Source: a virus (taxonomy: Duplodnaviria; Caudoviricetes). From it: a stretch of 64,000 nucleotides of DNA. Below are positions 1-64,000 of this stretch, one piece after another (positions within the stretch are counted from its first letter, which is position 1; the number at the start of each line of letters is the position of its first letter). A program made the position numbers and the translations under genes. The notes beneath the pieces are model-generated. The model did no database searches and had not been told where the DNA came from. It saw only the letters and a program-made list of their open reading frames with translations. Location: the IMG/VR virus record IMGVR_UViG_3300022666_000111, one strand, 5' to 3'.

Positions 1-435
1 GAATTCACCCTCTACGTCAAACCCGCTTGCATCCGTGAGGCCCTCCCCTCCAACGCCGTATGCCTTGACATGGACGACGGTGCGCGTGTTGCCTACATAG
101 ACCGGAACTACGAGATCCGGCAAACCGTTGTCGCGACCAGGAGGTTCTGCCCCGGATTCACGTGCCCAGCAGCATCCCCCGAGATGTTCGAATTCCTCAA
201 GAAGCGCCTCGCAGAAGAGGCCCCGTGGGCCGCTGAGATGCGCCTCCTCAAACGACAAGACGGGACCTTCTTCCTCTGCGCGATCGAAGAGTAGTTGATC
301 GTGATGCTCGTATTGCGGCTGCGACCTCACGGAGCACAACGAGATGAGCGAAACCACCATGTGCGAGGACTGCTACGAAAACCGTTGATCATAAGCATCC
401 TCAAGCGTAGCAGCCACAAACCAATGAGGTGATAG

Positions 436-1248
436 ATGCAGATCAAACAAGCTCTCGAGGCACTGGGTACCTATGTTCAGCTCAAAAAGGATCTCCAGCA
501 AGCCCAAACAACGGCGGATGAGATCGCCATCAAGCTCAATGAGCATCGTGCGCAAAGTGGCCTAACGGACGAGGACGTCGAAACGTATGGGCGGGTACTC
601 AACCTTCCCGCGCGCCCTGTCATCTGTAATCACCCACAGTCACCACCAACCTTTGATGAGGCCCGCTCCAACACACGAGACATCGCACGCAAATGCATCT
701 GGCAAGCCCTCAAAAACACGGAAGACCATAGCGATAAATGGGCGTCCGTGCGTAGGATCACAGAAGTGTATGCGGACGCCATGAGGCTGGCGCAGGCCGA
801 ACCCCAAATACCGTACATTCACAGCGTGCTCGTTGATGATGAGGGGCTCTGGTTGCAAGCCTCCCAAGACGGACTCTGGGCTATGCTTCCCCCCAACAAG
901 TGCTTCACCATCAAGAGCGTTCTGACTTGGATGGTAAACCATACAGATGGCACCACTGCCCTAGACATTGGACGGGGAATGCACGTACACGTCAACCACC
1001 CCAACAGGATCCTAAAGAGGCTCCTTGCAGGCGGGTACGTCAAAGCCCAAGGGGCGACCACCGGAAGTAAACCCTTGAAAACTCACACAGGTGTCCGCAC
1101 GATTTACACTCCCAACCCAAGTCTTAGCATCCTTCATGCAGCCATGCTGAACCCCTTGACAGACGACTTGATCAAGGCACTAGCCCACTTGTTTAACCCC
1201 GTGGACATGGCTTGGCTCCGCGCCTGTGAACCTCCCGAATCCCGTTGA
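436..1248 (+). CDS. hypothetical protein, possible C-terminal winged-helix
   Basis: 270-aa ORF with GAGGTG RBS; TALDIGRGMHVHVNHPNRILKRLLAGGYV resembles a wHTH. Confidence 0.55.
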   Translation: MQIKQALEALGTYVQLKKDLQQAQTTADEIAIKLNEHRAQSGLTDEDVETYGRVLNLPARPVICNHPQSPPTFDEARSNTRDIARKCIWQALKNTEDHSDKWASVRRITEVYADAMRLAQAEPQIPYIHSVLVDDEGLWLQASQDGLWAMLPPNKCFTIKSVLTWMVNHTDGTTALDIGRGMHVHVNHPNRILKRLLAGGYVKAQGATTGSKPLKTHTGVRTIYTPNPSLSILHAAMLNPLTDDLIKALAHLFNPVDMAWLRACEPPESR

Positions 1249-1384
1249 TCCCAACCGCCCTGGCGCGTAGCTAGGGCATGACAACGGACCTCATCTACTT
1301 CGCCATCGGCATCGCCCTCGGGACCATCGCCTACCGTCTCTCGAAAGACCTCTGGTGTAGATACACCCGAAAGGCCAAGTAGCG

Positions 1385-1663
1385 ATGTCCACGTATGAAG
1401 TCACGCCCTACACCAAGGCGAAGTCCAACGCCCTAGCCGATCAAGCGCAAGCCGAGGCCGATAAGGCTCAAGAGGCCCTCAACCTTGACGCCATGTCGCC
1501 CTCCGAACTTGAAGCCGTGACGCACCCCAAGCTCAAAGCCTACGCCCGGCTCAAGATCCGCGCCATGAAGGCCCGCTACAGCGGCAACATCGCCCAAGCC
1601 GTCCTCCTCGAGGACAAGTGTGAGAAGTCCTACAAGAAGCTCCCTCCCGAGCTTAGGTGGTGA
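1385..1663 (+). CDS. hypothetical protein
   Basis: 92-aa ORF, first of a run of tightly packed + strand genes. Confidence 0.6.
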   Translation: MSTYEVTPYTKAKSNALADQAQAEADKAQEALNLDAMSPSELEAVTHPKLKAYARLKIRAMKARYSGNIAQAVLLEDKCEKSYKKLPPELRW

Positions 1664-1667
1664 CGCT

Positions 1668-1856
1668 ATGAGCATCCGAGCTACCCTCGAGCTGGCCCAA
1701 AAGCTCCGCGAGCTTATCGAGAAATCGCGCCAGGACGCCTCCCTTGTGAAGGCTGAAAAGGAAGCCTCCCTTGTGGAAGCAAAACGCAAGCTCGATGAGC
1801 CCAAGGACGCCCTTGACCAGCTAAGAGACGCCGACCTCTTCGAGGAGGACCCATGA
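1668..1856 (+). CDS. hypothetical protein with acidic C-terminal motif
   Basis: ATG at 1668 after AGGTGG; ends KDALDQLRDADLFEEDP; overlaps next gene (ATGA). Confidence 0.6.
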   Translation: MSIRATLELAQKLRELIEKSRQDASLVKAEKEASLVEAKRKLDEPKDALDQLRDADLFEEDP

Positions 1857-2287
1857 ACCCCTGCTTTCACGACCACGGCCGCGTGGGCTTCTTCAACGAG
1901 CGCAAGAACCTCAAGGTCCACCTCACCGCCGACCTACGCCCAACCAACGGACCCCAATTCTTGAACCTTCGCGAAAGCGAAGCCCGCGCCTTGGTCAACC
2001 GCGCACGCGCCCTCTACCCCAACTACGTCATCCACGTCGTATGGTCCTCCAACGTCATCATCGACAGCATAGCCTATGACTTCACACGTGAACGAGATCT
2101 GCAACTTCACCTCTTCATGAGCGACCGCTTCGGAGGCAACCTGACGCCCCCTGACTGGATGCGTGAACCCGGCGCCCCAACCGTCACACGTGAACCCGTA
2201 GCCAAGGCTCCAAGCCCACGCAAGCTGCCCCCAGAACCCAAAGAGGTTGACGCCTTCACCATGCTCATGGAGGACGACTTCCTGTGA
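1853..2287 (+). CDS. hypothetical protein, local paralog family
   Basis: shares HVvW...LxLF...PPxW pattern with the next two genes; ends DAFTMLMEDDFL. Confidence 0.7.
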   Translation: MNPCFHDHGRVGFFNERKNLKVHLTADLRPTNGPQFLNLRESEARALVNRARALYPNYVIHVVWSSNVIIDSIAYDFTRERDLQLHLFMSDRFGGNLTPPDWMREPGAPTVTREPVAKAPSPRKLPPEPKEVDAFTMLMEDDFL

Positions 2288-2922
2288 GCGCGGCGACCGT
2301 TACCTATGCCAATGACGGTTTGGTCAAGGGCACCTACGGCTACCTTGACCAAACCGGCAAAGCGTCCCCTTGCCTACGCTGGTCAAAAGAGCTGAACCCA
2401 AGACAAGCCCAAATCCGCGTCGCAGCCCTGGCCAAGAAACTCGAGTCACACGCCTGCCTTCACGTGCTGTGGCGTACACACCCCCTCTGCGACACTATGC
2501 TCACCCTGGCCTTCGTCAAAACCGCCCAACCCCAAGACGGGGATAGCCCACCTTGGACCGAAGCCATCGGCGAACCCAAAGCGTCATACCGTCACGTGAA
2601 AGGTAACCCAGCCTTCCCAGAAGGCGTCCAAGGCGACTACGCCTTCCTCGGCCCCAACGGTGGACGCTCAAGACACCTACACTGGTCCGAATCCCTTACG
2701 CCCACCAAAGCCTACCAACGCGTCGCCTTGGTCAGCGCGGAACGTACCTCGCCCGACCTTCACGTGCTGTGGCGCTACTCGCCCCTACGCCCAGGCCGCG
2801 TAGACCTCGCCTTCCTTGCCGTAACCCAAGCCCAGGAAAGCACGCTCCCACCTTGGATGCCCCGTGTCAAAAGACCCAAACGTGACTTCTTCGACATCTT
2901 GACCGAGGACGATATCCTATGA
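2284..2922 (+). CDS. hypothetical protein with two tandem copies of the paralog domain
   Basis: internal duplication (LxWSxxLxP...RVA...LHVLWR...LAF...PPW twice); ends RDFFDILTEDDIL. Confidence 0.75.
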   Translation: MSAATVTYANDGLVKGTYGYLDQTGKASPCLRWSKELNPRQAQIRVAALAKKLESHACLHVLWRTHPLCDTMLTLAFVKTAQPQDGDSPPWTEAIGEPKASYRHVKGNPAFPEGVQGDYAFLGPNGGRSRHLHWSESLTPTKAYQRVALVSAERTSPDLHVLWRYSPLRPGRVDLAFLAVTQAQESTLPPWMPRVKRPKRDFFDILTEDDIL

Positions 2923-3527
2923 GCCACCTGGTCTTCGCCAATACACGCACGCGCAGAACGCCCCCGGCCCAAACCAAAATCCAAGCCGCCTCCCTCGGCA
3001 GCTCATACGAGGCCGCTACTACCGCCGTCCTGCGCGCCGTGCGGGACAACATGGGCCAAGACTTCTACATCCCGTGGAAAGAACTACGCCGCGACGTCAT
3101 CTGGTACGAAATCCGCCGCTTCACCCGAGACGCCCCCGAAAGTAGCAGCCCCTTCCCCGACTGGTTCACTCATAAGCAAACCGTGAGCTACGAAGAAACC
3201 GATCTCAATATCCACCCCAACGGTATGCACCCCATCGTCCAAGCCGCCCCACCAGGCTATACCTTCGCCGACCACGTCCGCGCTGGAGCCGCTTGGACCA
3301 TCACCTTGAACCATACCGTCGCCATGGAACACATACGGAGAGCCGCCGAATTCGTCGCCCCTCTCAACCTCTACGTCCGCTGGATGCCTTGGCGCTGGGG
3401 CGTCCGCCTCGCCCTCTTCAAAACCGTCCAACCTATCCCCATAACGCCCCTCCCACCCTGGGCCGGAGGCGACGCCCCCACACAACGCGACTTCTTCGAC
3501 CTCTTGACCGAGGACAATACCCTGTGA
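2919..3527 (+). CDS. hypothetical protein, local paralog family
   Basis: LYVRW...LALFKTVQP...LPPW; ends RDFFDLLTEDNTL. Confidence 0.7.
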   Translation: MSHLVFANTRTRRTPPAQTKIQAASLGSSYEAATTAVLRAVRDNMGQDFYIPWKELRRDVIWYEIRRFTRDAPESSSPFPDWFTHKQTVSYEETDLNIHPNGMHPIVQAAPPGYTFADHVRAGAAWTITLNHTVAMEHIRRAAEFVAPLNLYVRWMPWRWGVRLALFKTVQPIPITPLPPWAGGDAPTQRDFFDLLTEDNTL

Positions 3528-4021
3528 GCCCACAAGGCTACGTCTTCATCGAATACAAACCTCCTCATGGAAAGCGACACGTGAAAAGCGTTACCTCGGT
3601 TCTCCGAAGCGTCATCTTCATGCTCAAGCCCCGTGTGGTGAACGTCAACCCCAAGGACGTCCCAGCCATCCGCCGCCAACGCTGGTTCGAGGTCAACACC
3701 CACAACGCTACCAACTACGGCCACGTGGGCTACGCCCTACAAACGCGAATCTACGCCAATACCACCGTCCCAAGAGGTCACGTCCACGGGGATACACGCC
3801 CTCAACCCCTAACCCAAGCCCAACGCGCCCTCCTAGAACGCGGCGTCGACGACGAAGCCCTCGCACACTACAAGAGCATCGCCCTACGCCAATGCGTCAA
3901 CCTCGGCTACGCCATACGTACACGCCCAGGAGGCTTCTACCGAACTACCCCAGCCGGTTGCCACGCCATCCAAACCTTCCCCGACGCCTACGCCAAACTC
4001 CTCTCCGGTGTAGACCTCTAA
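3524..4021 (+). CDS. hypothetical protein
   Basis: GTGA overlap with previous stop; ends DAYAKLLSGVDL. Confidence 0.6.
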   Translation: MSPQGYVFIEYKPPHGKRHVKSVTSVLRSVIFMLKPRVVNVNPKDVPAIRRQRWFEVNTHNATNYGHVGYALQTRIYANTTVPRGHVHGDTRPQPLTQAQRALLERGVDDEALAHYKSIALRQCVNLGYAIRTRPGGFYRTTPAGCHAIQTFPDAYAKLLSGVDL

Positions 4022-4022
4022 C

Positions 4023-4478
4023 ATGCCAACCCTCATCGCCGAATTCGCCTTCACCAAACAAGGCCAACACTGCATCACCCTCAACCGCCCACCCGTTACC
4101 CCTACGCCCGGTATGCACCTCAAAGCACAAACCGGCGAACAGGCAACCGTCCTCTCCGTCGAACGTATGCAGAAGGCTACAGGCCCAGGCAATAACTGGG
4201 TCCTCACCCTCACTCAACCCCTCCCAGCCAATACACCCCTAGAGGCTACACCAGCCCAACGCCCCGAAACAGGCCCTATGGCTTTCGGTTCCGACTGGCC
4301 AGGCGTCTTCATCCGAGGCGATAACGCCCTCGCCTATACCCTAGCCCTCCAAAACGCCCTCAACCAAGACCCCGACAACCTCGAACTACGCTCCCTCCTG
4401 AGCTTGCTCTCCTCCTGCCAATGCCCCGCACCCACTACCGTACACCTCAACCCCTTCACCGAATGCTTGCCCAAATGA
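4023..4478 (+). CDS. hypothetical protein
   Basis: 151-aa ORF with GGTGTAG motif 9 nt upstream. Confidence 0.6.
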   Translation: MPTLIAEFAFTKQGQHCITLNRPPVTPTPGMHLKAQTGEQATVLSVERMQKATGPGNNWVLTLTQPLPANTPLEATPAQRPETGPMAFGSDWPGVFIRGDNALAYTLALQNALNQDPDNLELRSLLSLLSSCQCPAPTTVHLNPFTECLPK

Positions 4479-4666
4479 ACTACCTCATCGTCCGTACACA
4501 CGAGAACGGCGAAGTGTCCCTCCAGTACGCCGCTACCCTACGCGACCTGGAAACCCTCGCCAACGAAGACCCCAACCCCAACAACCCCACCGTGAGCATC
4601 CAACGCTACGCCCTCCTCCCCTAACGATTCCAGTTGATCCCCCACCCCCTCACGCATGTAGCCACC

Positions 4667-5002
4667 ATGGATACAGCCAACAGCTACCGCGAAGCCCGTG
4701 CCTGCCGCAAACTCGTCGCCAACGCCTCCATCAAAATCGAAGAGGCCACTCTCGACGGTACCACCTTCAGCCTCAAAATCCGCACCACCCTGGGTGCCAT
4801 CGTCGGCTACGGCAACGTCAACCCCGACGCCTGTAACGAAGGCTGGACCCTCAACGGTAAGCCTATCCCCATGAAGGACTGGCCCGACATCGACGTCGTC
4901 ACCCCACTGACCCCCAATACTGACGGCTACTGGCACCGCCTAAGTACCCTCGTCAGCCAACTCGAAGAATGGATCAACAACCTCGTGGAACGTCAAGGCT
5001 AG
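4667..5002 (+). CDS. hypothetical protein
   Basis: ATG 33 nt after TTGATC (4634). Confidence 0.6.
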   Translation: MDTANSYREARACRKLVANASIKIEEATLDGTTFSLKIRTTLGAIVGYGNVNPDACNEGWTLNGKPIPMKDWPDIDVVTPLTPNTDGYWHRLSTLVSQLEEWINNLVERQG

Positions 5003-5077
5003 ATCCCCAGATCGCCTTTGCCTACAACCCCCACCAGCCCATCTACAATCCCCAGATCACCTTTACCTACAACCCCC
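5003..5077. repeat. imperfect 30-bp direct repeat (ATCCCCAGATCRCCTTTRCCTACAACCCCC x2)
   Basis: copies at about 5003-5032 and 5048-5077. Confidence 0.8.
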
Positions 5078-5458
5078 TCAAAACACACGGATGCTAAACA
5101 CTCGTGCGCGTCCGGTCACGATTGGCCGAAAAACGATATTGGCACAGATATTGTCTCAGAGGCCGGTAGTTTAGCTCCGATGTAGGCGTAGGAATATACG
5201 GTTGATCGTCTGCTGTGTGGGGTGTAGAAGGGGGTATGAAGCCCTACGGGAACACGCGGTATGAGAACCTGGTATGTGCCTACGGGTGCTGCTCGGGTGG
5301 GTGTGTGCACAAGGGGACGCTGGGCTACCGTGTCCCCAAGGCGGTGCGACGCCGGGCTCGCAAGCGGGCAAGGCGGGAGGGCAAGAGCTATGAGTGAGCG
5401 CCTACCGGGGGACCCTCCCCCTGACAAGATGGCTCCAACCGTGACGCCCCAGTCTGAG

Positions 5459-5953
5459 TCAGCCCTTATGTGTGGCGAGGTACTGTAGTGCTGCCTGGAA
5501 GATCTTGGGGTTCTCGCGAAGGAATCCGATGCCAGTATTGCAGGCGTTGCAAAGGAGGCCGCGTACAGCACCGGTGGTGTGGTTATGGTCGATGCACAAG
5601 CGCCCATTGGCTGGAGGGGGTTCCCCACAGATGGCGCACACGCCTCCCTGAACAAGGAGCTGGGTGTCGTACCATGCAGGGCACACGCAGCGCTTTCGAA
5701 GCCGCTGCTTTCGGCGTTGGCGTTCGGCCGGGACGTTTAGGCCCTTCAGGGGATCCCCCACCTCCTTGTGGGCTTGTAGTGCTGTGTCAGCCTCGGTCAT
5801 ACGCTCCTCGGCTTTACGCAAGCGTGCCTCGCAATAGCGGAGGCGGTTCTGGAGCTTGGAGACCTCGTCGCGCAGGGCCTTACGTGTTAGGTACTCCTGA
5901 CACCTTCCGAACATGGCACAGAGAGGGTTGGTATCAGGGAAGGGCTCACTCAT
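5459..5953 (-). CDS. recombination endonuclease VII-like nuclease
   Basis: QGGVCAICG...LCIDHNHTTGAVRGLLCNACNTGIG, the EndoVII signature. Confidence 0.85.
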   Translation of the reverse strand: MSEPFPDTNPLCAMFGRCQEYLTRKALRDEVSKLQNRLRYCEARLRKAEERMTEADTALQAHKEVGDPLKGLNVPAERQRRKQRLRKRCVCPAWYDTQLLVQGGVCAICGEPPPANGRLCIDHNHTTGAVRGLLCNACNTGIGFLRENPKIFQAALQYLATHKG

Positions 5954-6131
5954 GCTTGGCCTCCTGGTGTAACGCTGCCTCCATCTGGGTGAGCCCCTTC
6001 TCCAACAGGAGACGTAGGACACCTGAGCGGTTGACTGGAACTCCAGCACTACGCTCCCGGAGGGTAGCCTCAACCTGGTTGAGGCGCTTCAACAGCTCAG
6101 CATCCAGCCTCAGTGATATCAGTGTGATCAT
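5946..6131 (-). CDS. ribbon-helix-helix (CopG-like) DNA-binding protein
   Basis: ISLRLDAELLKRL...NRSGVLRLLLEKGL. Confidence 0.7.
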   Translation of the reverse strand: MITLISLRLDAELLKRLNQVEATLRERSAGVPVNRSGVLRLLLEKGLTQMEAALHQEAKHE

Positions 6132-6184
6132 GGTAGGCGGTGTAGCACAGAGAATACAACAGTCAAGAGAAGTCTGGAGAGATC

Positions 6185-6400
6185 ATGTCACGATTACGCC
6201 CTGTGAGTGAGCGGCCTCCTTCTGGGGAGGCGGTGTTGGTACTGACGCGGGGGTCGCCGTTGTTCTATCGGGGCATCTGGTTCGTGGATGAACGGTGGAC
6301 GGTAGAGGGTGAGCTGACCAGGGACCCTGATGTAGTCGGGTGGATCCCTATGCCTACCGTGTCGGAGGATGGGGAGGTTTGCCTCGGCCCGCAAAAGTGA
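6185..6400 (+). CDS. DUF551-like small phage protein
   Basis: PVSERPP...VLVL...VVGWIPMP. Confidence 0.6.
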   Translation: MSRLRPVSERPPSGEAVLVLTRGSPLFYRGIWFVDERWTVEGELTRDPDVVGWIPMPTVSEDGEVCLGPQK

Positions 6401-6650
6401 TGCCATGCCAGAATCGCTCGATTATCTTTTTCGAGGTTCGGCAGGCGGCTACGGGGCGTGTTGAGTATGCGCACGTTGGGCGGTCGGCAAACGCTGAAAA
6501 GGGGGAATGGGGGTCTCTTCTAAGGGGGGGTTCTGGTAGGCGGGGTCTGGATTTTTCGCCCGGCTGAATTTTGGCCCGGAAGTCAAAAATCGCCAGGGGT
6601 GATAAAGAGGCTGATGGTGGCGGCCAAGGCGGCGAGGGTAACGAGGGCGG

Positions 6651-7067
6651 CTAGGGTTGACACTTGGTGGCTTTCCGTTGGGCGTAGGTTGATTCTAGGG
6701 TGAAGCTGATCTTGTTGACGTCGGAGAGCTTAGCCCAGAAGGAGGTTGAGGCTTTGCCGTTGGGTTTGACGATCTTCCAGGTGATGGAGTCGTAGTTAGC
6801 TTCGCGGGAGGGGGCGGCCTTGGCGGTATTGCGGACGTAGACACGTGCGACCTCGAGGGTGGTACCTGCTGGGAGGGTGATGGTGGTGGTCCGGCGTTTG
6901 GCGCAAGTCTTGGGGTCGACGTAGTAGTCGCGCCAGGAGAGGGGTTGGGTGATGGCGCCTTGGAGGAGGAGGAAGCGGGCGTTGCGGCGTTCGAAGTAGG
7001 CTGTGAAGGTCCAGGGGAGGTTGAGGGTGATACGGTCACCGCAGGCTGGGATGTAGAGGGTGGTCAT
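6651..7067 (-). CDS. hypothetical protein
   Basis: 138-aa ORF with GGTGTAG motif upstream. Confidence 0.65.
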   Translation of the reverse strand: MTTLYIPACGDRITLNLPWTFTAYFERRNARFLLLQGAITQPLSWRDYYVDPKTCAKRRTTTITLPAGTTLEVARVYVRNTAKAAPSREANYDSITWKIVKPNGKASTSFWAKLSDVNKISFTLESTYAQRKATKCQP

Positions 7068-7378
7068 ACTGGGATGCTACACCGTGCGAGGGCGTCTTTG
7101 AGGACCTTGGTAGCGGTAGGGATGGCGTTGGAGTCGACGCCTTCGGCGTCTATGGTGAGGGTTGCTGATCCGTTCCAGTAGTCGATGTGGGCTTGGAGGA
7201 TGCAGACGCTGATGGGGCAGGTAGCTCTAGCGGTAGCGGTTATGAGGTCGCCGAGGGCGGCGAGGTTTTGGTAGGTCCCCTTGGCGGTGATTTCGGCGCG
7301 AACGGTGTCGAGCTTTTCTTCGGTCTTGTAGACGCGGGCGGTTTGTGTTGTGACGTTGAGGTCGAGTGAGATCTTCAT
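7064..7378 (-). CDS. hypothetical protein
   Basis: ATG 33 nt after TTGATC (7411). Confidence 0.6.
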   Translation of the reverse strand: MKISLDLNVTTQTARVYKTEEKLDTVRAEITAKGTYQNLAALGDLITATARATCPISVCILQAHIDYWNGSATLTIDAEGVDSNAIPTATKVLKDALARCSIPV

Positions 7379-7385
7379 GGGGGTA

Positions 7386-7907
7386 CTATGCGTCTGGATC
7401 GGTGGGATCAATTGGGAGGGGTTCGATTTCGAGAGGGGTTGTAGGGTTTAGGGGTGGTTCGGGTGCGGAGTGGTTGTCGTCGCGGAGCTTGTCGAAGAGG
7501 GTGGGGCCTTGGGGAGGTTCGGGGCCTTGTTGGACGAGGCGGCTTGAGATGATATCGTCGTCGGTGAGGGGCGTATCCGAAAGGCAGAGGCAGAGGTTTC
7601 TATCGGGGTCCCGGACGGTGAAGAAGAGGTTGCCGGTTTTCTGGACGACGAAGACGTCGCCGGTTCTAGCGTAGCGGAACCATTCGATGGGGCGTTCTTC
7701 GTGGCACCAGAGGTAGCGGAAGATGGGGTAGCCTATGGGGGGGACGAGGCTCCAGACGTTGCCGTAGGGTTCGTCGGGGGCGAAGAACTCAATGGAGAGG
7801 CAGCCGTTGGGTTCGAGGTCTTCGAGGATACGGGCGAGGGAGAGGGGCTTTAGTCGTGCCCACCATTGGCCTTTTCTTGGTGTGAAGTCGACGTCTGAGA
7901 TATGCAC
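7386..7907 (-). CDS. hypothetical protein
   Basis: 173-aa ORF; PTLFDKLRDD near C-terminus. Confidence 0.6.
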   Translation of the reverse strand: MHISDVDFTPRKGQWWARLKPLSLARILEDLEPNGCLSIEFFAPDEPYGNVWSLVPPIGYPIFRYLWCHEERPIEWFRYARTGDVFVVQKTGNLFFTVRDPDRNLCLCLSDTPLTDDDIISSRLVQQGPEPPQGPTLFDKLRDDNHSAPEPPLNPTTPLEIEPLPIDPTDPDA

Positions 7908-7915
7908 GTAGGGGT

Positions 7916-8599
7916 CTACACCGTGGGGAAGACCTTACCGTCGCGCAAGCGGATGGTTGTGATGACGCGGGTTTCGGTGAGCTTTTGGATTTGGCGGATG
8001 GCGCCGGGGGTAGACTTGTAGTGGTGTTTGATTTGGGCGAGGGCGTCTTTGAGGGGCGTTCCGGGGTGGGCCTTGGCGAAGTCGGTGAGGTTGATGACGG
8101 TTTGCTTGAAGGGGGTCCAAGCGCCGGATTGGCTACCGGCTGGGCAGAAGGTTTTCTGCTCTTCGTGGAGGCGCCAGCGGGCGGAGCCTGGGCGGTTGGT
8201 AGGGGAGAGGGTTTCGGTGACGTTGCGTGAGACTTCGATGAGGCCGATACCTTTCCAGACGAGGACTTCTTTGGCGAAGCGTGTCACGTCGGTTTTGCGT
8301 CGGAACGGGACGGCGACCGAGACGCGTTGGGCGTAGGGGACCCAGCGGTTGGCTTGGGAGAGGACTTCGAGGTTGAGGTTGCATTTGACCTCGATGACCC
8401 AGATGGTCATATCTTGGCGTGCGACGATGTCGGCGCGGTTGCCTAAGAAGTCGACCTCTTGGAAGACCTCCCAGCCCAGGTCTTTCAGCCAGGCGACGAC
8501 GGGGGCTGCGACGTCGGTTTCGGCGAGACGCGGCTTACGGTTGCGCCTCGACTTTGGTAGTACAGGATGACGTTTCTTGCGGGTTTTCCTTCGGACCAT
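7916..8599 (-). CDS. PD-(D/E)XK restriction-endonuclease-fold protein
   Basis: FQEV...RADIVA...WVIEVK catalytic pattern; start approximate. Confidence 0.7.
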   Translation of the reverse strand: MVRRKTRKKRHPVLPKSRRNRKPRLAETDVAAPVVAWLKDLGWEVFQEVDFLGNRADIVARQDMTIWVIEVKCNLNLEVLSQANRWVPYAQRVSVAVPFRRKTDVTRFAKEVLVWKGIGLIEVSRNVTETLSPTNRPGSARWRLHEEQKTFCPAGSQSGAWTPFKQTVINLTDFAKAHPGTPLKDALAQIKHHYKSTPGAIRQIQKLTETRVITTIRLRDGKVFPTV

Positions 8600-8684
8600 T
8601 TTGCTATTGGGGCGGCCTCTACAATGGTGTTGCCCTCGACGAGGAGGCCGAAGCAAGCGTAGGGCAAGACGACGCGCAGGAGGG

Positions 8685-8936
8685 TCAAGCGCAAGCCTCG
8701 CTCATGCGGATAGCTTCCCAGAGGGAGGGGCGTTGTTCGGGCATGAGGGCGTAGGTTTGTCCGCCGCGTGGGCCGGGCTTACTGGCTCGCACGACCTTGC
8801 CACGTTTGACGAGGCGGGTCAGCGCGGTCGATACGCAAGAGGGGTCGGCCTTGAGGCGGCGGGCCACTTGCGTAGCGGAGAGAGGGCTTTCGGTTTGAAG
8901 CTCGCGGAGGATTCTCTGTGGTAGTGTCGCCATCAT
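8685..8936 (-). CDS. winged helix-turn-helix protein (MarR-like)
   Basis: PLSATQVARRLKADPSCVSTALTRLVKRGKV. Confidence 0.75.
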   Translation of the reverse strand: MMATLPQRILRELQTESPLSATQVARRLKADPSCVSTALTRLVKRGKVVRASKPGPRGGQTYALMPEQRPSLWEAIRMSEACA

Positions 8937-9334
8937 TTGCGCTTTGGCATTGGAGGAATCGCTACCGTCGTCGCAACACCATCCCCGGTTCGCGTATAGC
9001 TAAACGACCAACGACGAGGCCGGTATTCAGACAGGACCCCTACGTAGGTCAAGGTAGTCATCCCGGCTCTATAGGAGGTTACGGTTAGGACTTCGCGTGT
9101 ATGGTAGCCGTCTTTGTTGTGTTCGAGGGGGACTTCGTAGAGCACGCGGCCTTTGGTGCGTTTGCATGGGATGCGTGTTCTTTTGCTTCCGAGGTTGGTT
9201 GTGAGGAAGACGCCGCATTCGGGGGAGGGTTTGAGCGATCCCTCGTGGAATGACGTGTCGTCGATTTCTATGACGAGGCGGCCGGGGTAGACTTCGGGGA
9301 TGATGCGGATGGGTCCGTCGAAGGAGATGAGCAT
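8933..9334 (-). CDS. hypothetical protein
   Basis: 133-aa ORF with GGTGTAG motif upstream. Confidence 0.55.
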   Translation of the reverse strand: MLISFDGPIRIIPEVYPGRLVIEIDDTSFHEGSLKPSPECGVFLTTNLGSKRTRIPCKRTKGRVLYEVPLEHNKDGYHTREVLTVTSYRAGMTTLTYVGVLSEYRPRRWSFSYTRTGDGVATTVAIPPMPKRK

Positions 9335-10211
9335 GGTGAAGAACTACACCGTAGGGCCGAAGACGATCCTGCGGTAGGTCTTGATTGCTTCGGCGGCCAT
9401 GGTTCGAAACTCGTCCTTCTCGTGCTCCTCGAGGCTATCCCAGGGGGTTCGGGGGCGTCCGGTAGCGGCCAGGTAGTCCTCGTCGGACATGCCGCCGTCT
9501 ACGCGATAGATTGCCATTGCGACGCGGTCGTTGACGCTTGGCATCAGAAGGTCTCCGTCACGATGCGGACCTCGGGCGTCGCCCGGATGGTTTCGATGTC
9601 TCTACGGGTGGTGAGGGGGTTTCGTTCACGGGGGTCGGGGCGTGGGATGCTGGCGCCTTCGGGCCAGGTTTCAAGGGGCGGGACCCTAATGGTGATGCCG
9701 TAGAAGTAGCGGATGTTCTGGTAGGCGCCGTCTTCGTCGGTTTGGATGTAGCCGTCGACGGCGACGATGGGGCCGGGAGGGCCTTTGTAGTTTGGGCCGC
9801 AGGGGTAGATGCGGGCGTCTGGGCCAAGGACGCAGAGCGTGACTTCTGCTTTTTGCATGGGGGCGATCCGAATTTCCTTGAGAGGTTGAAGGAGATGCCG
9901 GGGAGCAGGACGCCGATGGCTTGGATGGACCCTGTCCAGAAGGATGCCGGTTTGCGAAGGTCCAGGTAGTAGCTTGGCCCGTCCGGGATGACGATCTTGT
10001 AGGTCCCTTCGATAGCGGGGATCAGGGTTTCATAGCTGCCGCGCTTGGGGATCGCTTTCCAGATCGACGTCCCGTCTCCGCAGGAGACCTTTCGGAGGAC
10101 CTCTCCGCTGGTATGCGGGTCGCGGGGAAAGATCACAACGGAGAGCGTTCGATCTTTGGCAGGGTTCAGGTGGAAGTTCTCGGGGGAGATGTTTACAATC
10201 ATGCTGATCTC

Positions 10212-10904
10212 CTAGAAAAGGTCTTCGTCCATGAGCTTGTCGTAAGCGGTGTGGACGGGGTCGGCGGTCATCCGCGTTGGGGCGACGATCGCGTAGTTCC
10301 AATCGTTGTACAATTCGGGGAGGGCGACCTGGATGAATTCGGGCTCGTTATGAGGGTACGGGCTTCGGGGGAGCCCGAGCGTAACCACGGGGATACGGGC
10401 CATCCTTCCGGGGGCTTCTTCGATGGTGCTTAGGGATGCCACAATCCTGTAAGACTTGCGCATATCCGGGGGCGCCCAGATTTGACCCTCTTCGACGGTG
10501 TGGCAGAGCACGCATTCGTAGTAGAGGTGCTGCTCCTGCGGATCGTCGTAGGACGACGCGAGGTTGCGTCGTTGGAGGTTGTAGCCCTCCCCGTAATGCA
10601 CGCCGACGCCGATGCGGGGTTTCATGAGGTGGATGACGCCTTCGGAATCCCGAAGCCAGCATTCCTTCGTGATCGGCTTTCTGGGGTCAAAGCTAACGTG
10701 CCCCTCATAGACCCAGCCCCGGGCGCCTACGAGAATGAAGCCTCTCCGGAGGTCCGTATTCGAGACACGGACCTCGATGAGGTCACCAATAGGCTCGGGG
10801 CCGAGGATCTGTAGGGTAGCCTGGTCGACGGTGACGAAGTCGATGTCGTGCGACTTGTTTTGGTCGTAGATGTTGAGGATCCGGTGCCGGAGGGTCTTTC
10901 TCAC
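10212..10904 (-). CDS. hypothetical protein
   Basis: 230-aa ORF coupled to the CCA gene; ends TAYDKLMDEDLF. Confidence 0.65.
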   Translation of the reverse strand: MRKTLRHRILNIYDQNKSHDIDFVTVDQATLQILGPEPIGDLIEVRVSNTDLRRGFILVGARGWVYEGHVSFDPRKPITKECWLRDSEGVIHLMKPRIGVGVHYGEGYNLQRRNLASSYDDPQEQHLYYECVLCHTVEEGQIWAPPDMRKSYRIVASLSTIEEAPGRMARIPVVTLGLPRSPYPHNEPEFIQVALPELYNDWNYAIVAPTRMTADPVHTAYDKLMDEDLF

Positions 10905-12247
10905 GGGATCTCCTTGGCGAGGCGGAGGAGGGTTTCACGTTCGTTGAGGGAGGGGTCGTCGGTCACGGATTCGAGGAGTGCATTGAGGACGCGGCCGACG
11001 CGGGGGCCTGGGGCGATCCCGAGGGCCTCCATGACGTCGCGGCCGTTGATGACGAGGACCTTCGTGGAAGTTGGGATGGTCTCCGTCACGCTCATCCGTG
11101 CGACCCGATCGCGGAGGGCGTCGATGAGCGTCTCCTCCAGGGCGACCTTGGCGGGGCCTTTGCCGTCGATGTCTGCGTGGGCCAAGGTGCAGAAGTCGGG
11201 GACGTTGTCGAGCCCAACCTTGCGGACCCAGCGGCGGACGGCGGGGGCGCCGTGGTCAGCTTCGTAGCGGATGTAGTGGTGCCGCACGAAGTGAACGATC
11301 GCTTCCAAGTCTTCCGTGGCGAATCGCAGCCGGGTCAAGATCTCCCGCGTCATGTCAGCCCCTACGACCTCGTGGTTGTAGAAGGTTGCGTCTCCTGTCA
11401 CCGGGTGGGCCTCCTTCACGGCGGGCTTGCCGATGTCATGGAATAGGGCGGCGAAGCGCAGCAAGGGCTTCGTAGCCGGGACACGGTCAAGCGTAACCAA
11501 GGTGTGCTCCCACACGTCGAAGGCGTGGTACTTGTTCTGGGCGCACCCAAAGCTCGCCTTGAATTCCGGAATGAAGACCTCGAGCATCCCCGTCTCCGCC
11601 ATGACGCGGAAGGCGACCGAAGGCTTGACCGAGCCCTTCATGATCTTGAAGAGTTCGTCGTGGACGCGCTCGATCGAGACTTTCGAGAAGACTTCGAGGT
11701 TTGGGCGAATACCCTCGAGGGTCTCGGGTTCGATGCTGAAGCCCAGGGTTGCCGCGAATCGGGCGGCGCGCATGACGCGCAAGCCGTCCTCGTGGAACCT
11801 GCGGCGGGGGTCGCCTACGGCTCGGATGACTTTGTTTGCGATGTCGGCCATACCTCCGAAGGGGTCGACGGTTCGGTCGTCGATCGGGTCGTAGGCGATG
11901 GCGTTCATGGTGAAGTCGCGCCGGGCCAGGTCGTCTTCGATCCGGTCGAGGAAGCTCACAGCGTCGGGGCGTCGTCCGTCCGTGTAGTCCCCGTCCCCAC
12001 GGTACGTCGTCACCTCGAAACCGGTACCGTCCACGATGGCCGTCACGGTTCCATGTTGGATGCCGGTCAGGATGACACGGGGGAAAATGCGGAGCATGAC
12101 TTCTGGGCGGGCGTTGGTAGCGATGTCCCAGTCATGGGCTTCTCGGCCCATGATGAAGTCGCGGATAGCGCCACCGACCAGGAAGGCTTCGTAGCCCTCA
12201 CGGCGGAGGGTCTGGCAGATACGGAGTGCTTCGGGAGGGATTTGCAT
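10901..12247 (-). CDS. cca: CCA tRNA nucleotidyltransferase with HD domain
   Basis: LVGGAIRD, DWDIAT, DLARRDFTMNA, EDGLRVMRAARF, ALFHDIGK; ATG 33 nt after TTGATC. Confidence 0.93.
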   Translation of the reverse strand: MQIPPEALRICQTLRREGYEAFLVGGAIRDFIMGREAHDWDIATNARPEVMLRIFPRVILTGIQHGTVTAIVDGTGFEVTTYRGDGDYTDGRRPDAVSFLDRIEDDLARRDFTMNAIAYDPIDDRTVDPFGGMADIANKVIRAVGDPRRRFHEDGLRVMRAARFAATLGFSIEPETLEGIRPNLEVFSKVSIERVHDELFKIMKGSVKPSVAFRVMAETGMLEVFIPEFKASFGCAQNKYHAFDVWEHTLVTLDRVPATKPLLRFAALFHDIGKPAVKEAHPVTGDATFYNHEVVGADMTREILTRLRFATEDLEAIVHFVRHHYIRYEADHGAPAVRRWVRKVGLDNVPDFCTLAHADIDGKGPAKVALEETLIDALRDRVARMSVTETIPTSTKVLVINGRDVMEALGIAPGPRVGRVLNALLESVTDDPSLNERETLLRLAKEIP

Positions 12248-12276
12248 GGCTCTTGTATGCCGAGCCTCACGGGTGA

Positions 12277-12807
12277 TCAACCCCAATAAACGTAGAGGCC
12301 CTCTTGGAGGCTCGGGATGATCTCTGGTACACCGGCAAGGATGCAGAGGCCGACGACGCCGGGCGAGATTTGTCCGAGGGCGTAGGGATAGAGCCCGTGG
12401 GTGACCTTGTGAAAGCGGGGGCGCTGGCTGTGCCGTTCGGTCTCCTCAATCCAATCCAGCGTTGTGTCGTAGCGGAACCACGATTTGTACTCCAAGGGAT
12501 CGATGAAGAGGGTGAGCCGTTTGAGCCCGAATTCCGGATCGTGCATGACGCATTGGCTCATGCTGTGGAAGGCAGGCTTGTGCTCGGCGGCAATCGCGAT
12601 GTAGAGACTCACGTTGGAAAGCGGTGACTCCCGGGAGTAGCGTGTATCCTTGGGCGCTGGGGTAGCGGCGGCCACGGCGTCCTTGTTCTTCCGGAGCCAC
12701 TTGAGATACTTGGGAAAGTCCATGGCGTAGAGCATCTCCGAGGTCTCTTCGGAGATCTTAGCCTTTCGCGTAGCCCAGCCGATTGCCTTATGGACGCGGA
12801 TTCCCAT
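12277..12807 (-). CDS. hypothetical protein
   Basis: 176-aa ORF with GGAGGAG RBS. Confidence 0.65.
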   Translation of the reverse strand: MGIRVHKAIGWATRKAKISEETSEMLYAMDFPKYLKWLRKNKDAVAAATPAPKDTRYSRESPLSNVSLYIAIAAEHKPAFHSMSQCVMHDPEFGLKRLTLFIDPLEYKSWFRYDTTLDWIEETERHSQRPRFHKVTHGLYPYALGQISPGVVGLCILAGVPEIIPSLQEGLYVYWG

Positions 12808-13149
12808 CGATCTCCTCCTCGAGCGCTTTGGCTTGTTGGTGGTCGGTATCTCGCTCGGCGGGCCATAGCTTCTCCCAAGGCGTCTCGGCGATCGTTCGCC
12901 AGCGTTGGGCGAGCTGTGCCGGGATGATAAGGGTGCCGTTCGGGCCTGGGGTGCATCGTGAGAAGAGGAACGTCATGAAGGCGGACCACTCACGGTGGAT
13001 GAAGCGGGCGATGATTTCATTCCTCGTCGGAGGGCTCGGCATCGGGGGGTTCGGTTTCCTCGTCGCCCTTGCGGTGTTCCGGGCAACGCCAAACGTACTC
13101 ATTCTGGCCGTAGTTGTTCTCAACGTAGCCCCACCCCTGCTTGACGGCT

Positions 13150-13521
13150 TCAGCCGCATTTCTTGAGGTCTTGCGGCAGACCCAATTCGAGCATCTTACG
13201 GGCACGGGCTTTCTCCCACTCTTGAACGTCTTCCTTGTAGGTGCGGAGGCTGTTTACGTCCTCCCAGTAGACGGTTTCACGGTTTCCGAAGTCCCAAAGG
13301 ACCGGGACCCTGTTATCAAGCAGTCCCTGGGCTCTACACCAGGCGACGTGGGCTTTGACATCGGCCCTCTTGGGCTTTGCCATGGGGAAGGCTATGCTTC
13401 CGGCCCAGGCGCGGGGGTCGTCAACCGCAAGGACCCGTCCTGCCCAGGGGCGTCCCCAGCAATCAGGGTGACAAGCTGCCCAAGGCCAACGTTGCGCTCC
13501 TACGAGGGTTCCGGTCTTCAT
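13150..13521 (-). CDS. hypothetical protein
   Basis: ATG 33 nt after TTGATC (13554). Confidence 0.6.
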   Translation of the reverse strand: MKTGTLVGAQRWPWAACHPDCWGRPWAGRVLAVDDPRAWAGSIAFPMAKPKRADVKAHVAWCRAQGLLDNRVPVLWDFGNRETVYWEDVNSLRTYKEDVQEWEKARARKMLELGLPQDLKKCG

Positions 13522-13887
13522 GGGGGTACTATGCCGGAGCGGGATGTGGATCAACCGAAAGAGGCTCACTGAATCTTTCTTATGACCCAGAGGCTGTACA
13601 CCGTGCTGCATGCTACGGCGAGGCCCCCGACCCACAGCTTACCCAGGCAAGCGGCAATCGGGAAGGCTTCAAGGGCCACAAACCACGTTGCGACCATCGA
13701 GAATAGCAGCCTCATCCCGCGTCTGTTTTCCTCCGCTGCCAACCGGGCGCGTTCCTTCGGTCGCACGATGACGACGCAGTCGAAGCAATCACATGTACTG
13801 TCATGGGGGTACTTCGGCGGAGGTGGGGGTGTTTTGATTACCTCGCCCAGGTAGGGTGCTGGACTTCGGTAGGGATTCATTGACATC

Positions 13888-14370
13888 TCACGAGGCGAAG
13901 GGGTTGTCGGTGTAGCGCCAGCCGGTCTCGGTTGAGCGGCCGATGCCGCGTTCTTCGAGAAGGTCGTAAGCCTTGAAGACCATCTCCTCGTCGCGGCCGA
14001 GCCAAGCTGCGGCTTCGGGGGCTTTGAGGGAGGCGATGCCGCGTTCGCAAGCGGGGTTGATGTGTCCGCCCGCTTCGAGGATAACGTTGGCGACCGTCTC
14101 GACCGCCTTGGAGGGTGCCTTGAGGAGGAGGCAGAGGTTCTTGGCGACCGCTTCGGCCGTCCCGCGAAATTCCGCCGTAGAGTCTGCGAGGCTGGCGCTG
14201 CCAACTCTCACGAACATCTCGTTGACGCCCATGAGGTCGGCCGAAGCCTTGGGGAGTCGGTGGACGTACACGGTGCCGACCCGGGAAACCTTGATCTCGG
14301 TCCATTCGCCGATCGTGCTGCTGCGGAGGGTTTCTGCGATCTTGGTGGTGCGGGCTTCGTGTGTAGTCAT
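13888..14370 (-). CDS. hypothetical protein
   Basis: ATG 33 nt after TTGATC (14403). Confidence 0.65.
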   Translation of the reverse strand: MTTHEARTTKIAETLRSSTIGEWTEIKVSRVGTVYVHRLPKASADLMGVNEMFVRVGSASLADSTAEFRGTAEAVAKNLCLLLKAPSKAVETVANVILEAGGHINPACERGIASLKAPEAAAWLGRDEEMVFKAYDLLEERGIGRSTETGWRYTDNPFAS

Positions 14371-14434
14371 GTCCCTAGTATGCCGAGGGGTGTAGGTGAT
14401 CAACGAGATAATGCTCTTTTCATCGCTTTGAGGT

Positions 14435-15826
14435 ATGCGTCCCAGGTACTCCTATGATCGTCGCGCTCATCAACAGGATTCTCGGCTACGTCTTGCTGGT
14501 GGTATTGATCTGCTTCCAGGTGAGGATGCAATCGCTCTTCTGAAAGGATTTCCCTTGGAGGGCTTGCGCTCCAAGGACATCGCCCTTGCCACGTACCTCT
14601 TCGACACATCGGCGGGGGAGCACCCTGGGATCGCCGACTTCCGTGACAAGCTCGCGGAAGAGTACGCCTCACGGTTTGCGGATTGGCTGGGCTACGTCTT
14701 CTTGAACCGCGCCAACAAGACGCAATCCTCCAAGGCCATGAAGGCTCTGGAGGACGCTTTGGGGGATTGGGTCGAGAGCCTTCCGAACATGCTCTCGGGG
14801 CGCCCTGAGCCTCTCACGAAGTCCATCCCCGAAGAGGCCGCGCGATTCTTGGTCTTGGACAAGATCGACGCGATCGGCGAGAAGATCTTCAAGGTCGTCC
14901 GCATGGAGTACATGAAAGCGGGATCCGGGGAGCGTAACGCCAACCTCGAGGCGCTTCCGATCACGTATGACCGTGGGCGCGCGGAGTACGTCATCCCCAA
15001 GAGCGCCTTGACCTTTGCCAACCGCGCGAAGCTGCGCGACCTTGGGTTCGACTTCGACGGCGCGGTTTGGCATACCAAGACCCTTGACCAGCGGGCCTTA
15101 GATGAGCTGCCCTCCGCAGGAGCTGCCATTCAGCGAGGGACGGTCAAGCCGGTCACACCATCCCTCGACGCACACGATTGGTTCTTCAACGAATGGCTCC
15201 CGTCGAACATCAGCCGCTTCTCGAAGATCTTCACGGACTTCGGCCGGGGGCAGGGCGTCCCTTACGAATTCAAGTTCGTGGTTCAAGGAGACGACGTCAC
15301 GGTTAACTTCGAACGGAACATCACGACGGTCGCGGCGGCTATCCAAGAGCTTCGTGCGCGCTACGGTAAGGCCGGAGATCGTGAGGGATGGATGGGCGCG
15401 GTAGAATGCTACGACATGCTCAAGCGAGCCCACGGACGGGCAGCTATCGCGGCCGTTGACCGCGCCAACGACCTTCAGCACAGCCACGGGTCCATGATCG
15501 AACACTTCCCGCCCGACGTCCGTGACTGGTATCCAGCCTTCCTCGATTTCAAGTTCTCGGCATCGCAGATCCAGATTGCCCGGTCGATCCAAGACCAGGA
15601 CCTCAAGGAGCTGGCCTTGGCGATCGTCACGACACCTGACCCCAAGGATCGCTATCGCCCGTCTCAGACGGATACGAGAACGGTTCGTGGGCTTGCCATG
15701 GAGGTCGCGGCGCAGCCAGGCAAGGCAGGCAAGAAGAAGCGCCTCCAGATCACCCGTAAGCTCTACCCCGACATGTACGACGATGTCGTGAAGGAGCTGG
15801 AGTCTCGGGGGCTCAGCCTCACCTAA
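14435..15826 (+). CDS. hypothetical protein
   Basis: 463-aa ORF with GC3-rich codon usage. Confidence 0.8.
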   Translation: MRPRYSYDRRAHQQDSRLRLAGGIDLLPGEDAIALLKGFPLEGLRSKDIALATYLFDTSAGEHPGIADFRDKLAEEYASRFADWLGYVFLNRANKTQSSKAMKALEDALGDWVESLPNMLSGRPEPLTKSIPEEAARFLVLDKIDAIGEKIFKVVRMEYMKAGSGERNANLEALPITYDRGRAEYVIPKSALTFANRAKLRDLGFDFDGAVWHTKTLDQRALDELPSAGAAIQRGTVKPVTPSLDAHDWFFNEWLPSNISRFSKIFTDFGRGQGVPYEFKFVVQGDDVTVNFERNITTVAAAIQELRARYGKAGDREGWMGAVECYDMLKRAHGRAAIAAVDRANDLQHSHGSMIEHFPPDVRDWYPAFLDFKFSASQIQIARSIQDQDLKELALAIVTTPDPKDRYRPSQTDTRTVRGLAMEVAAQPGKAGKKKRLQITRKLYPDMYDDVVKELESRGLSLT

Positions 15827-16065
15827 GCGATCGGGGTGAGCCGGATAGGCGTGTGCATATCCGGAACGATCGCGGTTTCTCCTACCTCGTTGTCCCTTGC
15901 AAGCCGGAACTTCCGTCCGTAGCGAACGCTCACGGGATTGTGGGCGTTGTCATACTCTCGGATGACTTCGATGTAGGTTCCGGGAAACGATCGCTCGAAG
16001 TAACGGATGACGTTGGGCATGTTGCCAAGGGGGCTGCCATGGAAGGATTCGCGACGGTGTAGGGG

Positions 16066-16755
16066 GTGGGCATGAAGGTTAAGCGAATTCCGGGCATTAC
16101 GATCGAGGTTGAAAGCACGGAGGGGCTGTCGGCCCAAGAAGTGATCCTCGACCAGAACTACTACCCTTGGCACATTCGTAAGCTGGACCACGGGTCCGGA
16201 GTCATTCGGATTGAGCCCGCCCGATCTGACACGCCACCTGACGATCCTCGGGAGATCTATCTCTATGAGGGTGCGGCTAGGCGGGCGCGATTCGCGCGTC
16301 TCGTTGAGTACATGGCGCACATCGAAGCGCTTGACTTGGAGATCATGGAGGTCCAATTGGGGAGGGGCACAGCCCTCGAGATCCCAGAGGGTGTCAAGAT
16401 CCCAACCCAAGAGCACGGCACGGTCAACCCGGAATTTGTTGTGCTTGTAACGCGGTACGGCGATAGCAAGGGCACCCGCATTCAATGGGGGCCGCTTCCG
16501 CTCTATGCGCTCACGACGCCCTCACGCTGGCCCTTCAAGGCGATCCTCCGGTCGTCCAAGAGGGACGTCTGCATTGACATCAGCCCCGGGGGCTTTGATG
16601 TTCATGACGACGCCTTCCACACGTATTGCAAGACCATCCACGACGCGCTTGCGCTTGCGGGCACCGTCATTGAATCGGGCTGGGAGAATGCCCTCCGGAC
16701 CTTCTCGAAAGAGGTCCGGATCGGCTTCTTCGATGAGTTCCAGGTCCGGGGCTAG
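16066..16755 (+). CDS. hypothetical protein
   Basis: 229-aa ORF with GGTGTAG motif upstream. Confidence 0.6.
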   Translation: MGMKVKRIPGITIEVESTEGLSAQEVILDQNYYPWHIRKLDHGSGVIRIEPARSDTPPDDPREIYLYEGAARRARFARLVEYMAHIEALDLEIMEVQLGRGTALEIPEGVKIPTQEHGTVNPEFVVLVTRYGDSKGTRIQWGPLPLYALTTPSRWPFKAILRSSKRDVCIDISPGGFDVHDDAFHTYCKTIHDALALAGTVIESGWENALRTFSKEVRIGFFDEFQVRG

Positions 16756-17357
16756 TCAATCGCGCAGTACTGATGGTACTTGATCCCCTCGGCTCGGATC
16801 GCTTCAAGAAGCTCGTAGAAGCGCATCCCCTTGATCGCAGCCTCGTTAGCTTGGACCCAGCGGTAAAGCGCCGGGATGCTCTTCTTGCCGCCCGAGATGG
16901 CCGGGATAGCCGTGGGGACGTTGTGATGGTCAGTGACGTCCCGGATGGTGAAGTCACTGTAGGAAGCCTCTAGGTAGAGTCGCTCCGTGTGGATCTTGAT
17001 CGTCTTGAATCCAGCCGGTGTCACCTCGATCCCCTTGACGTATTGAACCTCGACCGTAGCGTTGAAGAGCTTTGACTGTTCATTGGCGATGTCGATCATC
17101 TTCGCCATGTCCGCCCCTCGGTTCGCCCACATGACGAATTCAAGGGCGTTGCTCTCCATGGGGTTAAGTCGGCTGCGGAAGTTGTAGACCGTGACGATGC
17201 CGACCGTCTTGCCCCGCTTGCCTGCGTTGGCCAGCTCGGTGACCTTGATGCTGTCGGCGTAGCGATGGATCCGCCAGCCTTTGACTTCCTTGGTCTCGCC
17301 CATGCGAAAGTCTTCGGGGTCGTGGCGGTTGTCATTGGAGGCTTCGATGTTCATCAT
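16752..17357 (-). CDS. hypothetical protein
   Basis: ATG 33 nt after TTGATC (17390). Confidence 0.7.
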   Translation of the reverse strand: MMNIEASNDNRHDPEDFRMGETKEVKGWRIHRYADSIKVTELANAGKRGKTVGIVTVYNFRSRLNPMESNALEFVMWANRGADMAKMIDIANEQSKLFNATVEVQYVKGIEVTPAGFKTIKIHTERLYLEASYSDFTIRDVTDHHNVPTAIPAISGGKKSIPALYRWVQANEAAIKGMRFYELLEAIRAEGIKYHQYCAID

Positions 17358-18193
17358 GCCCCTAGTATGCCGGAGGGTCTAAGGGATCAACGTCATTTGC
17401 CAGGATGCTCAAACATCCCGCGAAGGGTCCAGCCTGTCATGAAGGCTCCGAATTCGAAGTCCGAGCTGATGACGACGTTGTAGATCGTGGGGCGCCTATC
17501 CCAAAGGTTGACATCGATCCGGAACTTCCTGGCTACGCCCTCGGTTCCACGCCATTCCTTGAACCAGGCGTTGAAGTCATCGGGAGTGTCGTCCTCCTCG
17601 ATGGTAATCGTGACGATTGAGAACGGCGCGCCCCTGTATTCGAGTGTGGTGGTGCCGCTAACCAACATGGCTGTCCCTTTCGATCCCGGCTCGAAAGGCC
17701 AGGAAGGTTGTTTTGCCCGTCGTGACGGTGATAGTCTTGCCCTCGTCGAGGTCTTTGGGGTTGGTGAGAAAGAGGCTCATCCCGGAAGCCTTGACCATAC
17801 GCTCGAGGCGGCGCACGGCTGCTTCCGGTGTTGTGCAGACTTTCTTGTCGATGAGGGTGTAGCCCTCGAGATGTAAGGCTATGTAGAGCATCTCAAATCT
17901 CCATGACGTAGGGCTCACCGCGCGAATTGAGCGGGAGCACGAAGGATCGGGCCATCTTGACGTCGTTGACCTCAAAGGTCTCTACCCCGGTAAGAGGCGA
18001 GGGTGACGTAGTTCGCGTTCCTGTAGCGAAGGCGTAGGGCCTTCCGACCGTGTAGATCGTCTGGGCGCCGGGGGCGTGGACCACCTTGAGGATGACGCAA
18101 TCCGAGAAGGGCTCCATTGTCCCATCTGCATTGACCATCCTGACGATCATCCCGGATTCAAGAACCTGGTTTGTGATGTGTGCTTCAGGCATT

Positions 18194-18508
18194 TCAGACC
18201 TCTTCTCCTGCAAAGCCCGCGATTTGTTCGTAGCCAGATCCGCCGTGGGTCGCGCATGAGCCCGGCCCGCTCCAGCGGTCGTGGCTGTTCGAGCTGATGG
18301 TGCGGACCTTTCGGGGCACCCCGCGCTCACCGACCGTGAGGCCCTGCTTGCGCGCCTCTTGGATGACGGCGTAGGTCGCGCATCCGATGTCCTTGGCGAT
18401 CTCGTCCAAGGAAGCCCAAGGCGCTGTCGTCTCGTCGTCGCCCAGGAGGTCTTCGACGAGGTTGGTGACGGCTTCGGCGATCAGGGTAGCGAGGGTGGCG
18501 TTAATCAT
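18194..18508 (-). CDS. hypothetical protein, possible HTH
   Basis: SLDEIAKDIGCATYAV; ATG 33 nt after TTGATC (18541). Confidence 0.55.
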   Translation of the reverse strand: MINATLATLIAEAVTNLVEDLLGDDETTAPWASLDEIAKDIGCATYAVIQEARKQGLTVGERGVPRKVRTISSNSHDRWSGPGSCATHGGSGYEQIAGFAGEEV

Positions 18509-18592
18509 GCCCCTGGTATGCCGCTGCCTGGTGTGGATCAACAGGTTTCTTTTCTGTTGATCGGTCGGTCGCCCGAGCATACCAGGGGCATG
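18506..18592. promoter_or_regulatory. divergent pair of TTGATC-N14-GCATAC promoters
   Basis: back-to-back copies, each ending GCATACCAGGGGC-ATG. Confidence 0.7.
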
Positions 18593-19495
18593 AAGACCAC
18601 CTACCAAAAGCAAACCGCCGAAGAACGCAACGCCAAGATCGATGCCGCTAAGGCCGCCCTGGTTGAGGGTCTCCAAAGCATCCAGACCAGTGAGGATTGG
18701 ACGCGCCTCTTGGATAGTATGGCCCGGCGAGGAAAGTTCAGCCCCGCGCGGTTCAGCTTCCGCAACCAGATCCTGGTTGCCAGCCAGCGTGACGGCGCGG
18801 ACGCGGTTGCTACTTTCAATAGGTGGAAGGGCATCGGCCGCTTCGTCAAGAAGGGTGAGAAGGGGATTGCGATCCTTCAGCCGAACGTGTGGAAGCGCAC
18901 CGAGAAGAACGCCAAGGGTGAAGACGAGCAAGTCAGCGGGATCTACTTCAAGATCCTCTACGTGTTCGCATACGACCAGACCGAAGGCGCCGAGCCCCCC
19001 GATGGAGTCCTCAACGTAAGCCTCCCCGAGGTCAACGGCTCCGCCCCCTTGGCCGAGCTTGTGAAAATGGCAAAGAGCCTGGACGCCGTGAGCGGGGTTG
19101 AGATCCGCGACCGCGCCAAGCATGACCCCTCAGACGCCCTTGGCTGGTTCCAGCCGACCACCAAGGAGATCGTCGTCATGGACAACGGTCGATCCGAAGC
19201 CGCGAAGTTCCAGACTTTGGTTCACGAGGTCGCGCACGCGATCCTCCACGGCAAGGACGAGGACGGCTACCACAGCCGACCGGAGAAGGAAGTCGAGGCA
19301 GAGAGCACGGCTTACATCGTGTGCCGAGCCCTCGGTGTAGACACCAGCAGCTTCAGCTTCACCTACGTCCAGCATTGGGCGCACGGGGATACCAAGCTGG
19401 TCGAGCAATGCGGCACCCGGATCGCTCGAGCGGCCTCCAAGATCCTTGAGGCTTTCGAAGGAACGGTTGCAGCCGAGGAAGAAGAGGCAGCGTGA
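18590..19495 (+). CDS. ArdC-like ssDNA-binding domain plus zincin metallopeptidase domain
   Basis: FSFRNQILV...ATFNRWK.IGRFVKKGEKGIAILQP; LVHEVAH...KEVEAESTAY. Confidence 0.85.
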   Translation: MKTTYQKQTAEERNAKIDAAKAALVEGLQSIQTSEDWTRLLDSMARRGKFSPARFSFRNQILVASQRDGADAVATFNRWKGIGRFVKKGEKGIAILQPNVWKRTEKNAKGEDEQVSGIYFKILYVFAYDQTEGAEPPDGVLNVSLPEVNGSAPLAELVKMAKSLDAVSGVEIRDRAKHDPSDALGWFQPTTKEIVVMDNGRSEAAKFQTLVHEVAHAILHGKDEDGYHSRPEKEVEAESTAYIVCRALGVDTSSFSFTYVQHWAHGDTKLVEQCGTRIARAASKILEAFEGTVAAEEEEAA

Positions 19496-19547
19496 GAAAA
19501 GATGGAGGGGCGGGTTGATCGAAGCCCGCCCCTGGAGTAGTTGAGCC

Positions 19548-19787
19548 ATGATCAAGACCAGACGTGAACCCAAGGACCAGGGAGGCCCTCCCTACGAGTG
19601 CTGCTGCTTTTGCCGTACCCCTACGCCTTACTGGACGGTAGGGCTAGGTCGCAAGGGAGGGGAGCAGGTAGCGTGTTGCCAGGAATGCGCCAAGACGCGG
19701 GAGCCCTCTGAGGTCCCGACGAAGAGGGAGTGGTGTGACAAGGAACGCGCGATCTACAAGCGAGAGCATCCCCATGCCCCGCGCTAA
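19548..19787 (+). CDS. small Cys-rich (Zn-binding) protein
   Basis: CxxC pairs; ATG 33 nt after TTGATC (19515). Confidence 0.55.
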   Translation: MIKTRREPKDQGGPPYECCCFCRTPTPYWTVGLGRKGGEQVACCQECAKTREPSEVPTKREWCDKERAIYKREHPHAPR

Positions 19788-20357
19788 ACGCCCCCGATTT
19801 GCGTGCTCTGTGTGCGCGGGTAAGAACCTCGTCTACTGCCCGGCTTGCGGAGGGAGCGGTCGGGCAAGCTGCCACCGATGTCAATCCCCGATCTTTGTAG
19901 GGGATTGGGTTGCGCTGGAGACGCTCAAGACTCCAGGATGTGTCATCCGGGTCTTCTTCTGCCTTGAGTGCTCCAAGGAGATTGGCCTACACGTTGGGCC
20001 AAGCATTCGGAGGGTCGCATGATATTCACTTTGATCGTGCTTGGGGTAGCCATCGCCGTCGTCGTGGCGGACTTGGTAGAGCTGCCGCTCTTGAGGCGAC
20101 GTCAACAACCCTTGGTGGTCTCGGACAAAGCAGGGCGTCCCAAAATTCCGCGTTAGCCTTGTCGAAGTCTCGACAGGCTTCCAAATAGACCCGCCACAAG
20201 ACCTTGGCCTGCCTCGGTAGGCCACGCTTCAAAAGGCGCCGCTCGCGCCGGTTACGCGCCAGAGGCTTATTGGTGTCGAAGACGGGGGCGTAGTTCGTGT
20301 AGAGCGTCGTGTCCGTGTCTTGCCTATTGCCCCAAGTAGCGGTCGTCGTTCCGTAGC

Positions 20358-20729
20358 TCAAGCGTCATCCTCCTCAAGAAGGTTCCAGGCGTCTTTGGGC
20401 TTAGGCATATCTGCTGCTGCCTGTTCAAGCTGAGCAAGGATCTCAAGATCAATCTCGTACGCGATCTGCTGGGCTGCCGTGAGCGGTCTTGGAGGCGGGG
20501 GCGGTGGCTCGGGTCGCATCCGAAAGGGCTCCTCATCCTTGAGGCGATCGAAGATGTCGGAGTCGTCTCGGATGAAGCTGAACAGGACCGGGAAGACGGA
20601 TGTGCACCAGGCGGTTGCGTCACCCTCAAGGAAGACGTGCTCAGCGTCCACGGAAACGACCGTAGCCTCGGGAGGACGCCCCTCGGGGTACTTGCGGAGC
20701 CAGACTTGCCCTGGGCGCACGTCAGTCAT
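20358..20729 (-). CDS. hypothetical protein with GxxW small domain
   Basis: RPGQVW; DIFDRLKDEE and KDAWNLLEEDDA motifs. Confidence 0.6.
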   Translation of the reverse strand: MTDVRPGQVWLRKYPEGRPPEATVVSVDAEHVFLEGDATAWCTSVFPVLFSFIRDDSDIFDRLKDEEPFRMRPEPPPPPPRPLTAAQQIAYEIDLEILAQLEQAAADMPKPKDAWNLLEEDDA

Positions 20730-21672
20730 CGTCATCCATGAGGCGGTCGAAGATGTCACGGGGTTCTACCGTAGGCTGCGGCGGTGCGATCCGTTGGAAG
20801 CCGACAAGCGGGACCTGTGTGAAGGGCGCCGCTCCCGGTGGACGCTCTATCGGGGTCTCCTCAAAGCGGTTCGTCTCCCCATTGTAGGCCATGACGATCT
20901 CAGCTCCGTCGAGAGCGGCCCACCCTAACGCCGTGTAGCGACACACGATTCCAAGCTCGTTGATGCGCGCACGCTGCCCGAGGCGCGGCTGAGTGAATGA
21001 CCACGCCCCTCTCCAGAAGGTCACAATATCGTCAGGGTGGTCATACCAGGCGCCGGACGGGTTGCCGCTTACAATGTAAGTGACCCCCTCAGATGGTTCA
21101 GGTGGGGGATCGTCCCGGAACGCGGAGACTTGGAGGGTGGTGCATTGTCCCGGCTCATGGGGCTCAAAGCAGATGGGACATAGCTGCATCTGAACGCTGG
21201 TCCCCATCGAGACGCCGTGGACTTGACCACGCTGGATCTGGTCTCGGATCTCGCGAGGGACCTCAAGGGTCACGTCGCCGAAAGGCGTGGTGGCGCGCAC
21301 GACGTCCTCAATGGTGAACCTATCAAGGAAGTTGTGGAGCTGGTACGAGATGGTTGTCGCACGGTCGTCATTGTCGGCTCTTCTGATTGTGATAGTGCTC
21401 CCGTCGTCTCTGTCGACAACCACGAGGGTGTCATCCGTGTTGCTGCGAAATTGACGCCCTGTTAGCTGGGCCAGGTAGCTGTACCAGAAGAAGAACTCCT
21501 CAAGCGGGATGATCCAGTGTCGATCCGGGGTCGCCCCGAATTGCATGATCGTGACGTTCGTATCACTCCGGGCTAGAATCAAGGCGACTGCTGGAGTGTC
21601 TTGTGCGGCGATGACTCGGGTTGCTGTGTTGAGAATCCAGCGTTCACCGATCTGCGGGTCACGTACCGGCAT
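20722..21672 (-). CDS. multidomain protein with DUF2793-like segment
   Basis: PPPEPSEGVTYIVSGNPSGAWYDH...GAWSFTQPRLG resembles DUF2793; ends RDIFDRLMDDDD. Confidence 0.65.
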   Translation of the reverse strand: MPVRDPQIGERWILNTATRVIAAQDTPAVALILARSDTNVTIMQFGATPDRHWIIPLEEFFFWYSYLAQLTGRQFRSNTDDTLVVVDRDDGSTITIRRADNDDRATTISYQLHNFLDRFTIEDVVRATTPFGDVTLEVPREIRDQIQRGQVHGVSMGTSVQMQLCPICFEPHEPGQCTTLQVSAFRDDPPPEPSEGVTYIVSGNPSGAWYDHPDDIVTFWRGAWSFTQPRLGQRARINELGIVCRYTALGWAALDGAEIVMAYNGETNRFEETPIERPPGAAPFTQVPLVGFQRIAPPQPTVEPRDIFDRLMDDDD

Positions 21673-23208
21673 TTAGTCCCCCCACCCAAACGGGTCCTCG
21701 TTAGCAAGTCGTTCGAATGCGTCCTTTCGCTCCACACGCTTCCACGTGCCGCCCTCAAGAAATGCCCTGGCGGAGGCTTGCACACGGATGCCGTTTGAAT
21801 CCTCGAGGGTGGCTATGCCCAGAGCAGGGTCAAGGAGGGCGACCGTGTAGCTCACTCCCTTTTGGTCAATCCACTCTTCACCCACGTGGCATTCAAGAGG
21901 AATCACGCGTTCTTCAACTTGCGTGTAGTTACGCCACAAGTCTGGGATCAGCATCCGTAAGATGTGCCCGTCAGCGTTACGGACGGCCACGTGGCGCATC
22001 CCTTCGACGACGTCCGAATCGGTGATGACCACGAGGGCTCCATTGCCTCGGCACACCCAAATGCTTCCGATTGGCGGGGCAGCTTCCTCGTCGAACCGGA
22101 TGTAGTCACGCACGAAGGCCATGAGCGGGATGGTCCCCGGGGTTCCAGCCTCGTCCGTGACGTTGACTTGACAAGGGGCGCCCAAGCCTTGACCGTGCCC
22201 GTTCACTGTGATGAAGGAGCCGTCCGATCGGGGGTTCCTCCACATAGAGCCGCTTGGTGGCGCCACGTCGGCGATAGGCCGGAAGCCACGCTCGAAGTCC
22301 TCCTGGGTGACGACGATCCTTTCCGAACCTACGTGGTGCCCTACGCGGTCAAGGATACGCCCGGAGCCTCCGAAGGAATGATGCGCATAGGCGACGTAGT
22401 CCGTGAGGCGAATGAATTGATCGCCTTGAGGCATGGTGATGTTCGTCGTATTGGCAGCGACGATCGTTACGGGGCCTGGGCTGACTATGACGGGGAGCCC
22501 AGCGAACATACGCCCGCCGCCATGAACGGTCCCTCTTGTGACGAGCGTACGCATCCCCCCGCTATCATGCAGGGGGATCTGGCTGTTATCCAAGACGACA
22601 AGGTTGCACGTGGATTCGTCCATGCGAACGAAGGTAGCGTTGCGGCCGTTGACCCGTAGGCGACGGCGCGCTTGGGAGACGGCGTCCCCCATACGCTGCA
22701 TCGGGACTGAGCTATCAAGGGTCTGCCATTGGGCCTGGCATTGGGGGCACGTTGAGCGGACGCCCTCAAGGTGTGATCCGCAAGACGGGCAAGAAGAAAG
22801 GTTCGGTCCTGGAGGGAACTCCTCCCGAGAGGCAGCAGCGGCTATGCCCGGGATCACCGTTGACGTGGGATCGTCCCCGGGGAAGTACGTAGGCTGGTTG
22901 ATGGAGATGTGCCGGTGACAGACCCTCCGTATGACGCCCTGAACGGACTGCCGCAAGAAGGAGACCTCTTGGCAGCCTTGTGCTTCACAGAGCTGGATCT
23001 CTCCTTCTTGGGGTATGGGCGTGATTCGCGCGAGCCGCCACATGTGAAGCATGGACCGGATGGGCATACTTGTGCTGCGGCCCGTTTGTGAAATAAGAAG
23101 AGCAGTGTCACCGTCCGAGGATATCGCGGCGACACAACCGAGCATCGTGTTACCCTCGAACGATTGTGTACTCCAGACCTCACCACGGACAGGGTTATCA
23201 GCAGGCAT
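21673..23208 (-). CDS. multidomain protein with repeated GxxW beta-domains and Zn fingers
   Basis: RGEVW, SGSMW, IGSIW and VGEEW repeats; CxxC pairs. Confidence 0.7.
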   Translation of the reverse strand: MPADNPVRGEVWSTQSFEGNTMLGCVAAISSDGDTALLISQTGRSTSMPIRSMLHMWRLARITPIPQEGEIQLCEAQGCQEVSFLRQSVQGVIRRVCHRHISINQPTYFPGDDPTSTVIPGIAAAASREEFPPGPNLSSCPSCGSHLEGVRSTCPQCQAQWQTLDSSVPMQRMGDAVSQARRRLRVNGRNATFVRMDESTCNLVVLDNSQIPLHDSGGMRTLVTRGTVHGGGRMFAGLPVIVSPGPVTIVAANTTNITMPQGDQFIRLTDYVAYAHHSFGGSGRILDRVGHHVGSERIVVTQEDFERGFRPIADVAPPSGSMWRNPRSDGSFITVNGHGQGLGAPCQVNVTDEAGTPGTIPLMAFVRDYIRFDEEAAPPIGSIWVCRGNGALVVITDSDVVEGMRHVAVRNADGHILRMLIPDLWRNYTQVEERVIPLECHVGEEWIDQKGVSYTVALLDPALGIATLEDSNGIRVQASARAFLEGGTWKRVERKDAFERLANEDPFGWGD

Positions 23209-23242
23209 GAGGGGTTCTACACCGTTGGTGTAGGGGCTGAAC

Positions 23243-23644
23243 ATGAAGATTCTAGTGACCGGCTCACGAGAATGGTGTGACGAGGCTCTCGTGGCCAAGG
23301 TGCTCGCCAAGTACCCCAAGGGGACGATCCTCGTCCATGGTGATGCGCATGGGGCTGACCGTATCGCCGCCAAGGTCGGCAGAAAGCTCGGCTTCGATGT
23401 CCGACCCTACCCGGCTAACTGGGACGCCTATGGCAATGCCGCAGGACGCTTGCGCAATCAGGAGATGCTCGACAAGGAGGGTCCATTCGACGAAGCCCTT
23501 GCCTTTCATGACGACCCCAACCTGGGAAAGGGCACCTTTGATATGGTCATCCGGCTCAAACGCGCCAAGACCTCAACCAGAGTATTCTCGCACGCGTTCC
23601 CCGAAGGAAAACTTCTCGACGAGGTTGACAGCTCTCCGGTGTAG
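23243..23644 (+). CDS. SLOG superfamily protein (DUF2493/YspA-like)
   Basis: ILVTGSR, LVHGDAHGAD, YGNAAGRLRNQEML, KGTFDM. Confidence 0.85.
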   Translation: MKILVTGSREWCDEALVAKVLAKYPKGTILVHGDAHGADRIAAKVGRKLGFDVRPYPANWDAYGNAAGRLRNQEMLDKEGPFDEALAFHDDPNLGKGTFDMVIRLKRAKTSTRVFSHAFPEGKLLDEVDSSPV

Positions 23645-23761
23645 GGTTACGGTGAGGCAACCACCATGATGCACTTCTGGTAAATACGCGGTCCACCGAT
23701 CTCCCAGTCATTTTCCACCATGACTGTACGGTGTCTTTTAGTAAATGACAGGAGATCGAAG

Positions 23762-24139
23762 ATGACAACACGTAAGCAAGCAATTCTCAAGATCCGCGAA
23801 ACACTCAAGCTCCACGTTGCCGCCGCCCACGAGGCGCGTCGCCGCATCCAAGAGAAGAAGATGGAGCCCTCGAGCCCTGCCCGGGGAGCTGCCCTCATGA
23901 ACCTCTGGGGTGAGAAGCGCTACGCCCAATCCGATCGGCGTGACTGCTGCCTCGCTCTTGCGTACCTCCGGGGGCGCTCCTACGCCGCTTGTGAGCGCGC
24001 GCACGGGTCGAAGCCCTACGCTGGGGCCGTCGCGAGCCTTCTCAAGGAGGCTGGGATCCTTGTGACCAAGGAGATGGTTCAAGCCTGGGTTGACGGCGCA
24101 GCGCCCGCCATGCCCGCAACCGAAGAGGTGGCTGCATGA
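23762..24139 (+). CDS. hypothetical protein
   Basis: AGGAG RBS; LALAYLRGRSYAACE. Confidence 0.6.
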   Translation: MTTRKQAILKIRETLKLHVAAAHEARRRIQEKKMEPSSPARGAALMNLWGEKRYAQSDRRDCCLALAYLRGRSYAACERAHGSKPYAGAVASLLKEAGILVTKEMVQAWVDGAAPAMPATEEVAA

Positions 24140-24576
24140 GGACCATCTCTGAAACGAAGACCGTCCCGGCCGAGGACGTCACGATCACGACCTACGGATG
24201 CGACGAGTGTGAATTCGTCGCAGACCACAAGGAGCAGGTCGAGAGGCACTTTGCCGAGACGCACGCTTGCCGCAAAGAGGCGGAGGTTGGGAACAGCACG
24301 CTCCGTTGGTTCAAGACGGAAGAGGACGCCAAGGTCTGGCTTCGACGGAACGAGGATTGGTACCGCGTCCAAGAGGTCACGTGGGAAGGCCCGGGTTGGT
24401 ATGCGTCGGAGACGTGGTCGGAGCCCTGCCCCAAGGGTTGCTGCACCGACCATTGCATCCGGCTCTACCCTGCGGAGTCCAAGGTGAACAACGCGGTCTA
24501 CGAGGCGCGGGAGATCATGCAGCAAGTCGCTGTGCTCCGAAAATTCCTCAAGGAGAACGGCGATGCGCCCGGATGA
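24136..24576 (+). CDS. hypothetical protein with C2H2-like Zn finger
   Basis: CDEC...HFAETH. Confidence 0.55.
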   Translation: MRTISETKTVPAEDVTITTYGCDECEFVADHKEQVERHFAETHACRKEAEVGNSTLRWFKTEEDAKVWLRRNEDWYRVQEVTWEGPGWYASETWSEPCPKGCCTDHCIRLYPAESKVNNAVYEAREIMQQVAVLRKFLKENGDAPG

Positions 24577-24892
24577 CAAGCTCTATCTCGTGACCCGGGC
24601 GGACCTCGCGCCCGGGGCGCAGGCGGTCCAAGCAGCTCACGCGCTCCAGCAATTCAACGTGGAGCACCCTGACACTGCGCGGGCTTGGCATACGGAGAGC
24701 AACTACCTCGCCCTGCTCTCCGTTCCAAACGAGGCGCGGCTTGCGGAGGTTCTTCGAAAGGCAAAAAGGCGGGGGCTTGAAGCCTCCGCCTTTCGGGAGC
24801 CAGACTTTGGGGATGCTCTTACGGCTATCGCAATCGCTCCGGGGGAGGATGCCCGCGCTATCACACGGTCCCTCCCCCTCGCCCTTGCTTAG
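24563..24892 (+). CDS. peptidyl-tRNA hydrolase 2 (PTH2)-like protein
   Basis: KLYLVTRADLAPGAQAVQAAHA...FREPD...TAIAIAP...LPL. Confidence 0.75.
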   Translation: MRPDDKLYLVTRADLAPGAQAVQAAHALQQFNVEHPDTARAWHTESNYLALLSVPNEARLAEVLRKAKRRGLEASAFREPDFGDALTAIAIAPGEDARAITRSLPLALA

Positions 24893-25350
24893 AAGTCTCG
24901 GCGGCTAACGCCGTAGTAGCGGTAGGCGTCGCGGCTGAAGTCGGCGGCGTCGGCTTCTTCATAGCGCGCGTCGCTCTGGGCGTCGCCGATCACCTTGGCA
25001 TTGACCAAGGTGAGGTACTCGGCCAAGGGGGCGACGTTGTAGTTCTCAAGCCAAACCGTGAGGTCGTCATCGTCGTCGGCAATCAGGATCTCGGTATCCG
25101 TGAATTCGCAGTCAACATCGTCGTCGACGATGTTCATGGTCGCCTTGATGCATTCGCTAATCACGATCGTGCAGGTCCCTCGGTACTCGGTCACAGTGTA
25201 GCGGCGGCCGTCTTCGTCGGCTTCTTCGCGGCTCTCCGCTTCCATCTTGGTGATTTCGAAGTGAAGGGCGTCCGTATCGATGCCTTCCGCGCGGAGGGCC
25301 TTGGCGAGGTTTTCGATCTTGGCGGTGCGGCTGGCGTTGGTGTTCATCAT
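24889..25350 (-). CDS. hypothetical protein
   Basis: ATG 33 nt after TTGATC (25383). Confidence 0.6.
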   Translation of the reverse strand: MMNTNASRTAKIENLAKALRAEGIDTDALHFEITKMEAESREEADEDGRRYTVTEYRGTCTIVISECIKATMNIVDDDVDCEFTDTEILIADDDDDLTVWLENYNVAPLAEYLTLVNAKVIGDAQSDARYEEADAADFSRDAYRYYGVSRRDF

Positions 25351-25435
25351 GGTGGGTTAATGCCGGAGCCTTCTTACGATCAACGGAAATCGTCATCGGT
25401 TTGACTCGAACCCAGAATGGTGCTACGTTCCGGGT

Positions 25436-26119
25436 ATGAGTTACTTTTGCGACGATGCTGAGTTCACACGGCTGGCGGCCCTTAGCCGGTCTCCTTCAAG
25501 TCTTGTTCGCCTGTTGGGTCGGGCGGTCGGGGGGAATAATGTCGAGCTGGTCAAAAGAGAAGCGGCCAGGCTTGGGCTTGACACGTCCCATTGGAACGGG
25601 GCTGGGAGGGTCCTTCCGAAAGTTGGATCCTCCCAAGTGCTGATCGAAAATGGCGTACATGCTACAAGTGTCGTCAAACGGGTTGTGCTTCGAGAGCGCC
25701 TGATCCCCTACACGTGCGCCCTTTGTGGACGTGACCCAGAGTGGAATGGGCGCCCCTTAGTTCTTCGGTTAGATCACGTGAACGGCGTACGCACGGATCA
25801 CAGGATCACCAATTTGCGCTTCCTGTGTCCCAACTGCGATTCCCAAACGGAGACCTATTGTGGTGGGAACCGGCGCATCTACAAGGATCACAAGAGGTGC
25901 TCTTGCGGTGCCGTGATCCAACGTCGAAGCACGGCTTGCAAGTCGTGCTCGGTTAAGGCTCGAAACCAGCCCCCAAAGGCGGAGTGGCCCCCGGATGCAG
26001 AGCTTCTAAGGCGTGTCCGGGAGTCATCTTTCTTGGCGGTTGCACGTGCGCTCGGTGTATCAGACAATGCAGTACGGAAGCACATGCGGGCTCGTCACCT
26101 AGTGGTCGAAGGTAGCTGA
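25436..26119 (+). CDS. HNH homing endonuclease with C-terminal HTH
   Basis: LRLDHVNGVRTDHRITNLRFLCPNCDSQT; VARALGVSDNAVRK. Confidence 0.9.
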   Translation: MSYFCDDAEFTRLAALSRSPSSLVRLLGRAVGGNNVELVKREAARLGLDTSHWNGAGRVLPKVGSSQVLIENGVHATSVVKRVVLRERLIPYTCALCGRDPEWNGRPLVLRLDHVNGVRTDHRITNLRFLCPNCDSQTETYCGGNRRIYKDHKRCSCGAVIQRRSTACKSCSVKARNQPPKAEWPPDAELLRRVRESSFLAVARALGVSDNAVRKHMRARHLVVEGS

Positions 26120-26179
26120 TTTTAACCCAGCCGCAGGGTAATACCGCCAACGAGGGTTCGAATCCCTCCGAGCCCACCA
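26088..26179 (+). tRNA. class II tRNA with UUA anticodon (putative ochre suppressor, Tyr-like)
   Basis: GGGCTCG/CGAGCCC acceptor, GCTGA-TTTTAAC-CCAGC arm, long variable arm, TTCGAAT T-loop, ACCA. Confidence 0.6.
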
Positions 26180-26191
26180 CATGAGATGTCC

Positions 26192-26233
26192 AAGAACCGC
26201 GCGTCGCGGGTTCAACTCCTGCCGAGGGCACCA
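26192..26233 (+). pseudogene. orphan tRNA 3' half
   Basis: GCGGG-TTCAACT-CCTGC-CGAGGGC-ACCA with no 5' half. Confidence 0.7.
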
Positions 26234-26643
26234 TGCCGACACCCGTCACAGTAGGTAGCCTCTGGGAGAATCCACACTTCCCAGGCGTGGTCTACGAGGT
26301 AATCGATACAACCGAAGAGGACATGTACGGGTACCCTTACATCACGATCCGAAACAACGGGAGGGTGTCGGCCGTAGACGCTACACAATTCCGGGAGGAC
26401 TTCGCTCCCATTGAGGATGAGATGGCACGGGAAGAGCAGACGGCGTTCGATAGGCTCATGGCGGACGACATCTTGCCCGAGCCCACGGGCAAGGATGCTG
26501 GGCTGGTCTCCAGCGTCACGGTCGAGACGGTCGGGAGTCATGACGTTGTGCGGGTTTGGAACCGAGGCGGGTTGGCGGGGATGCTGACGGTCTGCAAGGG
26601 GGACGGCGATGCCTTGCGTCAGAGGTTGCTTGGCAGATCCTGA
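26233..26643 (+). CDS. hypothetical protein with GxxW domain
   Basis: VGSLW; internal TAFDRLMADDIL. Confidence 0.6.
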   Translation: MPTPVTVGSLWENPHFPGVVYEVIDTTEEDMYGYPYITIRNNGRVSAVDATQFREDFAPIEDEMAREEQTAFDRLMADDILPEPTGKDAGLVSSVTVETVGSHDVVRVWNRGGLAGMLTVCKGDGDALRQRLLGRS

Positions 26644-26853
26644 CGCCGTGTGCGCCCGGTGTGGGGCAGCCGAGGGCATTCAGCTTGAGGATGCCAGGAC
26701 GGAGTATGCTCAACCCGAGCCTGACTTCTTCGACCACCTCATAGGGGAGCCTCCTCCGGATCCGAATGCGCCCGTCCCCTTGTGTCGGGCTTGCGCTGAG
26801 GAGCACCATGAATTCTGGGATGCAATGTGGCAGGACTACTATGAGGGTAGGCT

Positions 26854-27138
26854 CTAGGCCGAGATGACCTTGACGTGCTTGGCGTTGACCGAGGTATCGA
26901 TCTTGTTGCTCACGCTGTAGACCGTCCAGAAGCCGGTCTCGGGCTCATACTTCCCAAGGCTCATCTCGCCCTTCAAGAAGGCCACCCCGAATTTGGTCTT
27001 GACGATCTTGGTCACTTGAACCAAGGCCCAGCCGTTCCAGTGGTTTTTGTACTGGGGGTACGCTGCGTGGGCTGCCTCGGCCTTGGCTTTGATGGTGCTC
27101 TTGATGTTGGCGTTGTGGGTGGCTTCGAGGTTCATCAT
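26854..27138 (-). CDS. hypothetical protein
   Basis: ATG 33 nt after TTGATC (27171). Confidence 0.65.
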   Translation of the reverse strand: MMNLEATHNANIKSTIKAKAEAAHAAYPQYKNHWNGWALVQVTKIVKTKFGVAFLKGEMSLGKYEPETGFWTVYSVSNKIDTSVNAKHVKVISA

Positions 27139-27173
27139 GCCCCTAGTATGCTGGGGGCTGGCAGCGATCAACC

Positions 27174-28490
27174 TCAATTCGCATTGAGAAGGATCTCGGC
27201 GACGTTTGACCAGAGGCGCTCAATCTCGCTGACATGCGCCTTGGTGCCGTCGCCGCTCCCCGAGGTCTTGTGGGCAAGCTCGTGGATGAGGACTTGGAGC
27301 GCTTGCTTCTGTGTGTCCAGAGCCTTCTTGGCAAGGAGGATGCGGCCGTCCTTGCACATCCCGTGGATGTCAGGGTCGCGGAAATCCGTGACGTCGATGT
27401 CGGCCAAGCCGATCGCTTCCCCCGCCTGCTCAAGAAGAGCGATGGCCCGCTTGAGGTGTGTTTGCGCATCGAGGCTCAAGGCGTGCCAGCCGTAGATCAC
27501 GGTCGCCTCGTTCCGGAGCTTCTCCTTGATGACGTCCGTGGTCCCCATGATGCTCCGTAGGATTGCACCCAGGGGCTTGTTCACGACGATGCCTTGCTTG
27601 CCGAGGTGGCCGATCTCAGCAGACTCCGCGAGGTTGGATACGGGGACGGCGTCTTGACCGTGCCGGGAGATGAAGGCGGAGGTGACTTGCTGCCGAAGTT
27701 CTCGGTCCATGAAGCCCGCCGCGTATTCATCGATCCCGCTCAAGTCACGGGCTGAATCCTCAAGCATGGCCGTGAAGTTCTCGAATAGGTCGGGGCGGCG
27801 GTTGACGGCTTCCTGCCAAATGGCGCGGATGCGGTAGTTGAGGTCCCAGGATTCAACCATACGCCGGTCGCGGTCAAGGTCAGCCTCATTGAGGTTGTAG
27901 CCGTAGGCCAAGTCGGGCATGTACTGAACAAAGATGCCTCGGACGAAGACGCGGCCCTTGTTCTCGGGGTTGATGAGGATCGTGCCGTTGCCGGTTTGGA
28001 CCGTGGTGCCTTCGTCCTCGAGGAAGAGGAAGTTTTTCCGCATCAGCTTCCAATCCTCGCGGCTGATGTCGTCAATCTCGATCGAGACGCGGTTGTAGGT
28101 GTTCTGGAGCGTGCGGGTCTTGAAGACCAGGACCGGCTCGTTGAAGGTTTCGGAATTCTCGATGACGGGGATCCAGGATTCGCCCCCGGTGACGATACGG
28201 ACGGCGTGCCCCGCGCGAACAAGGGCAAGGACGCCGAGCTTGAGGCCCTCTCCGAATTTGCCGATGAGGTCGGCGCGGCCAACCTTGGTGGTCTGACCGA
28301 GGAGGAGGTCCCGCTTGTCGAGGGTTGAGCCCTCATTGGTGATAACGACCTTGCCGCCTTGGTAGGCCACGGACATCGGGGCATTGTGCTCCACCTCTGC
28401 GTCGCGGGCGTTTTGAATCAGCTCGCGCAACCCCTCATAAGCTCCCCAGGTAGGTAGGTATGTCACTTTGATTGTTAGCTCGATACGCAT
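27174..28490 (-). CDS. GHKL-type ATPase with C-terminal HExxH motif
   Basis: LRELIQNARD, IGKFGEGLKLG; LIHELAH. Confidence 0.8.
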   Translation of the reverse strand: MRIELTIKVTYLPTWGAYEGLRELIQNARDAEVEHNAPMSVAYQGGKVVITNEGSTLDKRDLLLGQTTKVGRADLIGKFGEGLKLGVLALVRAGHAVRIVTGGESWIPVIENSETFNEPVLVFKTRTLQNTYNRVSIEIDDISREDWKLMRKNFLFLEDEGTTVQTGNGTILINPENKGRVFVRGIFVQYMPDLAYGYNLNEADLDRDRRMVESWDLNYRIRAIWQEAVNRRPDLFENFTAMLEDSARDLSGIDEYAAGFMDRELRQQVTSAFISRHGQDAVPVSNLAESAEIGHLGKQGIVVNKPLGAILRSIMGTTDVIKEKLRNEATVIYGWHALSLDAQTHLKRAIALLEQAGEAIGLADIDVTDFRDPDIHGMCKDGRILLAKKALDTQKQALQVLIHELAHKTSGSGDGTKAHVSEIERLWSNVAEILLNAN

Positions 28491-28956
28491 TGGTTCATGT
28501 CTCCGAGAGGTTTCTCTTCCGGGGCTGGTATGCCGGTGGGGTAGAGGGATCAACGTATTTGGGGTGGGGAAATGAATTTGACCGTGAAATCAGATGCTGT
28601 CTTGGCGATCATTGATGCAGAGGTATTGGGACCGAGGGCACCCAGAAAACCGTTGATCACGGAGCCCGTCCGGCATGTTGGGCACATGGAGAGCATCGAC
28701 TTCCAAATCGCAAGAATGGCCCAGGCTTTTGACCTTGGAATCAGCGACGAAGTCGCTGTGAGCATCCTGGCTAAGGATGACATCACGGGGGCCGCCGCCT
28801 TCTACATCATCCAGGCTGCGCACCTGCTATCAAACGATCGCGGGTGAATTCCCTGGCGCCAAGGTTCGGAACGGTGTAGGTAATGCCCGTGCCGTAACTT
28901 TGGCCCACACGGGCATGCTGGCAACACTTGGCGGCTTCGGCCGCATGGAGGATCAA

Positions 28957-30540
28957 ATGGCAAGCAAGATTCTGTTCCCAGGGGCGAAGCCGTCTGTTCA
29001 GGCGGCGGACACGGTCAACGAGGCGGGTGGGGCGGCGTACCAGATGACGCCAAAGATGGCCCTGGCTCAATTGGCGGTGACGGGGTGCCTGTCCAATACG
29101 TACTACGTGTCGGACAAGATGCAGCTCGAGGCCGTCTTGAACGCAGCCGTCGCGTGCGATCCGGAGTACGTTGCGAAGGTGGCGCTCTACGCACACGAGA
29201 AGGGCTTCATGAAGGACATGCCTGCGGTTCTTGCGGCCTACCTGGCTGCGATGAATGGGGCGCTCCTCGAGCCCATCTTCCCGCGTGTCATCAACAACGG
29301 CAAGATGCTCCGCAACTTCGTCCAGGTCATCCGGTCTGGCGCGTTGGGGCGCAAGAGCTTCGGAACGCGTCCGAAGAGGATGATCCAGAGCTGGTTCGAG
29401 AGCCGTAAGGACGGCGTGGTCTTCACGAACTCCACGGGTAACGATCCGTCGATGGCGGACGTTATCAAGCTCATCCGGCCGGTTCCGGGGACGGTGGAGC
29501 GTTCGGCGCTCTATGCCTACCTGCTTGGGAAGGACAAGTTCAAGTTCCAGGGGCAGGAGCTGGTGACGTCGGAGCATGTTCCGGAAGAGGTCAAGAGCTT
29601 CCTGGCATTCAAGGCGGACCCGGCCAAGGTTGCTGTCCCGGAGAAGGGTGTCCCCTTCGAGATGCTCGTCGGTGTTGAGGGCATCACGGAGAAGGGCTGG
29701 AAGCAGCTTGCGGAGAGGGCTACGTGGACGCAGCTCCGTATGAACCTCAACACGTTCCTGCGTCACGGGGTCTTCTCGGACAAGAGGCTCACCAAGAAGC
29801 TGGCCGACAAGCTCGGATCGGCGGAAGAGGTTGCGAAGGCACACTGCTTCCCCTACCAGCTCCTGGCGGCCTACAAGAACGTGGGTACGGAGATGCCCAC
29901 GGAGATCACCCTGGCGTTGCAGGACGCCTTGGAGGCTGCTACCAAGAACATCCCGGTGTTCGCGGGTTCGGTCGTGATTTGCCCGGACGTTTCGGGCTCC
30001 ATGTCAGCCTACGTCACGGGACGTCAGGGCAGCAAGACGCCTTCGAAGGTCACCTGCATTGACGTTGCAGCCTTGGTTGCAGCGAGCGTCTTGAGGACCA
30101 ACCAGACTGCGAGGGTCATCCCCTTCGAGCAGAGCGTGGTTGGCGTCAAGGTCAATCCTCGCGATTCGGTCATGACGAACGCGCAGAAGCTTTCGTCCAT
30201 CGGCGGAGGCGGGACCAACTGCTCGGCGCCCCTGGCCTTGCTCAACAAGGAGAACGCCGCGCCGGATGTGGTCATCTTCATCTCGGACTACGAGTCATGG
30301 GTTGATCGTGAGTACGGGCACGGTACTGGGATGCTCACGGAGTGGCAGCAGATCGTCAAGCGTAACCCCAAGGCCAAGCTGATCTGCATCGACGTGACGC
30401 CTTCGTCCACGCACCAGGTCCCAAGTCGTCCTGGGATCCTTCAGGTCGGCGGGTTCTCGGACGAGGTCTTCAACGTCATCGGGGCCTTCGTCTCCGGCGA
30501 CGCCTCGAGTTGGGTTGCCTCGATCGAATCCTACAAATAG
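28957..30540 (+). CDS. Ro60/Rsr TROVE-vWA RNA-binding protein
   Basis: NEAGGAAY, LAQLAVTGC, MKDMPA, MLRNFVQ, LRMNLNTFLRHG, FPYQL, vWA DVSGSM, GGGTNC, SDYESW. Confidence 0.93.
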   Translation: MASKILFPGAKPSVQAADTVNEAGGAAYQMTPKMALAQLAVTGCLSNTYYVSDKMQLEAVLNAAVACDPEYVAKVALYAHEKGFMKDMPAVLAAYLAAMNGALLEPIFPRVINNGKMLRNFVQVIRSGALGRKSFGTRPKRMIQSWFESRKDGVVFTNSTGNDPSMADVIKLIRPVPGTVERSALYAYLLGKDKFKFQGQELVTSEHVPEEVKSFLAFKADPAKVAVPEKGVPFEMLVGVEGITEKGWKQLAERATWTQLRMNLNTFLRHGVFSDKRLTKKLADKLGSAEEVAKAHCFPYQLLAAYKNVGTEMPTEITLALQDALEAATKNIPVFAGSVVICPDVSGSMSAYVTGRQGSKTPSKVTCIDVAALVAASVLRTNQTARVIPFEQSVVGVKVNPRDSVMTNAQKLSSIGGGGTNCSAPLALLNKENAAPDVVIFISDYESWVDREYGHGTGMLTEWQQIVKRNPKAKLICIDVTPSSTHQVPSRPGILQVGGFSDEVFNVIGAFVSGDASSWVASIESYK

Positions 30541-30610
30541 CCCGCCCTCGTCGGGGTAGTTGTTGATCATGCAGCTACCCCGGCATACATCCCCCAGAAA
30601 GGTAATCCCC

Positions 30611-30949
30611 ATGAACGTGCATCAGCAGCATCTGGACAAGTGTATCCGTGAATCAGTACCGACCGCATTGGAACATGTCGGTATGGCCGAGGTGGCGGAG
30701 AAGTTCCGAACGCTCCCCGCCATGACGGATGCCTACCGCGTTGAGAAGGCACAAGCGATGCTCGGTGCGGTCCTCCCAGAGCTTTGGGAGGCGGGGAAGG
30801 GATTGGAGAACGTGATTGAGGCCGGTTCGAAAGAGGTTGTCGTTGAGACCTTGAAGTACCGGAACGGGCTCCGGACGGCCAGAGCCCTGGTCGAGGCTGC
30901 CCGAAGCGCAACGAAACAAGCCCTCCGTGGAGGGCTTATCCTGAATTGA
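30611..30949 (+). CDS. hypothetical protein
   Basis: downstream of TTGATC promoter motif (30563). Confidence 0.55.
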   Translation: MNVHQQHLDKCIRESVPTALEHVGMAEVAEKFRTLPAMTDAYRVEKAQAMLGAVLPELWEAGKGLENVIEAGSKEVVVETLKYRNGLRTARALVEAARSATKQALRGGLILN

Positions 30950-30956
30950 GGTTGAT

Positions 30957-31214
30957 ATGGCGACGGTCTACAAGATCCGGGACAAGGCAACGGGGCTTTT
31001 CTCAACGGGAGGCTACAACCCAACCTTCGAGAAGAAGGGCAAGGAGTGGAAGGCGTTACAGCACGTCCGTAGCCACCTGACGCAGCTATCGGCTAGCTGG
31101 ATCGGCCCCAAGAAAGCCATCCCGCCCTCTTGGGAGATCGTGGAGTACGAGGTCGTCAAGACGGAAGTAGGGGTCCTCCCCGCTCTGCCCTACCGGAAAG
31201 AGAGAACGCGATGA
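30957..31214 (+). CDS. hypothetical protein
   Basis: 85-aa ORF with GAGGT RBS. Confidence 0.65.
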   Translation: MATVYKIRDKATGLFSTGGYNPTFEKKGKEWKALQHVRSHLTQLSASWIGPKKAIPPSWEIVEYEVVKTEVGVLPALPYRKERTR

Positions 31215-32308
31215 CATTCGAATGGAACATGCCTCCAGGGGCGCTCCCCTGGGTGAAAGACCGGACCTTCTACCTTACGCGCCACGGATCGCACGCCTAT
31301 GGCACGAACCTCCCGACATCCGATATGGACATCCGGGGGATCTGCATCGCGCCCAAGGAGTACTACCTCGGCTACGACCTTCACTTCGATCAGACGTCGT
31401 CGGCGACAACCTCTGACGACGTGGCCCCGGACTTCGTCATCTTCGAGCTTCGCAAGTTCATGAAGCTCGCGGCGGTTTGCAATCCGAACGCCTTGGAGAT
31501 CATCTTCACGGATCCTTCGGATCACCTGTTCGTGACGGCGACATCGAAGCGGCTTTTTGAATGCCGCGACATGTTCCTCTCGCGTTTGGCCTTGAGAACG
31601 TTCTCGGGGTATGCCGCGTCGCAGATGCGGCGGATTGAGGGGCACTACCGATGGCTCAAGAATCCTCCAACCAAGAAGCCGGAGCGATCGGACTTTGAAT
31701 TGCCGCCCCAACCGGAGATCCCAACGGAGCAATTGGAGGCCGTCAACGCCGGGATCCAGAAGAAGCTCGACCAATGGAACATGAATTTCCTCCAAGACCT
31801 TGAGCCCGCCTACCGGATCGAGATCAAGGAGGCCATGTTCGAGATGCTCACCGAGATGCAGATCCACATGGACGACTTGTGGAAGGGCGCGGCGAGGTCC
31901 TTCGGTTTCGACGAGAACTTCATCGAGTATCTCAAGCGGGAGCGTCAATTCACGGCGAAGGCCCGGGAGTGGAAGAAGTATCAGAAGTGGCTCAAGGAGC
32001 GAAACCCTGCGCGGGCCGCCTTGGAGGCAAAGTGGGGCTACGATACGAAGCACGCCATGCACCTCATCCGGCTCTTGCGAATGTGCCGGGAGATCCTAAC
32101 GGAGGGCGTCTTGCGGGTACGGCGCCCAGACGCGGCCGAGCTTCTTGAGGTGCGTAACGGCGCCTGGAGCTACGAGAGCCTCGTTGCTTGGGCAAACCAG
32201 CAAAACTACGAGCTTGCCCAGATCGTTCTAACCAGCCCTCTTCCCGCAAGGCCGGACAACCGTGCTCTTGACTCCCTCTGCATTGAGCTTGTCTCTTCGG
32301 CCCTTTAG
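31211..32308 (+). CDS. Pol-beta superfamily nucleotidyltransferase (RlaP-like, RNA repair)
   Basis: GSHAYGTNLPTSDMDIRG, NPNALE, GYDTKHAMHLIRLL. Confidence 0.88.
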   Translation: MTFEWNMPPGALPWVKDRTFYLTRHGSHAYGTNLPTSDMDIRGICIAPKEYYLGYDLHFDQTSSATTSDDVAPDFVIFELRKFMKLAAVCNPNALEIIFTDPSDHLFVTATSKRLFECRDMFLSRLALRTFSGYAASQMRRIEGHYRWLKNPPTKKPERSDFELPPQPEIPTEQLEAVNAGIQKKLDQWNMNFLQDLEPAYRIEIKEAMFEMLTEMQIHMDDLWKGAARSFGFDENFIEYLKRERQFTAKAREWKKYQKWLKERNPARAALEAKWGYDTKHAMHLIRLLRMCREILTEGVLRVRRPDAAELLEVRNGAWSYESLVAWANQQNYELAQIVLTSPLPARPDNRALDSLCIELVSSAL

Positions 32309-32342
32309 CTAATAGCCCTCTTGTGTGGTGTATTGATCTAGA

Positions 32343-32894
32343 ATGCAACCACACACTGGCCGCCTAGACGTTATCGCTGGATGTATGTTCGCGGGCAAGA
32401 CCCGCTCACTGATCTCCAAGGTCCTTGCGCTCAAGGAAGCAGGCGTTGACGTCCGGGTCTTGAAACCTGAAAACGATACGCGCTACAGCGCAACCGAGAT
32501 CGTCTCCCATGACGGCGCCCGCATCCCTGCGGAGATAGTCCGTTTGGATGGAACGCCCTGGCCTACCGATGCCAAGGTGATCGCTCTCGACGAGGCGCAA
32601 TTCTTGACCCTTGACGCTGTGCCGGTCATCGCGAAGGCGGTGCATGACGGCGCGCATGTGATCCTTGCTGGCTTGGATCTCACGTCAAAGGGTGAACCCT
32701 TCGGCCCCATGCCTGCCTTCTTGGCGCTTGCGGATGAGGTCAAGAAGCTCCGGGCACGATGTGCTGTTTGTGGATGTGAGGGCGCGAACAGGTCATACCG
32801 GATTGTGGCTAGCAGTCAGACTGTACTTGTGGGGGGAGCTGAAGCATACGAACCGAGATGCCTATCCTGCCTTGACGGAGTAGAGGATGTCTGA
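32343..32894 (+). CDS. tdk: thymidine kinase
   Basis: GCMFAGKT, IALDEAQF, AGLD...PF, GGAEAYEPRC. Confidence 0.93.
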   Translation: MQPHTGRLDVIAGCMFAGKTRSLISKVLALKEAGVDVRVLKPENDTRYSATEIVSHDGARIPAEIVRLDGTPWPTDAKVIALDEAQFLTLDAVPVIAKAVHDGAHVILAGLDLTSKGEPFGPMPAFLALADEVKKLRARCAVCGCEGANRSYRIVASSQTVLVGGAEAYEPRCLSCLDGVEDV

Positions 32895-33462
32895 CTGGAC
32901 GAAGATCGTTGAGTCCCTGGCTTCTGGATTGTTGACGGGTGGCGCCACGGCCCTCGCCACGGTCTTCGCCACCTTTCGGGACATCAGGAACAGGCTAGCC
33001 ATCCTTGAGGAGAGGCTCGGGTCGCCCCCGCACAACACTGCTCCTGCTACGGGTCTCTTCCACACGGTATGGATCCTTGACACGACGCTGGCTCGGCTTC
33101 GGAAGGAAATCGACTCTTGGGAGGACGATCCCCCGGCGTGGCTGACGCGCCTTGTCGCCCGCGCAGGGCGGTCAGGGTCGGTCAACATGGAGATTCAGCA
33201 GGAGTACGAGGAGCGGTTGAACAGCCGCCTTCGTAGCTTTCAAGAACGCATCGATCGTATGGACGATCGACTTCGAGAAGAGCCTCGAGCCGGAATAAGC
33301 CGGGCAGAGGTAGACGCAGAACAGAAGCGAATCCTTGAGGAGGTCGCTATGTTAAGGGATGCACAGGCAGCGACGAACATGCTCCTTCGAGGGGTGCTAA
33401 CCGCGATGGACATCATTGACAACAAAGAGACGGCACGTCCGCCCAAGAGAGGTGGCCAATGA
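32887..33462 (+). CDS. membrane-anchored coiled-coil hypothetical protein
   Basis: N-terminal hydrophobic segment followed by heptad-rich region. Confidence 0.6.
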   Translation: MSDWTKIVESLASGLLTGGATALATVFATFRDIRNRLAILEERLGSPPHNTAPATGLFHTVWILDTTLARLRKEIDSWEDDPPAWLTRLVARAGRSGSVNMEIQQEYEERLNSRLRSFQERIDRMDDRLREEPRAGISRAEVDAEQKRILEEVAMLRDAQAATNMLLRGVLTAMDIIDNKETARPPKRGGQ

Positions 33463-33659
33463 GCGACCCCATTGCGGACGCCCTGCATGAGGTTGTTGAG
33501 GAAACGCAGGAGACGGTGAGGTTACTCACCGTCTTTCACGATGCTGTCTTGGACCGGCAAAGGACGCAATCAAGCATCCGTGTGCTCCCTGCGCGTGTCG
33601 AGGTCGTACAAAGCCCCATCCAAATCCCGATGGCCCTTGCGGCCAAGGGATAGCAGCCC

Positions 33660-34157
33660 TCAATACGTCGAAGTCGTGGTGCATCGGCTGCACCAGGCGG
33701 GGCAATAGCTTCCGGGCGAGATGATACACTCGGCGGGGTTGGGCTGTTGCGTCCCTGGAGGCGTTCCCCCTCCTCCGGAATTCAGGAGGCAATAGCAGTC
33801 ACACTCCCACTGGGTGTATTCGCTTGGATCGGGCTCAGGGCCTCCCGTGCTGCATGTTGACACGGGCTGTACCGTGGAGGACACGTAGTCACATTGGGGC
33901 GATGATGCGTAGGTTCGGTTCGCAAGACGGTCTTGAGACGCACAAGCGCTCGTGCAGATCTGGCGAACACCCCCCTCGGTTCCGTTGCGGATGTAGCAGT
34001 TGTAGTTGTCACAATAGCCGGTGCCGTCGTACACGACGCCGATATGGGTTCGGAGAGCCGCTTGGGCCGTCCCAATACTCTCCTCCTGGGCTTCCCCCGT
34101 GTCAGCCGAGCAACCAACCAAGGCAACAGCAATCAATGCAAGTAGAGCTAGTCTCAT
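33660..34157 (-). CDS. Cys-rich lipoprotein (myxobacteria-like)
   Basis: lipobox LVGC, EESIGTAQAAL, multiple Cys. Confidence 0.7.
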   Translation of the reverse strand: MRLALLALIAVALVGCSADTGEAQEESIGTAQAALRTHIGVVYDGTGYCDNYNCYIRNGTEGGVRQICTSACASQDRLANRTYASSPQCDYVSSTVQPVSTCSTGGPEPDPSEYTQWECDCYCLLNSGGGGTPPGTQQPNPAECIISPGSYCPAWCSRCTTTSTY

Positions 34158-34169
34158 GTTCAGGTCCTT

Positions 34170-34799
34170 TCAGGTTTCGTCTTTGAGGTGGTCGAAGAAG
34201 TCAGGTGGCGGTCTGAGGTCTGATTCGTCCGGCGCGTTATCTGTGAAGATCCCTGCCATTGCGTCGAGACGCTGTCGTGTAGTGTCACCAATGTCCCCGG
34301 GCCGTGGCCGAATGCGCACGCGAGGACCAGAAACCGCGTTGGGCGGATCCACGAGAGCTGTCTCGAAGGGGCCTCGAGGCGGGGCAGGGCGTCGGGGCGC
34401 TACCGGGCGCGTCCTTGGACCATCATCGTCCGGGCGCCTTGCCGTCCTGGCTGTACCGAAGCGCATCTCGTTCATGGTAACGTTGGCGTCCGACCGCTCT
34501 CGTGCCCAGGCCCGCCATGTGTCGATGTCAAACTCACGCAATCCGTCGCGGCTCCTAAAGCCGTAGATGCGTTCGGAGTCATGTCTGACGTAGCACCTAT
34601 CGTTTTCAAGCTGCCTCAGCCTTCGGGCGTCGAAGACGTAGAGAAGGCGGATGAGGAAGGACGTGTCAATGACAAGGGCGAAGCCTTGAGAGCCTCCGTT
34701 GAGATAATCCACATAACCGGAGAGGGTGGGGAAGTCGCGATCGGCATCGATCGCGAAGTCAATGTTGTGGAGAGTCGCAAGCTCAACGACGATGGGCAT
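34170..34799 (-). CDS. hypothetical protein
   Basis: 209-aa ORF; ends PDFFDHLKDET. Confidence 0.65.
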   Translation of the reverse strand: MPIVVELATLHNIDFAIDADRDFPTLSGYVDYLNGGSQGFALVIDTSFLIRLLYVFDARRLRQLENDRCYVRHDSERIYGFRSRDGLREFDIDTWRAWARERSDANVTMNEMRFGTARTARRPDDDGPRTRPVAPRRPAPPRGPFETALVDPPNAVSGPRVRIRPRPGDIGDTTRQRLDAMAGIFTDNAPDESDLRPPPDFFDHLKDET

Positions 34800-34807
34800 A
34801 GCCTCAG

Positions 34808-37800
34808 CTACACCGAACGTCCCGGCTTTTGAACGATGATCTGGTTGGCGGTCCCGGTAAGGATTCCAAAGATGCCTCCCCCGGCGCGATTCCTTGTCGG
34901 GGTGATGCCGCCGTACCTGGTGATGTAGATGGGCTGGCCTGGAAGGGCACCATTGATGGTGGAGGCGAAGGTGTGAAGGCCCCCGGGCAAGGTTATGACC
35001 CGGCTGTCTCCTCGGCTTCCACCGGATTGGAGGAAACCAATGAAGCCCGGACGGGTGTCGCTGAAGGTGTACAGCGAGAACCTCAAGTAGTCCTTGCCCC
35101 CGGTCTCACGACAGGATTGCAGCATCCCGTAGAAGTAGTCTGTGATCCGGAATGGGAGCATGTAGTGCTGGGGCGCCGTTCCCAAGGGGATCGAATAGAA
35201 TGCCGGAGCCCCTACGGACATCCCCATAGCCAAGGACAACCCGCCTTGAGCCGAGACACGCCCGTAACCGATAGACATGGCGTTTCCATAGGATGCCATG
35301 GAATATGTCACGATGAAGGTGTCCGGCCCAATGCCCCGGAGCGTCATGTGCTGAAGAGAAGCTCCCCAAGAGGTGGACACGCCACCATTGATGACCTTCG
35401 TGTTATGCGTGAAGGACCCCTGGTAGTTCACGTCCTCGTCACCGTGTTGCACGTGAATGAGGTAGGCGTAGTCCGTGAAGCCTGCCCGGGTTCCGGTGAT
35501 GATGTGAGCAGCGCTGCCGCCCGCAAGGAAGTCTCCCGTGCCGTAGAGGTTCGAGGTCAAAACGTAGCCGGGGGTTCCTCCGTAATCGTTGTAGGCGTCA
35601 ACGCGGGCTTCGGTTTCGGTCGCGGCTCCGGCATAGTACCATTGAAGTTCTGTCGAGCTACCTGCGGACACCTGGCCGCTGAGAACACGACGCTCATTGT
35701 ATCCGAATGTCGCCCAGATGTTGCCGCCGCTGCCCCCTGAGCTTCGCATGATGATCTGACCTATATTGGCCGCCGCCATGCTTGTGAGTGTCACAGGGCT
35801 CCCGTGTAGCGTCAGCGTTGGGCCGCCTGATCCCATATAGAGATCGCCCCATTGGGAGAGCCCTGTATTGGATGATGAGTCAGCCCAGGCAAGGACGAAG
35901 CCTCCTTGTTGCGGGTAACCTACCATGTAGTTGACCAGCCCGGTTCCGACGACGGCCGTCGATCGGAACGTCGTCACAGACGTCGCTGTGATGGTCGTCC
36001 CTGAAACCGTAAGGCCGAGGATGTAGCCTCGGCCCGTTGTCGGGTTGGCCCAGGCAACGATGCCACCAACGTAGGTGTCATTGTAGTTTGAGCACTTCGT
36101 GCAGGAGACGTAAGCAACCTCATTGGAGGCGCCATCCACATCGATGTCAACGGCGGTTCCGACCGTGACGCCCGTCCCCGGGGTGTACTTAATGGCCCGG
36201 AGGCGGAGGTAGATGGTGCCGCTGACGTTGACGCGATAGGCCACCAAGTAGAGATCGGACAATAGCGCGCAAGCGTCGTAGGCATACGGCTGCGTAGGCC
36301 CGCCCGTCCAATTGGTAGCGTTCTCGAGGGCAACCGAATGCTCGTAGACGGAATTCTTGACGGGGTAAGCCCGGAGACCAGGGCTTGCGCTATCGCGGCT
36401 CTCGTCAAGGTACATGGCATTGTCTGTGCTGGCTGACTCGCCAAGCGTCACGGTCATCTGGTTGGGCGTCGTTGGAACCCAGGCGACCGAGCTTGAGCTG
36501 TATTGCAGAAGTTGCCCGTCCGTAGGCACCGATGCGGAGACGCTCCGGTTTTGGATCCGGATGACGGTCTGACTCGTTGAGGATCCTGAAAGGTCCCCGC
36601 CTGCTGTGAACCCCCCGCTAGAGGGTGTTTGGGGCTCCCATCTCCAATAAGTCGAATTCCAAGTGAGTACCTGCCCATTCAACGGCATGCTGTTTCGGAC
36701 GGGGTAACCACGAAGAGCTGTGACTTGCGGGTAGGGGTAAGTTCCTGTCAGATCCCCGTAAAGCCCTGACGTCTCCCAGGCAGCACTCGTGCTATTGTAG
36801 TAGAGCAGCGCGCCGTTGGTTGGGGTGGCTGTTGGGAGGTCGTGCCCAGCAAGCTGCCAGACGTCTGCATAGCTCAGGTAGTAGGGGTACGTGATGGGCG
36901 TCTGGGAATAGATTCCCAAGGGCAGGTTGATGTAGTTGACGCTTGCGTAGGACCCAGAATACCCCGCTGCGTAGAGATAACCAGCCGGGGAGGACGCCAT
37001 GAAATACGGAACGTGGTTCGTGGGGGCGTCGTAGTAGCCGTAGTAGGTATTGGTTGCGGGATCGATCTGGCCGATCCTGTAGTTCCACCCACCGTCCGAG
37101 ACGAAGATGGCATCGGCACCCAGAACGTCTTGGCCGACTTCGCAAACGAATGGTTGCGTGATCGCCCCATACGTCATAGGAATGTCAACCCACGTCAGGT
37201 CCCCTGGGTTGACGCGGGCAACGGTGCAGATGGAACTCCAATCCCAACGGGTAACCCAGATCGATCCAAGGGCATAGATCGCGGAAGTGACGTTTGAGCT
37301 ATCCGAAGGGGTCCATGTCCCCACCAGCGTCAAGTATGACGTCTCGACCTGATTGACGGCGTTATCCCATCCACGCGCAAGCCACAAAGAACCTGTCCCG
37401 TAACGGATGAGGGTTGAAGCGTCCGTCTTCGCATCCGTGTCCGGGGTGCCTGTGAAGGTGGGTTGTCCGAGACAACTTGCTAGGATGAATTTGTGGATGC
37501 GGGGATTGGCCCCGGCCGTGACGTAGGCGTAGATTCCCCCGGACCCATCAATGCACACACTCAGGACGGTGGCATCGCTGTAACACCACCCCGCGATCGT
37601 CATGTCGCTCTTGTTGATGATCGCGATGTGATTCCCCGTGTACGTTGCGACATAGAGGTAGTTGTCGTCCCAAGCCATGTCCGCGTTGGAGTACAGCGTG
37701 GGGAAGTCCGTCACGGTGTCGTACTTGGCGACATAAGTCCAGCCGGTTCCTGTTCCGTCGTCGTGGAACTTCCAGATGGTCGTAGCCTCACCGGAAGCAA

Positions 37801-38602
37801 GCTCGGCTCCCGGAGCGCCATCCATCACGTAGATGTCCGACCCATCAACGTGGATCACGTAAGGGTATCTGTAGTAGGACTTTCGCTTGATCTGGACGTA
37901 GTGGTTGTCCGCCGCCAAGGCGGGGTCCATACTCTCGATCCCGCGAATGAAGCTCACGACCTGGTCGGTGGCATCTCCAGTGAGATCGCCCCCTGGGGTG
38001 AAGCTCCCGCTGATGGTTGTGGGCGTCCACATGGACCCGTCCCACACATAGGTTTGACCCGTGGCGGGATCCGTTGCCGATAGGGGGCGTCCACGAAGAC
38101 CTGTGACAACTTGGCTCGTAGACGTTCCGGAAAGGTCGCCGCCCGCTGTGAAGCCACCTCCCGAGGGGCGTCGAATTGCGGGATTGATGATGGCTGCCCA
38201 TCCGAACTCCTGGTTGCCCTCTACGGTTTCTTGGGCTGACCCTACACGCAAGCCATCGGCCGTTGGGACGTAGACCGAGAACGTCGTAGTGACGATGGGG
38301 ACGCCTGCTCGATAGGCTCTCGATTCGAAGAGTACGGATCGCCCGAGGCTTGCGGTCGTGGTGAACGTGACCTCGGTGGTGGGGCTTGTAACCTGGTGAG
38401 AGGTTGGGTTGACGTCGGTCAGGATGGGTGAAGAGCTTAGCTCATCGGTGCCCAGCACGCGGAGATACCAGGTATCGACATCGGTGGCGTCCGCCAATCG
38501 AATGGCGATCGTTTCGGACGCAGAGATGTTCACGCCAGTGAGGGTGGACGACCACGTGCCGGACGGTCCGTTACGGACCTCGCAAATTGGAGAGGTTGCC
38601 AT
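34808..38602 (-). CDS. large virion/tail-fibre-like protein with beta-propeller-like region
   Basis: 1264 aa, Gly/Thr/Ser-rich; repeated GGFTAGGDLSG...V..I.G and GQvLxWxxxxW motifs. Confidence 0.65.
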   Translation of the reverse strand: MATSPICEVRNGPSGTWSSTLTGVNISASETIAIRLADATDVDTWYLRVLGTDELSSSPILTDVNPTSHQVTSPTTEVTFTTTASLGRSVLFESRAYRAGVPIVTTTFSVYVPTADGLRVGSAQETVEGNQEFGWAAIINPAIRRPSGGGFTAGGDLSGTSTSQVVTGLRGRPLSATDPATGQTYVWDGSMWTPTTISGSFTPGGDLTGDATDQVVSFIRGIESMDPALAADNHYVQIKRKSYYRYPYVIHVDGSDIYVMDGAPGAELASGEATTIWKFHDDGTGTGWTYVAKYDTVTDFPTLYSNADMAWDDNYLYVATYTGNHIAIINKSDMTIAGWCYSDATVLSVCIDGSGGIYAYVTAGANPRIHKFILASCLGQPTFTGTPDTDAKTDASTLIRYGTGSLWLARGWDNAVNQVETSYLTLVGTWTPSDSSNVTSAIYALGSIWVTRWDWSSICTVARVNPGDLTWVDIPMTYGAITQPFVCEVGQDVLGADAIFVSDGGWNYRIGQIDPATNTYYGYYDAPTNHVPYFMASSPAGYLYAAGYSGSYASVNYINLPLGIYSQTPITYPYYLSYADVWQLAGHDLPTATPTNGALLYYNSTSAAWETSGLYGDLTGTYPYPQVTALRGYPVRNSMPLNGQVLTWNSTYWRWEPQTPSSGGFTAGGDLSGSSTSQTVIRIQNRSVSASVPTDGQLLQYSSSSVAWVPTTPNQMTVTLGESASTDNAMYLDESRDSASPGLRAYPVKNSVYEHSVALENATNWTGGPTQPYAYDACALLSDLYLVAYRVNVSGTIYLRLRAIKYTPGTGVTVGTAVDIDVDGASNEVAYVSCTKCSNYNDTYVGGIVAWANPTTGRGYILGLTVSGTTITATSVTTFRSTAVVGTGLVNYMVGYPQQGGFVLAWADSSSNTGLSQWGDLYMGSGGPTLTLHGSPVTLTSMAAANIGQIIMRSSGGSGGNIWATFGYNERRVLSGQVSAGSSTELQWYYAGAATETEARVDAYNDYGGTPGYVLTSNLYGTGDFLAGGSAAHIITGTRAGFTDYAYLIHVQHGDEDVNYQGSFTHNTKVINGGVSTSWGASLQHMTLRGIGPDTFIVTYSMASYGNAMSIGYGRVSAQGGLSLAMGMSVGAPAFYSIPLGTAPQHYMLPFRITDYFYGMLQSCRETGGKDYLRFSLYTFSDTRPGFIGFLQSGGSRGDSRVITLPGGLHTFASTINGALPGQPIYITRYGGITPTRNRAGGGIFGILTGTANQIIVQKPGRSV

Positions 38603-38605
38603 CGA

Positions 38606-38932
38606 TTACTCGCACTTGTGCTTGCGGGCCTCTTCGATCTGATCGCAAGAGGTGACCTTCAAGACGCACTTGGGGTTGAGCCAGACGCCGTTATCCTGCA
38701 TCTTGCGGTAAGCCGCCTCGCAGGTGGTGTTGGGGACGTCTTTCGGCCCAGGCACGTCCGAATCGTAGACGTCGTTGCCTTCCTCACACTTGAGCGCCTT
38801 GAGGTGTTGGCACATGGCCCCCAACAAGTCACTATCCGCCGCAGGCACAACCCGAGGCGTCGGCGCGGGGTTGCTTGCGGGGCAAGCGGTCAGAAGGAGG
38901 AGCGCTGCGATGGCTAGAATTTGGGTCTTCAC
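38606..38932 (-). CDS. lipoprotein
   Basis: signal peptide with lipobox LTAC. Confidence 0.65.
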   Translation of the reverse strand: MKTQILAIAALLLLTACPASNPAPTPRVVPAADSDLLGAMCQHLKALKCEEGNDVYDSDVPGPKDVPNTTCEAAYRKMQDNGVWLNPKCVLKVTSCDQIEEARKHKCE

Positions 38933-38987
38933 GACAAGGGGCTGGGGATAAAAGGACGCGCACTTCTTCCTTTGCCCACCCCTGGGT

Positions 38988-39797
38988 ATGACCAGCATCG
39001 AATCGTACCTCAAGTTCAAGTCAGACCCCCCGGCTGAACCCGGGAAGCCGGACTTCAGCTTCACCGCGAAGCTCCTCCCAACCTTGACCGCCGCGCATGA
39101 GGGGGACGTTGACCTACGCCCCTACTGCACGGAGTCGAACCAATACCAGGTCGGCTCCTGCGCCGGTAACGCCACGGCCGACGCCACGGAAATCCTTGAC
39201 GCCCTTGAAGCCGAAGCCAAGGGCCTCCCGGTCAACCCCGTCCAGCTTTCACGAATGTTCGTCTACACGCTGTCACGGAGCCTCCAAGACGAGGACGGTG
39301 ACGGGGATAACGACGTCGATCGTGACAAGGGGACGTACATTCGCCTCTGCATGGACGTCTTGACACGATTCGGCATCTGCACGGAAGCCGTGTGGCCTTA
39401 CGATCCGTCGAAGGTCTATGACCTCCCGTCGATCAAGGCGATGCGGCAAGCGGCGGGGCATCGCATCCGGGGCTACTTCCGGATCGACGAGACGGGCGAG
39501 GCTCGCCTCGAGGCTATCAAAGCGGCCCTTCGCGCCAAGCACCCGGTGGTCTTTGGGACCCGTGTAGGCCAGGCGTTCATGGAGGTCCGTGACCTCACTC
39601 CTCAAGGAATCCCTACGGATGACCTTGGGGGACACGCCATGATCATCGTCGGCTACCTCGAGGGGCTTGGCTTCATCGTCAAGAACTCCTGGGGCCGGGC
39701 TTGGGGAGAGAATGGCTTCTGCATCATGAGCCCTGAGTACGTCATGTGGGATAACACCCACGACATTTGGGTTCCAACCAAGGGATCGGGATTCTGA
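38988..39797 (+). CDS. papain-like cysteine peptidase (C1A)
   Basis: QYQVGSCAGNA, GGHAMIIVGY, KNSWG. Confidence 0.9.
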   Translation: MTSIESYLKFKSDPPAEPGKPDFSFTAKLLPTLTAAHEGDVDLRPYCTESNQYQVGSCAGNATADATEILDALEAEAKGLPVNPVQLSRMFVYTLSRSLQDEDGDGDNDVDRDKGTYIRLCMDVLTRFGICTEAVWPYDPSKVYDLPSIKAMRQAAGHRIRGYFRIDETGEARLEAIKAALRAKHPVVFGTRVGQAFMEVRDLTPQGIPTDDLGGHAMIIVGYLEGLGFIVKNSWGRAWGENGFCIMSPEYVMWDNTHDIWVPTKGSGF

Positions 39798-39798
39798 G

Positions 39799-41244
39799 AT
39801 GACTACCCTCATCTACGATGATAGCAAGGACGCCTACGTTGACCCTGAAACCGATGAGGCCCTTCCAAACGGACCCGCCGAGCATGGGCTGGTCTGGCGC
39901 GTTGCGGCACGCTACCTCAAACGGGCGGGGTACTTCAACGTAGGCGACTACTTGCTAATGGGTGATCCCTCACACTTTACTTGTGTGGAAGGTAGAGCAT
40001 GCCATGCAAGCACAAGAACTGTAAAAGGCCAATACACCACAACGGGTTATGCCGAGAACACGCCCAAACGGGGTCCGCACGTGTTCGGCAGTTTGGAAAG
40101 ACACCTGCCGATGCAAAGTGTACCGTATGTGGAAGCGCATACTTTGCCAAAGGGCTGTGCCGCAAACACTACAAGGCCCAGTGGAGACACGGCGACCCTA
40201 AAGTACAACTCAAAGAACCCAACGGATCTGGCTGTATTAAAAGAGGATACCGCTACGTCCGTAAGGATGGGAGAAACACTCTTGAGCACCGATATGTCAT
40301 GGAACAGCAGCTCGGAAGACGAATCCGACGCGATGAAGTTGTCCACCACATCAACGGTATCAAGCATGACAACCGACCAGAGAACCTTGAGCTGTGGATT
40401 ACAAGACACCCCCCAGGTCAGCGTGTTGAAGACCACGTTAAGTGGGCACGCGACATTCTCAAGCTATACGGAGAGATGTTCCCTGAGTGAACGTGTTGCG
40501 GCTAGGTTTCTCCGTACTTCCGGATTCTTCAACGTGGGCGACTACGTGTGGATGGGGAAGTACAAGAACAAGCTGGGACAGATCACAGCCTTCGGGGCGG
40601 ATGAGAAGGGCAACCCCACGGTCACGATCCGACCGGTGCCTCAAGGGCGGAAGCAAGACAAGACCTTCAGCCTCTTCAAGGTCTGGAAGGTCCGGCCGGA
40701 ACAGCTTGAGGAGCTACGGGCCAAGGCCAAAATCGCCGCAGGGACCCCTAGAGGCTGGGAGCATCGTAAAGAGCAAGACGAGCGCGCCAAGAACAACATT
40801 CCACGTGAGTATTGGCTCACCTGGGAGAAGCTCAAGGGCAAATTCAGGGGCACGCCGGATCAGCGGGCCGAGCAATTCATGGAGTACCTTGAGGAGCACC
40901 CTGGTGAGGATGACGAGATCGCGCAGCAGTACGCCGATCGCGAGGTCGCCAAATTGAAGCGCGAACAACAAGACCAAGCCCGGAAAGAGCGCGTTTGCGA
41001 GAAGGACCAGGACAAGTACGAAGAGGCTTGGTACAAGGAGCAAGAGCGGGCCACCAAGGAGAGGGCCAAGCTCAAGCAATTGAAGGAGAAGGCTGATTCA
41101 GCCTGTCGCGCGTGCCCAACCTGTCATTACGATGACGATCCCAAGCCAGCCAAGGACGACTTCGATGACGTTCCCTTCGCGGCGTCCTGCCATACGGCAG
41201 CCATGGCGAAACGTGTAGCGAATCGCCACAAGGCCCGGTCTTGA
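39799..41244 (+). CDS. hypothetical protein interrupted by an HNH insertion, frame remains open
   Basis: duplicated RVAARxLxxxGxFNVGDYxxMG flanks the insertion. Confidence 0.55.
   Translation: MTTLIYDDSKDAYVDPETDEALPNGPAEHGLVWRVAARYLKRAGYFNVGDYLLMGDPSHFTCVEGRACHASTRTVKGQYTTTGYAENTPKRGPHVFGSLERHLPMQSVPYVEAHTLPKGCAANTTRPSGDTATLKYNSKNPTDLAVLKEDTATSVRMGETLLSTDMSWNSSSEDESDAMKLSTTSTVSSMTTDQRTLSCGLQDTPQVSVLKTTLSGHATFSSYTERCSLSERVAARFLRTSGFFNVGDYVWMGKYKNKLGQITAFGADEKGNPTVTIRPVPQGRKQDKTFSLFKVWKVRPEQLEELRAKAKIAAGTPRGWEHRKEQDERAKNNIPREYWLTWEKLKGKFRGTPDQRAEQFMEYLEEHPGEDDEIAQQYADREVAKLKREQQDQARKERVCEKDQDKYEEAWYKEQERATKERAKLKQLKEKADSACRACPTCHYDDDPKPAKDDFDDVPFAASCHTAAMAKRVANRHKARS
39999..40490 (+). CDS. 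HNH homing endonuclease nested in an alternative frame
   Basis: EHRYVME..LGR...EVVHHINGIKHDNRPENLELW. Confidence 0.9.
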   Translation: MPCKHKNCKRPIHHNGLCREHAQTGSARVRQFGKTPADAKCTVCGSAYFAKGLCRKHYKAQWRHGDPKVQLKEPNGSGCIKRGYRYVRKDGRNTLEHRYVMEQQLGRRIRRDEVVHHINGIKHDNRPENLELWITRHPPGQRVEDHVKWARDILKLYGEMFPE

Positions 41245-41264
41245 TCGGTGTAGGGAGCATCAGC

Positions 41265-41588
41265 ATGACAGCACTAGAAGAAGCAAAGAGCGCCCCGGAG
41301 ATCGCGGCGTTCGTTCGGACATTCAACAACCGCATCTCACCAGAGATCGCGGTTGGGCAGACTTGGGTTCGGTTCACGCCCCCGGTCCAAGCCGACTTCG
41401 ATTCCCTCAAGACGGACCCCCGCTTCTTGCCCTTCACTCGTGTGGGTGCCCTTGGGGTGGTAACGGAGACCCTTGCCAAGTCCGTGACGTTTCGGATCGG
41501 GGGCGACTCCGTGATGTTCGACACGGAGGTGTTCCGAGAGGTCTTCGTCAGGGCCGTGCCTGAAAGTCAGTGGAAGACACAAGATTAG
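41265..41588 (+). CDS. hypothetical protein with GxxW domain
   Basis: IAVGQTW; GGTGTAG motif upstream. Confidence 0.55.
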   Translation: MTALEEAKSAPEIAAFVRTFNNRISPEIAVGQTWVRFTPPVQADFDSLKTDPRFLPFTRVGALGVVTETLAKSVTFRIGGDSVMFDTEVFREVFVRAVPESQWKTQD

Positions 41589-41599
41589 GAGCAGATCAG

Positions 41600-42190
41600 A
41601 TGGGTGGTATTCTCACCGGCCCGGCAATTGTCGAGGCGGTTCAGAAAGGCAAGATCTTCATTGAGGGCTTCGACCCTAACCACGTCAACCCAGCAAGCTA
41701 CGACCTGACCCTTGGGGATAGCGTCGCGGTCTACAACAACGTGGTTCATTGGAGCGAGGCGGGTAACGATGGGCGCTGGATGCTGCCCTATGCGGACAAC
41801 ACGCTTGACGCGTCGGTCCCCAATGACATCAAGACCTTCAAGATCGATCCCGAGATCGGCTGGGTCTTGAAGCCCGGAATCGGCTACCTCATGCACACAA
41901 AGGAGCGCGTTCGGACGGATCACTACGTCCCCGTCCTTGATGGCAAGTCGACGATCGGGCGCCTCTTCATCCAGGTTCACGTCACGGCCGGTTATGGCGA
42001 CCCCGGCTTCGACGGGCAGTACACCCTTGAGGTCGTCGTGACGCACCCCATCAGGGTCTTTCCCGGGATGCGCTTTTGCCAGATCCGGTTCCACACGGCC
42101 CACGGGCGCATCAAGCTCTACGAGGGGCGCTACCGTGGTGATCGTGCCTTGGGAGCCGTCCCGGCAGAAACTTCTGGACTAAAACATTGA
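41600..42190 (+). CDS. dcd: dCTP deaminase
   Basis: NPASYDLTLG, GKSTIGRL, AGYGDPGFDGQYTLE, PGMRFCQI. Confidence 0.9.
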   Translation: MGGILTGPAIVEAVQKGKIFIEGFDPNHVNPASYDLTLGDSVAVYNNVVHWSEAGNDGRWMLPYADNTLDASVPNDIKTFKIDPEIGWVLKPGIGYLMHTKERVRTDHYVPVLDGKSTIGRLFIQVHVTAGYGDPGFDGQYTLEVVVTHPIRVFPGMRFCQIRFHTAHGRIKLYEGRYRGDRALGAVPAETSGLKH

Positions 42191-42218
42191 TCGCGAGGAG
42201 GTAACGGCATAGCTAGAA

Positions 42219-42409
42219 CGTCGAAGGCTTAGACCCCCCATAGCTCAAGCGGTGTCAATAGCCGCAACAGCAAGGGAAAAGGCCGCCCCTGATGGCGCCG
42301 TCAGGACGGCAAGCGAAGGAAGGCCAACCGAGCACCCAAGCTGTAAAGCGCCCGCCTCTACAACGGGAGTTCCGGGACGAAGCCCGGTGGGGGCTCTAAG
42401 CCTTCGACG
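42219..42409 (+). ncRNA. structured RNA closed by a 22-bp terminal helix (ncRNA or 5' leader)
   Basis: CGTCGAAGGCTTAGACCCCCCA pairs with TGGGGGCTCTAAGCCTTCGACG (1 mismatch); internal hairpins; starts at the +1 predicted from TTGATC 42187. Confidence 0.65.
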
Positions 42410-42618
42410 GAGATAGCCATGAACAACGCCGAAGCCGAACGCGCATTTCATCAAGTTCAAAACCACCTCGGACACAGGTACCCCGCCCTCATGAAGCTCA
42501 TCGTAGCCCATGCGGACGCGGAAGTTGTCCGGGACCTCTACGCCTTGGTTCGGGACGTAGCGTCGGCAGCCCAGAAAAGCCGCCTTCACACGGCAATGTG
42601 CCGAGGAGCTTGGGTACG

Positions 42619-43110
42619 ATGATGCTGGACCCCTTCTACGGTGTCGGGGCACAAGCCCGCGCGATCTTCGCCTTGCTTGCCACCCTCGATCCAGACTTCG
42701 CGACCTTCAAAAAGGGCCAGTACCAGGTCAAGATAAGCACCTGGGTTTGGTACAACGGGCGGGAGAAGGGCATTTGCGTCACGGTTCAGAAAGACTTCAC
42801 CTCCCCGTGCCTCAACCTCACCTTCGGAGAGCATCGCTCAAGCGATAACATCTTCGTGGATTGGTGGGTGACTACGCGGCCCATCTACAACGGCCCCAAG
42901 GTTTCGGACTACCCAGAGGTAGCCTACAAGGCCCGTGAATTCTTCGGCTGCGACAACGTCTACGCGGCGTCTCGACACATCTACGACCTCATGGCGAGCT
43001 TCTACACGCTGGGGGCCGACGAGTTCCTCGAGAAGGCTGGGCGGAAGATCGATGAGATAGTCTCCCCCGAAATCGCGGACGCCTGGGATCACCTTCGAGG
43101 TATGGGTTGA
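42619..43110 (+). CDS. hypothetical protein
   Basis: about 163 aa; ends DAWDHLRGMG. Confidence 0.6.
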   Translation: MMLDPFYGVGAQARAIFALLATLDPDFATFKKGQYQVKISTWVWYNGREKGICVTVQKDFTSPCLNLTFGEHRSSDNIFVDWWVTTRPIYNGPKVSDYPEVAYKAREFFGCDNVYAASRHIYDLMASFYTLGADEFLEKAGRKIDEIVSPEIADAWDHLRGMG

Positions 43111-43139
43111 TCGAGCTTCGCCTCCGGCATAGGAACGAC

Positions 43140-43787
43140 ATGGCAAACATACAGAAAATCCGAGTCGCCGATTATCTCAACGAAGGTCGCCAGGGTATCG
43201 CCGCCGTCGAGCGTTACGAGATCTCGAAAGAGGCTTCAGCGTTCACGTCCATGCGCGCCATGCAGCACCCTGACGAGTACATCGCCCCCGGGGTCTACAC
43301 GCGCCTCATGGTCAAGGGGCAGCTCATGATGAGTGACACTCAGATGGAGAAGGACACGAATCTGCGCTTCGTCCACGGAGCGTCCGGTGAGGTCCTCATC
43401 GCGGGGCTTGGCCTTGGGCTCGTCATCCAGGCCATCATGGACAAGCCGGGGGTTACGCACGTCACGGTCGTCGAGAAGTACCAAGACGTCATTGACCTCG
43501 TCGGGCCGACCATGAAGGCGCTCTACGGTGACAAGCTCACGATCATCCTCGCGGATATCTTCGAGTGGAAGCCTGAGCGGGGCAAGAAGTACGACACGAT
43601 CTACTTTGACATTTGGGCGAGCCAGAGCACGGACACCCTCAAGGAGATCGCCCGTCTTCACCAACGGTTCGGCGGTAGGCTGGCTTCCAACGGATGGCTT
43701 GACTCCTGGCGCCGGGCGGAGCTTCAAGCCCGTAAAAGGCGCGAGGCGCGTCAAGGCCGAGGGCTCGGCTTCGGTTGGAGGCGCTAA
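43140..43787 (+). CDS. class I SAM-dependent methyltransferase (spermidine-synthase-like fold)
   Basis: VLIAGLGLG, VTVVE, YDTIYFDIW; ATG 33 nt after TTGATC (43107). Confidence 0.8.
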   Translation: MANIQKIRVADYLNEGRQGIAAVERYEISKEASAFTSMRAMQHPDEYIAPGVYTRLMVKGQLMMSDTQMEKDTNLRFVHGASGEVLIAGLGLGLVIQAIMDKPGVTHVTVVEKYQDVIDLVGPTMKALYGDKLTIILADIFEWKPERGKKYDTIYFDIWASQSTDTLKEIARLHQRFGGRLASNGWLDSWRRAELQARKRREARQGRGLGFGWRR

Positions 43788-44085
43788 GCCTGGGGGAGGG
43801 GGCGGGGGCGGGCGATCCCGGTATCCAAGAGGGCGTAGACGAAGAGGTGGGCTATGCCCTCGTCCGGGAGGCTTTCGGGGTTGTGGAGGTTGATGACGAC
43901 CTTACGGCTGAAGGCCAGCTCGTCGATAAGGAGGTCGATCGCGTCACGGGCGGAGATATCCCCCATCTCGTCCGCCATAGCTTGAACGATCTCCAAGGGG
44001 TCGCCTCTGTAGACCGCAGGCTCTGGAACCGAGGGGATCCAGATGGCCTGTGGCAGCCTTTGCGTTGTGTCGACAATCGCGTCCA

Positions 44086-44415
44086 TTAGCTCACCGCAGT
44101 TGCAGGGAAATGCGTAGGGGGAAGCTGACGCTTCCACGGAGGGCGGTTCTTGACGGCCTTCCAGACGAGAGGGAGCGCCCCGGTGGTCTCAACGGTCAAC
44201 CGTTGCCTTGGGGCGCCCGACGTAGCGTCAATGGAGGCTTGCGTGACCCTGACGTCGCCTCTCACCTCAAGGACCTCTGTGCGCCCGTTGTTGCGACGCT
44301 GAAGGCGTAGGTTGAGGGTGATCCGGTCACCAATCCGAAGGGAGCCAGGGAGGGTCATGATAACCGAGGGGCAGCCCTTCACGTCTTGAAATTCGAGAAC
44401 CGTTCCTAGCATCAC
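44086..44415 (-). CDS. hypothetical protein
   Basis: 109-aa ORF with plausible composition. Confidence 0.5.
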   Translation of the reverse strand: MMLGTVLEFQDVKGCPSVIMTLPGSLRIGDRITLNLRLQRRNNGRTEVLEVRGDVRVTQASIDATSGAPRQRLTVETTGALPLVWKAVKNRPPWKRQLPPTHFPATAVS

Positions 44416-45350
44416 CCAGGGGTTTCTATCGAAACAACCGGGCAGACGAATTCCCTTGTATGCTTTACCCAGGAGGTGTAGACCACCGTCAGACCCAACC
44501 CGAGGGTCTCAAGGTTGCCAGACTCCTTGTTCCGTGAACCGAGGTCCCACATTGCTCCGAATGATGGACACACCTTCGAAAAGTCCGCTGATTGAGACAA
44601 GACGCGGGTCAAGCTCTCTTGAGCTATCGCCGAGAGGCGATCGTCTTGTGTGCCAGTCTGACCTCTTCTGTGAAGATCGAGCTACCCTTCCCAGAAAGTC
44701 AGCGATGAGCCCCACGGAAGGGATTCCGGAGAGGTGCTCAGGCCAAGTAGGTGTAGGTCAAGGTGATCCCAATACTCTCTTGACCCTTGATCCTCAGATC
44801 AATGTTCTCTCCTCATCCAGGATGATCCTTGATCTCTCGATCATGAAACGCTTCCGAAGCTCAATCCCCCAATACAACTCGAAGATTTCGAGTAACAGCA
44901 GCGAGTGTTCCGGTAAACGTAGCGATAACAGCAACCCACAACCCAAAGGTTCCGACAATCGTAACGAGTACAGCAAGCGTAGCTGATACGAAGACGATCA
45001 CAGTGAGTGTAGTGACGACGGTAGCGTAGGAAGCAAGAGAGATCCCTTGGGGGAGGATTCCCCCTCCTGGGTAGCGTTAGGTAGGATTGCGTCCCCCTAT
45101 GTGGGAGGGTGGTGGGTGACCTTTACCTTGAGGTTGTGGTCCTCTTGGATTCGACCATGACGGATTCGAATCTGCCTAGATTCCACGGTATTTGGCGGGC
45201 GATGTGGCGTCGCTTTTTTGTTGATCCGACCAGGGCCTCGTGGTAAGAGGTGCGTGCTTGCTCGGACTCTCGGGCAGCGCTTTCAAAAATCGGGTTGATC
45301 CCTACCGGCCTCCGGCATGTATCACCCAAGCCACCCACGAGGGATATACA

Positions 45351-46109
45351 ATGAATCAGACCGCGTTTGTCGTGCCCGCGAACTACAACGATCTCGTCCG
45401 TGATTTCGGCGCCTTTGTCTCGAAGGTTGTTCAGCGTTACAACAACGTGCCCCGACATTCAGCGGATTTGCTTCAAGACGTATGGATGCACCTCATAGCG
45501 AGCGACGTCTTGGCGAAGTTCTGGGCCAACCTTCAGAAGCCGCCACGGACGTTGACTGGCCTCCAGGCGGCAGAGTATTGCAACGTCAGCTTCAAGAACT
45601 TCAAGACCAACATTTGGCGGAGGACTTGGGGCCGCGATAAGGGTTGGTGGGTACCCCTCCCGATCAAGGGCTACTACACGAAACCGGATGCGCTCTACAA
45701 GACGGAGGAGATCATCAAGCTCCGCGAGTCAGGCGTCTTCCAGACGTGTCTTAGCGATACCCTCCCGGAGCTTCCCGGGGGAGCTTGTGTTGCGACGCGC
45801 GGGCGGTTCGAGTCATACCTTACGACCTGCATCCACAACCATTTCGCGAATTTCTGCCGGACGCGTGAGCGTCGGGATCAGGACGTGTACTTGGCGCCTC
45901 GTGAGGACGGGTCGGCTTGGGAGTCACATCTTCATGACTGCGACGGGGTAGCGCCGGACGAGGTTGCGGACCTGAGCCGGGCGCTCAACAAGCTGGGCGA
46001 CACGGGGCGCGACGTCCTTCGCCTCTTGGAGGATGGTTACACGCTAACGGAAGCCTGCCAGCGCTTGGACCTCTCGATCAACAGCCTCCGCCTGGTCGCC
46101 CAAGGCTAG
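45351..46109 (+). CDS. ECF-like sigma-70 family factor with inserted HTH
   Basis: region 2 SADLLQDVWMHL and FESYLTTCIHNHFANFCR; region 4 LNKL...LLEDGYTLTEACQRLDLS. Confidence 0.7.
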   Translation: MNQTAFVVPANYNDLVRDFGAFVSKVVQRYNNVPRHSADLLQDVWMHLIASDVLAKFWANLQKPPRTLTGLQAAEYCNVSFKNFKTNIWRRTWGRDKGWWVPLPIKGYYTKPDALYKTEEIIKLRESGVFQTCLSDTLPELPGGACVATRGRFESYLTTCIHNHFANFCRTRERRDQDVYLAPREDGSAWESHLHDCDGVAPDEVADLSRALNKLGDTGRDVLRLLEDGYTLTEACQRLDLSINSLRLVAQG

Positions 46110-46135
46110 GTTCTTTTGATACCCCGTCCTCCAGT

Positions 46136-46963
46136 GTGAACCGCATAGCCAATCTCATCCAATCCGCCGACAAGCAACGCCGTCTCCTCTGGGCGTCGCT
46201 TCCATTTCAGACCCGTATGGCCGAGCTTCTTTTCCGGATCGCCTTCGATCCGGCTGAGACCTTTGGCAGGATGGTCTACACGGTCTTCCTACAACGGCAC
46301 GTCAAGGGGCTCCCCCCGGTCAAAGGCGTCCCAGCCGAGACCTACGACGTGACCAAGGCCCCCGGCCGCATGGCGCCTCCTGGCTACGGCAAGGACTTCG
46401 GATCGAAGGTTTGGGGCTCCATGGTTTCGAAGTACAAGAGTCAGGACATTGTGCAGGAAGCGATGCAGGACGTCATGTTCTCGCTCTCGTCGAGGCCGGA
46501 TCGCCTTGAGGAGGGCGCGCCGCTTTCAAAGGCGCAGGGCTACGTCATGACGATGGTCTCCAATGCGTGCCTCATGGCGTACCGTAGTCGAAAGCGTCGT
46601 CCCGGCGACTATGGCGAGGACTCCCCCAGCGGCGGCGGTGATGATGACGCCCCTCGCGTTGACCTTGCGGATCCGGATTCGCTTTCCGAGGTTGTTGAAT
46701 GGCTCAACGAGGAGTCACGCGGCAAGATCATGCCTGCCATCATGCGTGACCTCGCCAAGATTCCAGGGGCCGTTCCCTACGTCGAAGCGGTCCTTGAGCA
46801 TGGCTACACGGACAACGAGATCGTCGGTGACTACCGTACCGGGAAGCCCGCAAAGGATCCCTGGTTTCAAGAGCACCCGATGACGGTTCAGAACTTCGGC
46901 ACCAACATCAAGCCAAAGATCCGCAAGGTTTTCCTCAAGTACGAGGATATGCTGCGTAGCTAG
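46136..46963 (+). CDS. divergent sigma-70-like protein
   Basis: DIVQEAMQDVMFSL...GYVMTMVSNACLMAYRSRKRR; EHGYTDNEI. Confidence 0.55.
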   Translation: MNRIANLIQSADKQRRLLWASLPFQTRMAELLFRIAFDPAETFGRMVYTVFLQRHVKGLPPVKGVPAETYDVTKAPGRMAPPGYGKDFGSKVWGSMVSKYKSQDIVQEAMQDVMFSLSSRPDRLEEGAPLSKAQGYVMTMVSNACLMAYRSRKRRPGDYGEDSPSGGGDDDAPRVDLADPDSLSEVVEWLNEESRGKIMPAIMRDLAKIPGAVPYVEAVLEHGYTDNEIVGDYRTGKPAKDPWFQEHPMTVQNFGTNIKPKIRKVFLKYEDMLRS

Positions 46964-46991
46964 TTCCCGCGTCTTGGTGTAGGTTAGGGGC

Positions 46992-48212
46992 ATGTCTATT
47001 GCCAACCTAATCCACCTGGGCGATTGCCTCGAATACCTGAAATCCCTTCCAGACAACAGCATCGACGCTATCGTGAGCGACCCTCCGTACGGACTTGGTA
47101 CGCGGGAGCCCACGGGCGAAGACATCGACCGCTACCTTGCGGGTGAAGCTGGCCTGAATACAGGCGGCGACTTCATGGGGCACGGTTGGGAGATCCCAAG
47201 CGTCCCAACCTTTCGCGAATGCTTCCGCGTCTTGAAGCCGGGGCGTCACATCTGCTGCTTTGCCGGGACCCGGACCTTTGACCTCATGGCTTGCGGGATG
47301 CTCGCGGCAGGGTTCATCGAGGACGGCGGCCTTGCCCAGAGGTTCGGCCTTCCTATCCTACAGTGGATCCACGGGCAGGGGTTTCCGAAGAGCCTCGATA
47401 TCGCTAAGGCAATCGACAAGCACCTCGGGATCAAGCGTGAAGTCCTTGGGGAGCGGACGGTTATTCAAGGCGGCGGGACGAGCCTTGAGCTTCGGGCCGG
47501 GGAGCGCCGGGAGGTTCAGGTTCAGATCACGTCGGCAACGAGCCCCGAGGCCAAGAAGTGGGAGGGGTGGGGGACGGCTTTGAAGCCTGCCTGGGAGCCG
47601 ATCATCTGCTTGCGTAAGCCGGGTCCAATGCCAGAAGATCTGGTGGCGCCGCGATGGTCGTTCCGTTATTGCCCGAAGATCACTGCGTCGGAAGCGGACG
47701 CGGGTCTCCTGAAAAGCTCCTTCGATCCCAACGAGATCATCGAGAAGAACACGCATCCCACGCGCAAGCCTCTCAAGATCATGGAGTGGATCATCGGGCT
47801 TGCGAGCCGTGAGGATGACATTGTCCTCGACCCGTATTGCGGGAGCGGCACGACATGTGTTGCGTCGATCCTCTTGGGGCGACAATACATTGGATGTGAG
47901 CTGAACCCTGAATTCCACAAGATCGCCTCCGCCCGCGTCAAGCATGCCCTTCAGCAGACCACGGCTGAGCAGCGCAAGCTCTTCCGCCTCATGGAGGGGA
48001 CAGACGATAACGAGACCGAAGACCTGCCTCCGATGCAATCCGAAGTCTTGGTAGCACCGCCTTCGCCCAAGCCAGCGAAGGCCCCCAAGGCAAAGCCCGA
48101 AGCGAAGCCAGAGATCGTGGTTTCCCCGGTTGCCAAGTCAGAGCCTCCGGTTGCCACGGCGCCCCCGGCTGAGCCGAGCCTCTTTGACCTCATGATGGAG
48201 GAGGGGACTTGA
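46992..48212 (+). CDS. DNA N6-A/N4-C methyltransferase (beta class)
   Basis: SDPPY, HPTRKP, VLDPYCGSGTT. Confidence 0.92.
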   Translation: MSIANLIHLGDCLEYLKSLPDNSIDAIVSDPPYGLGTREPTGEDIDRYLAGEAGLNTGGDFMGHGWEIPSVPTFRECFRVLKPGRHICCFAGTRTFDLMACGMLAAGFIEDGGLAQRFGLPILQWIHGQGFPKSLDIAKAIDKHLGIKREVLGERTVIQGGGTSLELRAGERREVQVQITSATSPEAKKWEGWGTALKPAWEPIICLRKPGPMPEDLVAPRWSFRYCPKITASEADAGLLKSSFDPNEIIEKNTHPTRKPLKIMEWIIGLASREDDIVLDPYCGSGTTCVASILLGRQYIGCELNPEFHKIASARVKHALQQTTAEQRKLFRLMEGTDDNETEDLPPMQSEVLVAPPSPKPAKAPKAKPEAKPEIVVSPVAKSEPPVATAPPAEPSLFDLMMEEGT

Positions 48213-49609
48213 TGGAGACCAACGTCATCCTACAAGGAGATTGCCTCGAGGTTCTCAAGACCCTTCCAGACAACTCCGTCGATTCCATTGTGACCGATCC
48301 CCCGGCCGGGATTGAGTTCCTCGGCAAGGATTGGGACAGCTTCAAGCAGGGGCGCCTCGCGAACTACGCAGGGCCTCCTGGGGGCAACGTCAAGCCTCTT
48401 GGAGAGGTTCGTGGCTGGCAAGCATCGCTGCCCAAGATCAGCCAAAGCGCCAATCGGAAGTGCCTCTCTTGCGGGCAGTACAAGTTCAGCCGAACGCCTT
48501 GTACCTGCAAGGTCCCTGATTGGGAGCCTGACTCGAGCGTCCGCGATACCTTCGTCGCCTTCATGCGGGCCGTCTTCACCGAGGCCCTCCGCGTCTTGAA
48601 GCCCGGGGGTCACGCCGTCATCTGGGCCATCCCCCGAACCAGCCATTGGACCGCCTGGGCCGTCGAGGCCGCTGGATTCGAGATTCGTGACGCGGTCTAC
48701 CACATCTTCGCGACAGGGTTTCCCAAGAACTTCAACGTAGCGAAGGCCATCGATGGGATGCTCTTGGGGGAGGCTGCGCCCAAGGACTACCTGGGGTCGG
48801 AGATTGCGAAGCGTTGGGAGGGGTGGGGGACGGCTTTGAAGCCAGCGGTTGAGGTTTGGTGGCTAGCCCGAAAGCCTCTGGCGCAGACGGTGGCCAAGAG
48901 CGTTGTGGAGTTCGGAACGGGGGCGTTGAACATCGACGGTTGCCGTGTTGGGGATCATCAGAATGAAACCCCCGGGGGCTTCTCGAGGATCAATGCTGCG
49001 AACGCGGCTCAAGGCTACCGGCCGAGCGACTACGTCCATGAGGACCCGATGCCCAATCCGAGCGCTCCGGGGCGTTGGCCGCCGAACCTCGCGATTACGC
49101 ACGCAGCGGATTGTGAAGAGGGCCGTTGTGTTGACGATTGCCCTCTCGTCATTTTGGACAAGCAAGCCGGTCGGGGCGTCTCCAAGGAGCAGCTCCCGAG
49201 CTTCTTCTTCGTTCCCAAGCCGGGGCGCGGGGAGAAGGAGTACGGTTTGGACGATCTTCCGGTCAAGGTCATCGGCACGCTTGGCGGCGGGGGCGAGGGT
49301 GCCAACGATCCTGTGAGTCAGCGGTTCACGAAGTTTGCCCGCAACACGCATCCGACCCCAAAGCCCACGACGCTCATGCGGCACCTTGTGCGTCTCGTGA
49401 CGCCTCCTGGAGGTGTAGTCCTTGATCCGTTTGCTGGTAGTGGCACGACTTGCCTTGCGGCGATTGAGGAATCTATGAACTTCGTCGGCATTGAACGTGA
49501 GGACGAGTATATCGCCATTGCTCGCGCCCGGGTCAAGGCTGTGCGTGAGGCCAAGGAATCCGAGGACAACCAGCGCGACCTCTTCGCGCTTGCTATGGAG
49601 GAATCATGA
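48209..49609 (+). CDS. DNA N6-A/N4-C methyltransferase (beta class, DPPA variant)
   Basis: TDPPAG, HPTPKP, VLDPFAGSGTT. Confidence 0.9.
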   Translation: MMETNVILQGDCLEVLKTLPDNSVDSIVTDPPAGIEFLGKDWDSFKQGRLANYAGPPGGNVKPLGEVRGWQASLPKISQSANRKCLSCGQYKFSRTPCTCKVPDWEPDSSVRDTFVAFMRAVFTEALRVLKPGGHAVIWAIPRTSHWTAWAVEAAGFEIRDAVYHIFATGFPKNFNVAKAIDGMLLGEAAPKDYLGSEIAKRWEGWGTALKPAVEVWWLARKPLAQTVAKSVVEFGTGALNIDGCRVGDHQNETPGGFSRINAANAAQGYRPSDYVHEDPMPNPSAPGRWPPNLAITHAADCEEGRCVDDCPLVILDKQAGRGVSKEQLPSFFFVPKPGRGEKEYGLDDLPVKVIGTLGGGGEGANDPVSQRFTKFARNTHPTPKPTTLMRHLVRLVTPPGGVVLDPFAGSGTTCLAAIEESMNFVGIEREDEYIAIARARVKAVREAKESEDNQRDLFALAMEES

Positions 49610-50409
49610 ACGATGACATTCGCGCGGTTCTTGAAGGCCGCGCTATGTGGTGCGTAGTCACCGCAGAGTCTTTGTCGGTCTTGTCCGATTTACCAGACGG
49701 TGCTGCTGACCACATCATCACTGATCCTCCCTATGACGCGCACACGCATGAGAACGCTTCGACTTGGACGAGCGCTACCGGGTGTGCCGTACACATTGAC
49801 ATCGACTTCCCTCCCCTTTCACCTGAGACCGTTGTGGAGTCATTTCTGCGCGTGTCACGCCGGTGGACCCTTGCCTTCTGCTCGTTCGAGATGCTTGGGG
49901 GCTACATCGATGCGGCGGGCAAGGCGTGGATCCGTTGTGGGATCTATCGTCGAACCAACGGGGCACCTCAATTCACGGGGGATCGCCCGGCTCAAGCCGC
50001 CGAGGCTGTAGCGATCCTGCACAACCTCAAGGTCAAAAAGCGGTGGAACGGCGGTGGGCGGTGGGCCTTCTGGGAGAGCCCCGTAGAGAAGGCGGAGCGG
50101 TATCATCCGACGCAGAAGCCCTTGCCTCTTATGATGCAGCTCATTTCGCAATTCACGGATGTGGGGGAGGTCATCTTGGACCCCTTCTGCGGGGCAGGGA
50201 CGACGGGGGTTGCTGCGGTTCGTCAAGGGCGGCGGTTCATTGGGGTTGAGCTTCAGGAGAAGTATGCCGAATCGGCTCGTAAGCGGATCGCGCGAGCGGA
50301 GGAGGAGTACAAGGACGAGGTTGAGCAGAGGCGTCTCTTCGAGGCAGCCATGGCAGCCTCAGAGGAATTTCAACGAGATCTCTACAGCTTGGTCATGTCG
50401 GAGGAATAG
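49606..50409 (+). CDS. DNA N6-A/N4-C methyltransferase (beta class)
   Basis: TDPPY, HPTQKP, ILDPFCGAGTT. Confidence 0.92.
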   Translation: MNDDIRAVLEGRAMWCVVTAESLSVLSDLPDGAADHIITDPPYDAHTHENASTWTSATGCAVHIDIDFPPLSPETVVESFLRVSRRWTLAFCSFEMLGGYIDAAGKAWIRCGIYRRTNGAPQFTGDRPAQAAEAVAILHNLKVKKRWNGGGRWAFWESPVEKAERYHPTQKPLPLMMQLISQFTDVGEVILDPFCGAGTTGVAAVRQGRRFIGVELQEKYAESARKRIARAEEEYKDEVEQRRLFEAAMAASEEFQRDLYSLVMSEE

Positions 50410-50973
50410 ATGGCTGGTAGCCTTCTCACGCAGTCCCTTGTTCGGTTCGTCAATCCGGACGTCCCTGGGTTCCAGGTACCGTTCAACATGCTCGTCAATG
50501 GCGTCAAGTGGTCCTTGGCCACAGACCGTAGCTGTGTGGTTGCCGTCAAGGGGTGGGGGGACTACAAGCAACCCGTCTGGGAGGAGTCACGGCAAGCAAA
50601 TCGCATCGAGGTCTTCACGGCCTACTTGAATGCGACGGTCCCCGAGGGCGCTATCTCGGTGCCCTTGGTGGACCTCGTTACTTGGGCGACGCAGCCGTGC
50701 GAGAACAACTACGTCATTGGGAGGGTCCTTGGCTTGCCGATGGATACACGACGGCTGGCGAAGATCCTCCAAGACCTTCCATTCAAGACGGTTCACATTT
50801 GGGATGCCTCCGAAGTAACGAAAGTCATGTGCCTCGGGATCAGCGCCGGTGGCGGAAGCTGGAAGGCTTTTCTAGCAGGATTTCCTCTCGACGAGGAAGG
50901 TGACACGGCGGATGTCGAAGACTTCGATCCGACGTGTCAGCAGGATATCTTTTCGATCGCGATGTCTAGTTGA
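50410..50973 (+). CDS. hypothetical protein
   Basis: 187-aa ORF with GGAGG RBS; ends QDIFSIAMSS. Confidence 0.65.
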   Translation: MAGSLLTQSLVRFVNPDVPGFQVPFNMLVNGVKWSLATDRSCVVAVKGWGDYKQPVWEESRQANRIEVFTAYLNATVPEGAISVPLVDLVTWATQPCENNYVIGRVLGLPMDTRRLAKILQDLPFKTVHIWDASEVTKVMCLGISAGGGSWKAFLAGFPLDEEGDTADVEDFDPTCQQDIFSIAMSS

Positions 50974-51256
50974 TGAAGTCGTCATCGGCGACGATCCGCC
51001 GCGCCTCTTTGACCAACGCCAGCTTCTCTTGCTTCGTGAGCTTCTTGATAGCTGCCTCACGGCGCAACGCCGTTGACTTGTCCCCGAACATCTCCGCATA
51101 GACGACCTTCCATGGACGCCCCGATCGCGTAGCCTTGGCGCCGCCTACAAGCTCTCCGTTGTGCTGCCTCACGCGTCGGACCAGGTTCGTCGTTGTCCCC
51201 GTGTAGAAGCGCCCGTGCGCGCTTTGGAGGATGTAGACCGACCAGATGCCTACCAT
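50966..51256 (-). CDS. GIY-YIG nuclease (SLX1/YhbQ-like)
   Basis: VYILQ...FYTGTT..LVRRVRQHNG...GAKAT..GRPW. Confidence 0.88.
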   Translation of the reverse strand: MVGIWSVYILQSAHGRFYTGTTTNLVRRVRQHNGELVGGAKATRSGRPWKVVYAEMFGDKSTALRREAAIKKLTKQEKLALVKEARRIVADDDFIN

Positions 51257-51858
51257 GTAAGGTCCCCCTCGAGCTTCTTTTGACGCAATGTGGCTATGAT
51301 GTGGGGGCCTCGTGCAATGGAAGCGTAGAGGCCCCCCGCCCAGCGCTTGCGATCGTAGTCGTTCTGGTCGAGGAGAGCGCGTTGACGGCGTGTCTCGATG
51401 TTCTTGGCGGCGGATGCCTTCATGGCGTCGCGATGCTCTCCCCAGTATGGTGCGTGGGACATGACCCACACGGAGTAATCGACGAAGCCCTCCTCGTAGA
51501 AGGGATCGCCTTCGGGGAAATGCGCAAGGGATGCGTGGGTTAGCTCGTGCGTGAGCTTCTCGAGGATCATGCCGGGCTTACCGTCAACGACGGAGGAAAG
51601 CGCGATCCGTCCGTTTGAAGCGAAGGACGCGTTGGCCCCTGCTGAATGAAAGCCATCCGGCATGAATTCGATCTCTTCAAGGGGTTCGGTCTGGTAGTGC
51701 CCAAGCGCCTCCCGGACGAAGGCATAGCAACGGGGCGCCCAGGCTTCGACGAAGGCGTTGCTTTCAGGGCTTAGGCAACGGCAAATGAAGCGCTTTGGCG
51801 CGGGGTTGGCGGCGAAGGACGCGCGCCGGAGGTCATGGAGGGCTTGCTTGGGGAACAT
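51250..51858 (-). CDS. zincin-like metalloprotein
   Basis: LTHELTH...EEGFVDY. Confidence 0.65.
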   Translation of the reverse strand: MFPKQALHDLRRASFAANPAPKRFICRCLSPESNAFVEAWAPRCYAFVREALGHYQTEPLEEIEFMPDGFHSAGANASFASNGRIALSSVVDGKPGMILEKLTHELTHASLAHFPEGDPFYEEGFVDYSVWVMSHAPYWGEHRDAMKASAAKNIETRRQRALLDQNDYDRKRWAGGLYASIARGPHIIATLRQKKLEGDLTW

Positions 51859-52209
51859 CAACCAAGCCTACGGCAAAAGTACAAACGCGGAGCCCTATAA
51901 AGAGGCTGGATCTCAGAAATCGACATGGTCGTGAATATTTCTTCTTGCTCATGCGTCTGGCATGGTGTAGACGTGAGAGAGTCATGAAACGCGAACACCA
52001 GACAACCTGCTCAACCATGCGACGCGAAGCGTTGCAGCAAGGCGCCGCTTGGCTCCTTACGGGCGGAGCATATCTGGATTCGCATGTCAGCCCCACCTCC
52101 ATTAAGTTCGAAAATCCGGAGGTGGGAGCATAGGGCGGCAATAGCGAGACTGATTAACGCGAAAGCCGCCCGGGAACGAGGCGGCTTTCTTGCTTTTAGG
52201 AGATCTGGC

Positions 52210-52581
52210 TTGGGAAAGAAGACGCACTACTTGACGCAAATCGATCCTGTTACATCAACCGGATCTTGTGCATCATGCGGTGCAGACGTACCTATACGCT
52301 TCCGTAGAAGCACTGGGCGTTGGGTGTGTCAAGGGCAGGATAAGCGAACAAGCCACAAGGAAAGCTCCTGGACTGCAACCAGGGCACAACTTGCGGCAGA
52401 CCAGGGCAACCAGTGTGCTATCTGCGGAAAGGATCGACCACTAGTTCTTGATCACTGCCATAAGACCGGAAAGATCCGGGCAGCCTTGTGTGGCGCCTGT
52501 AACTCGGGTCTTGGTATGTTTCAAGACGACCCAGATGTTCTGTGTAAAGCCCTGGCGTATGTACTGAAGCACAAGGATTAG
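52210..52581 (+). CDS. endonuclease VII-like nuclease
   Basis: QGNQCAICG..LVLDHCHKTGKIRAALCGACNSGLG; start approximate. Confidence 0.85.
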   Translation: MGKKTHYLTQIDPVTSTGSCASCGADVPIRFRRSTGRWVCQGQDKRTSHKESSWTATRAQLAADQGNQCAICGKDRPLVLDHCHKTGKIRAALCGACNSGLGMFQDDPDVLCKALAYVLKHKD

Positions 52582-52586
52582 GTTTT

Positions 52587-52672
52587 GGGGTACTAGCCCG
52601 TTATGGAGACGGTTCGCGCTGTAAACGCGACGGCCCTTGAGGTCCAGCAGGGTTCGATTCCCTGGTGCCCCA
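52587..52672 (+). tRNA. tRNA-Tyr(GUA)
   Basis: cloverleaf; TCGCG-CTGTAAA-CGCGA; long variable arm. Confidence 0.85.
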
Positions 52673-52739
52673 CTAGAAGGACGGTGTAGTGATGAACGCA
52701 AGGTTGAAACGCACGGGTTGCAAGCCCTGTCTCAAGCAA

Positions 52740-52811
52740 GGGAGGTTGGCGTCAAGGTGACGCAGCGGGCTTTTAACCCGAGAGAGGCCGGTTCGATTCC
52801 GGTGCCTCCCA
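52740..52811 (+). tRNA. tRNA-Lys(UUU)
   Basis: cloverleaf; loop CTTTTAA. Confidence 0.85.
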
Positions 52812-52858
52812 CGAGTTCAGGGTCAAGACGGCCAAGGATCGCAACAGTAGGCGTTATC

Positions 52859-52932
52859 GGGATCGTAGCACAACTGGTTGTGCAAGCGGCTCTTAACCGC
52901 GAGGTTGGCGGGTTCAAATCCCCCCGATCCCA
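52859..52932 (+). tRNA. tRNA-Lys(CUU)
   Basis: cloverleaf; loop CTCTTAA. Confidence 0.85.
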
Positions 52933-53038
52933 CTAGGAAAGGATGAAGATGTCAACGTATCCAGGTAGCAATGGCGGCAAGTGGCAGTAGGTTTAGAATC
53001 CCCTTGATGGTTCTAAGCCAGGGTAGCACACTGGCTGA

Positions 53039-53479
53039 ATGAAGACGTGTACGGCTTGCGGCAGATCCAAGGTAGAGAGCGAGTTCAGTCGAAATAGGAC
53101 CAAAAAGGACGGGCTGCAATGCCGGTGTAAGGAATGCAGTAGATCGGTCGCCAAGGACCACTACACGAACAACACGAACTACTACAAGGAAAGGAACAAG
53201 ACCGCGCGAAAGAGACTGCTGGACACGGTGCAACAGATCAAGGATCGCCCTTGCCAGGATTGTGGTGGCAGCTTCCCTCCCTATGTGATGGATTTTGACC
53301 ATCGAGATGGTACAACCAAGACGGGTGGTATAGCATCCCTCGTCAAGCATCTTGGGTCGATACAGCAGGTTCTTCTGGAGGTGTCCAAATGTGATGTCGT
53401 GTGCGCCAACTGCCACCGTATCCGGACACATGCGCGACTTTCGGGAGCTTGTACGAAATCGTCAAAGCGTTTCAAGTAA
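53039..53479 (+). CDS. HNH-type endonuclease with N-terminal Zn finger
   Basis: CTACG...CKEC; MDFDH...KCDVVCANCHRIRT. Confidence 0.85.
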   Translation: MKTCTACGRSKVESEFSRNRTKKDGLQCRCKECSRSVAKDHYTNNTNYYKERNKTARKRLLDTVQQIKDRPCQDCGGSFPPYVMDFDHRDGTTKTGGIASLVKHLGSIQQVLLEVSKCDVVCANCHRIRTHARLSGACTKSSKRFK

Positions 53480-53480
53480 T

Positions 53481-53551
53481 TGAGGCATCGTCCAATGGTA
53501 GGACACCCGGCTCTGACCCGGTGAATTTAGGTTCAACTCCTTATGCCTCAG
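53481..53551 (+). tRNA. tRNA-Gln(CUG)
   Basis: cloverleaf; loop CTCTGAC. Confidence 0.85.
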
Positions 53552-53777
53552 CCGAGCCTCGCAAGAGGCACGATCCTTGACAATCCGACAGGACTTTGGG
53601 TCGCTTGACCACGGCGAGGTGATGCTCGTCGAAACGCGCCTCCTCCATTCGAGTGGATTTCGTACACGGGGGAGAATCGCAGGCCAAGAAGCCCTCTCCT
53701 GATGTCCATGTAGTAAAGCGCGGGGGTAACGCCCCGCGTTGCATCAAACGGGGACCCCTTGCGGGGTCCCCACCTAT

Positions 53778-53849
53778 TCCTGGGTCGCTCAATGGTAGAG
53801 CATGCGGCTGTTAACCGCACATGTGGGGGTTCGATTCCCTCCCCAGGAG
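53778..53849 (+). tRNA. tRNA-Asn(GUU)
   Basis: cloverleaf; loop CTGTTAA. Confidence 0.9.
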
Positions 53850-53934
53850 CCGCAGCCTCGGCTGGTATTGCGTAAGCGTACCCTGTGGCTGCCCTTTCTT
53901 GTTGATCCTCGTCAACCACCGGCATAGGAGGGAC

Positions 53935-54102
53935 ATGCGTACCTACGTATCATGCAACTGCCGCTACTGTCGACGCTGCTCCACTGCGGTCCGCCGCATC
54001 CACAAGGATATGGCCCACCGCGCGATGCGCCGGGCTTCCAAGGAGGCGATTCGCAAGGGCACGGACGCGCCCTTGAGCGTCGCGACGGGCTACAAGGATT
54101 GA
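53935..54102 (+). CDS. small basic Cys-rich protein
   Basis: ATG 33 nt after TTGATC (53902). Confidence 0.55.
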   Translation: MRTYVSCNCRYCRRCSTAVRRIHKDMAHRAMRRASKEAIRKGTDAPLSVATGYKD

Positions 54103-54106
54103 AGGC

Positions 54107-54209
54107 GTAGGCCGCCTCATAGAGCCTCCTCACGGGCTCAAACCAAACGGGTAAGGATTGAGCCTCTGAACCCGGGAGGGACGTGAGAGGGCACTATGAG
54201 GCGGTCTGC
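54107..54209 (+). ncRNA. unknown structured RNA
   Basis: GGCCGCCTCATAG/CTATGAGGCGGTC and CTCACG/CGTGAG helices plus GGCTCAA/TTGAGCC hairpin. Confidence 0.55.
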
Positions 54210-54215
54210 AAACAT

Positions 54216-54288
54216 GCTGATGATGCTCGTAAGGACGAGCGCCGCATTCGTAAAGCGGACCAAGCGGGTTCGATTCCCGCCATCAGCT
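54216..54288 (+). tRNA. tRNA-Thr(CGU)
   Basis: cloverleaf; loop TTCGTAA. Confidence 0.85.
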
Positions 54289-54290
54289 CC

Positions 54291-54392
54291 GGTCGAATGA
54301 CCCTCGGGATTACACTATCCAAACCAGGCACGGGGGTTTAGTCACCCTCAAGCGGTGAAAATCCGCGCCAATCTCGGGACATCTTGTCGACC
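54291..54392 (+). ncRNA. Y-RNA-like element Y1
   Basis: GGTCGA-ATG...GGGATTACAC...AATCTCGGG...CTTG-TCGACC. Confidence 0.75.
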
Positions 54393-54396
54393 CTAC

Positions 54397-54468
54397 GGCC
54401 TTGTCTGCTAACGGTAGGCAACTAGGTTCTCACCCTAGAAATGCCGGGTTCAACTCCCGCCAAGGTCA
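54397..54468 (+). tRNA. tRNA-Glu(CUC)
   Basis: cloverleaf; loop TTCTCAC. Confidence 0.8.
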
Positions 54469-54470
54469 CC

Positions 54471-54543
54471 GACGCCGAATGCAGGTAGGAGTACATTCGA
54501 TTCGTACTCGACAAACCCTCTTACCGTCCCACTTGACGGCGTC
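54471..54543 (+). ncRNA. Y-RNA-like element Y2 (anticodon stem-loop cargo)
   Basis: GACGCCG-AATG...GGAGTACAT-TCGA[TTCGTAC]TCGA...CTTGA-CGGCGTC. Confidence 0.75.
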
Positions 54544-54548
54544 TATTT

Positions 54549-54619
54549 GGTTCTGTCGGCTAACAGTAAGCCATCCTCCCGGAGGGAGGGGAATGCAGGT
54601 TCATCTCCTGCCGGAGCCC
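54549..54619 (+). tRNA. atypical or pseudo tRNA
   Basis: cloverleaf with non-canonical anticodon loop CCGGAGG and T-loop TTCATCT. Confidence 0.45.
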
Positions 54620-54623
54620 CCAT

Positions 54624-54694
54624 GGTCCCATCGACTAGCGGTAGGTCACCACCCTTTCAAGGTGTGAACACGGGTTCGATTCCCGTTGGGATCG
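54624..54694 (+). tRNA. tRNA-Glu(UUC)
   Basis: cloverleaf; loop CTTTCAA. Confidence 0.9.
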
Positions 54695-54698
54695 CTAT

Positions 54699-54774
54699 GC
54701 CAGAGAAGCTCAAGCGGTAGAGCGACGGTCTGAAAAGCCGTGCGTAGTGGGTTCGACTCCCACCTCTGGCACCA
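54699..54774 (+). tRNA. tRNA-Phe(GAA)
   Basis: cloverleaf; loop CTGAAAA; encoded CCA. Confidence 0.9.
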
Positions 54775-54775
54775 A

Positions 54776-54915
54776 GTATCGAATGCGGTAGGGACTACAC
54801 GTCTCCCGCCACCCGCCCTTGAGGTCGCCTTCGAGGTCGGATGGGGAGATGCGTGAGCTACCCGGTTCCAACCCGGGCCAGCAGCGACATTGTCTTGGCC
54901 ACGTCTTGTCGATAC
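54776..54915 (+). ncRNA. Y-RNA-like element Y3
   Basis: GTATCGA-ATG...GGGACTACAC...GTCTT...CTTG-TCGATAC. Confidence 0.75.
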
Positions 54916-54919
54916 TCTT

Positions 54920-54991
54920 AGGTGCGTCATCCAACGGCTAGGATGCTGGTTTCCAACTCCAGTCATGAGGGTTCAAATCCTTCCGCGCCTG
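54920..54991 (+). tRNA. tRNA-Trp(CCA)
   Basis: cloverleaf; loop TTCCAAC. Confidence 0.75.
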
Positions 54992-54992
54992 C

Positions 54993-55144
54993 TGCGACGA
55001 ATGCTTGTGAGGATTACATTCCCTTCTAAGGACGTGGACCCTGTTCGAATCAGGGCTGGGGCACCAAGGCGCAAGCCTAGCAACATGCCTCGGAGGTGTA
55101 CTGGCTGCACACGAAAACAGTCTTCGCGCCTCTTTGTCGTCGCA
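54993..55144 (+). ncRNA. Y-RNA-like element Y4 (permuted tRNA-Arg(UCU) cargo)
   Basis: TGCGACGA-ATG...CTTCTAA, T-arm, CTGGGGC-ACCA, linker, GCCTCGG, D-arm...TTTG-TCGTCGCA. Confidence 0.8.
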
Positions 55145-55149
55145 ACAAC

Positions 55150-55377
55150 TTCACCGAATGCCTTGAGGGTCTACACTCAAATGAGGCCGGTTTCGTTCAA
55201 GAGCTGGTGCTATGTTGGTGGCACCGAGTCAACACGCAGTAGCTTTGACTCCCAGAGGGTGGGCTTAGAGGCAGCCATCCCTTAAAGAAAGCGTAGCAGC
55301 TCACTGGGATAGCCAGACGTGAAGGCCGCTCTTGGCCGGACTGGTTTAACACTGACTCTCGCACATTTGTCGGTGGA
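55150..55377 (+). ncRNA. Y-RNA-like element Y5 carrying a 23S rRNA L11-binding domain mimic
   Basis: TTCACCGA-ATG...GAGGGTC-TACAC...GACTCTC...TTTG-TCGGTGGA. Confidence 0.75.
55251..55308 (+). other. 58-nt mimic of 23S rRNA H43/H44 (nt 1051-1108)
   Basis: CCCAGAGGGTGGGCTTAGAGGCAGCCATCCCTTAAAGAAAGCGTAGCAGCTCACTGGG. Confidence 0.88.
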
Positions 55378-55411
55378 AAGGGCCAACCTCCCAACAAGGG
55401 CAGGCCCACAT

Positions 55412-55487
55412 CGGGGTGATGGCTTGTTGGTAAGCCGCCAGTTTTGGGTACTGGAACTTGGGGGTTCGACTCCCCCCATCCCGACCA
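55412..55487 (+). tRNA. tRNA-Pro(UGG)
   Basis: cloverleaf; loop TTTGGGT; encoded CCA. Confidence 0.85.
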
Positions 55488-55491
55488 TCAT

Positions 55492-55566
55492 CAGGGTGTG
55501 GCTCAGCCTGGCAAGAGCGCCACGTTGGGGACGTGGAGATCGGCGGTTCAAATCCGCCCATCCTGA
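55492..55566 (+). tRNA. tRNA-Pro(GGG)
   Basis: cloverleaf; loop TTGGGGA. Confidence 0.9.
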
Positions 55567-55628
55567 CTACGGTTGGTTCACCGACCACTTTCTCATTGAT
55601 CAGTCCTGGGACGCGGCATACTAGGATC

Positions 55629-56027
55629 ATGGAAAGCATCAAGACTACCGTAACCAACCTCACCAACGACCTCATCGCCAACGTATCCAAGGCGGACACC
55701 CGCGATTGGTACGAGGATAAGCCCTCTTGGGAAGAGATGATGTCCTTGCGCGACCGGCTCTACATTGAATCCGACTCGGTCGAAGCCACAAGAAAGTATC
55801 TCGAGGCATCCATAGTAAACCTTGAGGATCTCGACGGTATGGATCCCCTCGCGGATCTCTTGTGTCAAGCGCACGCCTTGGCCCCCTCCCTTGCGGATAT
55901 GGTTGTCACGATCAAGGCGACCCTGACGCTACTTGCGGCTGAAATCGACGCGATCGAAGACGCTATGGAGACCGTTCGCAAGGCTTACGCGCACCTTCCC
56001 GAGGGTGCAGGTTCCGATACCAACTAA
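55629..56027 (+). CDS. hypothetical protein
   Basis: ATG 33 nt after TTGATC (55596). Confidence 0.6.
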   Translation: MESIKTTVTNLTNDLIANVSKADTRDWYEDKPSWEEMMSLRDRLYIESDSVEATRKYLEASIVNLEDLDGMDPLADLLCQAHALAPSLADMVVTIKATLTLLAAEIDAIEDAMETVRKAYAHLPEGAGSDTN

Positions 56028-56055
56028 CGGTCAAATGGTGTAGATTCCCCTCACC

Positions 56056-56385
56056 ATGGGAATCTACACCAACGCCATCCGCGCTTTAAGGCGCGGCAAG
56101 ACCGTCGAAGTCGAAGTCACCAGCAGCAACCTCGCCCCCAGATTTCCCCAAGGAACCAAGCTGACTCTCTTCCCCCCGAAGGAGACGACGGTCTTCTCCG
56201 TTGGGGACGTCCTTCTCTACCGTGACGGTGACCGCGATAGGCTTCTCTTCGTGAAGGCCGTCTCGGTTGGACGGTTGAAGCTAGGCACCACCACGAAGAA
56301 CCTCGAGGGCTGGGCGGCGCGATCAAGTGTTTTGGGGTATGCGAATCTCGTCGTTCTAGACGGTGACGGTAGCAAGATCAAGTGA
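56056..56385 (+). CDS. S24/S26 peptidase-like fold protein, probably inactive
   Basis: VEVTSSNLAPRF...SVGDVLLY...EGW....VLG. Confidence 0.45.
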   Translation: MGIYTNAIRALRRGKTVEVEVTSSNLAPRFPQGTKLTLFPPKETTVFSVGDVLLYRDGDRDRLLFVKAVSVGRLKLGTTTKNLEGWAARSSVLGYANLVVLDGDGSKIK

Positions 56386-56634
56386 TCCCTTTGGGCCTTC
56401 GATGACGCCGTCCTCGTTGACGGGCCAACCCTTTTGAAGCGCAAGGCGAAGGATCTCGGTGAGGTCACCTCGCTTGGCGACCATCTTGTCGGCGATGTCC
56501 TTGGCTACGCCTCCGCTTACGCCGACGCCTCGGATGAGTTCCATGATTCGATTGCGCTTGGTCTCGGGCTTCTCCTTGTAGAGGGATGCCGCATAGCGCC
56601 GAGCGACTCGTTTTGCTATGGCATTCGTGTCCAT
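56356..56634 (-). CDS. hypothetical protein with N-terminal RVARRY motif
   Basis: 92-aa ORF. Confidence 0.6.
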   Translation of the reverse strand: MDTNAIAKRVARRYAASLYKEKPETKRNRIMELIRGVGVSGGVAKDIADKMVAKRGDLTEILRLALQKGWPVNEDGVIEGPKGSLDLATVTV

Positions 56635-56680
56635 GACATTTCCTGCCCATAAGGGCTTTCTCCTTCTAGATGAGGATCAG

Positions 56681-57190
56681 ATGAAAATCACCGGCTACAA
56701 GCTCCGTGAGGCAATCAAGCAGCAAGAGCTGCTGCGGGACACAGCAGCCAGCATGTTCGATGACACCCTCAAGGTCTTCCCCGGGGAGACCAAGTCGGCT
56801 CCGCAGGACGTTGTCAAGGCGTTTCTTGTTGCCGAGACCAACGTAGCAAAGCTCCAGACCGCGCAGATGCGGTTCAACCTGGCCGTCAAGGTTGACATCC
56901 TCGGTGAGAAGATGAGCCTGGCCGAGGCGATCAAGCGGGTTGGCGGGCAAGGCCGCGTCGAGAAGATGTGGCGGTCAGCGGCGAACAGCAAGCGCAAGGA
57001 CCGCTACGGCTACGACGACGATGAGCTTGACCCCACCAAGGTGCGGTCGACCCTGACGATCACTCCGGATGCCGCCGTGAAGCTCGCCTCTTCGGCCGGT
57101 CGTGTTGCTGGCGCCTACCGGGCAGCCATCGCAACGGCCAACGCCCAAGAGGTTGACATTGAAGACGTGACCCCCGAGCTTTTCGAGTAA
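56681..57190 (+). CDS. hypothetical helical protein
   Basis: GAGGA RBS; KMSLAEAIK. Confidence 0.7.
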   Translation: MKITGYKLREAIKQQELLRDTAASMFDDTLKVFPGETKSAPQDVVKAFLVAETNVAKLQTAQMRFNLAVKVDILGEKMSLAEAIKRVGGQGRVEKMWRSAANSKRKDRYGYDDDELDPTKVRSTLTITPDAAVKLASSAGRVAGAYRAAIATANAQEVDIEDVTPELFE

Positions 57191-57434
57191 GGGGTCCAAG
57201 ACTTGGCGGGCTACCCCGCCGCACGGCTTGTCCGTGAAAGAGGCTCCGGCCTCGGTAGCACGATCAGGGTGCATAACCAATTAGGCTAGAGATAGCCTGG
57301 AACGACATTACAACGATGACGATCCCCTACTTCTTCTCGGAAGCTCTTGGGTCGATTGCTTGGCGCCGGGGCGGAAACCTCGGGGGCAACGTTGTCGTAC
57401 AGTCACTCCTTGCTCCTGTTGCCCTGATCATCAT

Positions 57435-57519
57435 GCGGACGTGGCGTAACTAGGCAGCCGCGACAGGTTGAGGGCCTGTTGGGAGAAATCCCGTGGAGGT
57501 TCAATTCCTCTCGTCCGCA
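57435..57519 (+). tRNA. tRNA-Leu(GAG)
   Basis: class II cloverleaf; loop TTGAGGG. Confidence 0.9.
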
Positions 57520-57522
57520 CTA

Positions 57523-57585
57523 CCTCGAATGCTTGTTGGGAGTACATTTGCGAACATGACCCTCTCAACGAATCCCTTGTCGAGG
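57523..57585 (+). ncRNA. Y-RNA-like element Y6 (minimal)
   Basis: CCTCGA-ATG...GTTGGGAG-TACAT...CTCTCAAC...CTTG-TCGAGG. Confidence 0.75.
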
Positions 57586-57592
57586 CTAACTT

Positions 57593-57677
57593 GCGGTCGT
57601 GGCGTAATGGCAGCCGCGCCAGACTCAGGCTCTGGTGGGGTTAAAACCCCGTGGAGGTTCAATTCCTCTCGACCGCA
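57593..57677 (+). tRNA. tRNA-Leu(CAG)
   Basis: class II cloverleaf; loop CTCAGGC. Confidence 0.9.
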
Positions 57678-57682
57678 CTAGT

Positions 57683-57766
57683 GTACTGGTGGTGGAATGG
57701 TAGACACGCACCGTAGAAGGTGTGCCGCTTGCAACGGCTTTGGGGGTTCAACTCCCCTCCAGTATT
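57683..57766 (+). tRNA. tRNA-Leu(UAG)-like with shortened anticodon loop
   Basis: Leu-type D-arm and variable arm; GCACC-GTAGAA-GGTGT. Confidence 0.55.
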
Positions 57767-57773
57767 CAGAGAC

Positions 57774-57848
57774 CGGCCGGTCATCCAACGGTAAAGATAC
57801 GTGCCTGATAAGCACGGCATGGTGGTTCAACTCCACTCCGGCCGACCA
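57774..57848 (+). tRNA. tRNA-Ile(GAU)
   Basis: cloverleaf; loop CTGATAA; encoded CCA. Confidence 0.85.
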
Positions 57849-58004
57849 ATCGCAGATGAATGCAGGGACTACATTTGGAAAACCCGTGCCCTAACGGGCG
57901 GGCAGGTTCGAATCCTGTCGGATCGGCGCAAGCTGGTCCGTGGCGGAGCTGGCAGACGCGCGGGTGCCGCAAGGCATGCTGTCTCTCAAATCCCTTGCTG
58001 CGAT
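57849..58004 (+). ncRNA. Y-RNA-like element Y7 (permuted tRNA-Ser(GGA) cargo)
   Basis: ATCGCAG...GAATG...GGGACTACAT-TTGGAAA-ACCCG, variable arm, T-arm, capped acceptor, D-arm, CGGGT...CTTG-CTGCGAT. Confidence 0.85.
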
Positions 58005-58029
58005 TTTCCTTTGTTGGGACGCTTAGGGT

Positions 58030-58860
58030 ATGGCTTTCCCGAATGCGATCCCCGAGCGTGAGCAGTACATCCTCCAGCAGGTCCAAGCGGGTAACTTCGA
58101 AGCCCGATGGTCTTCGATCGTTTCAACCGCAGGGGACCACACGGCCGTCTTCATCGTCATGGCGGATGCCCTCAAGGTTGACGGCGTCCGGGTCAACGTT
58201 TCAGCCAGGCTGGAACAACAGATCGCGGACGTCCTCAACGCCTCGCTCTTGACGCCGAAGCTCGCCGACCTCATTTGGGCACAGCGCCTTGTCGACGTTG
58301 CCCCCAAGCCTCGAGCGATCACGTCCTCAACTCAAGCCATGCTGGCTCAAAGCCAAGCCTTGGACGCCGCCGTAGCGGGGCAGGACGGGCTTGTTTGCAC
58401 GGTAGGGAAGCATTGGGTCATTGACAAAGACCTCGCGGCTCATCCGGGCAAGGCGGAGAACTACGGCTGGCACTTCCACGGCTCGAGCTTTCAAGGGATC
58501 ACCGGAGAGGTTTGCGCCTCCCTCATGAAGGGTCCCAACGGCGCCTACGTCCGGCTCATCCAAGGACGCGGGTGGGCGCATGATATGAGCCACGTTGACT
58601 ACAGCCAGAATTGCGTGCTTGTCGCCAAGCAATGCTGGGTTGACGGCGCTTTGATGAACCTCTCGGACGTCTTGACCAACCCCGACCTTGCCGCCCTGGC
58701 AAGCCACAACGGGGTCACGACGATCCTTCGGCAGCCCGGGGTCGACACACTTGAATCCATCGAGTACGACCTCGTAGCCTTCCCCGAGGGCCTTGCGCTC
58801 TCGTCACCCCCTGACGGATTCCCGCAATGGGTTCTGGACCTTCTCGGCACTTCATGTTGA
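58030..58860 (+). CDS. hypothetical protein
   Basis: 276-aa ORF with GC3-rich codon usage. Confidence 0.75.
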   Translation: MAFPNAIPEREQYILQQVQAGNFEARWSSIVSTAGDHTAVFIVMADALKVDGVRVNVSARLEQQIADVLNASLLTPKLADLIWAQRLVDVAPKPRAITSSTQAMLAQSQALDAAVAGQDGLVCTVGKHWVIDKDLAAHPGKAENYGWHFHGSSFQGITGEVCASLMKGPNGAYVRLIQGRGWAHDMSHVDYSQNCVLVAKQCWVDGALMNLSDVLTNPDLAALASHNGVTTILRQPGVDTLESIEYDLVAFPEGLALSSPPDGFPQWVLDLLGTSC

Positions 58861-58894
58861 CCGTAGCCTAGTGGTAAGGCGCCTTGACTTTGAA
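58857..58894 (+). pseudogene. tRNA-Gln(UUG) 5' half
   Basis: TTGACCG acceptor strand, D-arm, CTTGA-CTTTGAA, then truncated. Confidence 0.7.
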
Positions 58895-58918
58895 CCATGC
58901 CCGTGCCACTCTTCGTTC

Positions 58919-59425
58919 ATGCATCAACGTTATACGCGGGCGCGTCTTGAAGAGGCTGTGGCTCAAAGCACTTGTTGGGCTGACGTTTGCAGGTACTTCG
59001 GTAGGGCACAATCCGGAGGATCCCGAAACCACATTCAGCGGCGTGTCCGTGAGGAGAACATCTCAACGTGCCATTTTGTTGGGGACGGGCGCGGAATGCA
59101 TTGGGCTAAAGGGGTAGCTCCGCCGAATCGTAAGGCAGCGAAAGACCTTTTGTGCCGTGACGTGGGAAGGAAACGCCCCCCACAAGCCCAACGGCTTCGA
59201 CGCGCCTTGACGGAGCTGGGTGTTCCCTATATCTGCTCGAAGTGCGGTAGCCCACCCATGTGGCAAGGTACCCCTTTACTGTTACAGATTGATCACCGAA
59301 ACGGTAACCGTACGGACAATCGTCCTGAAAATCTTCGGTTCATGTGCCCTAATTGTCATTCTCAAACGGACAACTGGGGCCGAAAAAGTACTTGTGGTGG
59401 CGGTAGCTCAAAGGAAGAGCTTTAG
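58919..59425 (+). CDS. HNH homing endonuclease
   Basis: LQIDHRNGNRTDNRPENLRFMCPNCHSQT; paralog of 25436..26119. Confidence 0.9.
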   Translation: MHQRYTRARLEEAVAQSTCWADVCRYFGRAQSGGSRNHIQRRVREENISTCHFVGDGRGMHWAKGVAPPNRKAAKDLLCRDVGRKRPPQAQRLRRALTELGVPYICSKCGSPPMWQGTPLLLQIDHRNGNRTDNRPENLRFMCPNCHSQTDNWGRKSTCGGGSSKEEL

Positions 59426-59467
59426 GTTGTGGCCCTAAAGATGGGAGTTCGATTCTCCTCCGTCACA
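59397..59467 (+). tRNA. tRNA-His(GUG)
   Basis: cloverleaf; loop TTGTGGC; overlaps the HNH 3' end. Confidence 0.8.
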
Positions 59468-59492
59468 CCGGGTTCGATTCCCGTCGGTCGAC
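59468..59492 (+). pseudogene. tRNA-Gln 3' fragment
   Basis: T-arm plus CGGTCGA, complementary to TTGACCG at 58857. Confidence 0.65.
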
Positions 59493-59525
59493 CCTATCGT
59501 TCTTCTTAAGCAATCCCTTCTGAAG

Positions 59526-59598
59526 GCCCTCGTAGTTCAGCGGACAGAACTCCCCTCTCCTAAAGGGGGTGCCAGAGGTTCGACTCCTCTCGAGGGCG
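59526..59598 (+). tRNA. tRNA-Arg(CCU)
   Basis: cloverleaf; loop CTCCTAA. Confidence 0.9.
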
Positions 59599-59641
59599 CC
59601 TAAAGCGCCTCACGGAGGTTCGAATCCTCCTGGGGGTGCCA
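59599..59641 (+). pseudogene. orphan tRNA 3' half (Arg-like)
   Basis: CCTAA...GGAGG-TTCGAAT-CCTCC-TGGGGGT-GCCA. Confidence 0.65.
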
Positions 59642-59659
59642 TCCGGTGTAGAGATACAT

Positions 59660-59899
59660 GCCCCTGCTGCCGGACGGAACCGGCGTCGGAAAACGGAACC
59701 GAAGGCTTAAACGCTATGGCATGACGAAAGTCGACAAGTAGGGTACGGTTGCGGATGCACCGAACAACGCCTCCCCTGGTAACAGGGTGGACCTAGCCGC
59801 AAATTGCCGTTGTAGGGAAGCGCGTTTACCAACCGAACGTCGAGCCCCTGGTAATGCTTGGGTTCATGACTTGTGCGGGTTCGACTCCCGCCAGGGGCG
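59660..59899 (+). ncRNA. 240-nt RNA with tRNA-like ends and a large internal domain
   Basis: GCCCCTG/CAGGGGC acceptor, D-like hairpin, perfect T-arm GCGGG-TTCGACT-CCCGC. Confidence 0.65.
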
Positions 59900-59921
59900 C
59901 TATCCGGTGTAGACGATCGGC

Positions 59922-60350
59922 ATGCCCATTTACTCAAACTTCGACTTGATGCTTCGAGACATGGTGGGCTACATCCGAACCACGGGGACGGAGATTCTTG
60001 CTTCGGACGATCCCAGGCGACAGCTTATCGGTTTCACCGCTTTGATTGGCGAATACCGATGGGAGATTCCGATGCACGCCATGATGGGGACAACGTCCTT
60101 GGACACCAGTGTGCTTCGAACTTCCGCTGGTCGGATGGCTTTGATTCACGCCTTGGCGGTTCAGGCGCGTGAGGGTGTAATACCTGATGCCTCTTACGTG
60201 AGCCCACATGAGCAGTTCCAACGAACGTGGAATGCTAACGCAGCTCCCCTTCAGCTTGACATTGACACCCCAGAGGAAGAGAAGCCCGCTGAGGAGTCTG
60301 GTCGGACGGCATTTGATAGGCTTCTCGACGACGATAACATGGAGCCATAG
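59922..60350 (+). CDS. hypothetical protein
   Basis: GGTGTAG motif upstream; ends TAFDRLLDDDNMEP. Confidence 0.65.
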   Translation: MPIYSNFDLMLRDMVGYIRTTGTEILASDDPRRQLIGFTALIGEYRWEIPMHAMMGTTSLDTSVLRTSAGRMALIHALAVQAREGVIPDASYVSPHEQFQRTWNANAAPLQLDIDTPEEEKPAEESGRTAFDRLLDDDNMEP

Positions 60351-60417
60351 GGGAGAGGCTGTCCCCGTCTGCCTGTCACGCAGAAGATCGCGGGTTCAAA
60401 TCCCGTTGGTTCCGCCA
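60341..60417 (+). tRNA. tRNA-Asp(GUC)
   Basis: cloverleaf; loop CTGTCAC; encoded CCA. Confidence 0.85.
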
Positions 60418-60551
60418 CGATGAATGCTGCTGGGATTACACTATCCACCCTGGATGTCGCGGGTTCAAGTCCCGTCGCTCGGCCTAGCCGGGTGTGGACC
60501 AGATGGTAGGTCGCCAGGCCAAAACGAATCTCTGCGCGTCTTGTCATCGTG
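60416..60551 (+). ncRNA. Y-RNA-like element Y8 (permuted tRNA cargo, UCC/Gly-like)
   Basis: CACGATGA-ATG...GGGATTACAC-TATCCAC-CCTGG, T-arm, CGCTCGG/CCGGGTG, D-arm, CCAGG...CTTG-TCATCGTG. Confidence 0.85.
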
Positions 60552-60556
60552 ACTAT

Positions 60557-60628
60557 AGAGGTGTACGCATCTGGTGAGGCGATCCGGCTGTCTACCGGAC
60601 GAGGCGGGTTCGATTCCCGTCACCTCTG
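60557..60628 (+). tRNA. tRNA-Asp(GUC)
   Basis: cloverleaf; loop CTGTCTA. Confidence 0.8.
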
Positions 60629-60630
60629 CC

Positions 60631-60765
60631 GACGAATGATCGGTGGACTACACTACCAAGGGGTTCCAACCCCGGCGCCTTGTGGGGGCAGATCCCACCG
60701 TGTTCTGCTTGCGGAGCACGACCGGCATTTAGAAGGGCGCCATACGTCTACCAACCCTTGTCGTC
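60631..60765 (+). ncRNA. Y-RNA-like element Y9
   Basis: GACGA-ATG...GGTGGAC-TACAC...GTCTACC...CTTG-TCGTC. Confidence 0.75.
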
Positions 60766-60771
60766 ACGGTT

Positions 60772-60845
60772 TGCGGAGTGGAGCAGTCTGGCAGCTCGTC
60801 AGCCCCATAAGCTGAAGGTCGGTGGTTCGAATCCACCCTCCGCTT
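60772..60845 (+). tRNA. tRNA-Met(CAU), initiator-like
   Basis: unpaired 1:72, GGAGCAGTCTGGCAGCTC D-arm, loop CCCATAA. Confidence 0.8.
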
Positions 60846-60847
60846 CT

Positions 60848-61342
60848 ATGCTTGCCTGCGTCGATGTTCACTACTTGCCGAACGACGAAGCTCGGGCAGC
60901 CTGCATCATCTTTCCGGATCCTGCAACCGACGTTGTTGCTTGGTCCGGCACGGTGATGGTTCAAGGCGTCGCCCCGTACGTCCCGGGGGCCTTCTATCAG
61001 CGAGAGCTGCCTTGCCTCAAGGCGATCCTCGCGAGGGCACCGGACTTCGATACGATCTTCGTGGATAGCTACGTCAACCTCGGCTCCAAGCCTGGGATGG
61101 GGCAGTACTTGTACGACCTCTATGGGGGCCGCATCGCGGTCATAGGGGTCGCCAAGACGCTCTTCGCGGGCGCACCCTCAGCGGTTGTATCACGCAACGG
61201 GGCGAGCCCCTTGTATGTGACGGCCGCTGGAAAATCCCTTGCGGAGGCTGTGCGAATTGTGACGAGTATGCACGGTCCCTACCGCCTTCCGACACTTCTC
61301 AAGCGCGTTGACTCCCTGTGTCGCGGGCTTGGGCAACCGTAG
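60848..61342 (+). CDS. endonuclease V-like protein
   Basis: CVDVHY, PYVPGAFYQRELP, VDSY, IGVAK, HGPYRLPTLLKRVD. Confidence 0.85.
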   Translation: MLACVDVHYLPNDEARAACIIFPDPATDVVAWSGTVMVQGVAPYVPGAFYQRELPCLKAILARAPDFDTIFVDSYVNLGSKPGMGQYLYDLYGGRIAVIGVAKTLFAGAPSAVVSRNGASPLYVTAAGKSLAEAVRIVTSMHGPYRLPTLLKRVDSLCRGLGQP

Positions 61343-61581
61343 GAGATCACCATGCTGTTCTGGAGGTACACTCCACCCTAGCCTCCTTTCTACCAAGAAA
61401 GGAGGTGCCCATGTGCAAATGGTGTGAACGGGCATCTGAGCTACTTGGTCGGCCCTACATGTGCCGACCTTGCTGGCGTCGGATGTACCGCAACAAGAAG
61501 CGGGCAAAGTGACGACTTGGCCGGTGTGCGCACAACCCTGGCCACCAAGAACATAGCAACGAGGCGCACTTCGTTGCTCAT

Positions 61582-61656
61582 GGGGCCTTAGCTCACTTGG
61601 GAGAGCACAAGACTGGCAGTCTTGGGAAGGGGGTTCGAATCCCCCAGGCTCCACCA
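61582..61656 (+). tRNA. tRNA-Ala(GGC)
   Basis: G3:U70 pair; loop CTGGCAG; encoded CCA. Confidence 0.9.
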
Positions 61657-61679
61657 TCTCCTTGTAATTGCGTCTGGTT

Positions 61680-62438
61680 ATGCACAACGTCCAGCGTTAC
61701 GGATGGCAACCGGACATCCCAGATTCGCGTGACCGGCTTCACATGGTAGCACGGAGCGTCCTTCGGGCACTTCCGAATACCGTCGACCTCACCGCAGGGT
61801 TCCCTGGTGTTTATGACCAGGGGGACCTCGGGTCTTGCACCGCCAATGCTATCGGCAGCGCCGTCATCTTCGACATCATGTCCCAAGGGCTGCCCGGCTT
61901 CATGCCTTGTCGGCTTCAGATCTACTACGACGAGCGCGTCATTGAGCACACGATCAAGACGGATGCTGGCGCGCAGATTCGTGACGGGATCAAGGTCATT
62001 GCGAAGAATGGTGTGGCCCCCGAAGATCTCTGGCCGTATGACATCGCCAAGTTTGCGAAGAAGCCTCCGCAGAAGGTCTACGACGCCGCGATCAAGCACA
62101 AGGCGGTTCAGTACGAGCGTGTTGCACGCACCGAGGCTCAGCTATGCGGGGCACTTGCAGGCGGACACCCTGTTGTCTTCGGATTCTCGGTCTACGATAG
62201 CTTCGAGAGCGATCGGGTGGCGAAGACGGGCATTGTCAACATGCCCAAGAAGACAGAGAGCCTACTTGGTGGGCACGCGGTTGTCGCGGTCGGGTACAAT
62301 AAGAAGACTCGGCGCTTTCTCATCCGCAATTCTTGGGGGATTGGATGGGGAAAGAAGGGGTACTTCACGATGCCGTTCGACTACCTCTTGGATTCTAACC
62401 TCTCCGATGACTTCTGGGTCATCAAGGTTGTGTCTTGA
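61680..62438 (+). CDS. papain-like cysteine peptidase (C1A)
   Basis: DQGDLGSCTANA, GGHAVVAVGY, RNSWG. Confidence 0.92.
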   Translation: MHNVQRYGWQPDIPDSRDRLHMVARSVLRALPNTVDLTAGFPGVYDQGDLGSCTANAIGSAVIFDIMSQGLPGFMPCRLQIYYDERVIEHTIKTDAGAQIRDGIKVIAKNGVAPEDLWPYDIAKFAKKPPQKVYDAAIKHKAVQYERVARTEAQLCGALAGGHPVVFGFSVYDSFESDRVAKTGIVNMPKKTESLLGGHAVVAVGYNKKTRRFLIRNSWGIGWGKKGYFTMPFDYLLDSNLSDDFWVIKVVS

Positions 62439-62469
62439 TAGCACGTGCCGGAGACACCTCCGGCAGAAT

Positions 62470-62541
62470 GGGGCTTTAGTTCACCCGGGAGAACGCGACC
62501 CTCGCACGGTCGAGAAAGGGGTTCGAATCCCCTAAGCTCCA
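62470..62541 (+). tRNA. tRNA-Ala(CGC)
   Basis: G3:U70 pair; loop CTCGCAC. Confidence 0.88.
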
Positions 62542-62545
62542 CTAT

Positions 62546-62616
62546 GGGCTTGTAGGTCAAGGGGAGACCGGCTGGTTTGCACCCAGCAAATCCGGGTTCG
62601 ATTCCCGGCTTGTCCA
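62546..62616 (+). tRNA. tRNA-Ala(UGC) with mismatched acceptor stem
   Basis: loop TTTGCAC; two U:U pairs in the acceptor. Confidence 0.7.
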
Positions 62617-62696
62617 CTGACACCTTGGTGCCGCGTCGCTTGCACGGCGACCTGTGTAAGAGCCCCCGAAGGGCCGCTTCTCGGTGTCTACTGTTT

Positions 62697-62779
62697 GGGG
62701 CCGTAGCTCACATGGCGGGAGCAACCACCGGAATGATCAACCGGGCGGAAGGGGAAAGGTTCAATTCCTTTCGGCTCCA
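62697..62779 (+). tRNA. tRNA-Ala-like with aberrant anticodon arm
   Basis: GGGGCCG/CGGCTCC-A acceptor; CCGG-AATGATCAA-CCGG. Confidence 0.55.
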
Positions 62780-63149
62780 CCGAAGATGGCCGCAAGTTCA
62801 CGGTCGGAAACGCCCACGTTGTTGGGCGCCGTAGGCTTGCCGATGTCAATTGCTTCGATCGCGCGGGCCTCTTCCTCGGAGAGCCCCATACCATCAAGCT
62901 GCTCAAAGCGCGCCTGACGACGGCAATCAAGAAACACACGGGTCGCAATCTTGCTTTGCTTGACCCCAAAGTAGCTGGATAGGAAGTGTAGGAACCGCTC
63001 GAAGTCCTCCATGAACGCGATGCATTCAGATTCTGGCGCGCCCGTTTGGATTCGAAGCTCTCTAGCTTGCTTGAGCAAACCCTTGTGCATGATAAGACCT
63101 TGCAAGTCGTTCCCTAAGTCTACACCGTCCAGGTGTAGGAGAGGTGGTC

Positions 63150-63569
63150 ATGTCGCGCATACCTAGACGCAAAAGCCGCAAAATCACTGTTGATGGCAAG
63201 CCCTATAGGTGGCTCCTTAAGGGCGGGCGGTCAAGGTATCGCGGCAACAGCGCGGCGTGTTTGACGCTTGTCGTTCAAGAGGACGCTGAGAAGCCTGGCG
63301 ACCCGATCGTCGCGGACTTCGTGTCCATGCGGCTCACGGCGGATATGGACGAGAACTACGGGCCGCCGCACAAGGCGACCTTCTCCCCCGGCGACGTCGC
63401 CAAGGCGATCCGGAAGGCCCTCCAAGAGGGTTGGGAGCCGAGCGTGTCAACGGGCAAGGTGTTCGTCTACAAGGTCGACTTCTCCTTGAGTGACTACGCC
63501 TTCGAACTTCCCAAGGAGAAGCCCCGCCCCCGGGACTACTTCGATAAGCTCCTCGGTGACTTTTTCTAG
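63150..63569 (+). CDS. hypothetical protein
   Basis: RKITVDGKPYRW...PGDVAKAIRKALQEGWEP; ends RDYFDKLLGDFF. Confidence 0.7.
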   Translation: MSRIPRRKSRKITVDGKPYRWLLKGGRSRYRGNSAACLTLVVQEDAEKPGDPIVADFVSMRLTADMDENYGPPHKATFSPGDVAKAIRKALQEGWEPSVSTGKVFVYKVDFSLSDYAFELPKEKPRPRDYFDKLLGDFF

Positions 63570-63573
63570 CAAT

Positions 63574-63645
63574 GCTGGTCTAGCCCTCGTGGGAAGGCAA
63601 CGCCATGGTAAGGCGACGAGATGGGTTCGACTCCCATGACCAGCT
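63574..63645 (+). tRNA. tRNA-Thr(GGU)
   Basis: cloverleaf; loop ATGGTAA. Confidence 0.8.
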
Positions 63646-63754
63646 CAAAGGCGGTAGGCTGTGTGCCTGCTCAGCCCGGGTAACAGCCCCGAGACATTCC
63701 GTCATCAACAGGGCTGTCGGACACGGCGCCGATCCGTGACCCTGTCGGCGACTT

Positions 63755-63826
63755 GCGGGTGTAGCCTACTGGTGAGGCATCACGTTGCCAACGTGACCCA
63801 GGTGGGTTCGATTCCCATCACCCGCT
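63755..63826 (+). tRNA. tRNA-Gly(GCC)
   Basis: cloverleaf; loop TTGCCAA. Confidence 0.9.
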
Positions 63827-64000
63827 CCGGCTTCGTCCCGTCTTAGCCTGCCCTCGAAAAGCAGGTCGCCAACCTCTCGTAAGGGATAAGGGCGCGGGGC
63901 GCGGCGAATAATGTGTCCCGTGTTTGCTCGTCCGAAGCGTAGTAGAACGGCCTACGCAGGCAGCACGGGGTTCATGCAAAGGTCAGGGACTCATCGCCGA

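Follow-up and report, generated by a model that had tools for sequence, protein, structure and literature searches.

C-terminal tails encoded in the window

The window, i.e. the whole stretch of 64,000 nucleotides from a huge uncultured phage that was analysed, contains 89 called genes, and about one sixth of them (14 of 89) encode the strict pattern [DTS][AFILY][FYW][DESA]x[LIVMA] in the last 20 residues of their products. All 21 peptides of the original prediction, 18 at or near the 3' ends of genes and three internal, are present at their positions. They had been regarded as one motif; the tails of the four genes ending at 48212, 49609, 50409 and 50973 form, however, a separate class, the methylase class. 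The main class comprises 14 to 16 genes and has the form hydrophobic-[FWY]-[DE]-[KRH or hydrophobic]-[LI]-x-acidic, in the window mostly spelled F-D-[KRH]-L. This core is preceded by a flexible linker and is often followed by a second acid-hydrophobic-aromatic unit. The main-class instances and one tail that stands between both classes are as follows:

1806..1835 (+): main-class tail, gene 1668-1856 (62 aa), 16 aa before the stop, followed by a second acid-L-F unit
2249..2278 (+): tail between both classes (F-x-M-L-M-acidic), gene 1853-2287 (144 aa)
2884..2913 (+): main-class tail, gene 2284-2922 (212 aa)
3489..3518 (+): main-class tail, gene 2919-3527 (202 aa)
3983..4012 (+): weaker main-class tail, gene 3581-4021 (146 aa)
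7473..7502 (-): main-class motif, gene 7386-7907 (173 aa), 38 aa before the stop, with a Pro-rich stretch after the motif
10221..10250 (-): main-class tail, gene 10212-10904 (230 aa)
20364..20393 (-): main-class tail at the C-terminus, gene 20358-20735 (125 aa)
20529..20558 (-): internal second main-class copy, gene 20358-20735, with a poly-Pro linker after the copy
20728..20757 (-): main-class tail, gene 20722-21672 (316 aa, DUF2793 domain)
21694..21723 (-): main-class tail, gene 21673-22701 (start uncertain, the ORF extends to 23373)
26440..26469 (+): internal main-class motif, gene 26287-26643
26723..26752 (+): internal main-class motif, gene 26630-26857
34173..34202 (-): main-class tail, gene 34170-34799 (209 aa), on a long, disordered, Pro/Arg-rich linker
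43078..43107 (+): main-class tail, gene 42619-43110 (163 aa), with a W-D-H-L core as in three relatives
60306..60335 (+): main-class tail, gene 59922-60350 (142 aa)
63534..63563 (+): main-class tail, gene 63261-63569 (102 aa)

Gene 10212-10904 is translationally coupled to the gene for the CCA-adding enzyme, and a GGTGTAG element is located upstream of several carrier operons.

The accumulation of the motif at the C-termini is pronounced. Outside the tails, the strict pattern was matched only 8 times among 14,335 positions in protein interiors (rate ratio 14, Fisher p 5e-9), and the comparison with shuffled sequences that had been proposed along with the original prediction gave a mean of 0.55 genes and a maximum of 5 (2000 shuffles, either of the entire protein or of its terminal 30 residues) as compared to the 14 observed. 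A six-frame scan detected zero matches at most 16 residues from the stop on ORFs outside the gene call. When reduced-alphabet 6-mers were counted over the last 20 residues without a preset pattern, the ten best patterns were all pieces of the motif: acid-x-aromatic-acid-x-aliphatic was present in 9 tails with 0.62 expected (p 1.5e-8 among 10,627 patterns).

The tail had been attributed to about 20 unrelated proteins. It is indeed shared, but a BLASTP analysis of the carriers after removal of the tails identified the three methylases as the sole related bodies, and the number of unrelated bodies is therefore roughly 17. The DNA coding for the tails is dissimilar between carriers (median best 24-nt identity 58%), with the exception of the pair 2284-2922 and 2919-3527 (96% identical), and the motif is kept while linkers and bodies diverge, in agreement with the claim that codons differ and conservation acts at the protein level: a homologue of gene 10212-10904 at 62% identity has retained the tail on a diverged linker. 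The description of the linkers as Pro-rich applies to about half of them (11% proline vs 5.8% background).

Spellings of the main-class tail in related genomes

Core tails were counted as [FWY][DES][KRH][LIV] in the last 16 residues, with the expectation taken from the interior rate. The window has 7 of them (0.8 expected), and they are frequent in the relatives G001 (17 vs 3.3), G003 (40 vs 4.2), G008 (9 vs 3.2) and G010 (35 vs 5.9); the two smaller relatives G005 and G009 are without such tails (2 vs 1.6 and 0 vs 1.9, respectively). This strict four-residue core marks up to about 8% of the relatives' genes, and more under a looser reading. The relatives of about 400 kb spell the main tail differently from the window, as RFERI in one and as L[WF]DHL in three genomes, with 9 to 40 genes each. 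The most enriched exact tail 4-mers are RFER in G001 (8 tails, p 5e-13), WDHL in G003 (19), LWDH in G010 (26) and FDHL in G008. The tail is also gained and lost among orthologues: two untailed genes of the window, 31211-32308 and 58030-58860, have tailed orthologues in G001. In G003, many carriers are paralogues.

With their portable linear motifs, flexible linkers, conservation at the protein level, gain and loss among orthologues and lineage-specific spellings, the tails are very probably docking tags. This aspect of the original prediction stands, the single hub that came with it does not; the original interpretation is partly supported. Both the main-class and the methylase-class peptide would act as a short, helix-prone and portable motif, carried by a flexible linker at the C-terminus or close to it, and the main tail may serve as an address tag by which accessory proteins that evolve fast and are restricted to a lineage bind a single reader encoded by the phage.

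The methylase-class tail and its possible link to the sliding clamp

The methylase class has the form Q-[RKQ]-[SD]-[LI]-[FY] with a hydrophobic-M-acidic extension, often present in two copies. In the genomes compared, it is restricted to methylases and their neighbour:

46992..50973 (+): operon of three N6/N4 DNA methylases (Pfam PF01555) and one 187-aa partner, all with a methylase-class tail
47976..48005 (+): internal methylase-class copy (Q-R-K-L-F-R-L-M), located where the last helix of methylase 46992-48212 ends
48177..48206 (+): methylase-class tail, methylase 46992-48212, beyond a linker of about 55 aa with predicted disorder
49577..49606 (+): methylase-class tail (Q-R-D-L-F...), methylase 48212-49609
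50332..50406 (+): two methylase-class copies in tandem, terminal in methylase 49606-50409
50944..50970 (+): methylase-class tail (Q-Q-D-I-F...), 187-aa partner, gene 50410-50973

For methylase 46992-48212, AlphaFold2 predicts a folded domain, residues 337-391 with a pLDDT below 50, and a short terminal helix (397-402). An orthologous operon was found in L184, where the orthologue of methylase 49606-50409 also carries both tandem copies; the G001 orthologue of the partner gene 50410-50973 retains a tail of the same class, and a methylase homologue at 67% keeps the tail despite a difference of 18 residues in linker length. The methylase tails have one form in the window, L184, L186, G001, G003, G008 and G010, regardless of the local spelling of the main class. 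With a matrix derived from 17 non-methylase instances, the methylase tails score 3.5-9.2 bits, the other carriers 13-23 bits and non-carriers at most 6.9 bits; gene 1853-2287 and the homologue P0006 are intermediate, and the classes grade into each other. Since the methylase tails ignore the lineage spelling and resemble clamp-binding motifs, at least two readers are implied, contrary to the one hub proposed originally, and we consider two tail classes with two readers to be likely.

Of the representatives closest to methylase 46992-48212 (150 in number), 32 have the extended acidic tail at their end and 26 have Q-x-x-[LM]-F, which has an interior rate of 1e-5 per residue. The latter ending is the canonical beta-clamp motif, and in these homologous methylases it takes the place that the methylase-class tail has in the window; many methylase relatives in IMG/VR have the same type of ending. 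Moreover, a beta-clamp-like processivity factor is encoded in G001 and G003 (phrog_947, 4.8e-10; weak PF00712 match; orthologue). Interaction with the host clamp through Q-x-[DE]-[LM]-F has been described for MuC and Mor of phage Mu, in which the Q is not essential (bioRxiv 10.1101/2025.01.04.631326). Judged from these sequence comparisons, we lean slightly towards the methylase tail binding a clamp. Such an interaction would tie DNA methylation to clamp-loaded, newly copied phage DNA. The methylase-class tail is absent from the polymerase and the other core replication proteins of the relatives, which argues against a clamp because the clamp would have unusually few clients. We found no paper on clamp motifs of phage methylases.

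Candidate readers of the main-class tail

The gene families common to G001, G003, G008 and G010 form 90 core orthogroups, and only one of them has [FWY][DE][KRH][LIV] in the last 10 residues, with this core present in all four genomes. This sole core carrier is encoded directly after volactin (PF25216, 4e-66), the phage actin, which was absent from the hubs listed in the original prediction. The volactin partner (370-400 aa) has no significant Pfam or PHROG match, and its tail G-R-N-x-x-[FY]-E-R-I-x is present in 41 of 43 copies from IMG/VR loci with a complete partner gene. In G001, the accessory proteins share the partner's F-E-R-I (five genes' tails, the partner included, vs 0.13 expected), whereas the accessory spelling W/F-D-H-L of G003, G008 and G010 differs from it, as does the F-D-[KRH]-L that prevails in the window. 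The match comprises four residues and was noticed while scanning the core genes: for the exact coincidence in G001, the chance is roughly 1% by our estimate, and it is much higher for the looser match. Both volactin and the tails are absent from G005 and G009, but this co-absence is confounded by kinship, as only 10 of the 165 G001 proteins with a G003 homologue also have a G005 homologue. A joint fold of volactin and the partner did not yield a usable model (mean pLDDT 37.7).

Based on volactin genes read in the relatives, we tentatively propose the volactin system as the most likely reader of the main tail, even though we rate this at somewhat less than an even chance. The tag would occupy the site that holds the partner's invariant [FY]-E-R-I-x tail, in parallel to ParR-ParM; the tagged proteins would therefore be gathered on, or moved along, filaments built by the phage. 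Our best joint reading, in which accessory proteins dock on the phage actin system via the main tail and the methylase-class carriers dock on the sliding clamp via theirs, is plausible, but again falls short of even.

For the main class, none of the hubs named originally (capsid loading, import into a phage compartment, clamp, protease adaptor) has found evidence in its favour. One alternative is that all tails are a single motif that hooks the carriers to the phage beta-like or the host sliding clamp as an address for phage DNA. The first three residues of the tails, [DST]-hydrophobic-[FYW], are similar to the [SD]-L-F with which the bacterial clamp motif ends, and the tail consensus resembles the tail of the RB69 polymerase; in addition, homologous methylases have canonical clamp motifs at the same place, the relatives encode a clamp, and some tails are intermediate between the classes. 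However, clamp motifs need L or M directly before the aromatic, whereas this key hydrophobic position is mostly occupied by Ala or Phe in the window and by Arg in G001; the methylase tails are independent of the lineage spelling, and the RB69 clamp clients do not stand out with the window-tail matrix, their known clamp-binding tails ranking 86, 94 and 131 of 214. Moreover, no core replication or head protein carries the main tail among the 90 core families of the four relatives; for this reason a clamp is disfavoured and capsid loading is unsupported. To our knowledge, a clamp that serves as many as about 40 clients per genome would be unprecedented, and we regard the single-clamp explanation as unlikely.

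Similarly improbable is a capsid-loading signal that binds scaffold, portal or inner shell, so that the tagged proteins are packed and later injected along with the DNA. Small accessory proteins such as phages inject are frequent among the carriers, and two tailed G001 proteins share a piece with the major capsid protein. Targeting peptides of similar design are the T4 capsid targeting sequence and the encapsulin cargo-loading peptides: these, as well as the microcompartment encapsulation peptides, are portable, linker-borne and found on unrelated cargo, but they have known shell or scaffold readers and different sequences, whereas in the present case no head protein carries the tag or is an obvious reader of it.

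The main tail might also be recognised by a phage AAA+ machine (unfoldase, remodeller or protease adaptor) as a handle for the timed removal or remodelling of early accessory proteins. The tailed G001 gene 363993-364373 adjoins the AAA+ gene 364366-366621, and a further cluster of tailed and AAA+ genes lies around 334376-335488, whose product has a hyper-acidic tail; this adjacency comes from one genome, however, and there is no AAA+ gene within the window. As far as we know, acidic tails are not typical bacterial degrons. Such a handle would leave unexplained why the volactin partner alone among the core proteins has the core, and we do not expect it to be correct.

It is very unlikely that the tails have no common reader, being convergent acidic amphipathic ends that act in cis as self-inhibiting DNA mimics or solubility tags, or having spread by duplication only. 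In some DNA-binding proteins, such as T7 gp2.5 and T4 gp32, acidic tails that contain aromatic residues do have a function in cis, and both the neighbouring tail pair that is 96% identical in DNA and the frequent paralogues among the G003 carriers would fit duplication. Yet the conservation is position-specific across unrelated bodies with differing codons, the spelling is uniform within a genome and shifts jointly on unrelated carriers between genomes, and the tail is gained and lost among orthologues. Finally, an LIR/AIM-like acidic-[WFY]-x-x-[LIV] motif read by a phage ubiquitin-like protein is hardly credible: the W-D-H-L or F-D-R-L core with acidic flanks fits the Atg8-interaction consensus, but the likeness comprises two fixed residues only, and no conserved small Gly-Gly-ended gene was found in G001, G003, G008 and G010, which are all tailed, with G001 having none at all by our gene call.

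Several known systems resemble the two tail classes in part. The methylase-class Q-[RKQ]-[SD]-[LI]-[FY] on a flexible end, often in two copies, is similar to the bacterial beta-clamp motif Q-L-[SD]-L-F, which lacks the hydrophobic-M-acidic extension that the methylase tails conserve. The tails by which T4 and RB69 gp43, gp55 and gp33 bind the gp45 clamp are likewise C-terminal acidic-aromatic peptides on unrelated proteins of one phage, and the RB69 gp43 (polymerase) record ends in K-K-A-S-L-F-D-M-F-D-F, of which S-L-F-D-M-F-D-F resembles the tail of methylase 46992-48212; but the clamp of the relatives is beta-like rather than gp45-like, and the gp45-interaction motif is found on three or four T4 proteins as compared to dozens here. 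Like the C-terminal tip of SSB (an acidic run ending in I-P-F) and the acidic tails of T7 gp2.5 and gp4, several window tails end in acid-L-F or similar; here, however, this terminal unit is optional and does not necessarily form the last residues (as in gene 1668-1856 and P0002), and the conserved part is the upstream aromatic-acid-basic-aliphatic core.

For the proposed reading of the main tail by the volactin system, the closest parallels are ParR/CorR with ParM/CorM, where the C-terminal peptide of ParR/CorR is needed to bind ParM/CorM (bioRxiv 10.1101/2025.06.27.661541), and the prophage actin AlpC with its adaptor AlpA (PMC4446434). Docking of cargo on an actin-like filament by a terminal peptide is the established mode in that family, and the volactin partner is likewise an actin-coupled gene with an invariant C-terminal peptide. 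It differs in that the actin belongs to the volactin family and that the partner, with 370-400 aa, matches no family significantly. That dozens of further proteins carry the same peptide would, if true, be new relative to the ParR and AlpA systems.

A shared C-terminal motif in the window

The original prediction held that many unrelated proteins of the window end in the same acidic-aromatic docking peptide, and each of the listed peptides was indeed found at its place. In the set of 89 genes obtained from a codon-usage gene call, 14 have a strict six-residue pattern in the last 20 residues as compared to a mean of 0.55 and a maximum of 5 in shuffled controls, and the protein interiors contain the pattern 8 times per 14,335 positions (Fisher p 5e-9 versus the tails). 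A pattern-free count led to the same motif: the ten best reduced-alphabet 6-mers of the last 20 residues are all pieces of it, and one of them is present in 9 tails versus 0.62 expected (p 1.5e-8 among 10,627 patterns). About one gene in six within the window bears the tag, and in the 25 residues upstream of the motif proline is twice as frequent as in the background and hydrophobic residues are few. The bodies of the carriers show no BLASTP kinship once the tails are removed, but the three methylases do match each other, so that the carriers are unrelated apart from these three; likewise, the tail-coding DNA is dissimilar as had been claimed, but one neighbouring pair is 96% identical.

The motif is real and extends through a phage family, and its proposed role as an address is supported in general terms. 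The list that was taken for a single tag, however, mixes two of them, i.e. a main class with a tail of the form hydrophobic-[FWY]-[DE]-[KRH]-[LI]-x-acidic, and a methylase class (Q-x-[SD]-hydrophobic-[FY] plus an acidic extension) on four genes of the methylase operon 46992-50973. With a matrix derived from 17 non-methylase instances, scores of 13-23 bits were obtained for the other carriers but only 3.5-9.2 bits for the methylase tails, and non-carriers reached 6.9 bits at best. The boundary between the classes is not sharp, since a few tails, those of the gene 1853-2287 and the homologue P0006, are intermediate.

The window stems from a huge uncultured phage and has a G+C content of 60%. No closely related phage was found among the deposited phages, and neither the scans of IMG/VR with single window proteins nor the first metagenome scan gave a match; a contig of 341,626 bp bears a protein that is 99% identical to one from the window. 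The gene content includes a CCA-adding enzyme, a Ro60-like TROVE/vWA protein, an ArdC-like protein, two sigma-like proteins, three N6/N4 DNA methylases, a dCTP deaminase and a protein that we label rIIA-like (one tblastn match is annotated as RIIA lysis inhibitor). Several further features were observed:

38988-39797 (+): Peptidase_C1 (papain-family) gene with an orthologue in the related phage genome G001
61680-62438 (+): second Peptidase_C1 gene, also with an orthologue in G001
21673-23373 (-): 566 codons open, coding signal for the last 342 only
46965-46991, 34800-34825, 7908-7930, 59895-59921 and 56030-56055: examples of a GGTGTAG element
Upstream of the gene starts 12247 (-), 14370 (-), 17357 (-), 25350 (-), 27138 (-) and 55629 (+): two-box element

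Two papain-family genes are unusual for a phage. The start of the gene in the open reading frame 21673-23373 is uncertain because the coding signal is limited to the last 342 codons and the region before them runs into the divergent gene 23243-23644. The GGTGTAG element lies in front of many operons, several of them tail-bearing, and its distance of 8-10 nt to the start codon leaves no room for a ribosome-binding site. The two-box element (GTTGATC, about 17 nt, GGCATACTAGGG) is located directly 5' of the ATG of strongly codon-biased genes and is probably a promoter for a phage sigma factor.

Tails and their spelling in related phages

Relatives were reached by aligning the rIIA-like protein, which resulted in 16 IMG/VR contigs at 38-50% identity, most of them 170-416 kb in size, and three further distant matches. 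Five of these contigs were read completely or almost so. Pattern-free searches revealed that the spelling of the tail differs from genome to genome.

Tail spelling in the window and in related phage genomes (genome size, or length read in the case of the window; prevailing spelling; genes with the core [FWY][DES][KRH][LIV] within the last 16 residues, observed versus expected)
Window: 64 kb; mostly F-D-[KRH]-L; 7 versus 0.8
G001: 407 kb; [ST]-R-F-[ED]-R-[IL]-acidic; 17 versus 3.3
G003: 398 kb; T-L-W-D-H-L; 40 versus 4.2
G008: 412 kb; L-F-D-H-L; 9 versus 3.2
G010: 417 kb; L-W-D-H-L; 35 versus 5.9
G005: 221 kb; no tail spelling; 2 versus 1.6
G009: 196 kb; no tail spelling; 0 versus 1.9

The carriers are for the most part small soluble orphans, and in the 400-kb relatives the share of genes with the strict four-residue core reaches about 8%, with more on a looser reading. 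In two of the accessory proteins of G001 that bear the tail (339812-340588 and 342822-343634) a piece is shared, at 46-52% identity, with the major capsid protein of 290 amino acids, whose G001 and G003 versions are 92% identical. The genomes G005 and G009 (about 200 kb, 62% G+C, without the phage actin volactin) have a strong excess of poly-Arg C-termini, which could represent genuine basic tails or a gene-calling artefact of G+C-rich DNA.

Tails can be kept while their surroundings change. The sole distant homologue of the carrier 10212-10904 (62% identity) retains the whole tail except for one acidic position, and the five residues preceding the tail differ between the two proteins. Similarly, the closest methylase homologue (67%) has retained its tail despite an 18-residue change in the length of the linker; a 97%-identical copy of this homologue, P0005, is interrupted by some 365 extra residues, apparently an intein that includes a homing-endonuclease-like segment. 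The 4-kb metagenome contig L184 carries a three-methylase operon that matches the one in the window, tails included, with two of the tails present in duplicate, and on the more distant contig L186 four of 18 genes are tailed. Tails can also differ between orthologues: the G001 orthologues of 31211-32308 (55% identity) and 58030-58860 (59%) are tailed, and the window copies have no tail. For the main-class carriers of the window, no homologue was detectable in either G001 or G003, and homologue searches for the carriers 20722-21672 and 2284-2922 returned the same phage only. The back-translated tail pattern, when run over IMG/VR, matched only internal regions of unrelated proteins, and no such tails were present in the stretches read of two 485-kb uncultured phages with related methylases (LR745208 and LR756508).

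The methylase tail as a candidate clamp hook

The tails of the methylase operon ignore the lineage spellings: one form, approximately [AILV]-[FY]-[DEAS]-hydrophobic-[AMSV]-[ML]-x-acidic and often preceded by Q-x, is found in the window, L184, L186, G001, G003, G008 and G010, and in every genome it is confined to the methylases and a small adjoining gene. In the AlphaFold2 model of the methylase 46992-48212, the catalytic domain is predicted with confidence, residues 337-391 have a pLDDT below 50, and a short tail helix is formed by residues 397-402. These tails follow the clamp-binding pentapeptide Q-L-[SD]-L-F: the glutamine is present in five of seven copies, position 3 is S or D in five copies and R or K in both internal ones, and L or I at position 4 as well as F or Y at position 5 are found in all seven; the window tails start with Q-R-D-L-F, Q-R-D-L-Y and Q-Q-D-I-F. 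Among the best 150 representatives of the methylase family out of 1.8 billion proteins, 32 end with the extended acidic tail, and 26 have Q-x-x-[LM]-F in the last 14 residues (interior rate 1e-5 per residue). Canonical endings were also detected on methylase relatives from IMG/VR and from bacterial genomes, and Q-x-x-[LM]-F endings are common among N6/N4 DNA methylases from phages and prophages that belong to many lineages. A gene for a beta-clamp-like processivity factor adjoins clamp-loader-like genes in both G001 and G003. Moreover, the MuC and Mor proteins of phage Mu bind the host clamp via Q-x-[DE]-[LM]-F, with the glutamine being dispensable (bioRxiv 10.1101/2025.01.04.631326). Based on the canonical endings in the family, the Q-starts in the window, the clamp of the relatives and the precedent of MuC and Mor, we lean towards reading the methylase-class tail as a clamp hook.

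The family-A polymerase and the other core replication proteins of the relatives were found to have no methylase-class tail. The tails of gp43 and gp55 of phage RB69, confirmed from the record, resemble the methylase tail at the level of the consensus only. As judged from their sequences, many phage DNA methylases in public data have clamp-type tails, and we found no description of such tails in the literature searched. They suggest that methylation is tied to replication as a means to counter restriction.

Volactin and other possible readers of the main-class tail

Conserved proteins were screened for the core of the main-class tail. [FWY][DE][KRH][LIV] is present in the last 10 residues of just one of the 90 orthogroups common to G001, G003, G008 and G010, and there in all four genomes. 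This sole core carrier is a partner protein of 370-400 residues whose start codon is only a few bases away from the stop codon of volactin (PF25216, E 4e-66). Among the IMG/VR loci, 43 contain the partner in full length, and in 41 of these it ends with G-R-N-x-x-[FY]-E-R-I plus one residue, and the remaining two copies have one core residue changed. The relatives thus possess an actin-like gene and an adjoining partner with a conserved terminal peptide, the arrangement of the ParR type: actin-like filaments are held by a C-terminal peptide of the adaptor in the case of ParR/CorR (bioRxiv 10.1101/2025.06.27.661541), and an adaptor has also been described for the actin of a prophage (PMC4446434).

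The F-E-R-I core is identical between the accessory tails of G001 and the partner. With the partner excluded, RFER is the most enriched exact 4-mer in the G001 tails (8 tails, 2 interior, p 5e-13), and [FY]ERI occurs in 5 tails versus 0.13 expected if the partner is included. The match was noticed by looking through core genes; we estimate a chance of about 1% that the exact match in G001 is a coincidence, and the looser class match is far likelier to arise by chance. In the window, G003, G008 and G010, the accessory core differs from that of the partner, and only the residue class is in common. All eight large relatives that were tested have volactin and the tail-less G005 and G009 lack it, a pattern that is confounded by kinship, and the gene overlap of G005 with the other relatives is too small for a presence/absence screen to narrow down the reader. 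In G008, volactin and partner lie in one frame with a single TGA between them (contig L308, 11718-13931 (-)); in G001, G003 and G010 the two frames differ. The arrangement in G008 may be due to chance or indicate a read-through fusion, and the AlphaFold2 model of the read-through product (TGA as Trp) has a mean pLDDT of 37.7, too low to interpret.

From the four-residue match and the gene coupling, we tentatively propose that the volactin system reads the main-class tail. The probability not assigned to volactin, capsid, AAA+ proteins or a clamp falls to some other reader. The hubs named in the original prediction are unsupported for the main class. Loading into the capsid is improbable: none of the head proteins carries the core among the 90 core families. 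An AAA+ protein as the reader is given equally little credence, and the same holds for one sliding clamp that reads all tails. The clamp fails for the main class because the residue before the aromatic one is mostly Ala or Phe in the window and Arg in G001 rather than the required L, M or I; moreover, in four relatives no core replication protein has the core. A likeness of the main class to T4-type gp45-binding peptides was dropped since the matrix of the window tails misses the clamp clients of RB69, with the tails of gp43, gp55 and gp33 at ranks 86, 94 and 131 of 214 open reading frames. The same matrix that scored these known clients poorly scored RB69 gene 32 well (L204:46057-46956 (-)), whose acidic tail ending with D-L-D-D-L-L-A-G-L is among the two best RB69 matches. 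Finally, a LIR/AIM motif with a ubiquitin-like reader lacks phyletic support: four tail-bearing relatives have no conserved small gene ending with Gly-Gly, a weak test that relies on our own gene calls.

If volactin is indeed the reader, it is tempting to extend the proposal to a clade of uncultured phages of about 0.3-0.45 Mb, a step that we regard as speculative and rather doubtful. Dozens of fast-evolving accessory proteins would then bear a C-terminal peptide copied from the actin partner, the tagged proteins would ride on, or collect at, the volactin cytoskeleton built by the phage, and this address code would cover the proteome, respelled lineage by lineage. The invariant tail of the partner makes the identity of the reader directly testable. 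The finding of one reader would provide a handle on both the function and the location of dozens of uncharacterised proteins together as well as a natural, transplantable tag, and with a true volactin link these phages would be the first bacterial viruses that sort their own proteins on their own actin. We found no description of either the main-class or the methylase-class tag in the literature searched. In known cases, such as sliding clamps, SSB, shells and ParM, a docking peptide is common to a handful of clients of one hub; the tag described here is borne mostly by orphan proteins, and its spelling drifts among the lineages.

Follow-up and report, generated by a model that had tools for sequence, protein, structure and literature searches.

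A giant phage with its own Ro60 carries nine Y RNA-like elements of differing interior among its tRNA genes

The stretch of DNA analysed here, referred to below as the window, comprises 64,000 nucleotides of IMG/VR record IMGVR_UViG_3300022666_000111 (Duplodnaviria; Caudoviricetes), a giant phage that encodes 28 tRNA genes and its own Ro60. Between its tRNA genes, from 54291 to 60765 on the plus strand, lie nine elements, Y1 to Y9, in which a common handle encloses an interior that varies from copy to copy. The elements and the genes relevant to them are as follows.

54291..54392, plus strand: Y1, handle and 55-nt interior forming a three-way junction with two hairpins of no recognised likeness
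54471..54543, plus strand: Y2, minimal and YrlB-like; the 21-nt interior is a 4-bp hairpin with a 7-nt loop
54775..54916, plus strand: Y3, handle, long imperfect hairpin and T-arm-like hairpin (5 bp, 7-nt loop)
54993..55144, plus strand: Y4, handle and permuted tRNA-like module
55150..55377, plus strand: Y5, handle and 177-nt interior holding a mimic of the GTPase-associated centre (GAC)
55242..55313, plus strand: GAC mimic of 23S rRNA inside Y5 (top of H42, H43 and H44; uL11 site), Rfam LSU_rRNA_bacteria
57523..57588, plus strand: Y6, minimal and YrlB-like; 14-nt interior
57849..58007, plus strand: Y7, handle within a complete circularly permuted tRNA-Ser(GGA)-like body
60416..60551, plus strand: Y8, canonical YrlA-type; permuted tRNA with a closed acceptor of the GGCCUAGCC type
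60631..60765, plus strand: Y9, handle (helix 1 of just 5 bp), small hairpin and three-way junction without recognised likeness
28957..30540, plus strand: Ro60/Rsr homologue, the presumed protein partner (Pfam vWA_Ro60, 1.3e-20)
31130..32308, plus strand: RlaP-family nucleotidyltransferase, two genes downstream of Ro60 (Pfam PF10127, 5.2e-19); context only
10901..12286, minus strand: CCA-adding tRNA nucleotidyltransferase with HD domain (Pfam PolyA_pol, 2.7e-36); context only

All nine elements possess two covarying helices and the unpaired letters GAAUG, UACAY and YUUG. The pattern GAATGN{5,14}TACAY matches ten times in the window, always on the plus strand, where shuffles lead one to expect 0.82 matches and none of 100 reaches ten; nine of the matches are the positions given in an earlier, sequence-only reading of this DNA. 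A full-scaffold detector, which requires GAATG, a second helix ending before TACAY, its complement, YTTG and the complement of helix 1, with at least 5 bp in each helix, recovers all nine, with 5-8 bp in helix 1, 6-10 bp in helix 2 and 14-177 nt of cargo, as well as one additional weak match at 977 (5+5 bp), while twenty shuffles of the window yield three full-scaffold matches in total. Among the nine copies, 52 of the 54 cells at helix 1 positions 1-6 are paired, with two to four pair types per position, and pairing at helix 2 positions 1-5 is complete (45/45 cells), a G-C pair and a G.U wobble being invariant. The claim of nine elements with a single architecture is thereby upheld, every helix sequence quoted in its support is present, and the covariation that it anticipated is strong. 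The description of the elements as Y RNA-like likewise stands, since the conserved letters of the handle are in all nine copies those of the Rfam YrlA consensus. A search with the YrlA model itself bears this out in part: Y8 aligns over positions 1-114 of 114 (35.8 bits, E 7.6e-5 in 12 kb), but none of the nine reaches an Rfam gathering score, the best values being that YrlA score of Y8, against a cut-off of 69, and a YrlB score of 22.9 bits for Y6, against a cut-off of 97. Y9 scores only 13.2 bits with YrlA.

Related short elements carry the same pairing. In an alignment of 33 of these from 22 sources (the window and 21 phage loci), 89.0% of cells are paired, versus 61.8% in shuffles and 33-51% with slid partners, double changes occur in 18 of 21 pairs and the covariation score is reached by none of 500 shuffles, though these statistics are inflated because the detector that chose the sequences demands pairing. 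The unpaired handle letters are kept in GC-rich and AT-rich phages alike. A covariance model built from the 33 elements, R1, whose training set includes Y2 and Y6 and excludes Y1, recovers four of the nine window elements. It finds the untrained Y1 (40.8 bits, E 7e-9), as well as Y2 (44.3 bits) and Y6 (52.8 bits) from its own training set, but it misses Y3, Y4, Y5, Y7 and Y9. The short interiors of 31 relatives are mostly A-rich and contain no conserved hairpin; the earlier suggestion that anticodon loops are displayed is weak, with single 7-nt loops as the only instances.

Placement with respect to the tRNA genes is precise. As had been read from the sequence, eight of the nine elements directly follow a tRNA, starting 0-3 nt past its 3' end, the exception being Y5, which starts 5 nt after Y4; in six of the nine the next tRNA begins 3-6 nt downstream. 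Y1 lies 3 nt downstream of a tRNA (54216-54288) for which there is an Rfam call only, and tRNA-Glu follows it 4 nt later. Sites resembling promoters or terminators are not enriched over shuffles. We propose that the Y RNAs and tRNAs would be transcribed as a single precursor, from which 3' processing of the upstream tRNA may release the 5' end of each Y RNA, and RNase P cleavage at the following tRNA would leave a 3' tail of 3-6 nt.

The interiors truly differ, comprising YrlA-type permuted tRNAs, a GAC copy, short loops and unassigned junctions. Fold z-scores are -3.06 for Y2, -3.12 for Y3, -2.53 for Y5, -2.76 for Y6 and -3.16 for Y9, with none of 200 shuffles folding as well as Y9; the interiors of Y1 and Y3 have no match in Rfam. 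As read from its sequence, the Y4 module is made up of a T-arm, an acceptor stem of 7 bp with ACCA encoded after its 3' strand, a hairpin cap and a D-arm; when Y4 is duplicated head-to-tail ARAGORN calls a tRNA over the junction at a lowered threshold only. In Y7, the body has a 7-bp acceptor under a GCAA-capped stem, a D-arm, a 5-bp anticodon stem, a long variable arm and a T-arm, with seven anticodon-loop letters retained beside UACAU; its duplicate is called as tRNA-Ser(gga), the handle being read as a 68-nt 'intron'. Duplicated Y8 also receives an ARAGORN tRNA call. The diversity of cargo that the sequence-only reading had emphasised is thus real, though its novelty does not extend to Y4, Y7 and Y8, whose tRNA-like interiors follow the published YrlA design, in which a circularly permuted tRNA has its acceptor stem closed (Chen 2014, PMC4201824; Wang 2018, bioRxiv 10.1101/312249). 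The CCA-adding enzyme of the phage, which further matches Pfam PolyA_pol_RNAbd, HD and tRNA_NucTran2_2, could complete tRNAs and tRNA-like Y modules whose genes do not encode CCA.

The interior of Y5 is of another kind. Its 72-nt core matches positions 1083-1154 of the LSU_rRNA_bacteria model at 62.1 bits, above the cut-off of 50 (E 5.8e-16), with every model pair standard, none flagged, and conserved loops that fit the consensus. Compared with the GAC of bacterial 23S rRNA (H42-H44), which binds uL11 and thiostrepton, the Y5 copy is detached from the remaining 23S rRNA and housed in a Y handle. At least 119 phage contigs contain a free-standing GAC-mimic RNA, for which we found no publication describing its occurrence in phage tRNA arrays. 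These RNAs resemble Y5 in their rRNA domain and their setting among phage tRNA genes, but they are closed by a long stem of their own and mostly carry an insert of approximately 90-110 nt between the H43 and H44 parts. Judged from its sequence, Y5 unites the Y RNA and GAC-mimic families.

The Ro60 gene had also been recognised in the sequence-only reading, and this assignment is supported. In addition to the vWA_Ro60 match, residues 19-515 of 527 align with D. radiodurans Rsr (PDB 2nvo, 9e-18), and the structures of phage phiLo Ro60 (9l5y and 9kop, approximately 3e-13) and Xenopus Ro60 are matched as well; the Pfam TROVE model gives no match at E<=0.001. RlaP, encoded nearby, is an RNA-repair-associated family. 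The array lies on the Ro60 strand, 24-30 kb downstream of the gene, and neither the motif search nor R1 found a handle near Ro60 in this phage, unlike most other sampled phages, in which Y-type RNAs adjoin the Ro60 gene. Other large phage contigs carry 2-12 handles each, and the array is not unique. The predicted co-occurrence of motif and Ro60 holds in samples that are small and hand-picked: a Ro60 homologue (42-52% identity) is present in 11 of 15 motif-bearing viral contigs (3/5, 3/5 and 5/5) and in all six that are at least 90% complete, and 13 of 13 phage Ro60 loci have two or more matches to the motif on the same strand as Ro60 and no more than 10 kb away, nine with a full scaffold and four with the motif and no full-scaffold call. 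Five large control phage genomes, four of them complete, have neither Ro60 nor the motif. Among loci retrieved by a strict 5' pattern, just 35 of 88 contain the full scaffold.

The elements have the YrlA-type handle and travel with Ro60 genes, and therefore the best overall explanation, which we consider probable, is that they are Yrl-type Y RNA genes, predicted partners of the phage Ro60 and proposed to serve as docking modules. By analogy with known Y RNAs, the handle would sit on the outside of the Ro60 ring, and each interior, serving as a docking site, may link Ro60 to a partner of its own. The tRNA-like modules might bind polynucleotide phosphorylase (PNPase) or tRNA-binding enzymes, as the Ro60-Y RNA-PNPase machine would suggest, uL11, or factors recognising this part of the ribosome, might bind the GAC module, and the short-loop forms may merely occupy or gate Ro60. 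Were this so, host RNA decay and quality control would be re-aimed during infection, and translation components would perhaps be titrated. No result distinguishes adaptors from decoys, either of which would be built on a Ro60 chassis.

A possible but distinctly less probable explanation, the leading one of the sequence-only reading, which had also suggested adaptors for RNA repair, is that the RNAs are pure decoys, with Ro60 only stabilising them and tethering no nuclease, and with interiors that would absorb host weapons directed at tRNAs or the GAC (anticodon nucleases, ribotoxins, tRNA-modifying toxins), or uL11 or stringent-response factors. The interiors do copy what such weapons attack (a tRNA-Ser-like body with anticodon-loop letters, and the GAC), 28 tRNA genes and a CCA-adding enzyme make for a heavy phage investment in tRNA maintenance, and a Ro60-like phage protein reportedly counteracts a defence system (PMC11482910). 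Moreover, five genomes with the free-standing GAC mimic have no Ro60, from which it follows that this module works without a Ro60-tethered nuclease. However, in a census of 87 elements, most of which have no tRNA body, 42 carry at most 25 nt of interior, without obvious target likeness, the aligned ones mostly A-rich, and a decoy library has no need of these. The conserved handle and strict linkage argue that Ro60 is central and more than a cap, and the analysis identified neither a defence gene nor a toxin target.

It is improbable that Y5 picked up its GAC piece from host 23S rRNA recently and carries it as a functionless passenger. Its enclosure in a Y handle is seen only in this window (0 of 119 GAC loci), 14 other array loci have no rRNA match, and H43 and H44 are contiguous as in real rRNA. 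Against recent capture, an exact 48-mer of the mimic is absent from 185,579 species genomes, and among 89 real 23S genes with the same core the nearest is identical at 60 of 72 positions, the helices remaining paired despite 12 differences, of which at least two are compensatory in our reading of the alignment. In addition, the match ends at the borders of an independently folding domain, one that phages have repeatedly kept as a separate RNA.

Very little probability attaches to the proposal that the handles are structured spacers independent of Ro60, acting as processing or folding signals for tRNA precursor cutting, with the Y likeness incidental. The exact placement between tRNAs, the lack of promoters and terminators of their own and the 24 kb separating array from Ro60 would be expected of spacers, but tRNA arrays of large phages do without handles: metagenome control loci, including arrays of 24-32 tRNA genes, contain one scaffold in 392 kb, and tRNA-rich phage DNA two weak scaffolds in 1.07 Mb. 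In other phages many copies adjoin Ro60 at a distance from tRNAs (only 28 of the 87 census elements abut a tRNA), and the unpaired letters that persist across phages of such different base composition are those of the YrlA consensus. That Y4, Y7 and Y8 are permuted genes maturing into working tRNAs, the handle just joining the ends, can scarcely be credited: all three have acceptor stems of 7 bp, ACCA is encoded in Y4, Y7 keeps an anticodon loop of Ser type together with a long variable arm, and M. smegmatis YrlA is reported to be cut by RNase P and given CCA (Chen 2014, PMC4201824), but 57-68 nt of handle would remain inserted at the anticodon stem, neither a splicing signal nor an endonuclease was seen, and most elements with the same handle have no tRNA body.

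The preferred reading, Y RNAs of the phage Ro60, places the elements closest to bacterial YrlA and YrlB (Rfam RF02553 and RF02565). Common to both are the terminal helix, the CGAAUG/CUUGUC internal loop and a helix 2 ending GGGAxCUAC; the permuted tRNA of YrlA, with T-arm, closed acceptor stem and D-arm, is matched by Y8, Y7 and Y4, the short forms of YrlB are resembled by Y2 and Y6, and YrlA/YrlB genomes have a Ro60/Rsr gene on the same strand, as here. Chen 2014 (PMC4201824) reported 355 Yrl candidates from 254 bacteria plus 22 phages, a tally limited to the 4 kb around Ro60 that leaves out matches overlapping tandem tRNA genes. One or two per genome are usually reported in the sources available, whereas there are nine here, 24-30 kb from Ro60 in a tRNA operon and below the Rfam cut-offs. 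In those accounts the published YrlA has no anticodon loop, in contrast to the distinct tRNA identities found here, such as the Ser-type with long variable arm and anticodon-loop letters, and one interior is an rRNA domain instead of tRNA-like. In the published literature we found neither this multiplicity, nor the tRNA-operon embedding, nor the folded GAC-mimic interior of Y5.

Metazoan Y RNAs are alike in their Ro60-bound terminal helix, conserved 5'-strand letters and variable, modular loop region, but they have other motif letters, their own RNA polymerase III genes and a La-bound 3' oligo-U tail, and to our knowledge they carry no tRNA or rRNA modules. Thermus phage phiLo (PDB 9KOP and 9L5Y) shares with the window a phage Ro60 and Y-like RNAs with a CGAA-containing internal loop. 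Its Ro60 is reported to bind two phage Yrl RNAs and host PNPase, complexes that were demonstrated there (PMC12135203). The two phiLo RNAs, Yrl1 and Yrl2, lie immediately upstream of the Ro60 gene, unlike the nine distant copies here, and the available text on phiLo reports neither tRNA-operon embedding nor an rRNA-like module (PMC12135203). The working model is the D. radiodurans Rsr-Yrn1-PNPase machine (RYPER), in which the handle is on Ro60, the tRNA-like module is on the partner enzyme and the RNA acts as both tether and gate, in line with the reported tethering of Rsr to PNPase by a Y RNA (Chen 2014, PMC4201824). RYPER has one main RNA and one known partner, whereas this phage has a putative set of RNAs with different modules and therefore, possibly, several partners.

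Phage tRNA genes cluster between 52.5 and 64 kb of the window, and nine Y-RNA-like elements (Y1-Y9) with different interiors are set among them:

54291-54392, plus strand, Y1, three-way junction
54471-54543, plus strand, Y2, minimal, YrlB-like
54775-54916, plus strand, Y3, long hairpin and T-arm-like hairpin
54993-55144, plus strand, Y4, T-arm, D-arm and 7-bp acceptor stem, then an encoded ACCA
55150-55377, plus strand, Y5, mimic of the 23S rRNA GTPase-associated centre (GAC)
57523-57588, plus strand, Y6, minimal, YrlB-like
57849-58007, plus strand, Y7, complete permuted tRNA-Ser(GGA)-like body
60416-60551, plus strand, Y8, canonical YrlA with a permuted tRNA
60631-60765, plus strand, Y9, three-way junction

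All nine share one handle, consisting of helix 1, GAAUG, helix 2, UACAY, the interior (or cargo), YUUG and the complements of the two helices. The pattern GAATGN{5,14}TACAY occurs 10 times in the window against 0.82 expected, a count reached in 0/100 shuffles; nine of these matches are Y1-Y9 and the tenth, at 39253, is without a fitting 3' half. A regular-expression detector that requires the entire architecture, with both helices of at least 5 bp, recovers 9/9 elements, in which helix 1 spans 5-8 bp, helix 2 6-10 bp and the interior 14-177 nt, and yields one marginal extra match in the window, at 977, and three matches in total in twenty shuffled windows. The sequence-only reading had proposed a common two-helix architecture in which pairing is kept despite differing helix sequences, with eight elements directly after a tRNA, and each of these proposals is borne out. 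Across the nine copies, 52/54 cells are paired at positions 1-6 of helix 1, with 2-4 pair types per position, as are 45/45 cells at positions 1-5 of helix 2, where a G-C pair and, after it, a G.U wobble are the same in every copy. By ARAGORN and Rfam a tRNA 3' end lies 0-3 nt before the start of 8/9 elements, the gap between Y4 and Y5 is 5 nt, and the next tRNA follows six of the nine after only 3-6 nt. Promoter-like and terminator-like sites were no more frequent in a scan of the array than in shuffles. The tRNA array continues to the end of the window, so further Y copies may exist outside it.

ARAGORN counts 28 tRNAs over the whole window; one more, which it misses, is called by Rfam (54216-54288, plus strand, 40.1 bits). 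Several other features of the tRNA complement deserve mention. A very stable element of about 100 nt (54107-54209, plus strand; -64.2 kcal/mol, z -7.45, with 0/200 shuffles folding as well), which is not a Y handle, separates a small ORF from the tRNA at 54216. The 74-nt 'tRNA-Ser(gga)' called by ARAGORN at 54549-54622 (plus strand) is absent from three Rfam scans. At 59600-59905 (plus strand), a T-arm, acceptor-like pieces and a repeated TCCGGTGTAGA motif flank about 250 nt, and Rfam gives only a weak tRNA match there (59806-59899, 20.7 bits). A tRNA at 26088-26179 (plus strand) carries the anticodon UUA, reading the UAA stop (ARAGORN 'tRNA-Stop'; Rfam tRNA, 53 bits), and overlaps the end of an HNH-like ORF at 25436-26119.

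The identity of the handle is best seen in Y8, which aligns to all 114 positions of the Rfam YrlA model, scoring 35.8 bits where the gathering score is 69 (E 7.6e-5, 12 kb searched). The YrlA consensus letters in this alignment, CGAAUGC, GGgaaCUAC and CUUGUCG, are those conserved in all nine copies, which identifies the scaffold, as far as sequence goes, as the Y-RNA-like handle of Chen et al. 2014. GAAUG, UACAY and YUUG each occur in 9/9 elements and CGAA in 6/9; the conserved 5' motif of YrlA and YrlB given in the part of Chen et al. used here (PMC4201824), GNCGAAN0-1G, is found exactly in four of the nine (Y1, Y2, Y4, Y9). Likeness to the Y RNA families in Rfam is thus partial: beside the full-length alignment of Y8, Y6 matches YrlB weakly (22.9 bits against a gathering score of 97) and Y9 matches YrlA weakly (13.2 bits), the other six have no YrlA or YrlB match at E<=5-10, and 0/9 reach the gathering cut-off, so that routine annotation would miss all nine. 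Known ribozymes, introns and retron RNAs were excluded as the identity of the elements, with no Rfam match to any of them. The tRNA-like domain of YrlA (a permuted arrangement of T-arm, closed acceptor stem and D-arm) is present in three elements here but absent in the other six.

Further support comes from covariation. Short elements, 33 in all, were aligned from 21 phage loci and the window. Pairing holds in 89.0% of their cells, compared with 61.8% after shuffling and 33-51% with partners slid, changes on both sides occur in 18/21 pairs, and the observed covariation score is matched by 0/500 shuffles; these numbers are inflated, since the elements were picked by a detector that demands pairing. 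The terminal helix joining the 5' and 3' ends of the elements is among the features that covariation supports. A model built from the 33 elements (R1) scores Y1, which lay outside its training set, at 40.8 bits (E 7e-9), an independent sign for the shared handle. R1 detects no other short handle anywhere in the window, the surroundings of the Ro60 gene included. It misses the five copies with long interiors, and because it is unable to bridge these, our census of handles was based on the regular-expression detector.

The window encodes the expected protein partner, together with other genes of RNA metabolism:

28957-30540, plus strand, Ro60 homologue (Pfam Ro60 vWA domain, 1.3e-20)
31130-32308, plus strand, RlaP-family nucleotidyltransferase, two genes downstream of Ro60 (Pfam scan)
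10901-12286, minus strand, CCA-adding enzyme with HD domain (Pfam scan)
60848-61342, plus strand, endonuclease V homologue within the tRNA region

The RlaP family takes its name from an RNA-repair context. The Ro60 assignment made from sequence alone is confirmed by the Pfam domain and by a match to D. radiodurans Rsr (2nvo) that covers residues 19-515 of 527 (9e-18); the ORF also matches the Ro60 of phage phiLo (9l5y, 9kop; about 3e-13), Xenopus RO60 and another RO60 structure. No RNA ligase, PNPase or ribosomal protein was found among the window ORFs scanned with Pfam. Two papain-like cysteine protease paralogues (Peptidase_C1) lie at 38988-39797 and 61668-62438, both on the plus strand, one of them among the tRNA genes. 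Chen et al. (PMC4201824, in the part used here) worked with an operational limit of 4 kb between a candidate and a same-strand Ro60 gene; the array is on the Ro60 strand but 24-30 kb downstream of the gene, and neither the pattern search nor R1 places a handle close to Ro60 in the window.

Linkage between handle and Ro60 nevertheless extends to other phages. A search of IMG/VR with a strict 5' pattern returned 88 loci, of which 35 hold at least one full scaffold; for the 53 without one, chance or a deviant copy is the probable cause. Counted against the 5' motifs, full scaffolds reach 9/9 (L074), 8/8 (L053), 6/11 (L037), 5/6 (L047) and 5/9 (L067), and two further loci with 3/4 (L008) and 3/3 (L071) lie on one contig. 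All 14 array loci scanned are rich in tRNA genes, and 0/14 show a YrlA or rRNA match at gathering score or an rRNA-like interior. With the Ro60 of the window as query, homologues at 42-52% identity were found in 11 of the 15 contigs behind handle loci (3/5, 3/5 and 5/5), including 6/6 contigs at least 90% complete; the four negative contigs are fragments, 6-52% complete. Conversely, 13/13 IMG/VR Ro60 loci, three of them near-duplicates, have two or more motif matches within 10 kb of Ro60 on its own strand, with full-scaffold calls at 9/13 and none at 4/13. Both Ro60 (0/5) and motif (0/5) are lacking from five large phage genomes, four complete, that contain tRNA arrays. The co-occurrence of motif and TROVE/Ro60 genes on which the sequence-only reading depended is therefore present, in samples that are small and chosen by us.

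The handle is not a general companion of tRNA genes, as 119 tRNA-rich phage loci (1.07 Mb) gave two marginal scaffolds. The 276-aa ORF of the array has no relative in IMG/VR, and its nearest homologues share 83% and 77% identity; the 54 metagenome loci with homologues of this ORF (392 kb, arrays of 24, 27 and 32 tRNAs included) hold one scaffold and, being nearly handle-free, served as a control and not as orthologues. BLAST of the array against named phages returned tRNA genes only. Other Ro60 phages carry from 2 to about 12 handles per contig, so nine is high but not unique. At or close to handles in three of the fetched loci, Rfam reports tRNA matches without acceptor ends, at L012:11520-11580 (minus strand, model positions 6-65), L048:4700-4762 (minus strand, model positions 5-66) and L049:4350-4410 (plus strand). 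These suggest unpermuted tRNA bodies with the handle in place of the acceptor stem, a topology that would differ from YrlA.

The interiors do differ as the sequence-only reading held, yet much of this diversity belongs to a known theme. A permuted tRNA with a closed acceptor stem is the YrlA design as set out in the sections of Chen 2014 (PMC4201824) and Wang 2018 (bioRxiv 10.1101/312249) drawn on here, the former describing for M. smegmatis YrlA seven acceptor pairs, cutting by RNase P and the adding of CCA, so Y4, Y7 and Y8 are variants of it. The acceptor of Y8 is the conserved closed one (Rfam alignment, ARAGORN). Y7 has a 7-bp acceptor stem, D-arm, 5-bp anticodon stem, long variable arm and T-arm, with the handle inserted just 5' of seven retained anticodon-loop letters, whereas the YrlA RNAs in those same sections are without such letters; all three also depart from published YrlA in tRNA identity. 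When the elements were duplicated, ARAGORN called Y7 and Y8 with its default settings but needed a lowered threshold for Y4. Rfam has no match for the interiors of Y1-Y4 or Y9, and for the three-way junctions of Y1 and Y9 no likeness was found by Rfam or folding. Among 87 non-redundant elements in our census, in which helices of at least 6 bp were required and Y9 was thereby left out, 42 have interiors of 25 nt or less, 12 hold permuted tRNAs, 10 only a T-arm-like hairpin and 21 something else, with 2 probable artefacts. Aligned short interiors are mostly A-rich and without a conserved hairpin, so we rate the display of anticodon loops by Y2 and Y6 as unproven. That candidate was downgraded: a 6/7 match of a 7-nt loop to one of 28 tRNA loops has a chance of about 4% per loop by our own estimate, before correction for multiple loops.

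Y5 stands apart. Positions 55242-55313 correspond to LSU_rRNA_bacteria positions 1083-1154 (the top of H42, H43 and H44, the uL11 site), at 62.1 bits (cut-off 50; E 5.8e-16), with no non-standard pair flagged and conserved loops identical to the consensus. In E. coli numbering, A1067, A1095 and the partners of known tertiary contacts are presumably kept. None of 185,579 species genomes contains an exact copy of a 48-mer of the mimic, and a 32-mer of Y5 is not found exactly in IMG/VR; the closest of 89 real 23S genes sharing a 46-nt degenerate core is identical at 60/72 positions, and by our reading of the alignment at least two of the differences alter both sides of a pair with pairing kept. 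Judged by these comparisons, the Y5 mimic does not appear to be a fresh copy of a host gene.

Related RNAs exist outside the Y context. The H43 core is found in at least 119 IMG/VR viral contigs (loci L160-L278, e.g., L160, L164, L165, L201, L203 and L216), and among the 120 H43-core matches listed none has downstream 23S marker motifs, so none is a real 23S gene. The GAC mimics listed are free-standing RNAs, often right after a tRNA, and where the H44 part can be recognised, about 90-110 nt separate it from the H43 part upstream, with an insert usual between them; no Rfam family reaches gathering score for them in the 15 loci scanned. Unlike these RNAs, which have their own closing stem and no Y handle (0/119 among the loci listed are enclosed by one), the Y5 mimic is contiguous and sits inside a handle. 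Y5 combines a handle with a mimic known as free-standing, so it is by its composition a chimera of two phage RNA families, the only such chimera within the sample examined. Five genomes with free-standing mimics contain no Ro60 (0/5), and a free-standing mimic occurs together with Ro60 and handles on one 433-kb contig. In L216 two GAC mimic copies lie 318 nt apart, and at L160:9376-9703 (minus strand) a large tRNA array with a GAC mimic includes a full RNase P RNA gene of bacterial type (263.7 bits).

How might such an array work? The Y RNAs would be co-transcribed with the tRNAs and freed by tRNA processing enzymes; the handle, as its genomic linkage suggests, would dock on Ro60, and the interior would serve as a partner-binding module. 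Alternatively, the interiors might soak up host weapons or factors, with Ro60 only stabilising them. This is a serious rival, above all for Y5, as a GAC mimic like that of Y5 works elsewhere without Ro60. We favour interiors that would couple Ro60 to partners, because such tethering has been shown for Y RNAs of D. radiodurans and S. Typhimurium and for phage phiLo (PMC12135203, in the part used here), and because half of all handles have interiors too small for any mimicry. A bolder and rather unlikely reading is that the phage Ro60 is a general chassis and the handle a universal tag, with particles bearing mimics of translation parts, namely whole tRNA bodies of chosen identity and the uL11-binding GAC of Y5, that capture host factors or deliver them to an exonuclease; candidate targets would then be tRNA-targeting defence nucleases, uL11, translational GTPases and stringent-response enzymes. 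If this were true, Y5 would for the first time physically join many-copy Y RNA arrays and GAC mimics, and would offer a way in to the ligand of the latter. Y5 also suggests, for the free-standing mimics themselves, a functional field shared with the Y RNA modules.

The usual picture is one or two Y RNAs per Ro60. Our full-text literature search found no many-copy Y RNA arrays in tRNA operons (phages with more than one YrlA candidate may be among those tabulated in the Chen 2014 supplement), and no rRNA-domain module on a Y handle or phage GAC mimic within main texts. In the part of Chen et al. used here (PMC4201824), Y RNAs are reported in 22 phages, a count limited to 4 kb around Ro60 from which overlaps with tandem tRNAs were removed, and the portion of the phiLo study drawn on describes two Y RNAs (PMC12135203). 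One paper, in the part used, speculates that some 'tRNA genes' beside the Ro60-like gene of phage Bas63 may be Y RNAs, another that three abundant transcripts upstream of the Rsr-like gene of Listeria phage CKA15 may be, and a survey of jumbo phages mentions TROVE proteins that have a tRNA-like partner. Set beside these systems, one phage with nine Y RNAs from a tRNA operon, and 2-12 handles in many large uncultured phages, point to a set of Ro60 RNAs much larger and more modular than described so far. Its most important member is the chimera Y5, which places a uL11-site mimic in the slot that normally holds a tRNA mimic.

What the first reader, a model, noticed from the sequence alone, without database searches (positions are those of the whole stretch)
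54471..54543. Minimal Y elements displaying only an anticodon-like loop
Seen: Y2 cargo is TCGA-TTCGTAC-TCGA, a 7-nt loop with U33 and CGU matching the nearby tRNA-Thr(CGU) loop TTCGTAA. Y6 (57523) has TTGCGAA in the same position. Y3 and Y9 both carry GG-TTCCAAC-CC hairpins, identical in loop to tRNA-Trp at 54920, though these could be T-loop variants. Inference: the functional payload may be the anticodon loop itself, which fits a nuclease-decoy role.
Basis: partly seen in the sequence, partly recalled or inferred. Interest (0 to 1): 0.7.

Follow-up and report, generated by a model that had tools for sequence, protein, structure and literature searches.

The report
Phage Y RNA with anticodon-like tip
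This 73-base RNA gene in a large phage's tRNA cluster is a stripped-down "Y RNA", a likely partner of the phage's own Ro60 protein, whose tip copies a threonine-tRNA anticodon loop; anticodon-type tips recur far above chance in related phage and bacterial RNAs, but a decoy role against tRNA-cutting enzymes is untested.

Summary
Y2 (54471-54543) is a minimal YrlB-type Y RNA: a Ro60-binding handle topped by a 4-bp hairpin with a 7-nt loop, UUCGUAC, identical to loops of real tRNA-Thr(CGU) genes. The window encodes Ro60 (28777-30540). Of 201 non-redundant minimal homologues, 67 carry a YU-NNN-R 7-nt hairpin here (1.8 expected); an independent viral set gave 7 of 31 (0.3 expected). Stems covary, A34 is avoided, and loops match real tRNA loops above a column-shuffle null. 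Two long neighbours explain the origin: Y4 and Y7 re-permute into tRNA-Arg(UCU) and tRNA-Ser(GGA). The other examples are weaker. Y6's loop is 8 nt and out of register, Y9's 7-nt reading is not the favoured fold, and Y3 is ambiguous. The design is not phage-specific: 91 of 100 bacterial loci with this RNA family lie beside Ro60, about half beside RtcB/RtcA/RtcR. Loops lean towards known nuclease targets (Ser-NGA, Tyr, A36-A37), which fits bait for anticodon nucleases, but nothing shows binding, cleavage or expression. I found no paper describing the feature; this scan has already noted it in other genomes.

The parts
54471..54543 (+). Y2: minimal Y RNA (terminal 7-bp helix, CGAAUG bulge, 8-bp inner helix, UACA, apical hairpin); follows tRNA-Glu(CUC) directly
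   Evidence: (MFE -23.1, z -2.9)
54475..54482 (+). GCCGAATG, the GNCGAAN0-1G putative Ro60-binding motif of Y2
   Evidence: sequence; motif definition PMC4201824
54497..54511 (+). Y2 apical hairpin: 4-bp stem plus 7-nt Thr(CGU)-type anticodon loop (54501-54507)
   Evidence: identical loop in two tRNA-Thr(CGU) genes of the reference set
54216..54288 (+). phage tRNA-Thr(CGU), loop TTCGTAA with an unpaired 31-39 position
   Evidence: (Rfam tRNA 40.1 bits)
57523..57585 (+). Y6: second minimal Y RNA; 3-bp hairpin with 8-nt loop, anticodon-like letters out of register; weak YrlB match
   Evidence: (22.9 bits, gathering 97)
54993..55144 (+). Y4: Y RNA carrying a circularly permuted tRNA-Arg(UCU); its anticodon arm (loop 55023-55029) follows UACA, the position of Y2's hairpin
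   Evidence: re-joined pieces are called tRNA-Arg(tct) by ARAGORN; the native order is not called
57851..58002 (+). Y7: Y RNA carrying a circularly permuted class II tRNA-Ser(GGA), opened just 5' of the loop (57875-57881)
   Evidence: re-joined pieces called tRNA-Ser(gga); native order not called
54775..54916 (+). Y3: long Y RNA; 5-bp hairpin with loop TTCCAAC at 54866-54872, T-loop variant or Trp-loop copy (unresolved)
60631..60765 (+). Y9: long Y RNA; TTCCAAC at 60664 lies at T-arm spacing, 7-nt register not favoured
60416..60551 (+). Y8: YrlA-type Y RNA (V, T, acceptor, D order), the best Rfam anchor for the array
   Evidence: RF02553, 35.8 bits, E 2e-6, gathering 69
28777..30540 (+). phage Ro60/Rsr gene (587 aa), presumed binding partner, 24 kb upstream on the same strand
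   Evidence: vWA_Ro60 E 1.7e-20; D. radiodurans Rsr 2nvo E 1e-17; phiLo Ro60 9kop E 5e-13

Best explanation
Y2 is a minimal Y RNA. It is probably cut out of the tRNA-cluster transcript, docks on the phage's Ro60 through its CGAAUG handle, and displays a bare anticodon stem-loop. That hairpin is the remnant of a circularly permuted tRNA whose T, acceptor and D arms were lost, and selection has kept the loop tRNA-like while the stem drifted. The most likely reader is an anticodon-directed nuclease, so the Ro60-stabilised hairpin would act as bait: a competing substrate, or a cleavable and repairable sentinel within tRNA-damage and repair systems. Shown by computation here: Y-RNA architecture, Ro60 in the genome, the family-wide anticodon consensus with covarying stems, the permuted-tRNA relatives and the repair-operon context.
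For: Only 7-nt loops are enriched among loop sizes 4-10 (101 of 201 against 27), and 67 fit YU-NNN-R against 1.8 in shuffles. An independent viral set gave 7 of 31 against 0.3. Loops picked by sequence alone have flanks paired at 82/87/89% against 43/38/59% when 3' arms are swapped between RNAs. A34 occurs in 4 of 69 against a 32% A background (p 2e-7), and 41 of 69 loops are identical to common tRNA loops against 24.9 by column permutation. In long homologues the loop lies 14-15 nt before the T loop in 27 of 33 cases, the tRNA spacing. Y4 and Y7 re-permute into tRNAs. The loop spectrum is biased: A36-A37 in 32 of 69 against 98 of 741 tRNAs, Ser-NGA 14 of 71 against 21 of 741, Tyr-GUA 8 of 71 against 17 of 741. 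Ser-NGA is cut inside the anticodon by VapC and avoided by phage tRNAs (PMC10264068). Trp, Tyr, Cys and Phe tRNAs are cut between two adenines when the rsr-yrlBA-rtcBA operon is induced (PMC7790460). Ro60 lies beside 91 of 100 bacterial loci, RtcB 54, RtcA 42, RtcR 40.
Against: No binding, cleavage or expression data (one search is inconclusive). About two thirds of minimal Y RNAs fail the strict test, including Y6. Y2's loop is U32/C38, while most family loops are C32/A38, and Thr is not enriched (5 of 71 against 38 of 741). Y2 lacks the U36-A-A-U sequence shared by AriB targets, and AriB barely cuts tRNA-Thr(CGU) in vitro (PMC12409363). P2-OLD rescue was by replacement, and extra host tRNA-Thr gave little protection (PMC12445682). 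Spectrum p-values ignore relatedness among sequences, and the reference tRNAs are rich in phage genes that avoid Ser-NGA.
Confidence: 0.45

Rival explanations
1. Adaptor: the hairpin tethers a non-nuclease anticodon-arm reader (RNA ligase or RlaP-type repair enzyme, MiaA/TsaD/Tgt-type modifier, synthetase, PNPase) to Ro60, as other Y RNAs tether PNPase.
For: Tethering is the established Y-RNA function (PMC4201824; phiLo Yrl1/2 bind PNPase, PMC12135203). A36-A37 and U36-A37 are also the signatures of i6A and t6A modification (own knowledge). The window encodes RlaP and a CCA-adding-like enzyme.
Against: The anticodon varies widely across RNAs (about 30 types), more than one enzyme's specificity would need; no partner was identified.
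Confidence: 0.25
2. Structural cap or vestige: the loop is a leftover of tRNA ancestry, or merely a stable U-turn cap, with no specific reader.
For: Direct descent from permuted tRNAs is visible in Y4 and Y7. Many members are degenerate (6-, 8- and 9-nt loops). Salmonella YrlB has a 6-nt pyrimidine loop here.
Against: Stems have diverged with compensation while loops kept tRNA rules, including wobble-position A avoidance and whole-loop identity, in phages and many bacterial lineages.
Confidence: 0.2
3. T-loop mimic: the hairpins are T-arm variants (elbow mimicry as in YrlA), not anticodon arms.
For: Y9's hairpin sits at T-arm spacing (11 nt after UACA; family T-loop offsets cluster at 9-15 and 19-26) and abuts an acceptor-like helix; Y3's has a G-C closed 5-bp stem.
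Against: Y2's loop lacks A58 and its T-loop register has probability 0.01. C57 occurs in 0 of 170 Y-RNA T-loops and 1 of 746 tRNA T-loops, so TTCCAAC is a poor T-loop too.
Confidence: 0.07
4. Chance: a short palindrome closing a loop that happens to look like an anticodon loop.
For: For Y2 alone the hairpin is weak (z -0.1) and nine elements were available to choose from.
Against: 1.2% per-element chance, and a 37-fold family enrichment at the same position.
Confidence: 0.03

Closest known systems
YrlB-type stand-alone Y RNAs (S. Typhimurium YrlB, Rfam RF02565; M. smegmatis YrlB; D. radiodurans Yrn2; Chen et al. 2014, PMC4201824)
   Same: Size, GNCGAAUG motif, terminal and inner helices, UACAU followed by a short hairpin, 3' UUGUCG-type strand (alignment of Y6).
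   Different: [quoted passage not shown] Y2 has a 7-nt Thr(CGU)-type loop and gives no YrlB hit.
YrlA (Rfam RF02553; structure 6cu1, bioRxiv 10.1101/312249)
   Same: Same Ro60 module and conserved UA; permuted-tRNA origin; Y8 follows this plan.
   Different: YrlA mimics the T/D elbow and is stated to lack the anticodon loop; Y2 lacks T, D and acceptor arms and keeps only the anticodon arm.
Thermus phage phiLo Ro60 with Yrl1/Yrl2 (PMC12135203)
   Same: Phage-encoded Ro60 with small CGAA-motif RNAs; the protein is homologous (E 5e-13).
   Different: Two RNAs adjacent to the gene, shown to bind Ro60 and damp host PNPase; the paper never mentions anticodons. Here nine RNAs lie in a tRNA array 24-30 kb away.
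rsr-yrlBA-rtcBA / RtcR RNA-repair operon (Hughes et al. 2020, PMC7790460)
   Same: Bacterial homologues of Y2 lie in such operons; the authors suggested YrlA might competitively inhibit the anticodon nuclease.
   Different: No RtcB, RtcA or RtcR match in this window; YrlA was not a substrate there, and no anticodon-bearing Y RNA was described.
Nuclease-resistant phage tRNAs (PMC10264068; PARIS AriB PMC12409363; P2-OLD PMC12445682)
   Same: Same conflict over anticodon arms; the phage's Thr and Trp tRNAs have unpaired 31-39 positions.
   Different: Those are functional tRNAs that evade cleavage and replace host tRNA; Y2 cannot be charged or decode.

Membership tests
Bacterial/phage Y RNA (Yrl class) | 5' GNCGAAN0-1G motif | tested here: met
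   Y2 has GCCGAATG; Y9 meets it; Y3 and Y6 lack the first G
Bacterial/phage Y RNA (Yrl class) | Long stem from pairing of 5' and 3' ends around the motif | tested here: met
   terminal helix 95.5% paired, 6 of 7 pairs with two-sided changes across 14 homologues
Bacterial/phage Y RNA (Yrl class) | Conserved YUAY opening the apical domain | tested here: inconclusive
   UAC is present in all nine elements, but Y2 and Y6 read GUAC
Bacterial/phage Y RNA (Yrl class) | Ro60/Rsr encoded in the same genome, same strand | tested here: met
   the gene is 24 kb away, whereas Chen et al. usually found under 4 kb; bacterial homologues lie a median 157 nt from Ro60
Bacterial/phage Y RNA (Yrl class) | Expressed and bound by Ro60 | not testable with these tools
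   only assembled contigs were available
YrlB (RF02565) | Rfam gathering score of 97 bits | tested here: not met
   Y2 no hit; Y6 22.9 bits. Filed as YrlB-type in architecture, not as an RF02565 member
YrlA (RF02553) | T arm, closed acceptor stem and D arm | tested here: not met
   absent from Y2 and Y6; present in Y8, below gathering
tRNA anticodon arm | 7-nt loop with Y32, U33, R37 | tested here: met
   Y2; family 67 of 201; not met by Y6
tRNA anticodon arm | 5-bp stem | tested here: not met
   Y2 has 4 bp; family mode is 4 bp (34 of 69), 5 or more in 15
tRNA T arm | G53-UUCRA-NY-C61 loop | tested here: not met
   Y2 lacks A58; Y3 and Y9 have C57, seen in 0 of 170 Y T-loops and 1 of 746 tRNA T-loops
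Anticodon-nuclease decoy | Binds or is cut by the nuclease and spares host tRNA | not testable with these tools
   needs biochemistry; only indirect spectrum and context evidence

The most novel reading that the evidence does not exclude
Phages and bacteria use Ro60 as a display platform for interchangeable anticodon stem-loops that act as decoys or sentinels for tRNA-cutting toxins and defence nucleases: an RNA-based anti-nuclease module whose loop repertoire records the nucleases each lineage meets.
Probability: 0.3. Interest if true: 0.85.

Novelty: new variant of a known kind. Interest (0 to 1): 0.55.

Why it matters
The function of bacterial and phage Y RNAs outside Deinococcus is an open question, and the literature describes them as T/D-elbow mimics that lack an anticodon loop. 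A widespread subclass that keeps only the anticodon arm, in phages and in tRNA-damage-induced repair operons, links Ro60 directly to the anticodon-nuclease conflict. It gives a simple test: swap a 7-nt loop on a 70-nt RNA. The loop spectrum could also point to unknown nuclease specificities. The Y2 element itself is a somewhat atypical member.

Tried and rejected
No whole genome is held, so other tRNAs or repair genes of the phage could not be checked. The first loose pattern scan was mostly chance matches and was replaced by stricter patterns plus helix filters. A search for Y3/Y9 orthologues with the TTCCAAC hairpin gave three matches, none with a clear Y handle, so the T-loop versus Trp-loop question stays open. 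The idea that loops are copied from the same genome's tRNAs was not supported: 13 of 39 share an anticodon with a local tRNA, and stems mostly differ (loci are partial). The idea that handles ending in GAG go with Thr loops was not supported (3 Thr among 12 strict loops). Sequencing runs: X1 and X2 hold Y2 without differences but are probably DNA and may be the source; metatranscriptome contigs from a second study cover parts of Y3, tRNA-Trp and Y4 at low depth, which does not show expression; the depth peak at 55056-55339 is host rRNA mapping to Y5's insert. ViennaRNA does not recover Y4's tRNA-like fold, so Y4 rests on re-permutation and not on energy. Six literature searches found no description of anticodon-bearing minimal Y RNAs; the library is incomplete, and I did not read the Sim and Wolin 2018 review.

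Full report
Setting. The finding lies in a dense + strand tRNA array (27 ARAGORN calls at 52.5-64 kb) of a large phage-like sequence; matching runs are wastewater metagenomes. Nine elements share a handle of terminal helix, GAATG, inner helix, TACA, variable part and TTG-type 3' strand. Y8 matches Rfam YrlA (35.8 bits) and Y6 weakly matches YrlB (22.9 bits), both below gathering. The window encodes a Ro60 orthologue at 28777-30540, plus RlaP and a CCA-adding-like enzyme. The 'Y elements' are therefore Y RNAs of the Yrl class, with the GNCGAAN0-1G and YUAY motifs of Chen et al. (PMC4201824).

The observation. Y2 folds as a 7-bp terminal helix, an 8-bp inner helix and a 4-bp hairpin with loop UUCGUAC (pair probabilities above 0.9; the rival T-loop register 0.01). 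The loop reads U32 U33 CGU A37 C38. It differs by one base from the local tRNA-Thr(CGU) loop and is identical to two tRNA-Thr(CGU) loops in my reference set. Y6 carries anticodon-like letters in an 8-nt loop, so it is out of register. Y3 and Y9 carry the same heptamer as the phage's tRNA-Trp loop. It is a poor T-loop (C57 in 0 of 170 Y T-loops and 1 of 746 tRNA T-loops). But in Y9 it sits at T-arm spacing and the 7-nt register is not the favoured fold; in Y3 it closes a 5-bp stem at the 3' end of the cargo. I leave Y3 unresolved and do not count Y9.

The decisive test. I collected homologues with patterns that fix only the handle, filtered them by helix formation and removed near-duplicates, leaving 475 RNAs. 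The filter is validated by context: 91 of 100 bacterial loci and 75 of 103 metagenome loci contain a Ro60 gene, almost always on the same strand and 100-160 nt away. Among 201 minimal RNAs only 7-nt loops are enriched (101 against 27). Sixty-seven have YU-NNN-R loops against 1.8 in shuffles, and the excess holds separately in viral, genome and metagenome sets. A later, independent viral set gave 7 of 31 against 0.3. Choosing loops by sequence alone, and only where the stem lies outside the fixed UACAU, flanks pair at 82, 87 and 89%; swapping 3' arms between RNAs gives 43, 38 and 59%. The loops follow tRNA rules beyond a generic U-turn: A34 is avoided (4 of 69), and 41 of 69 equal common tRNA loops against 24.9 by column permutation. 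About two thirds of minimal members still fail the strict test.

Origin. In longer homologues that have both this hairpin and a T arm, 27 of 33 show the 14-15 nt spacing of tRNA, and 14 of 33 give an ARAGORN tRNA with that anticodon when rotated; the unrotated homologues I checked are not called. In this window Y4 re-joins into tRNA-Arg(UCU) and Y7 into tRNA-Ser(GGA). So the hairpin after UACA is, by descent, an anticodon arm of a circularly permuted tRNA, and minimal RNAs such as Y2 are most simply derivatives that lost the other arms (inference). This differs from the published YrlA model, in which the position is a variable arm and the anticodon loop is absent (10.1101/312249).

Function. 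The loops are biased towards A36-A37 (46% against 13%), Ser-NGA and Tyr-GUA; these tests ignore relatedness and use a phage-rich reference. Such tRNAs are known nuclease targets (PMC10264068, PMC7790460). Bacterial members lie with RtcB (54 of 100), RtcA (42) and RtcR (40), an operon switched on by anticodon cleavage. Against a simple phage decoy: the feature is at least as frequent in bacterial genomes (28 of 74 minimal RNAs) as in viral contigs (17 of 77); Y2 lacks the AriB target sequence; and OLD rescue was shown not to be competitive. An adaptor for a repair or modifying enzyme (0.25) and a structural vestige (0.2) remain open. No expression or binding evidence exists.

Novelty. Y RNAs, phage Ro60 and tRNA mimicry are known (PMC4201824, PMC12135203). 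An anticodon-only subclass was not found in the papers I could search. This scan's notes list 22 findings in at least 20 genomes under the same search words, five of the eight shown describing this design; those are unchecked AI notes and are not used as support. Verdict: real feature, new variant of a known kind, mechanism untested; interest 0.55.

Noticed in passing
window 55242-55313 (inside Y5, 55150-55377): 72-nt piece matching bacterial 23S rRNA model positions 1083-1154 (62.1 bits, above gathering; by my recollection the L11/GTPase-centre region) carried as cargo on a Y handle; host rRNA contigs map here with loose ends.
   Followed up: partly
window 52989-53499: HNH-like ORF (53039-53479) between tRNA genes is replaced by 26 nt in contigs of two runs, so it looks like a mobile insertion polymorphic among strains.
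   Followed up: partly
window 58856-58894 and 59467-59492: Apparent tRNA-Gln(UUG) split after its anticodon loop by an HNH-like ORF and tRNA-His; the two acceptor strands still pair (seen in the sequence).
   Followed up: no
window 54624-54695: ARAGORN calls SeC(UCA), but the stem places a CTTTCAA loop in register, i.e. tRNA-Glu(UUC).
   Followed up: no
window 54549-54622: Degenerate tRNA-like gene right after Y2 (ARAGORN Ser-GGA, no Rfam hit; aberrant anticodon and T loops).
   Followed up: no
window 54216-54288 and 54920-54992: Phage tRNA-Thr(CGU) and tRNA-Trp both have an unpaired 31-39 position (A-A, U-U), a possible nuclease-evasion change.
   Followed up: no
window 10901-12286 (-), 31130-32308 (+), 60851-61342 (+): CCA-adding/poly(A)-polymerase-like protein with HD domain, RlaP nucleotidyltransferase and endonuclease V: an RNA-handling toolkit beside Ro60.
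   Followed up: partly
L280-L399 (bacterial genomes): Minimal and permuted-tRNA Y RNAs, often several in tandem, beside rsr, rtcB, rtcA and rtcR in Planctomycetota, Acidobacteria, Verrucomicrobia, Myxococcota and Proteobacteria.
   Followed up: yes
window 54796-54855 (Y3 cargo): Long, stable irregular hairpin of unknown origin; no Rfam match.
   Followed up: no
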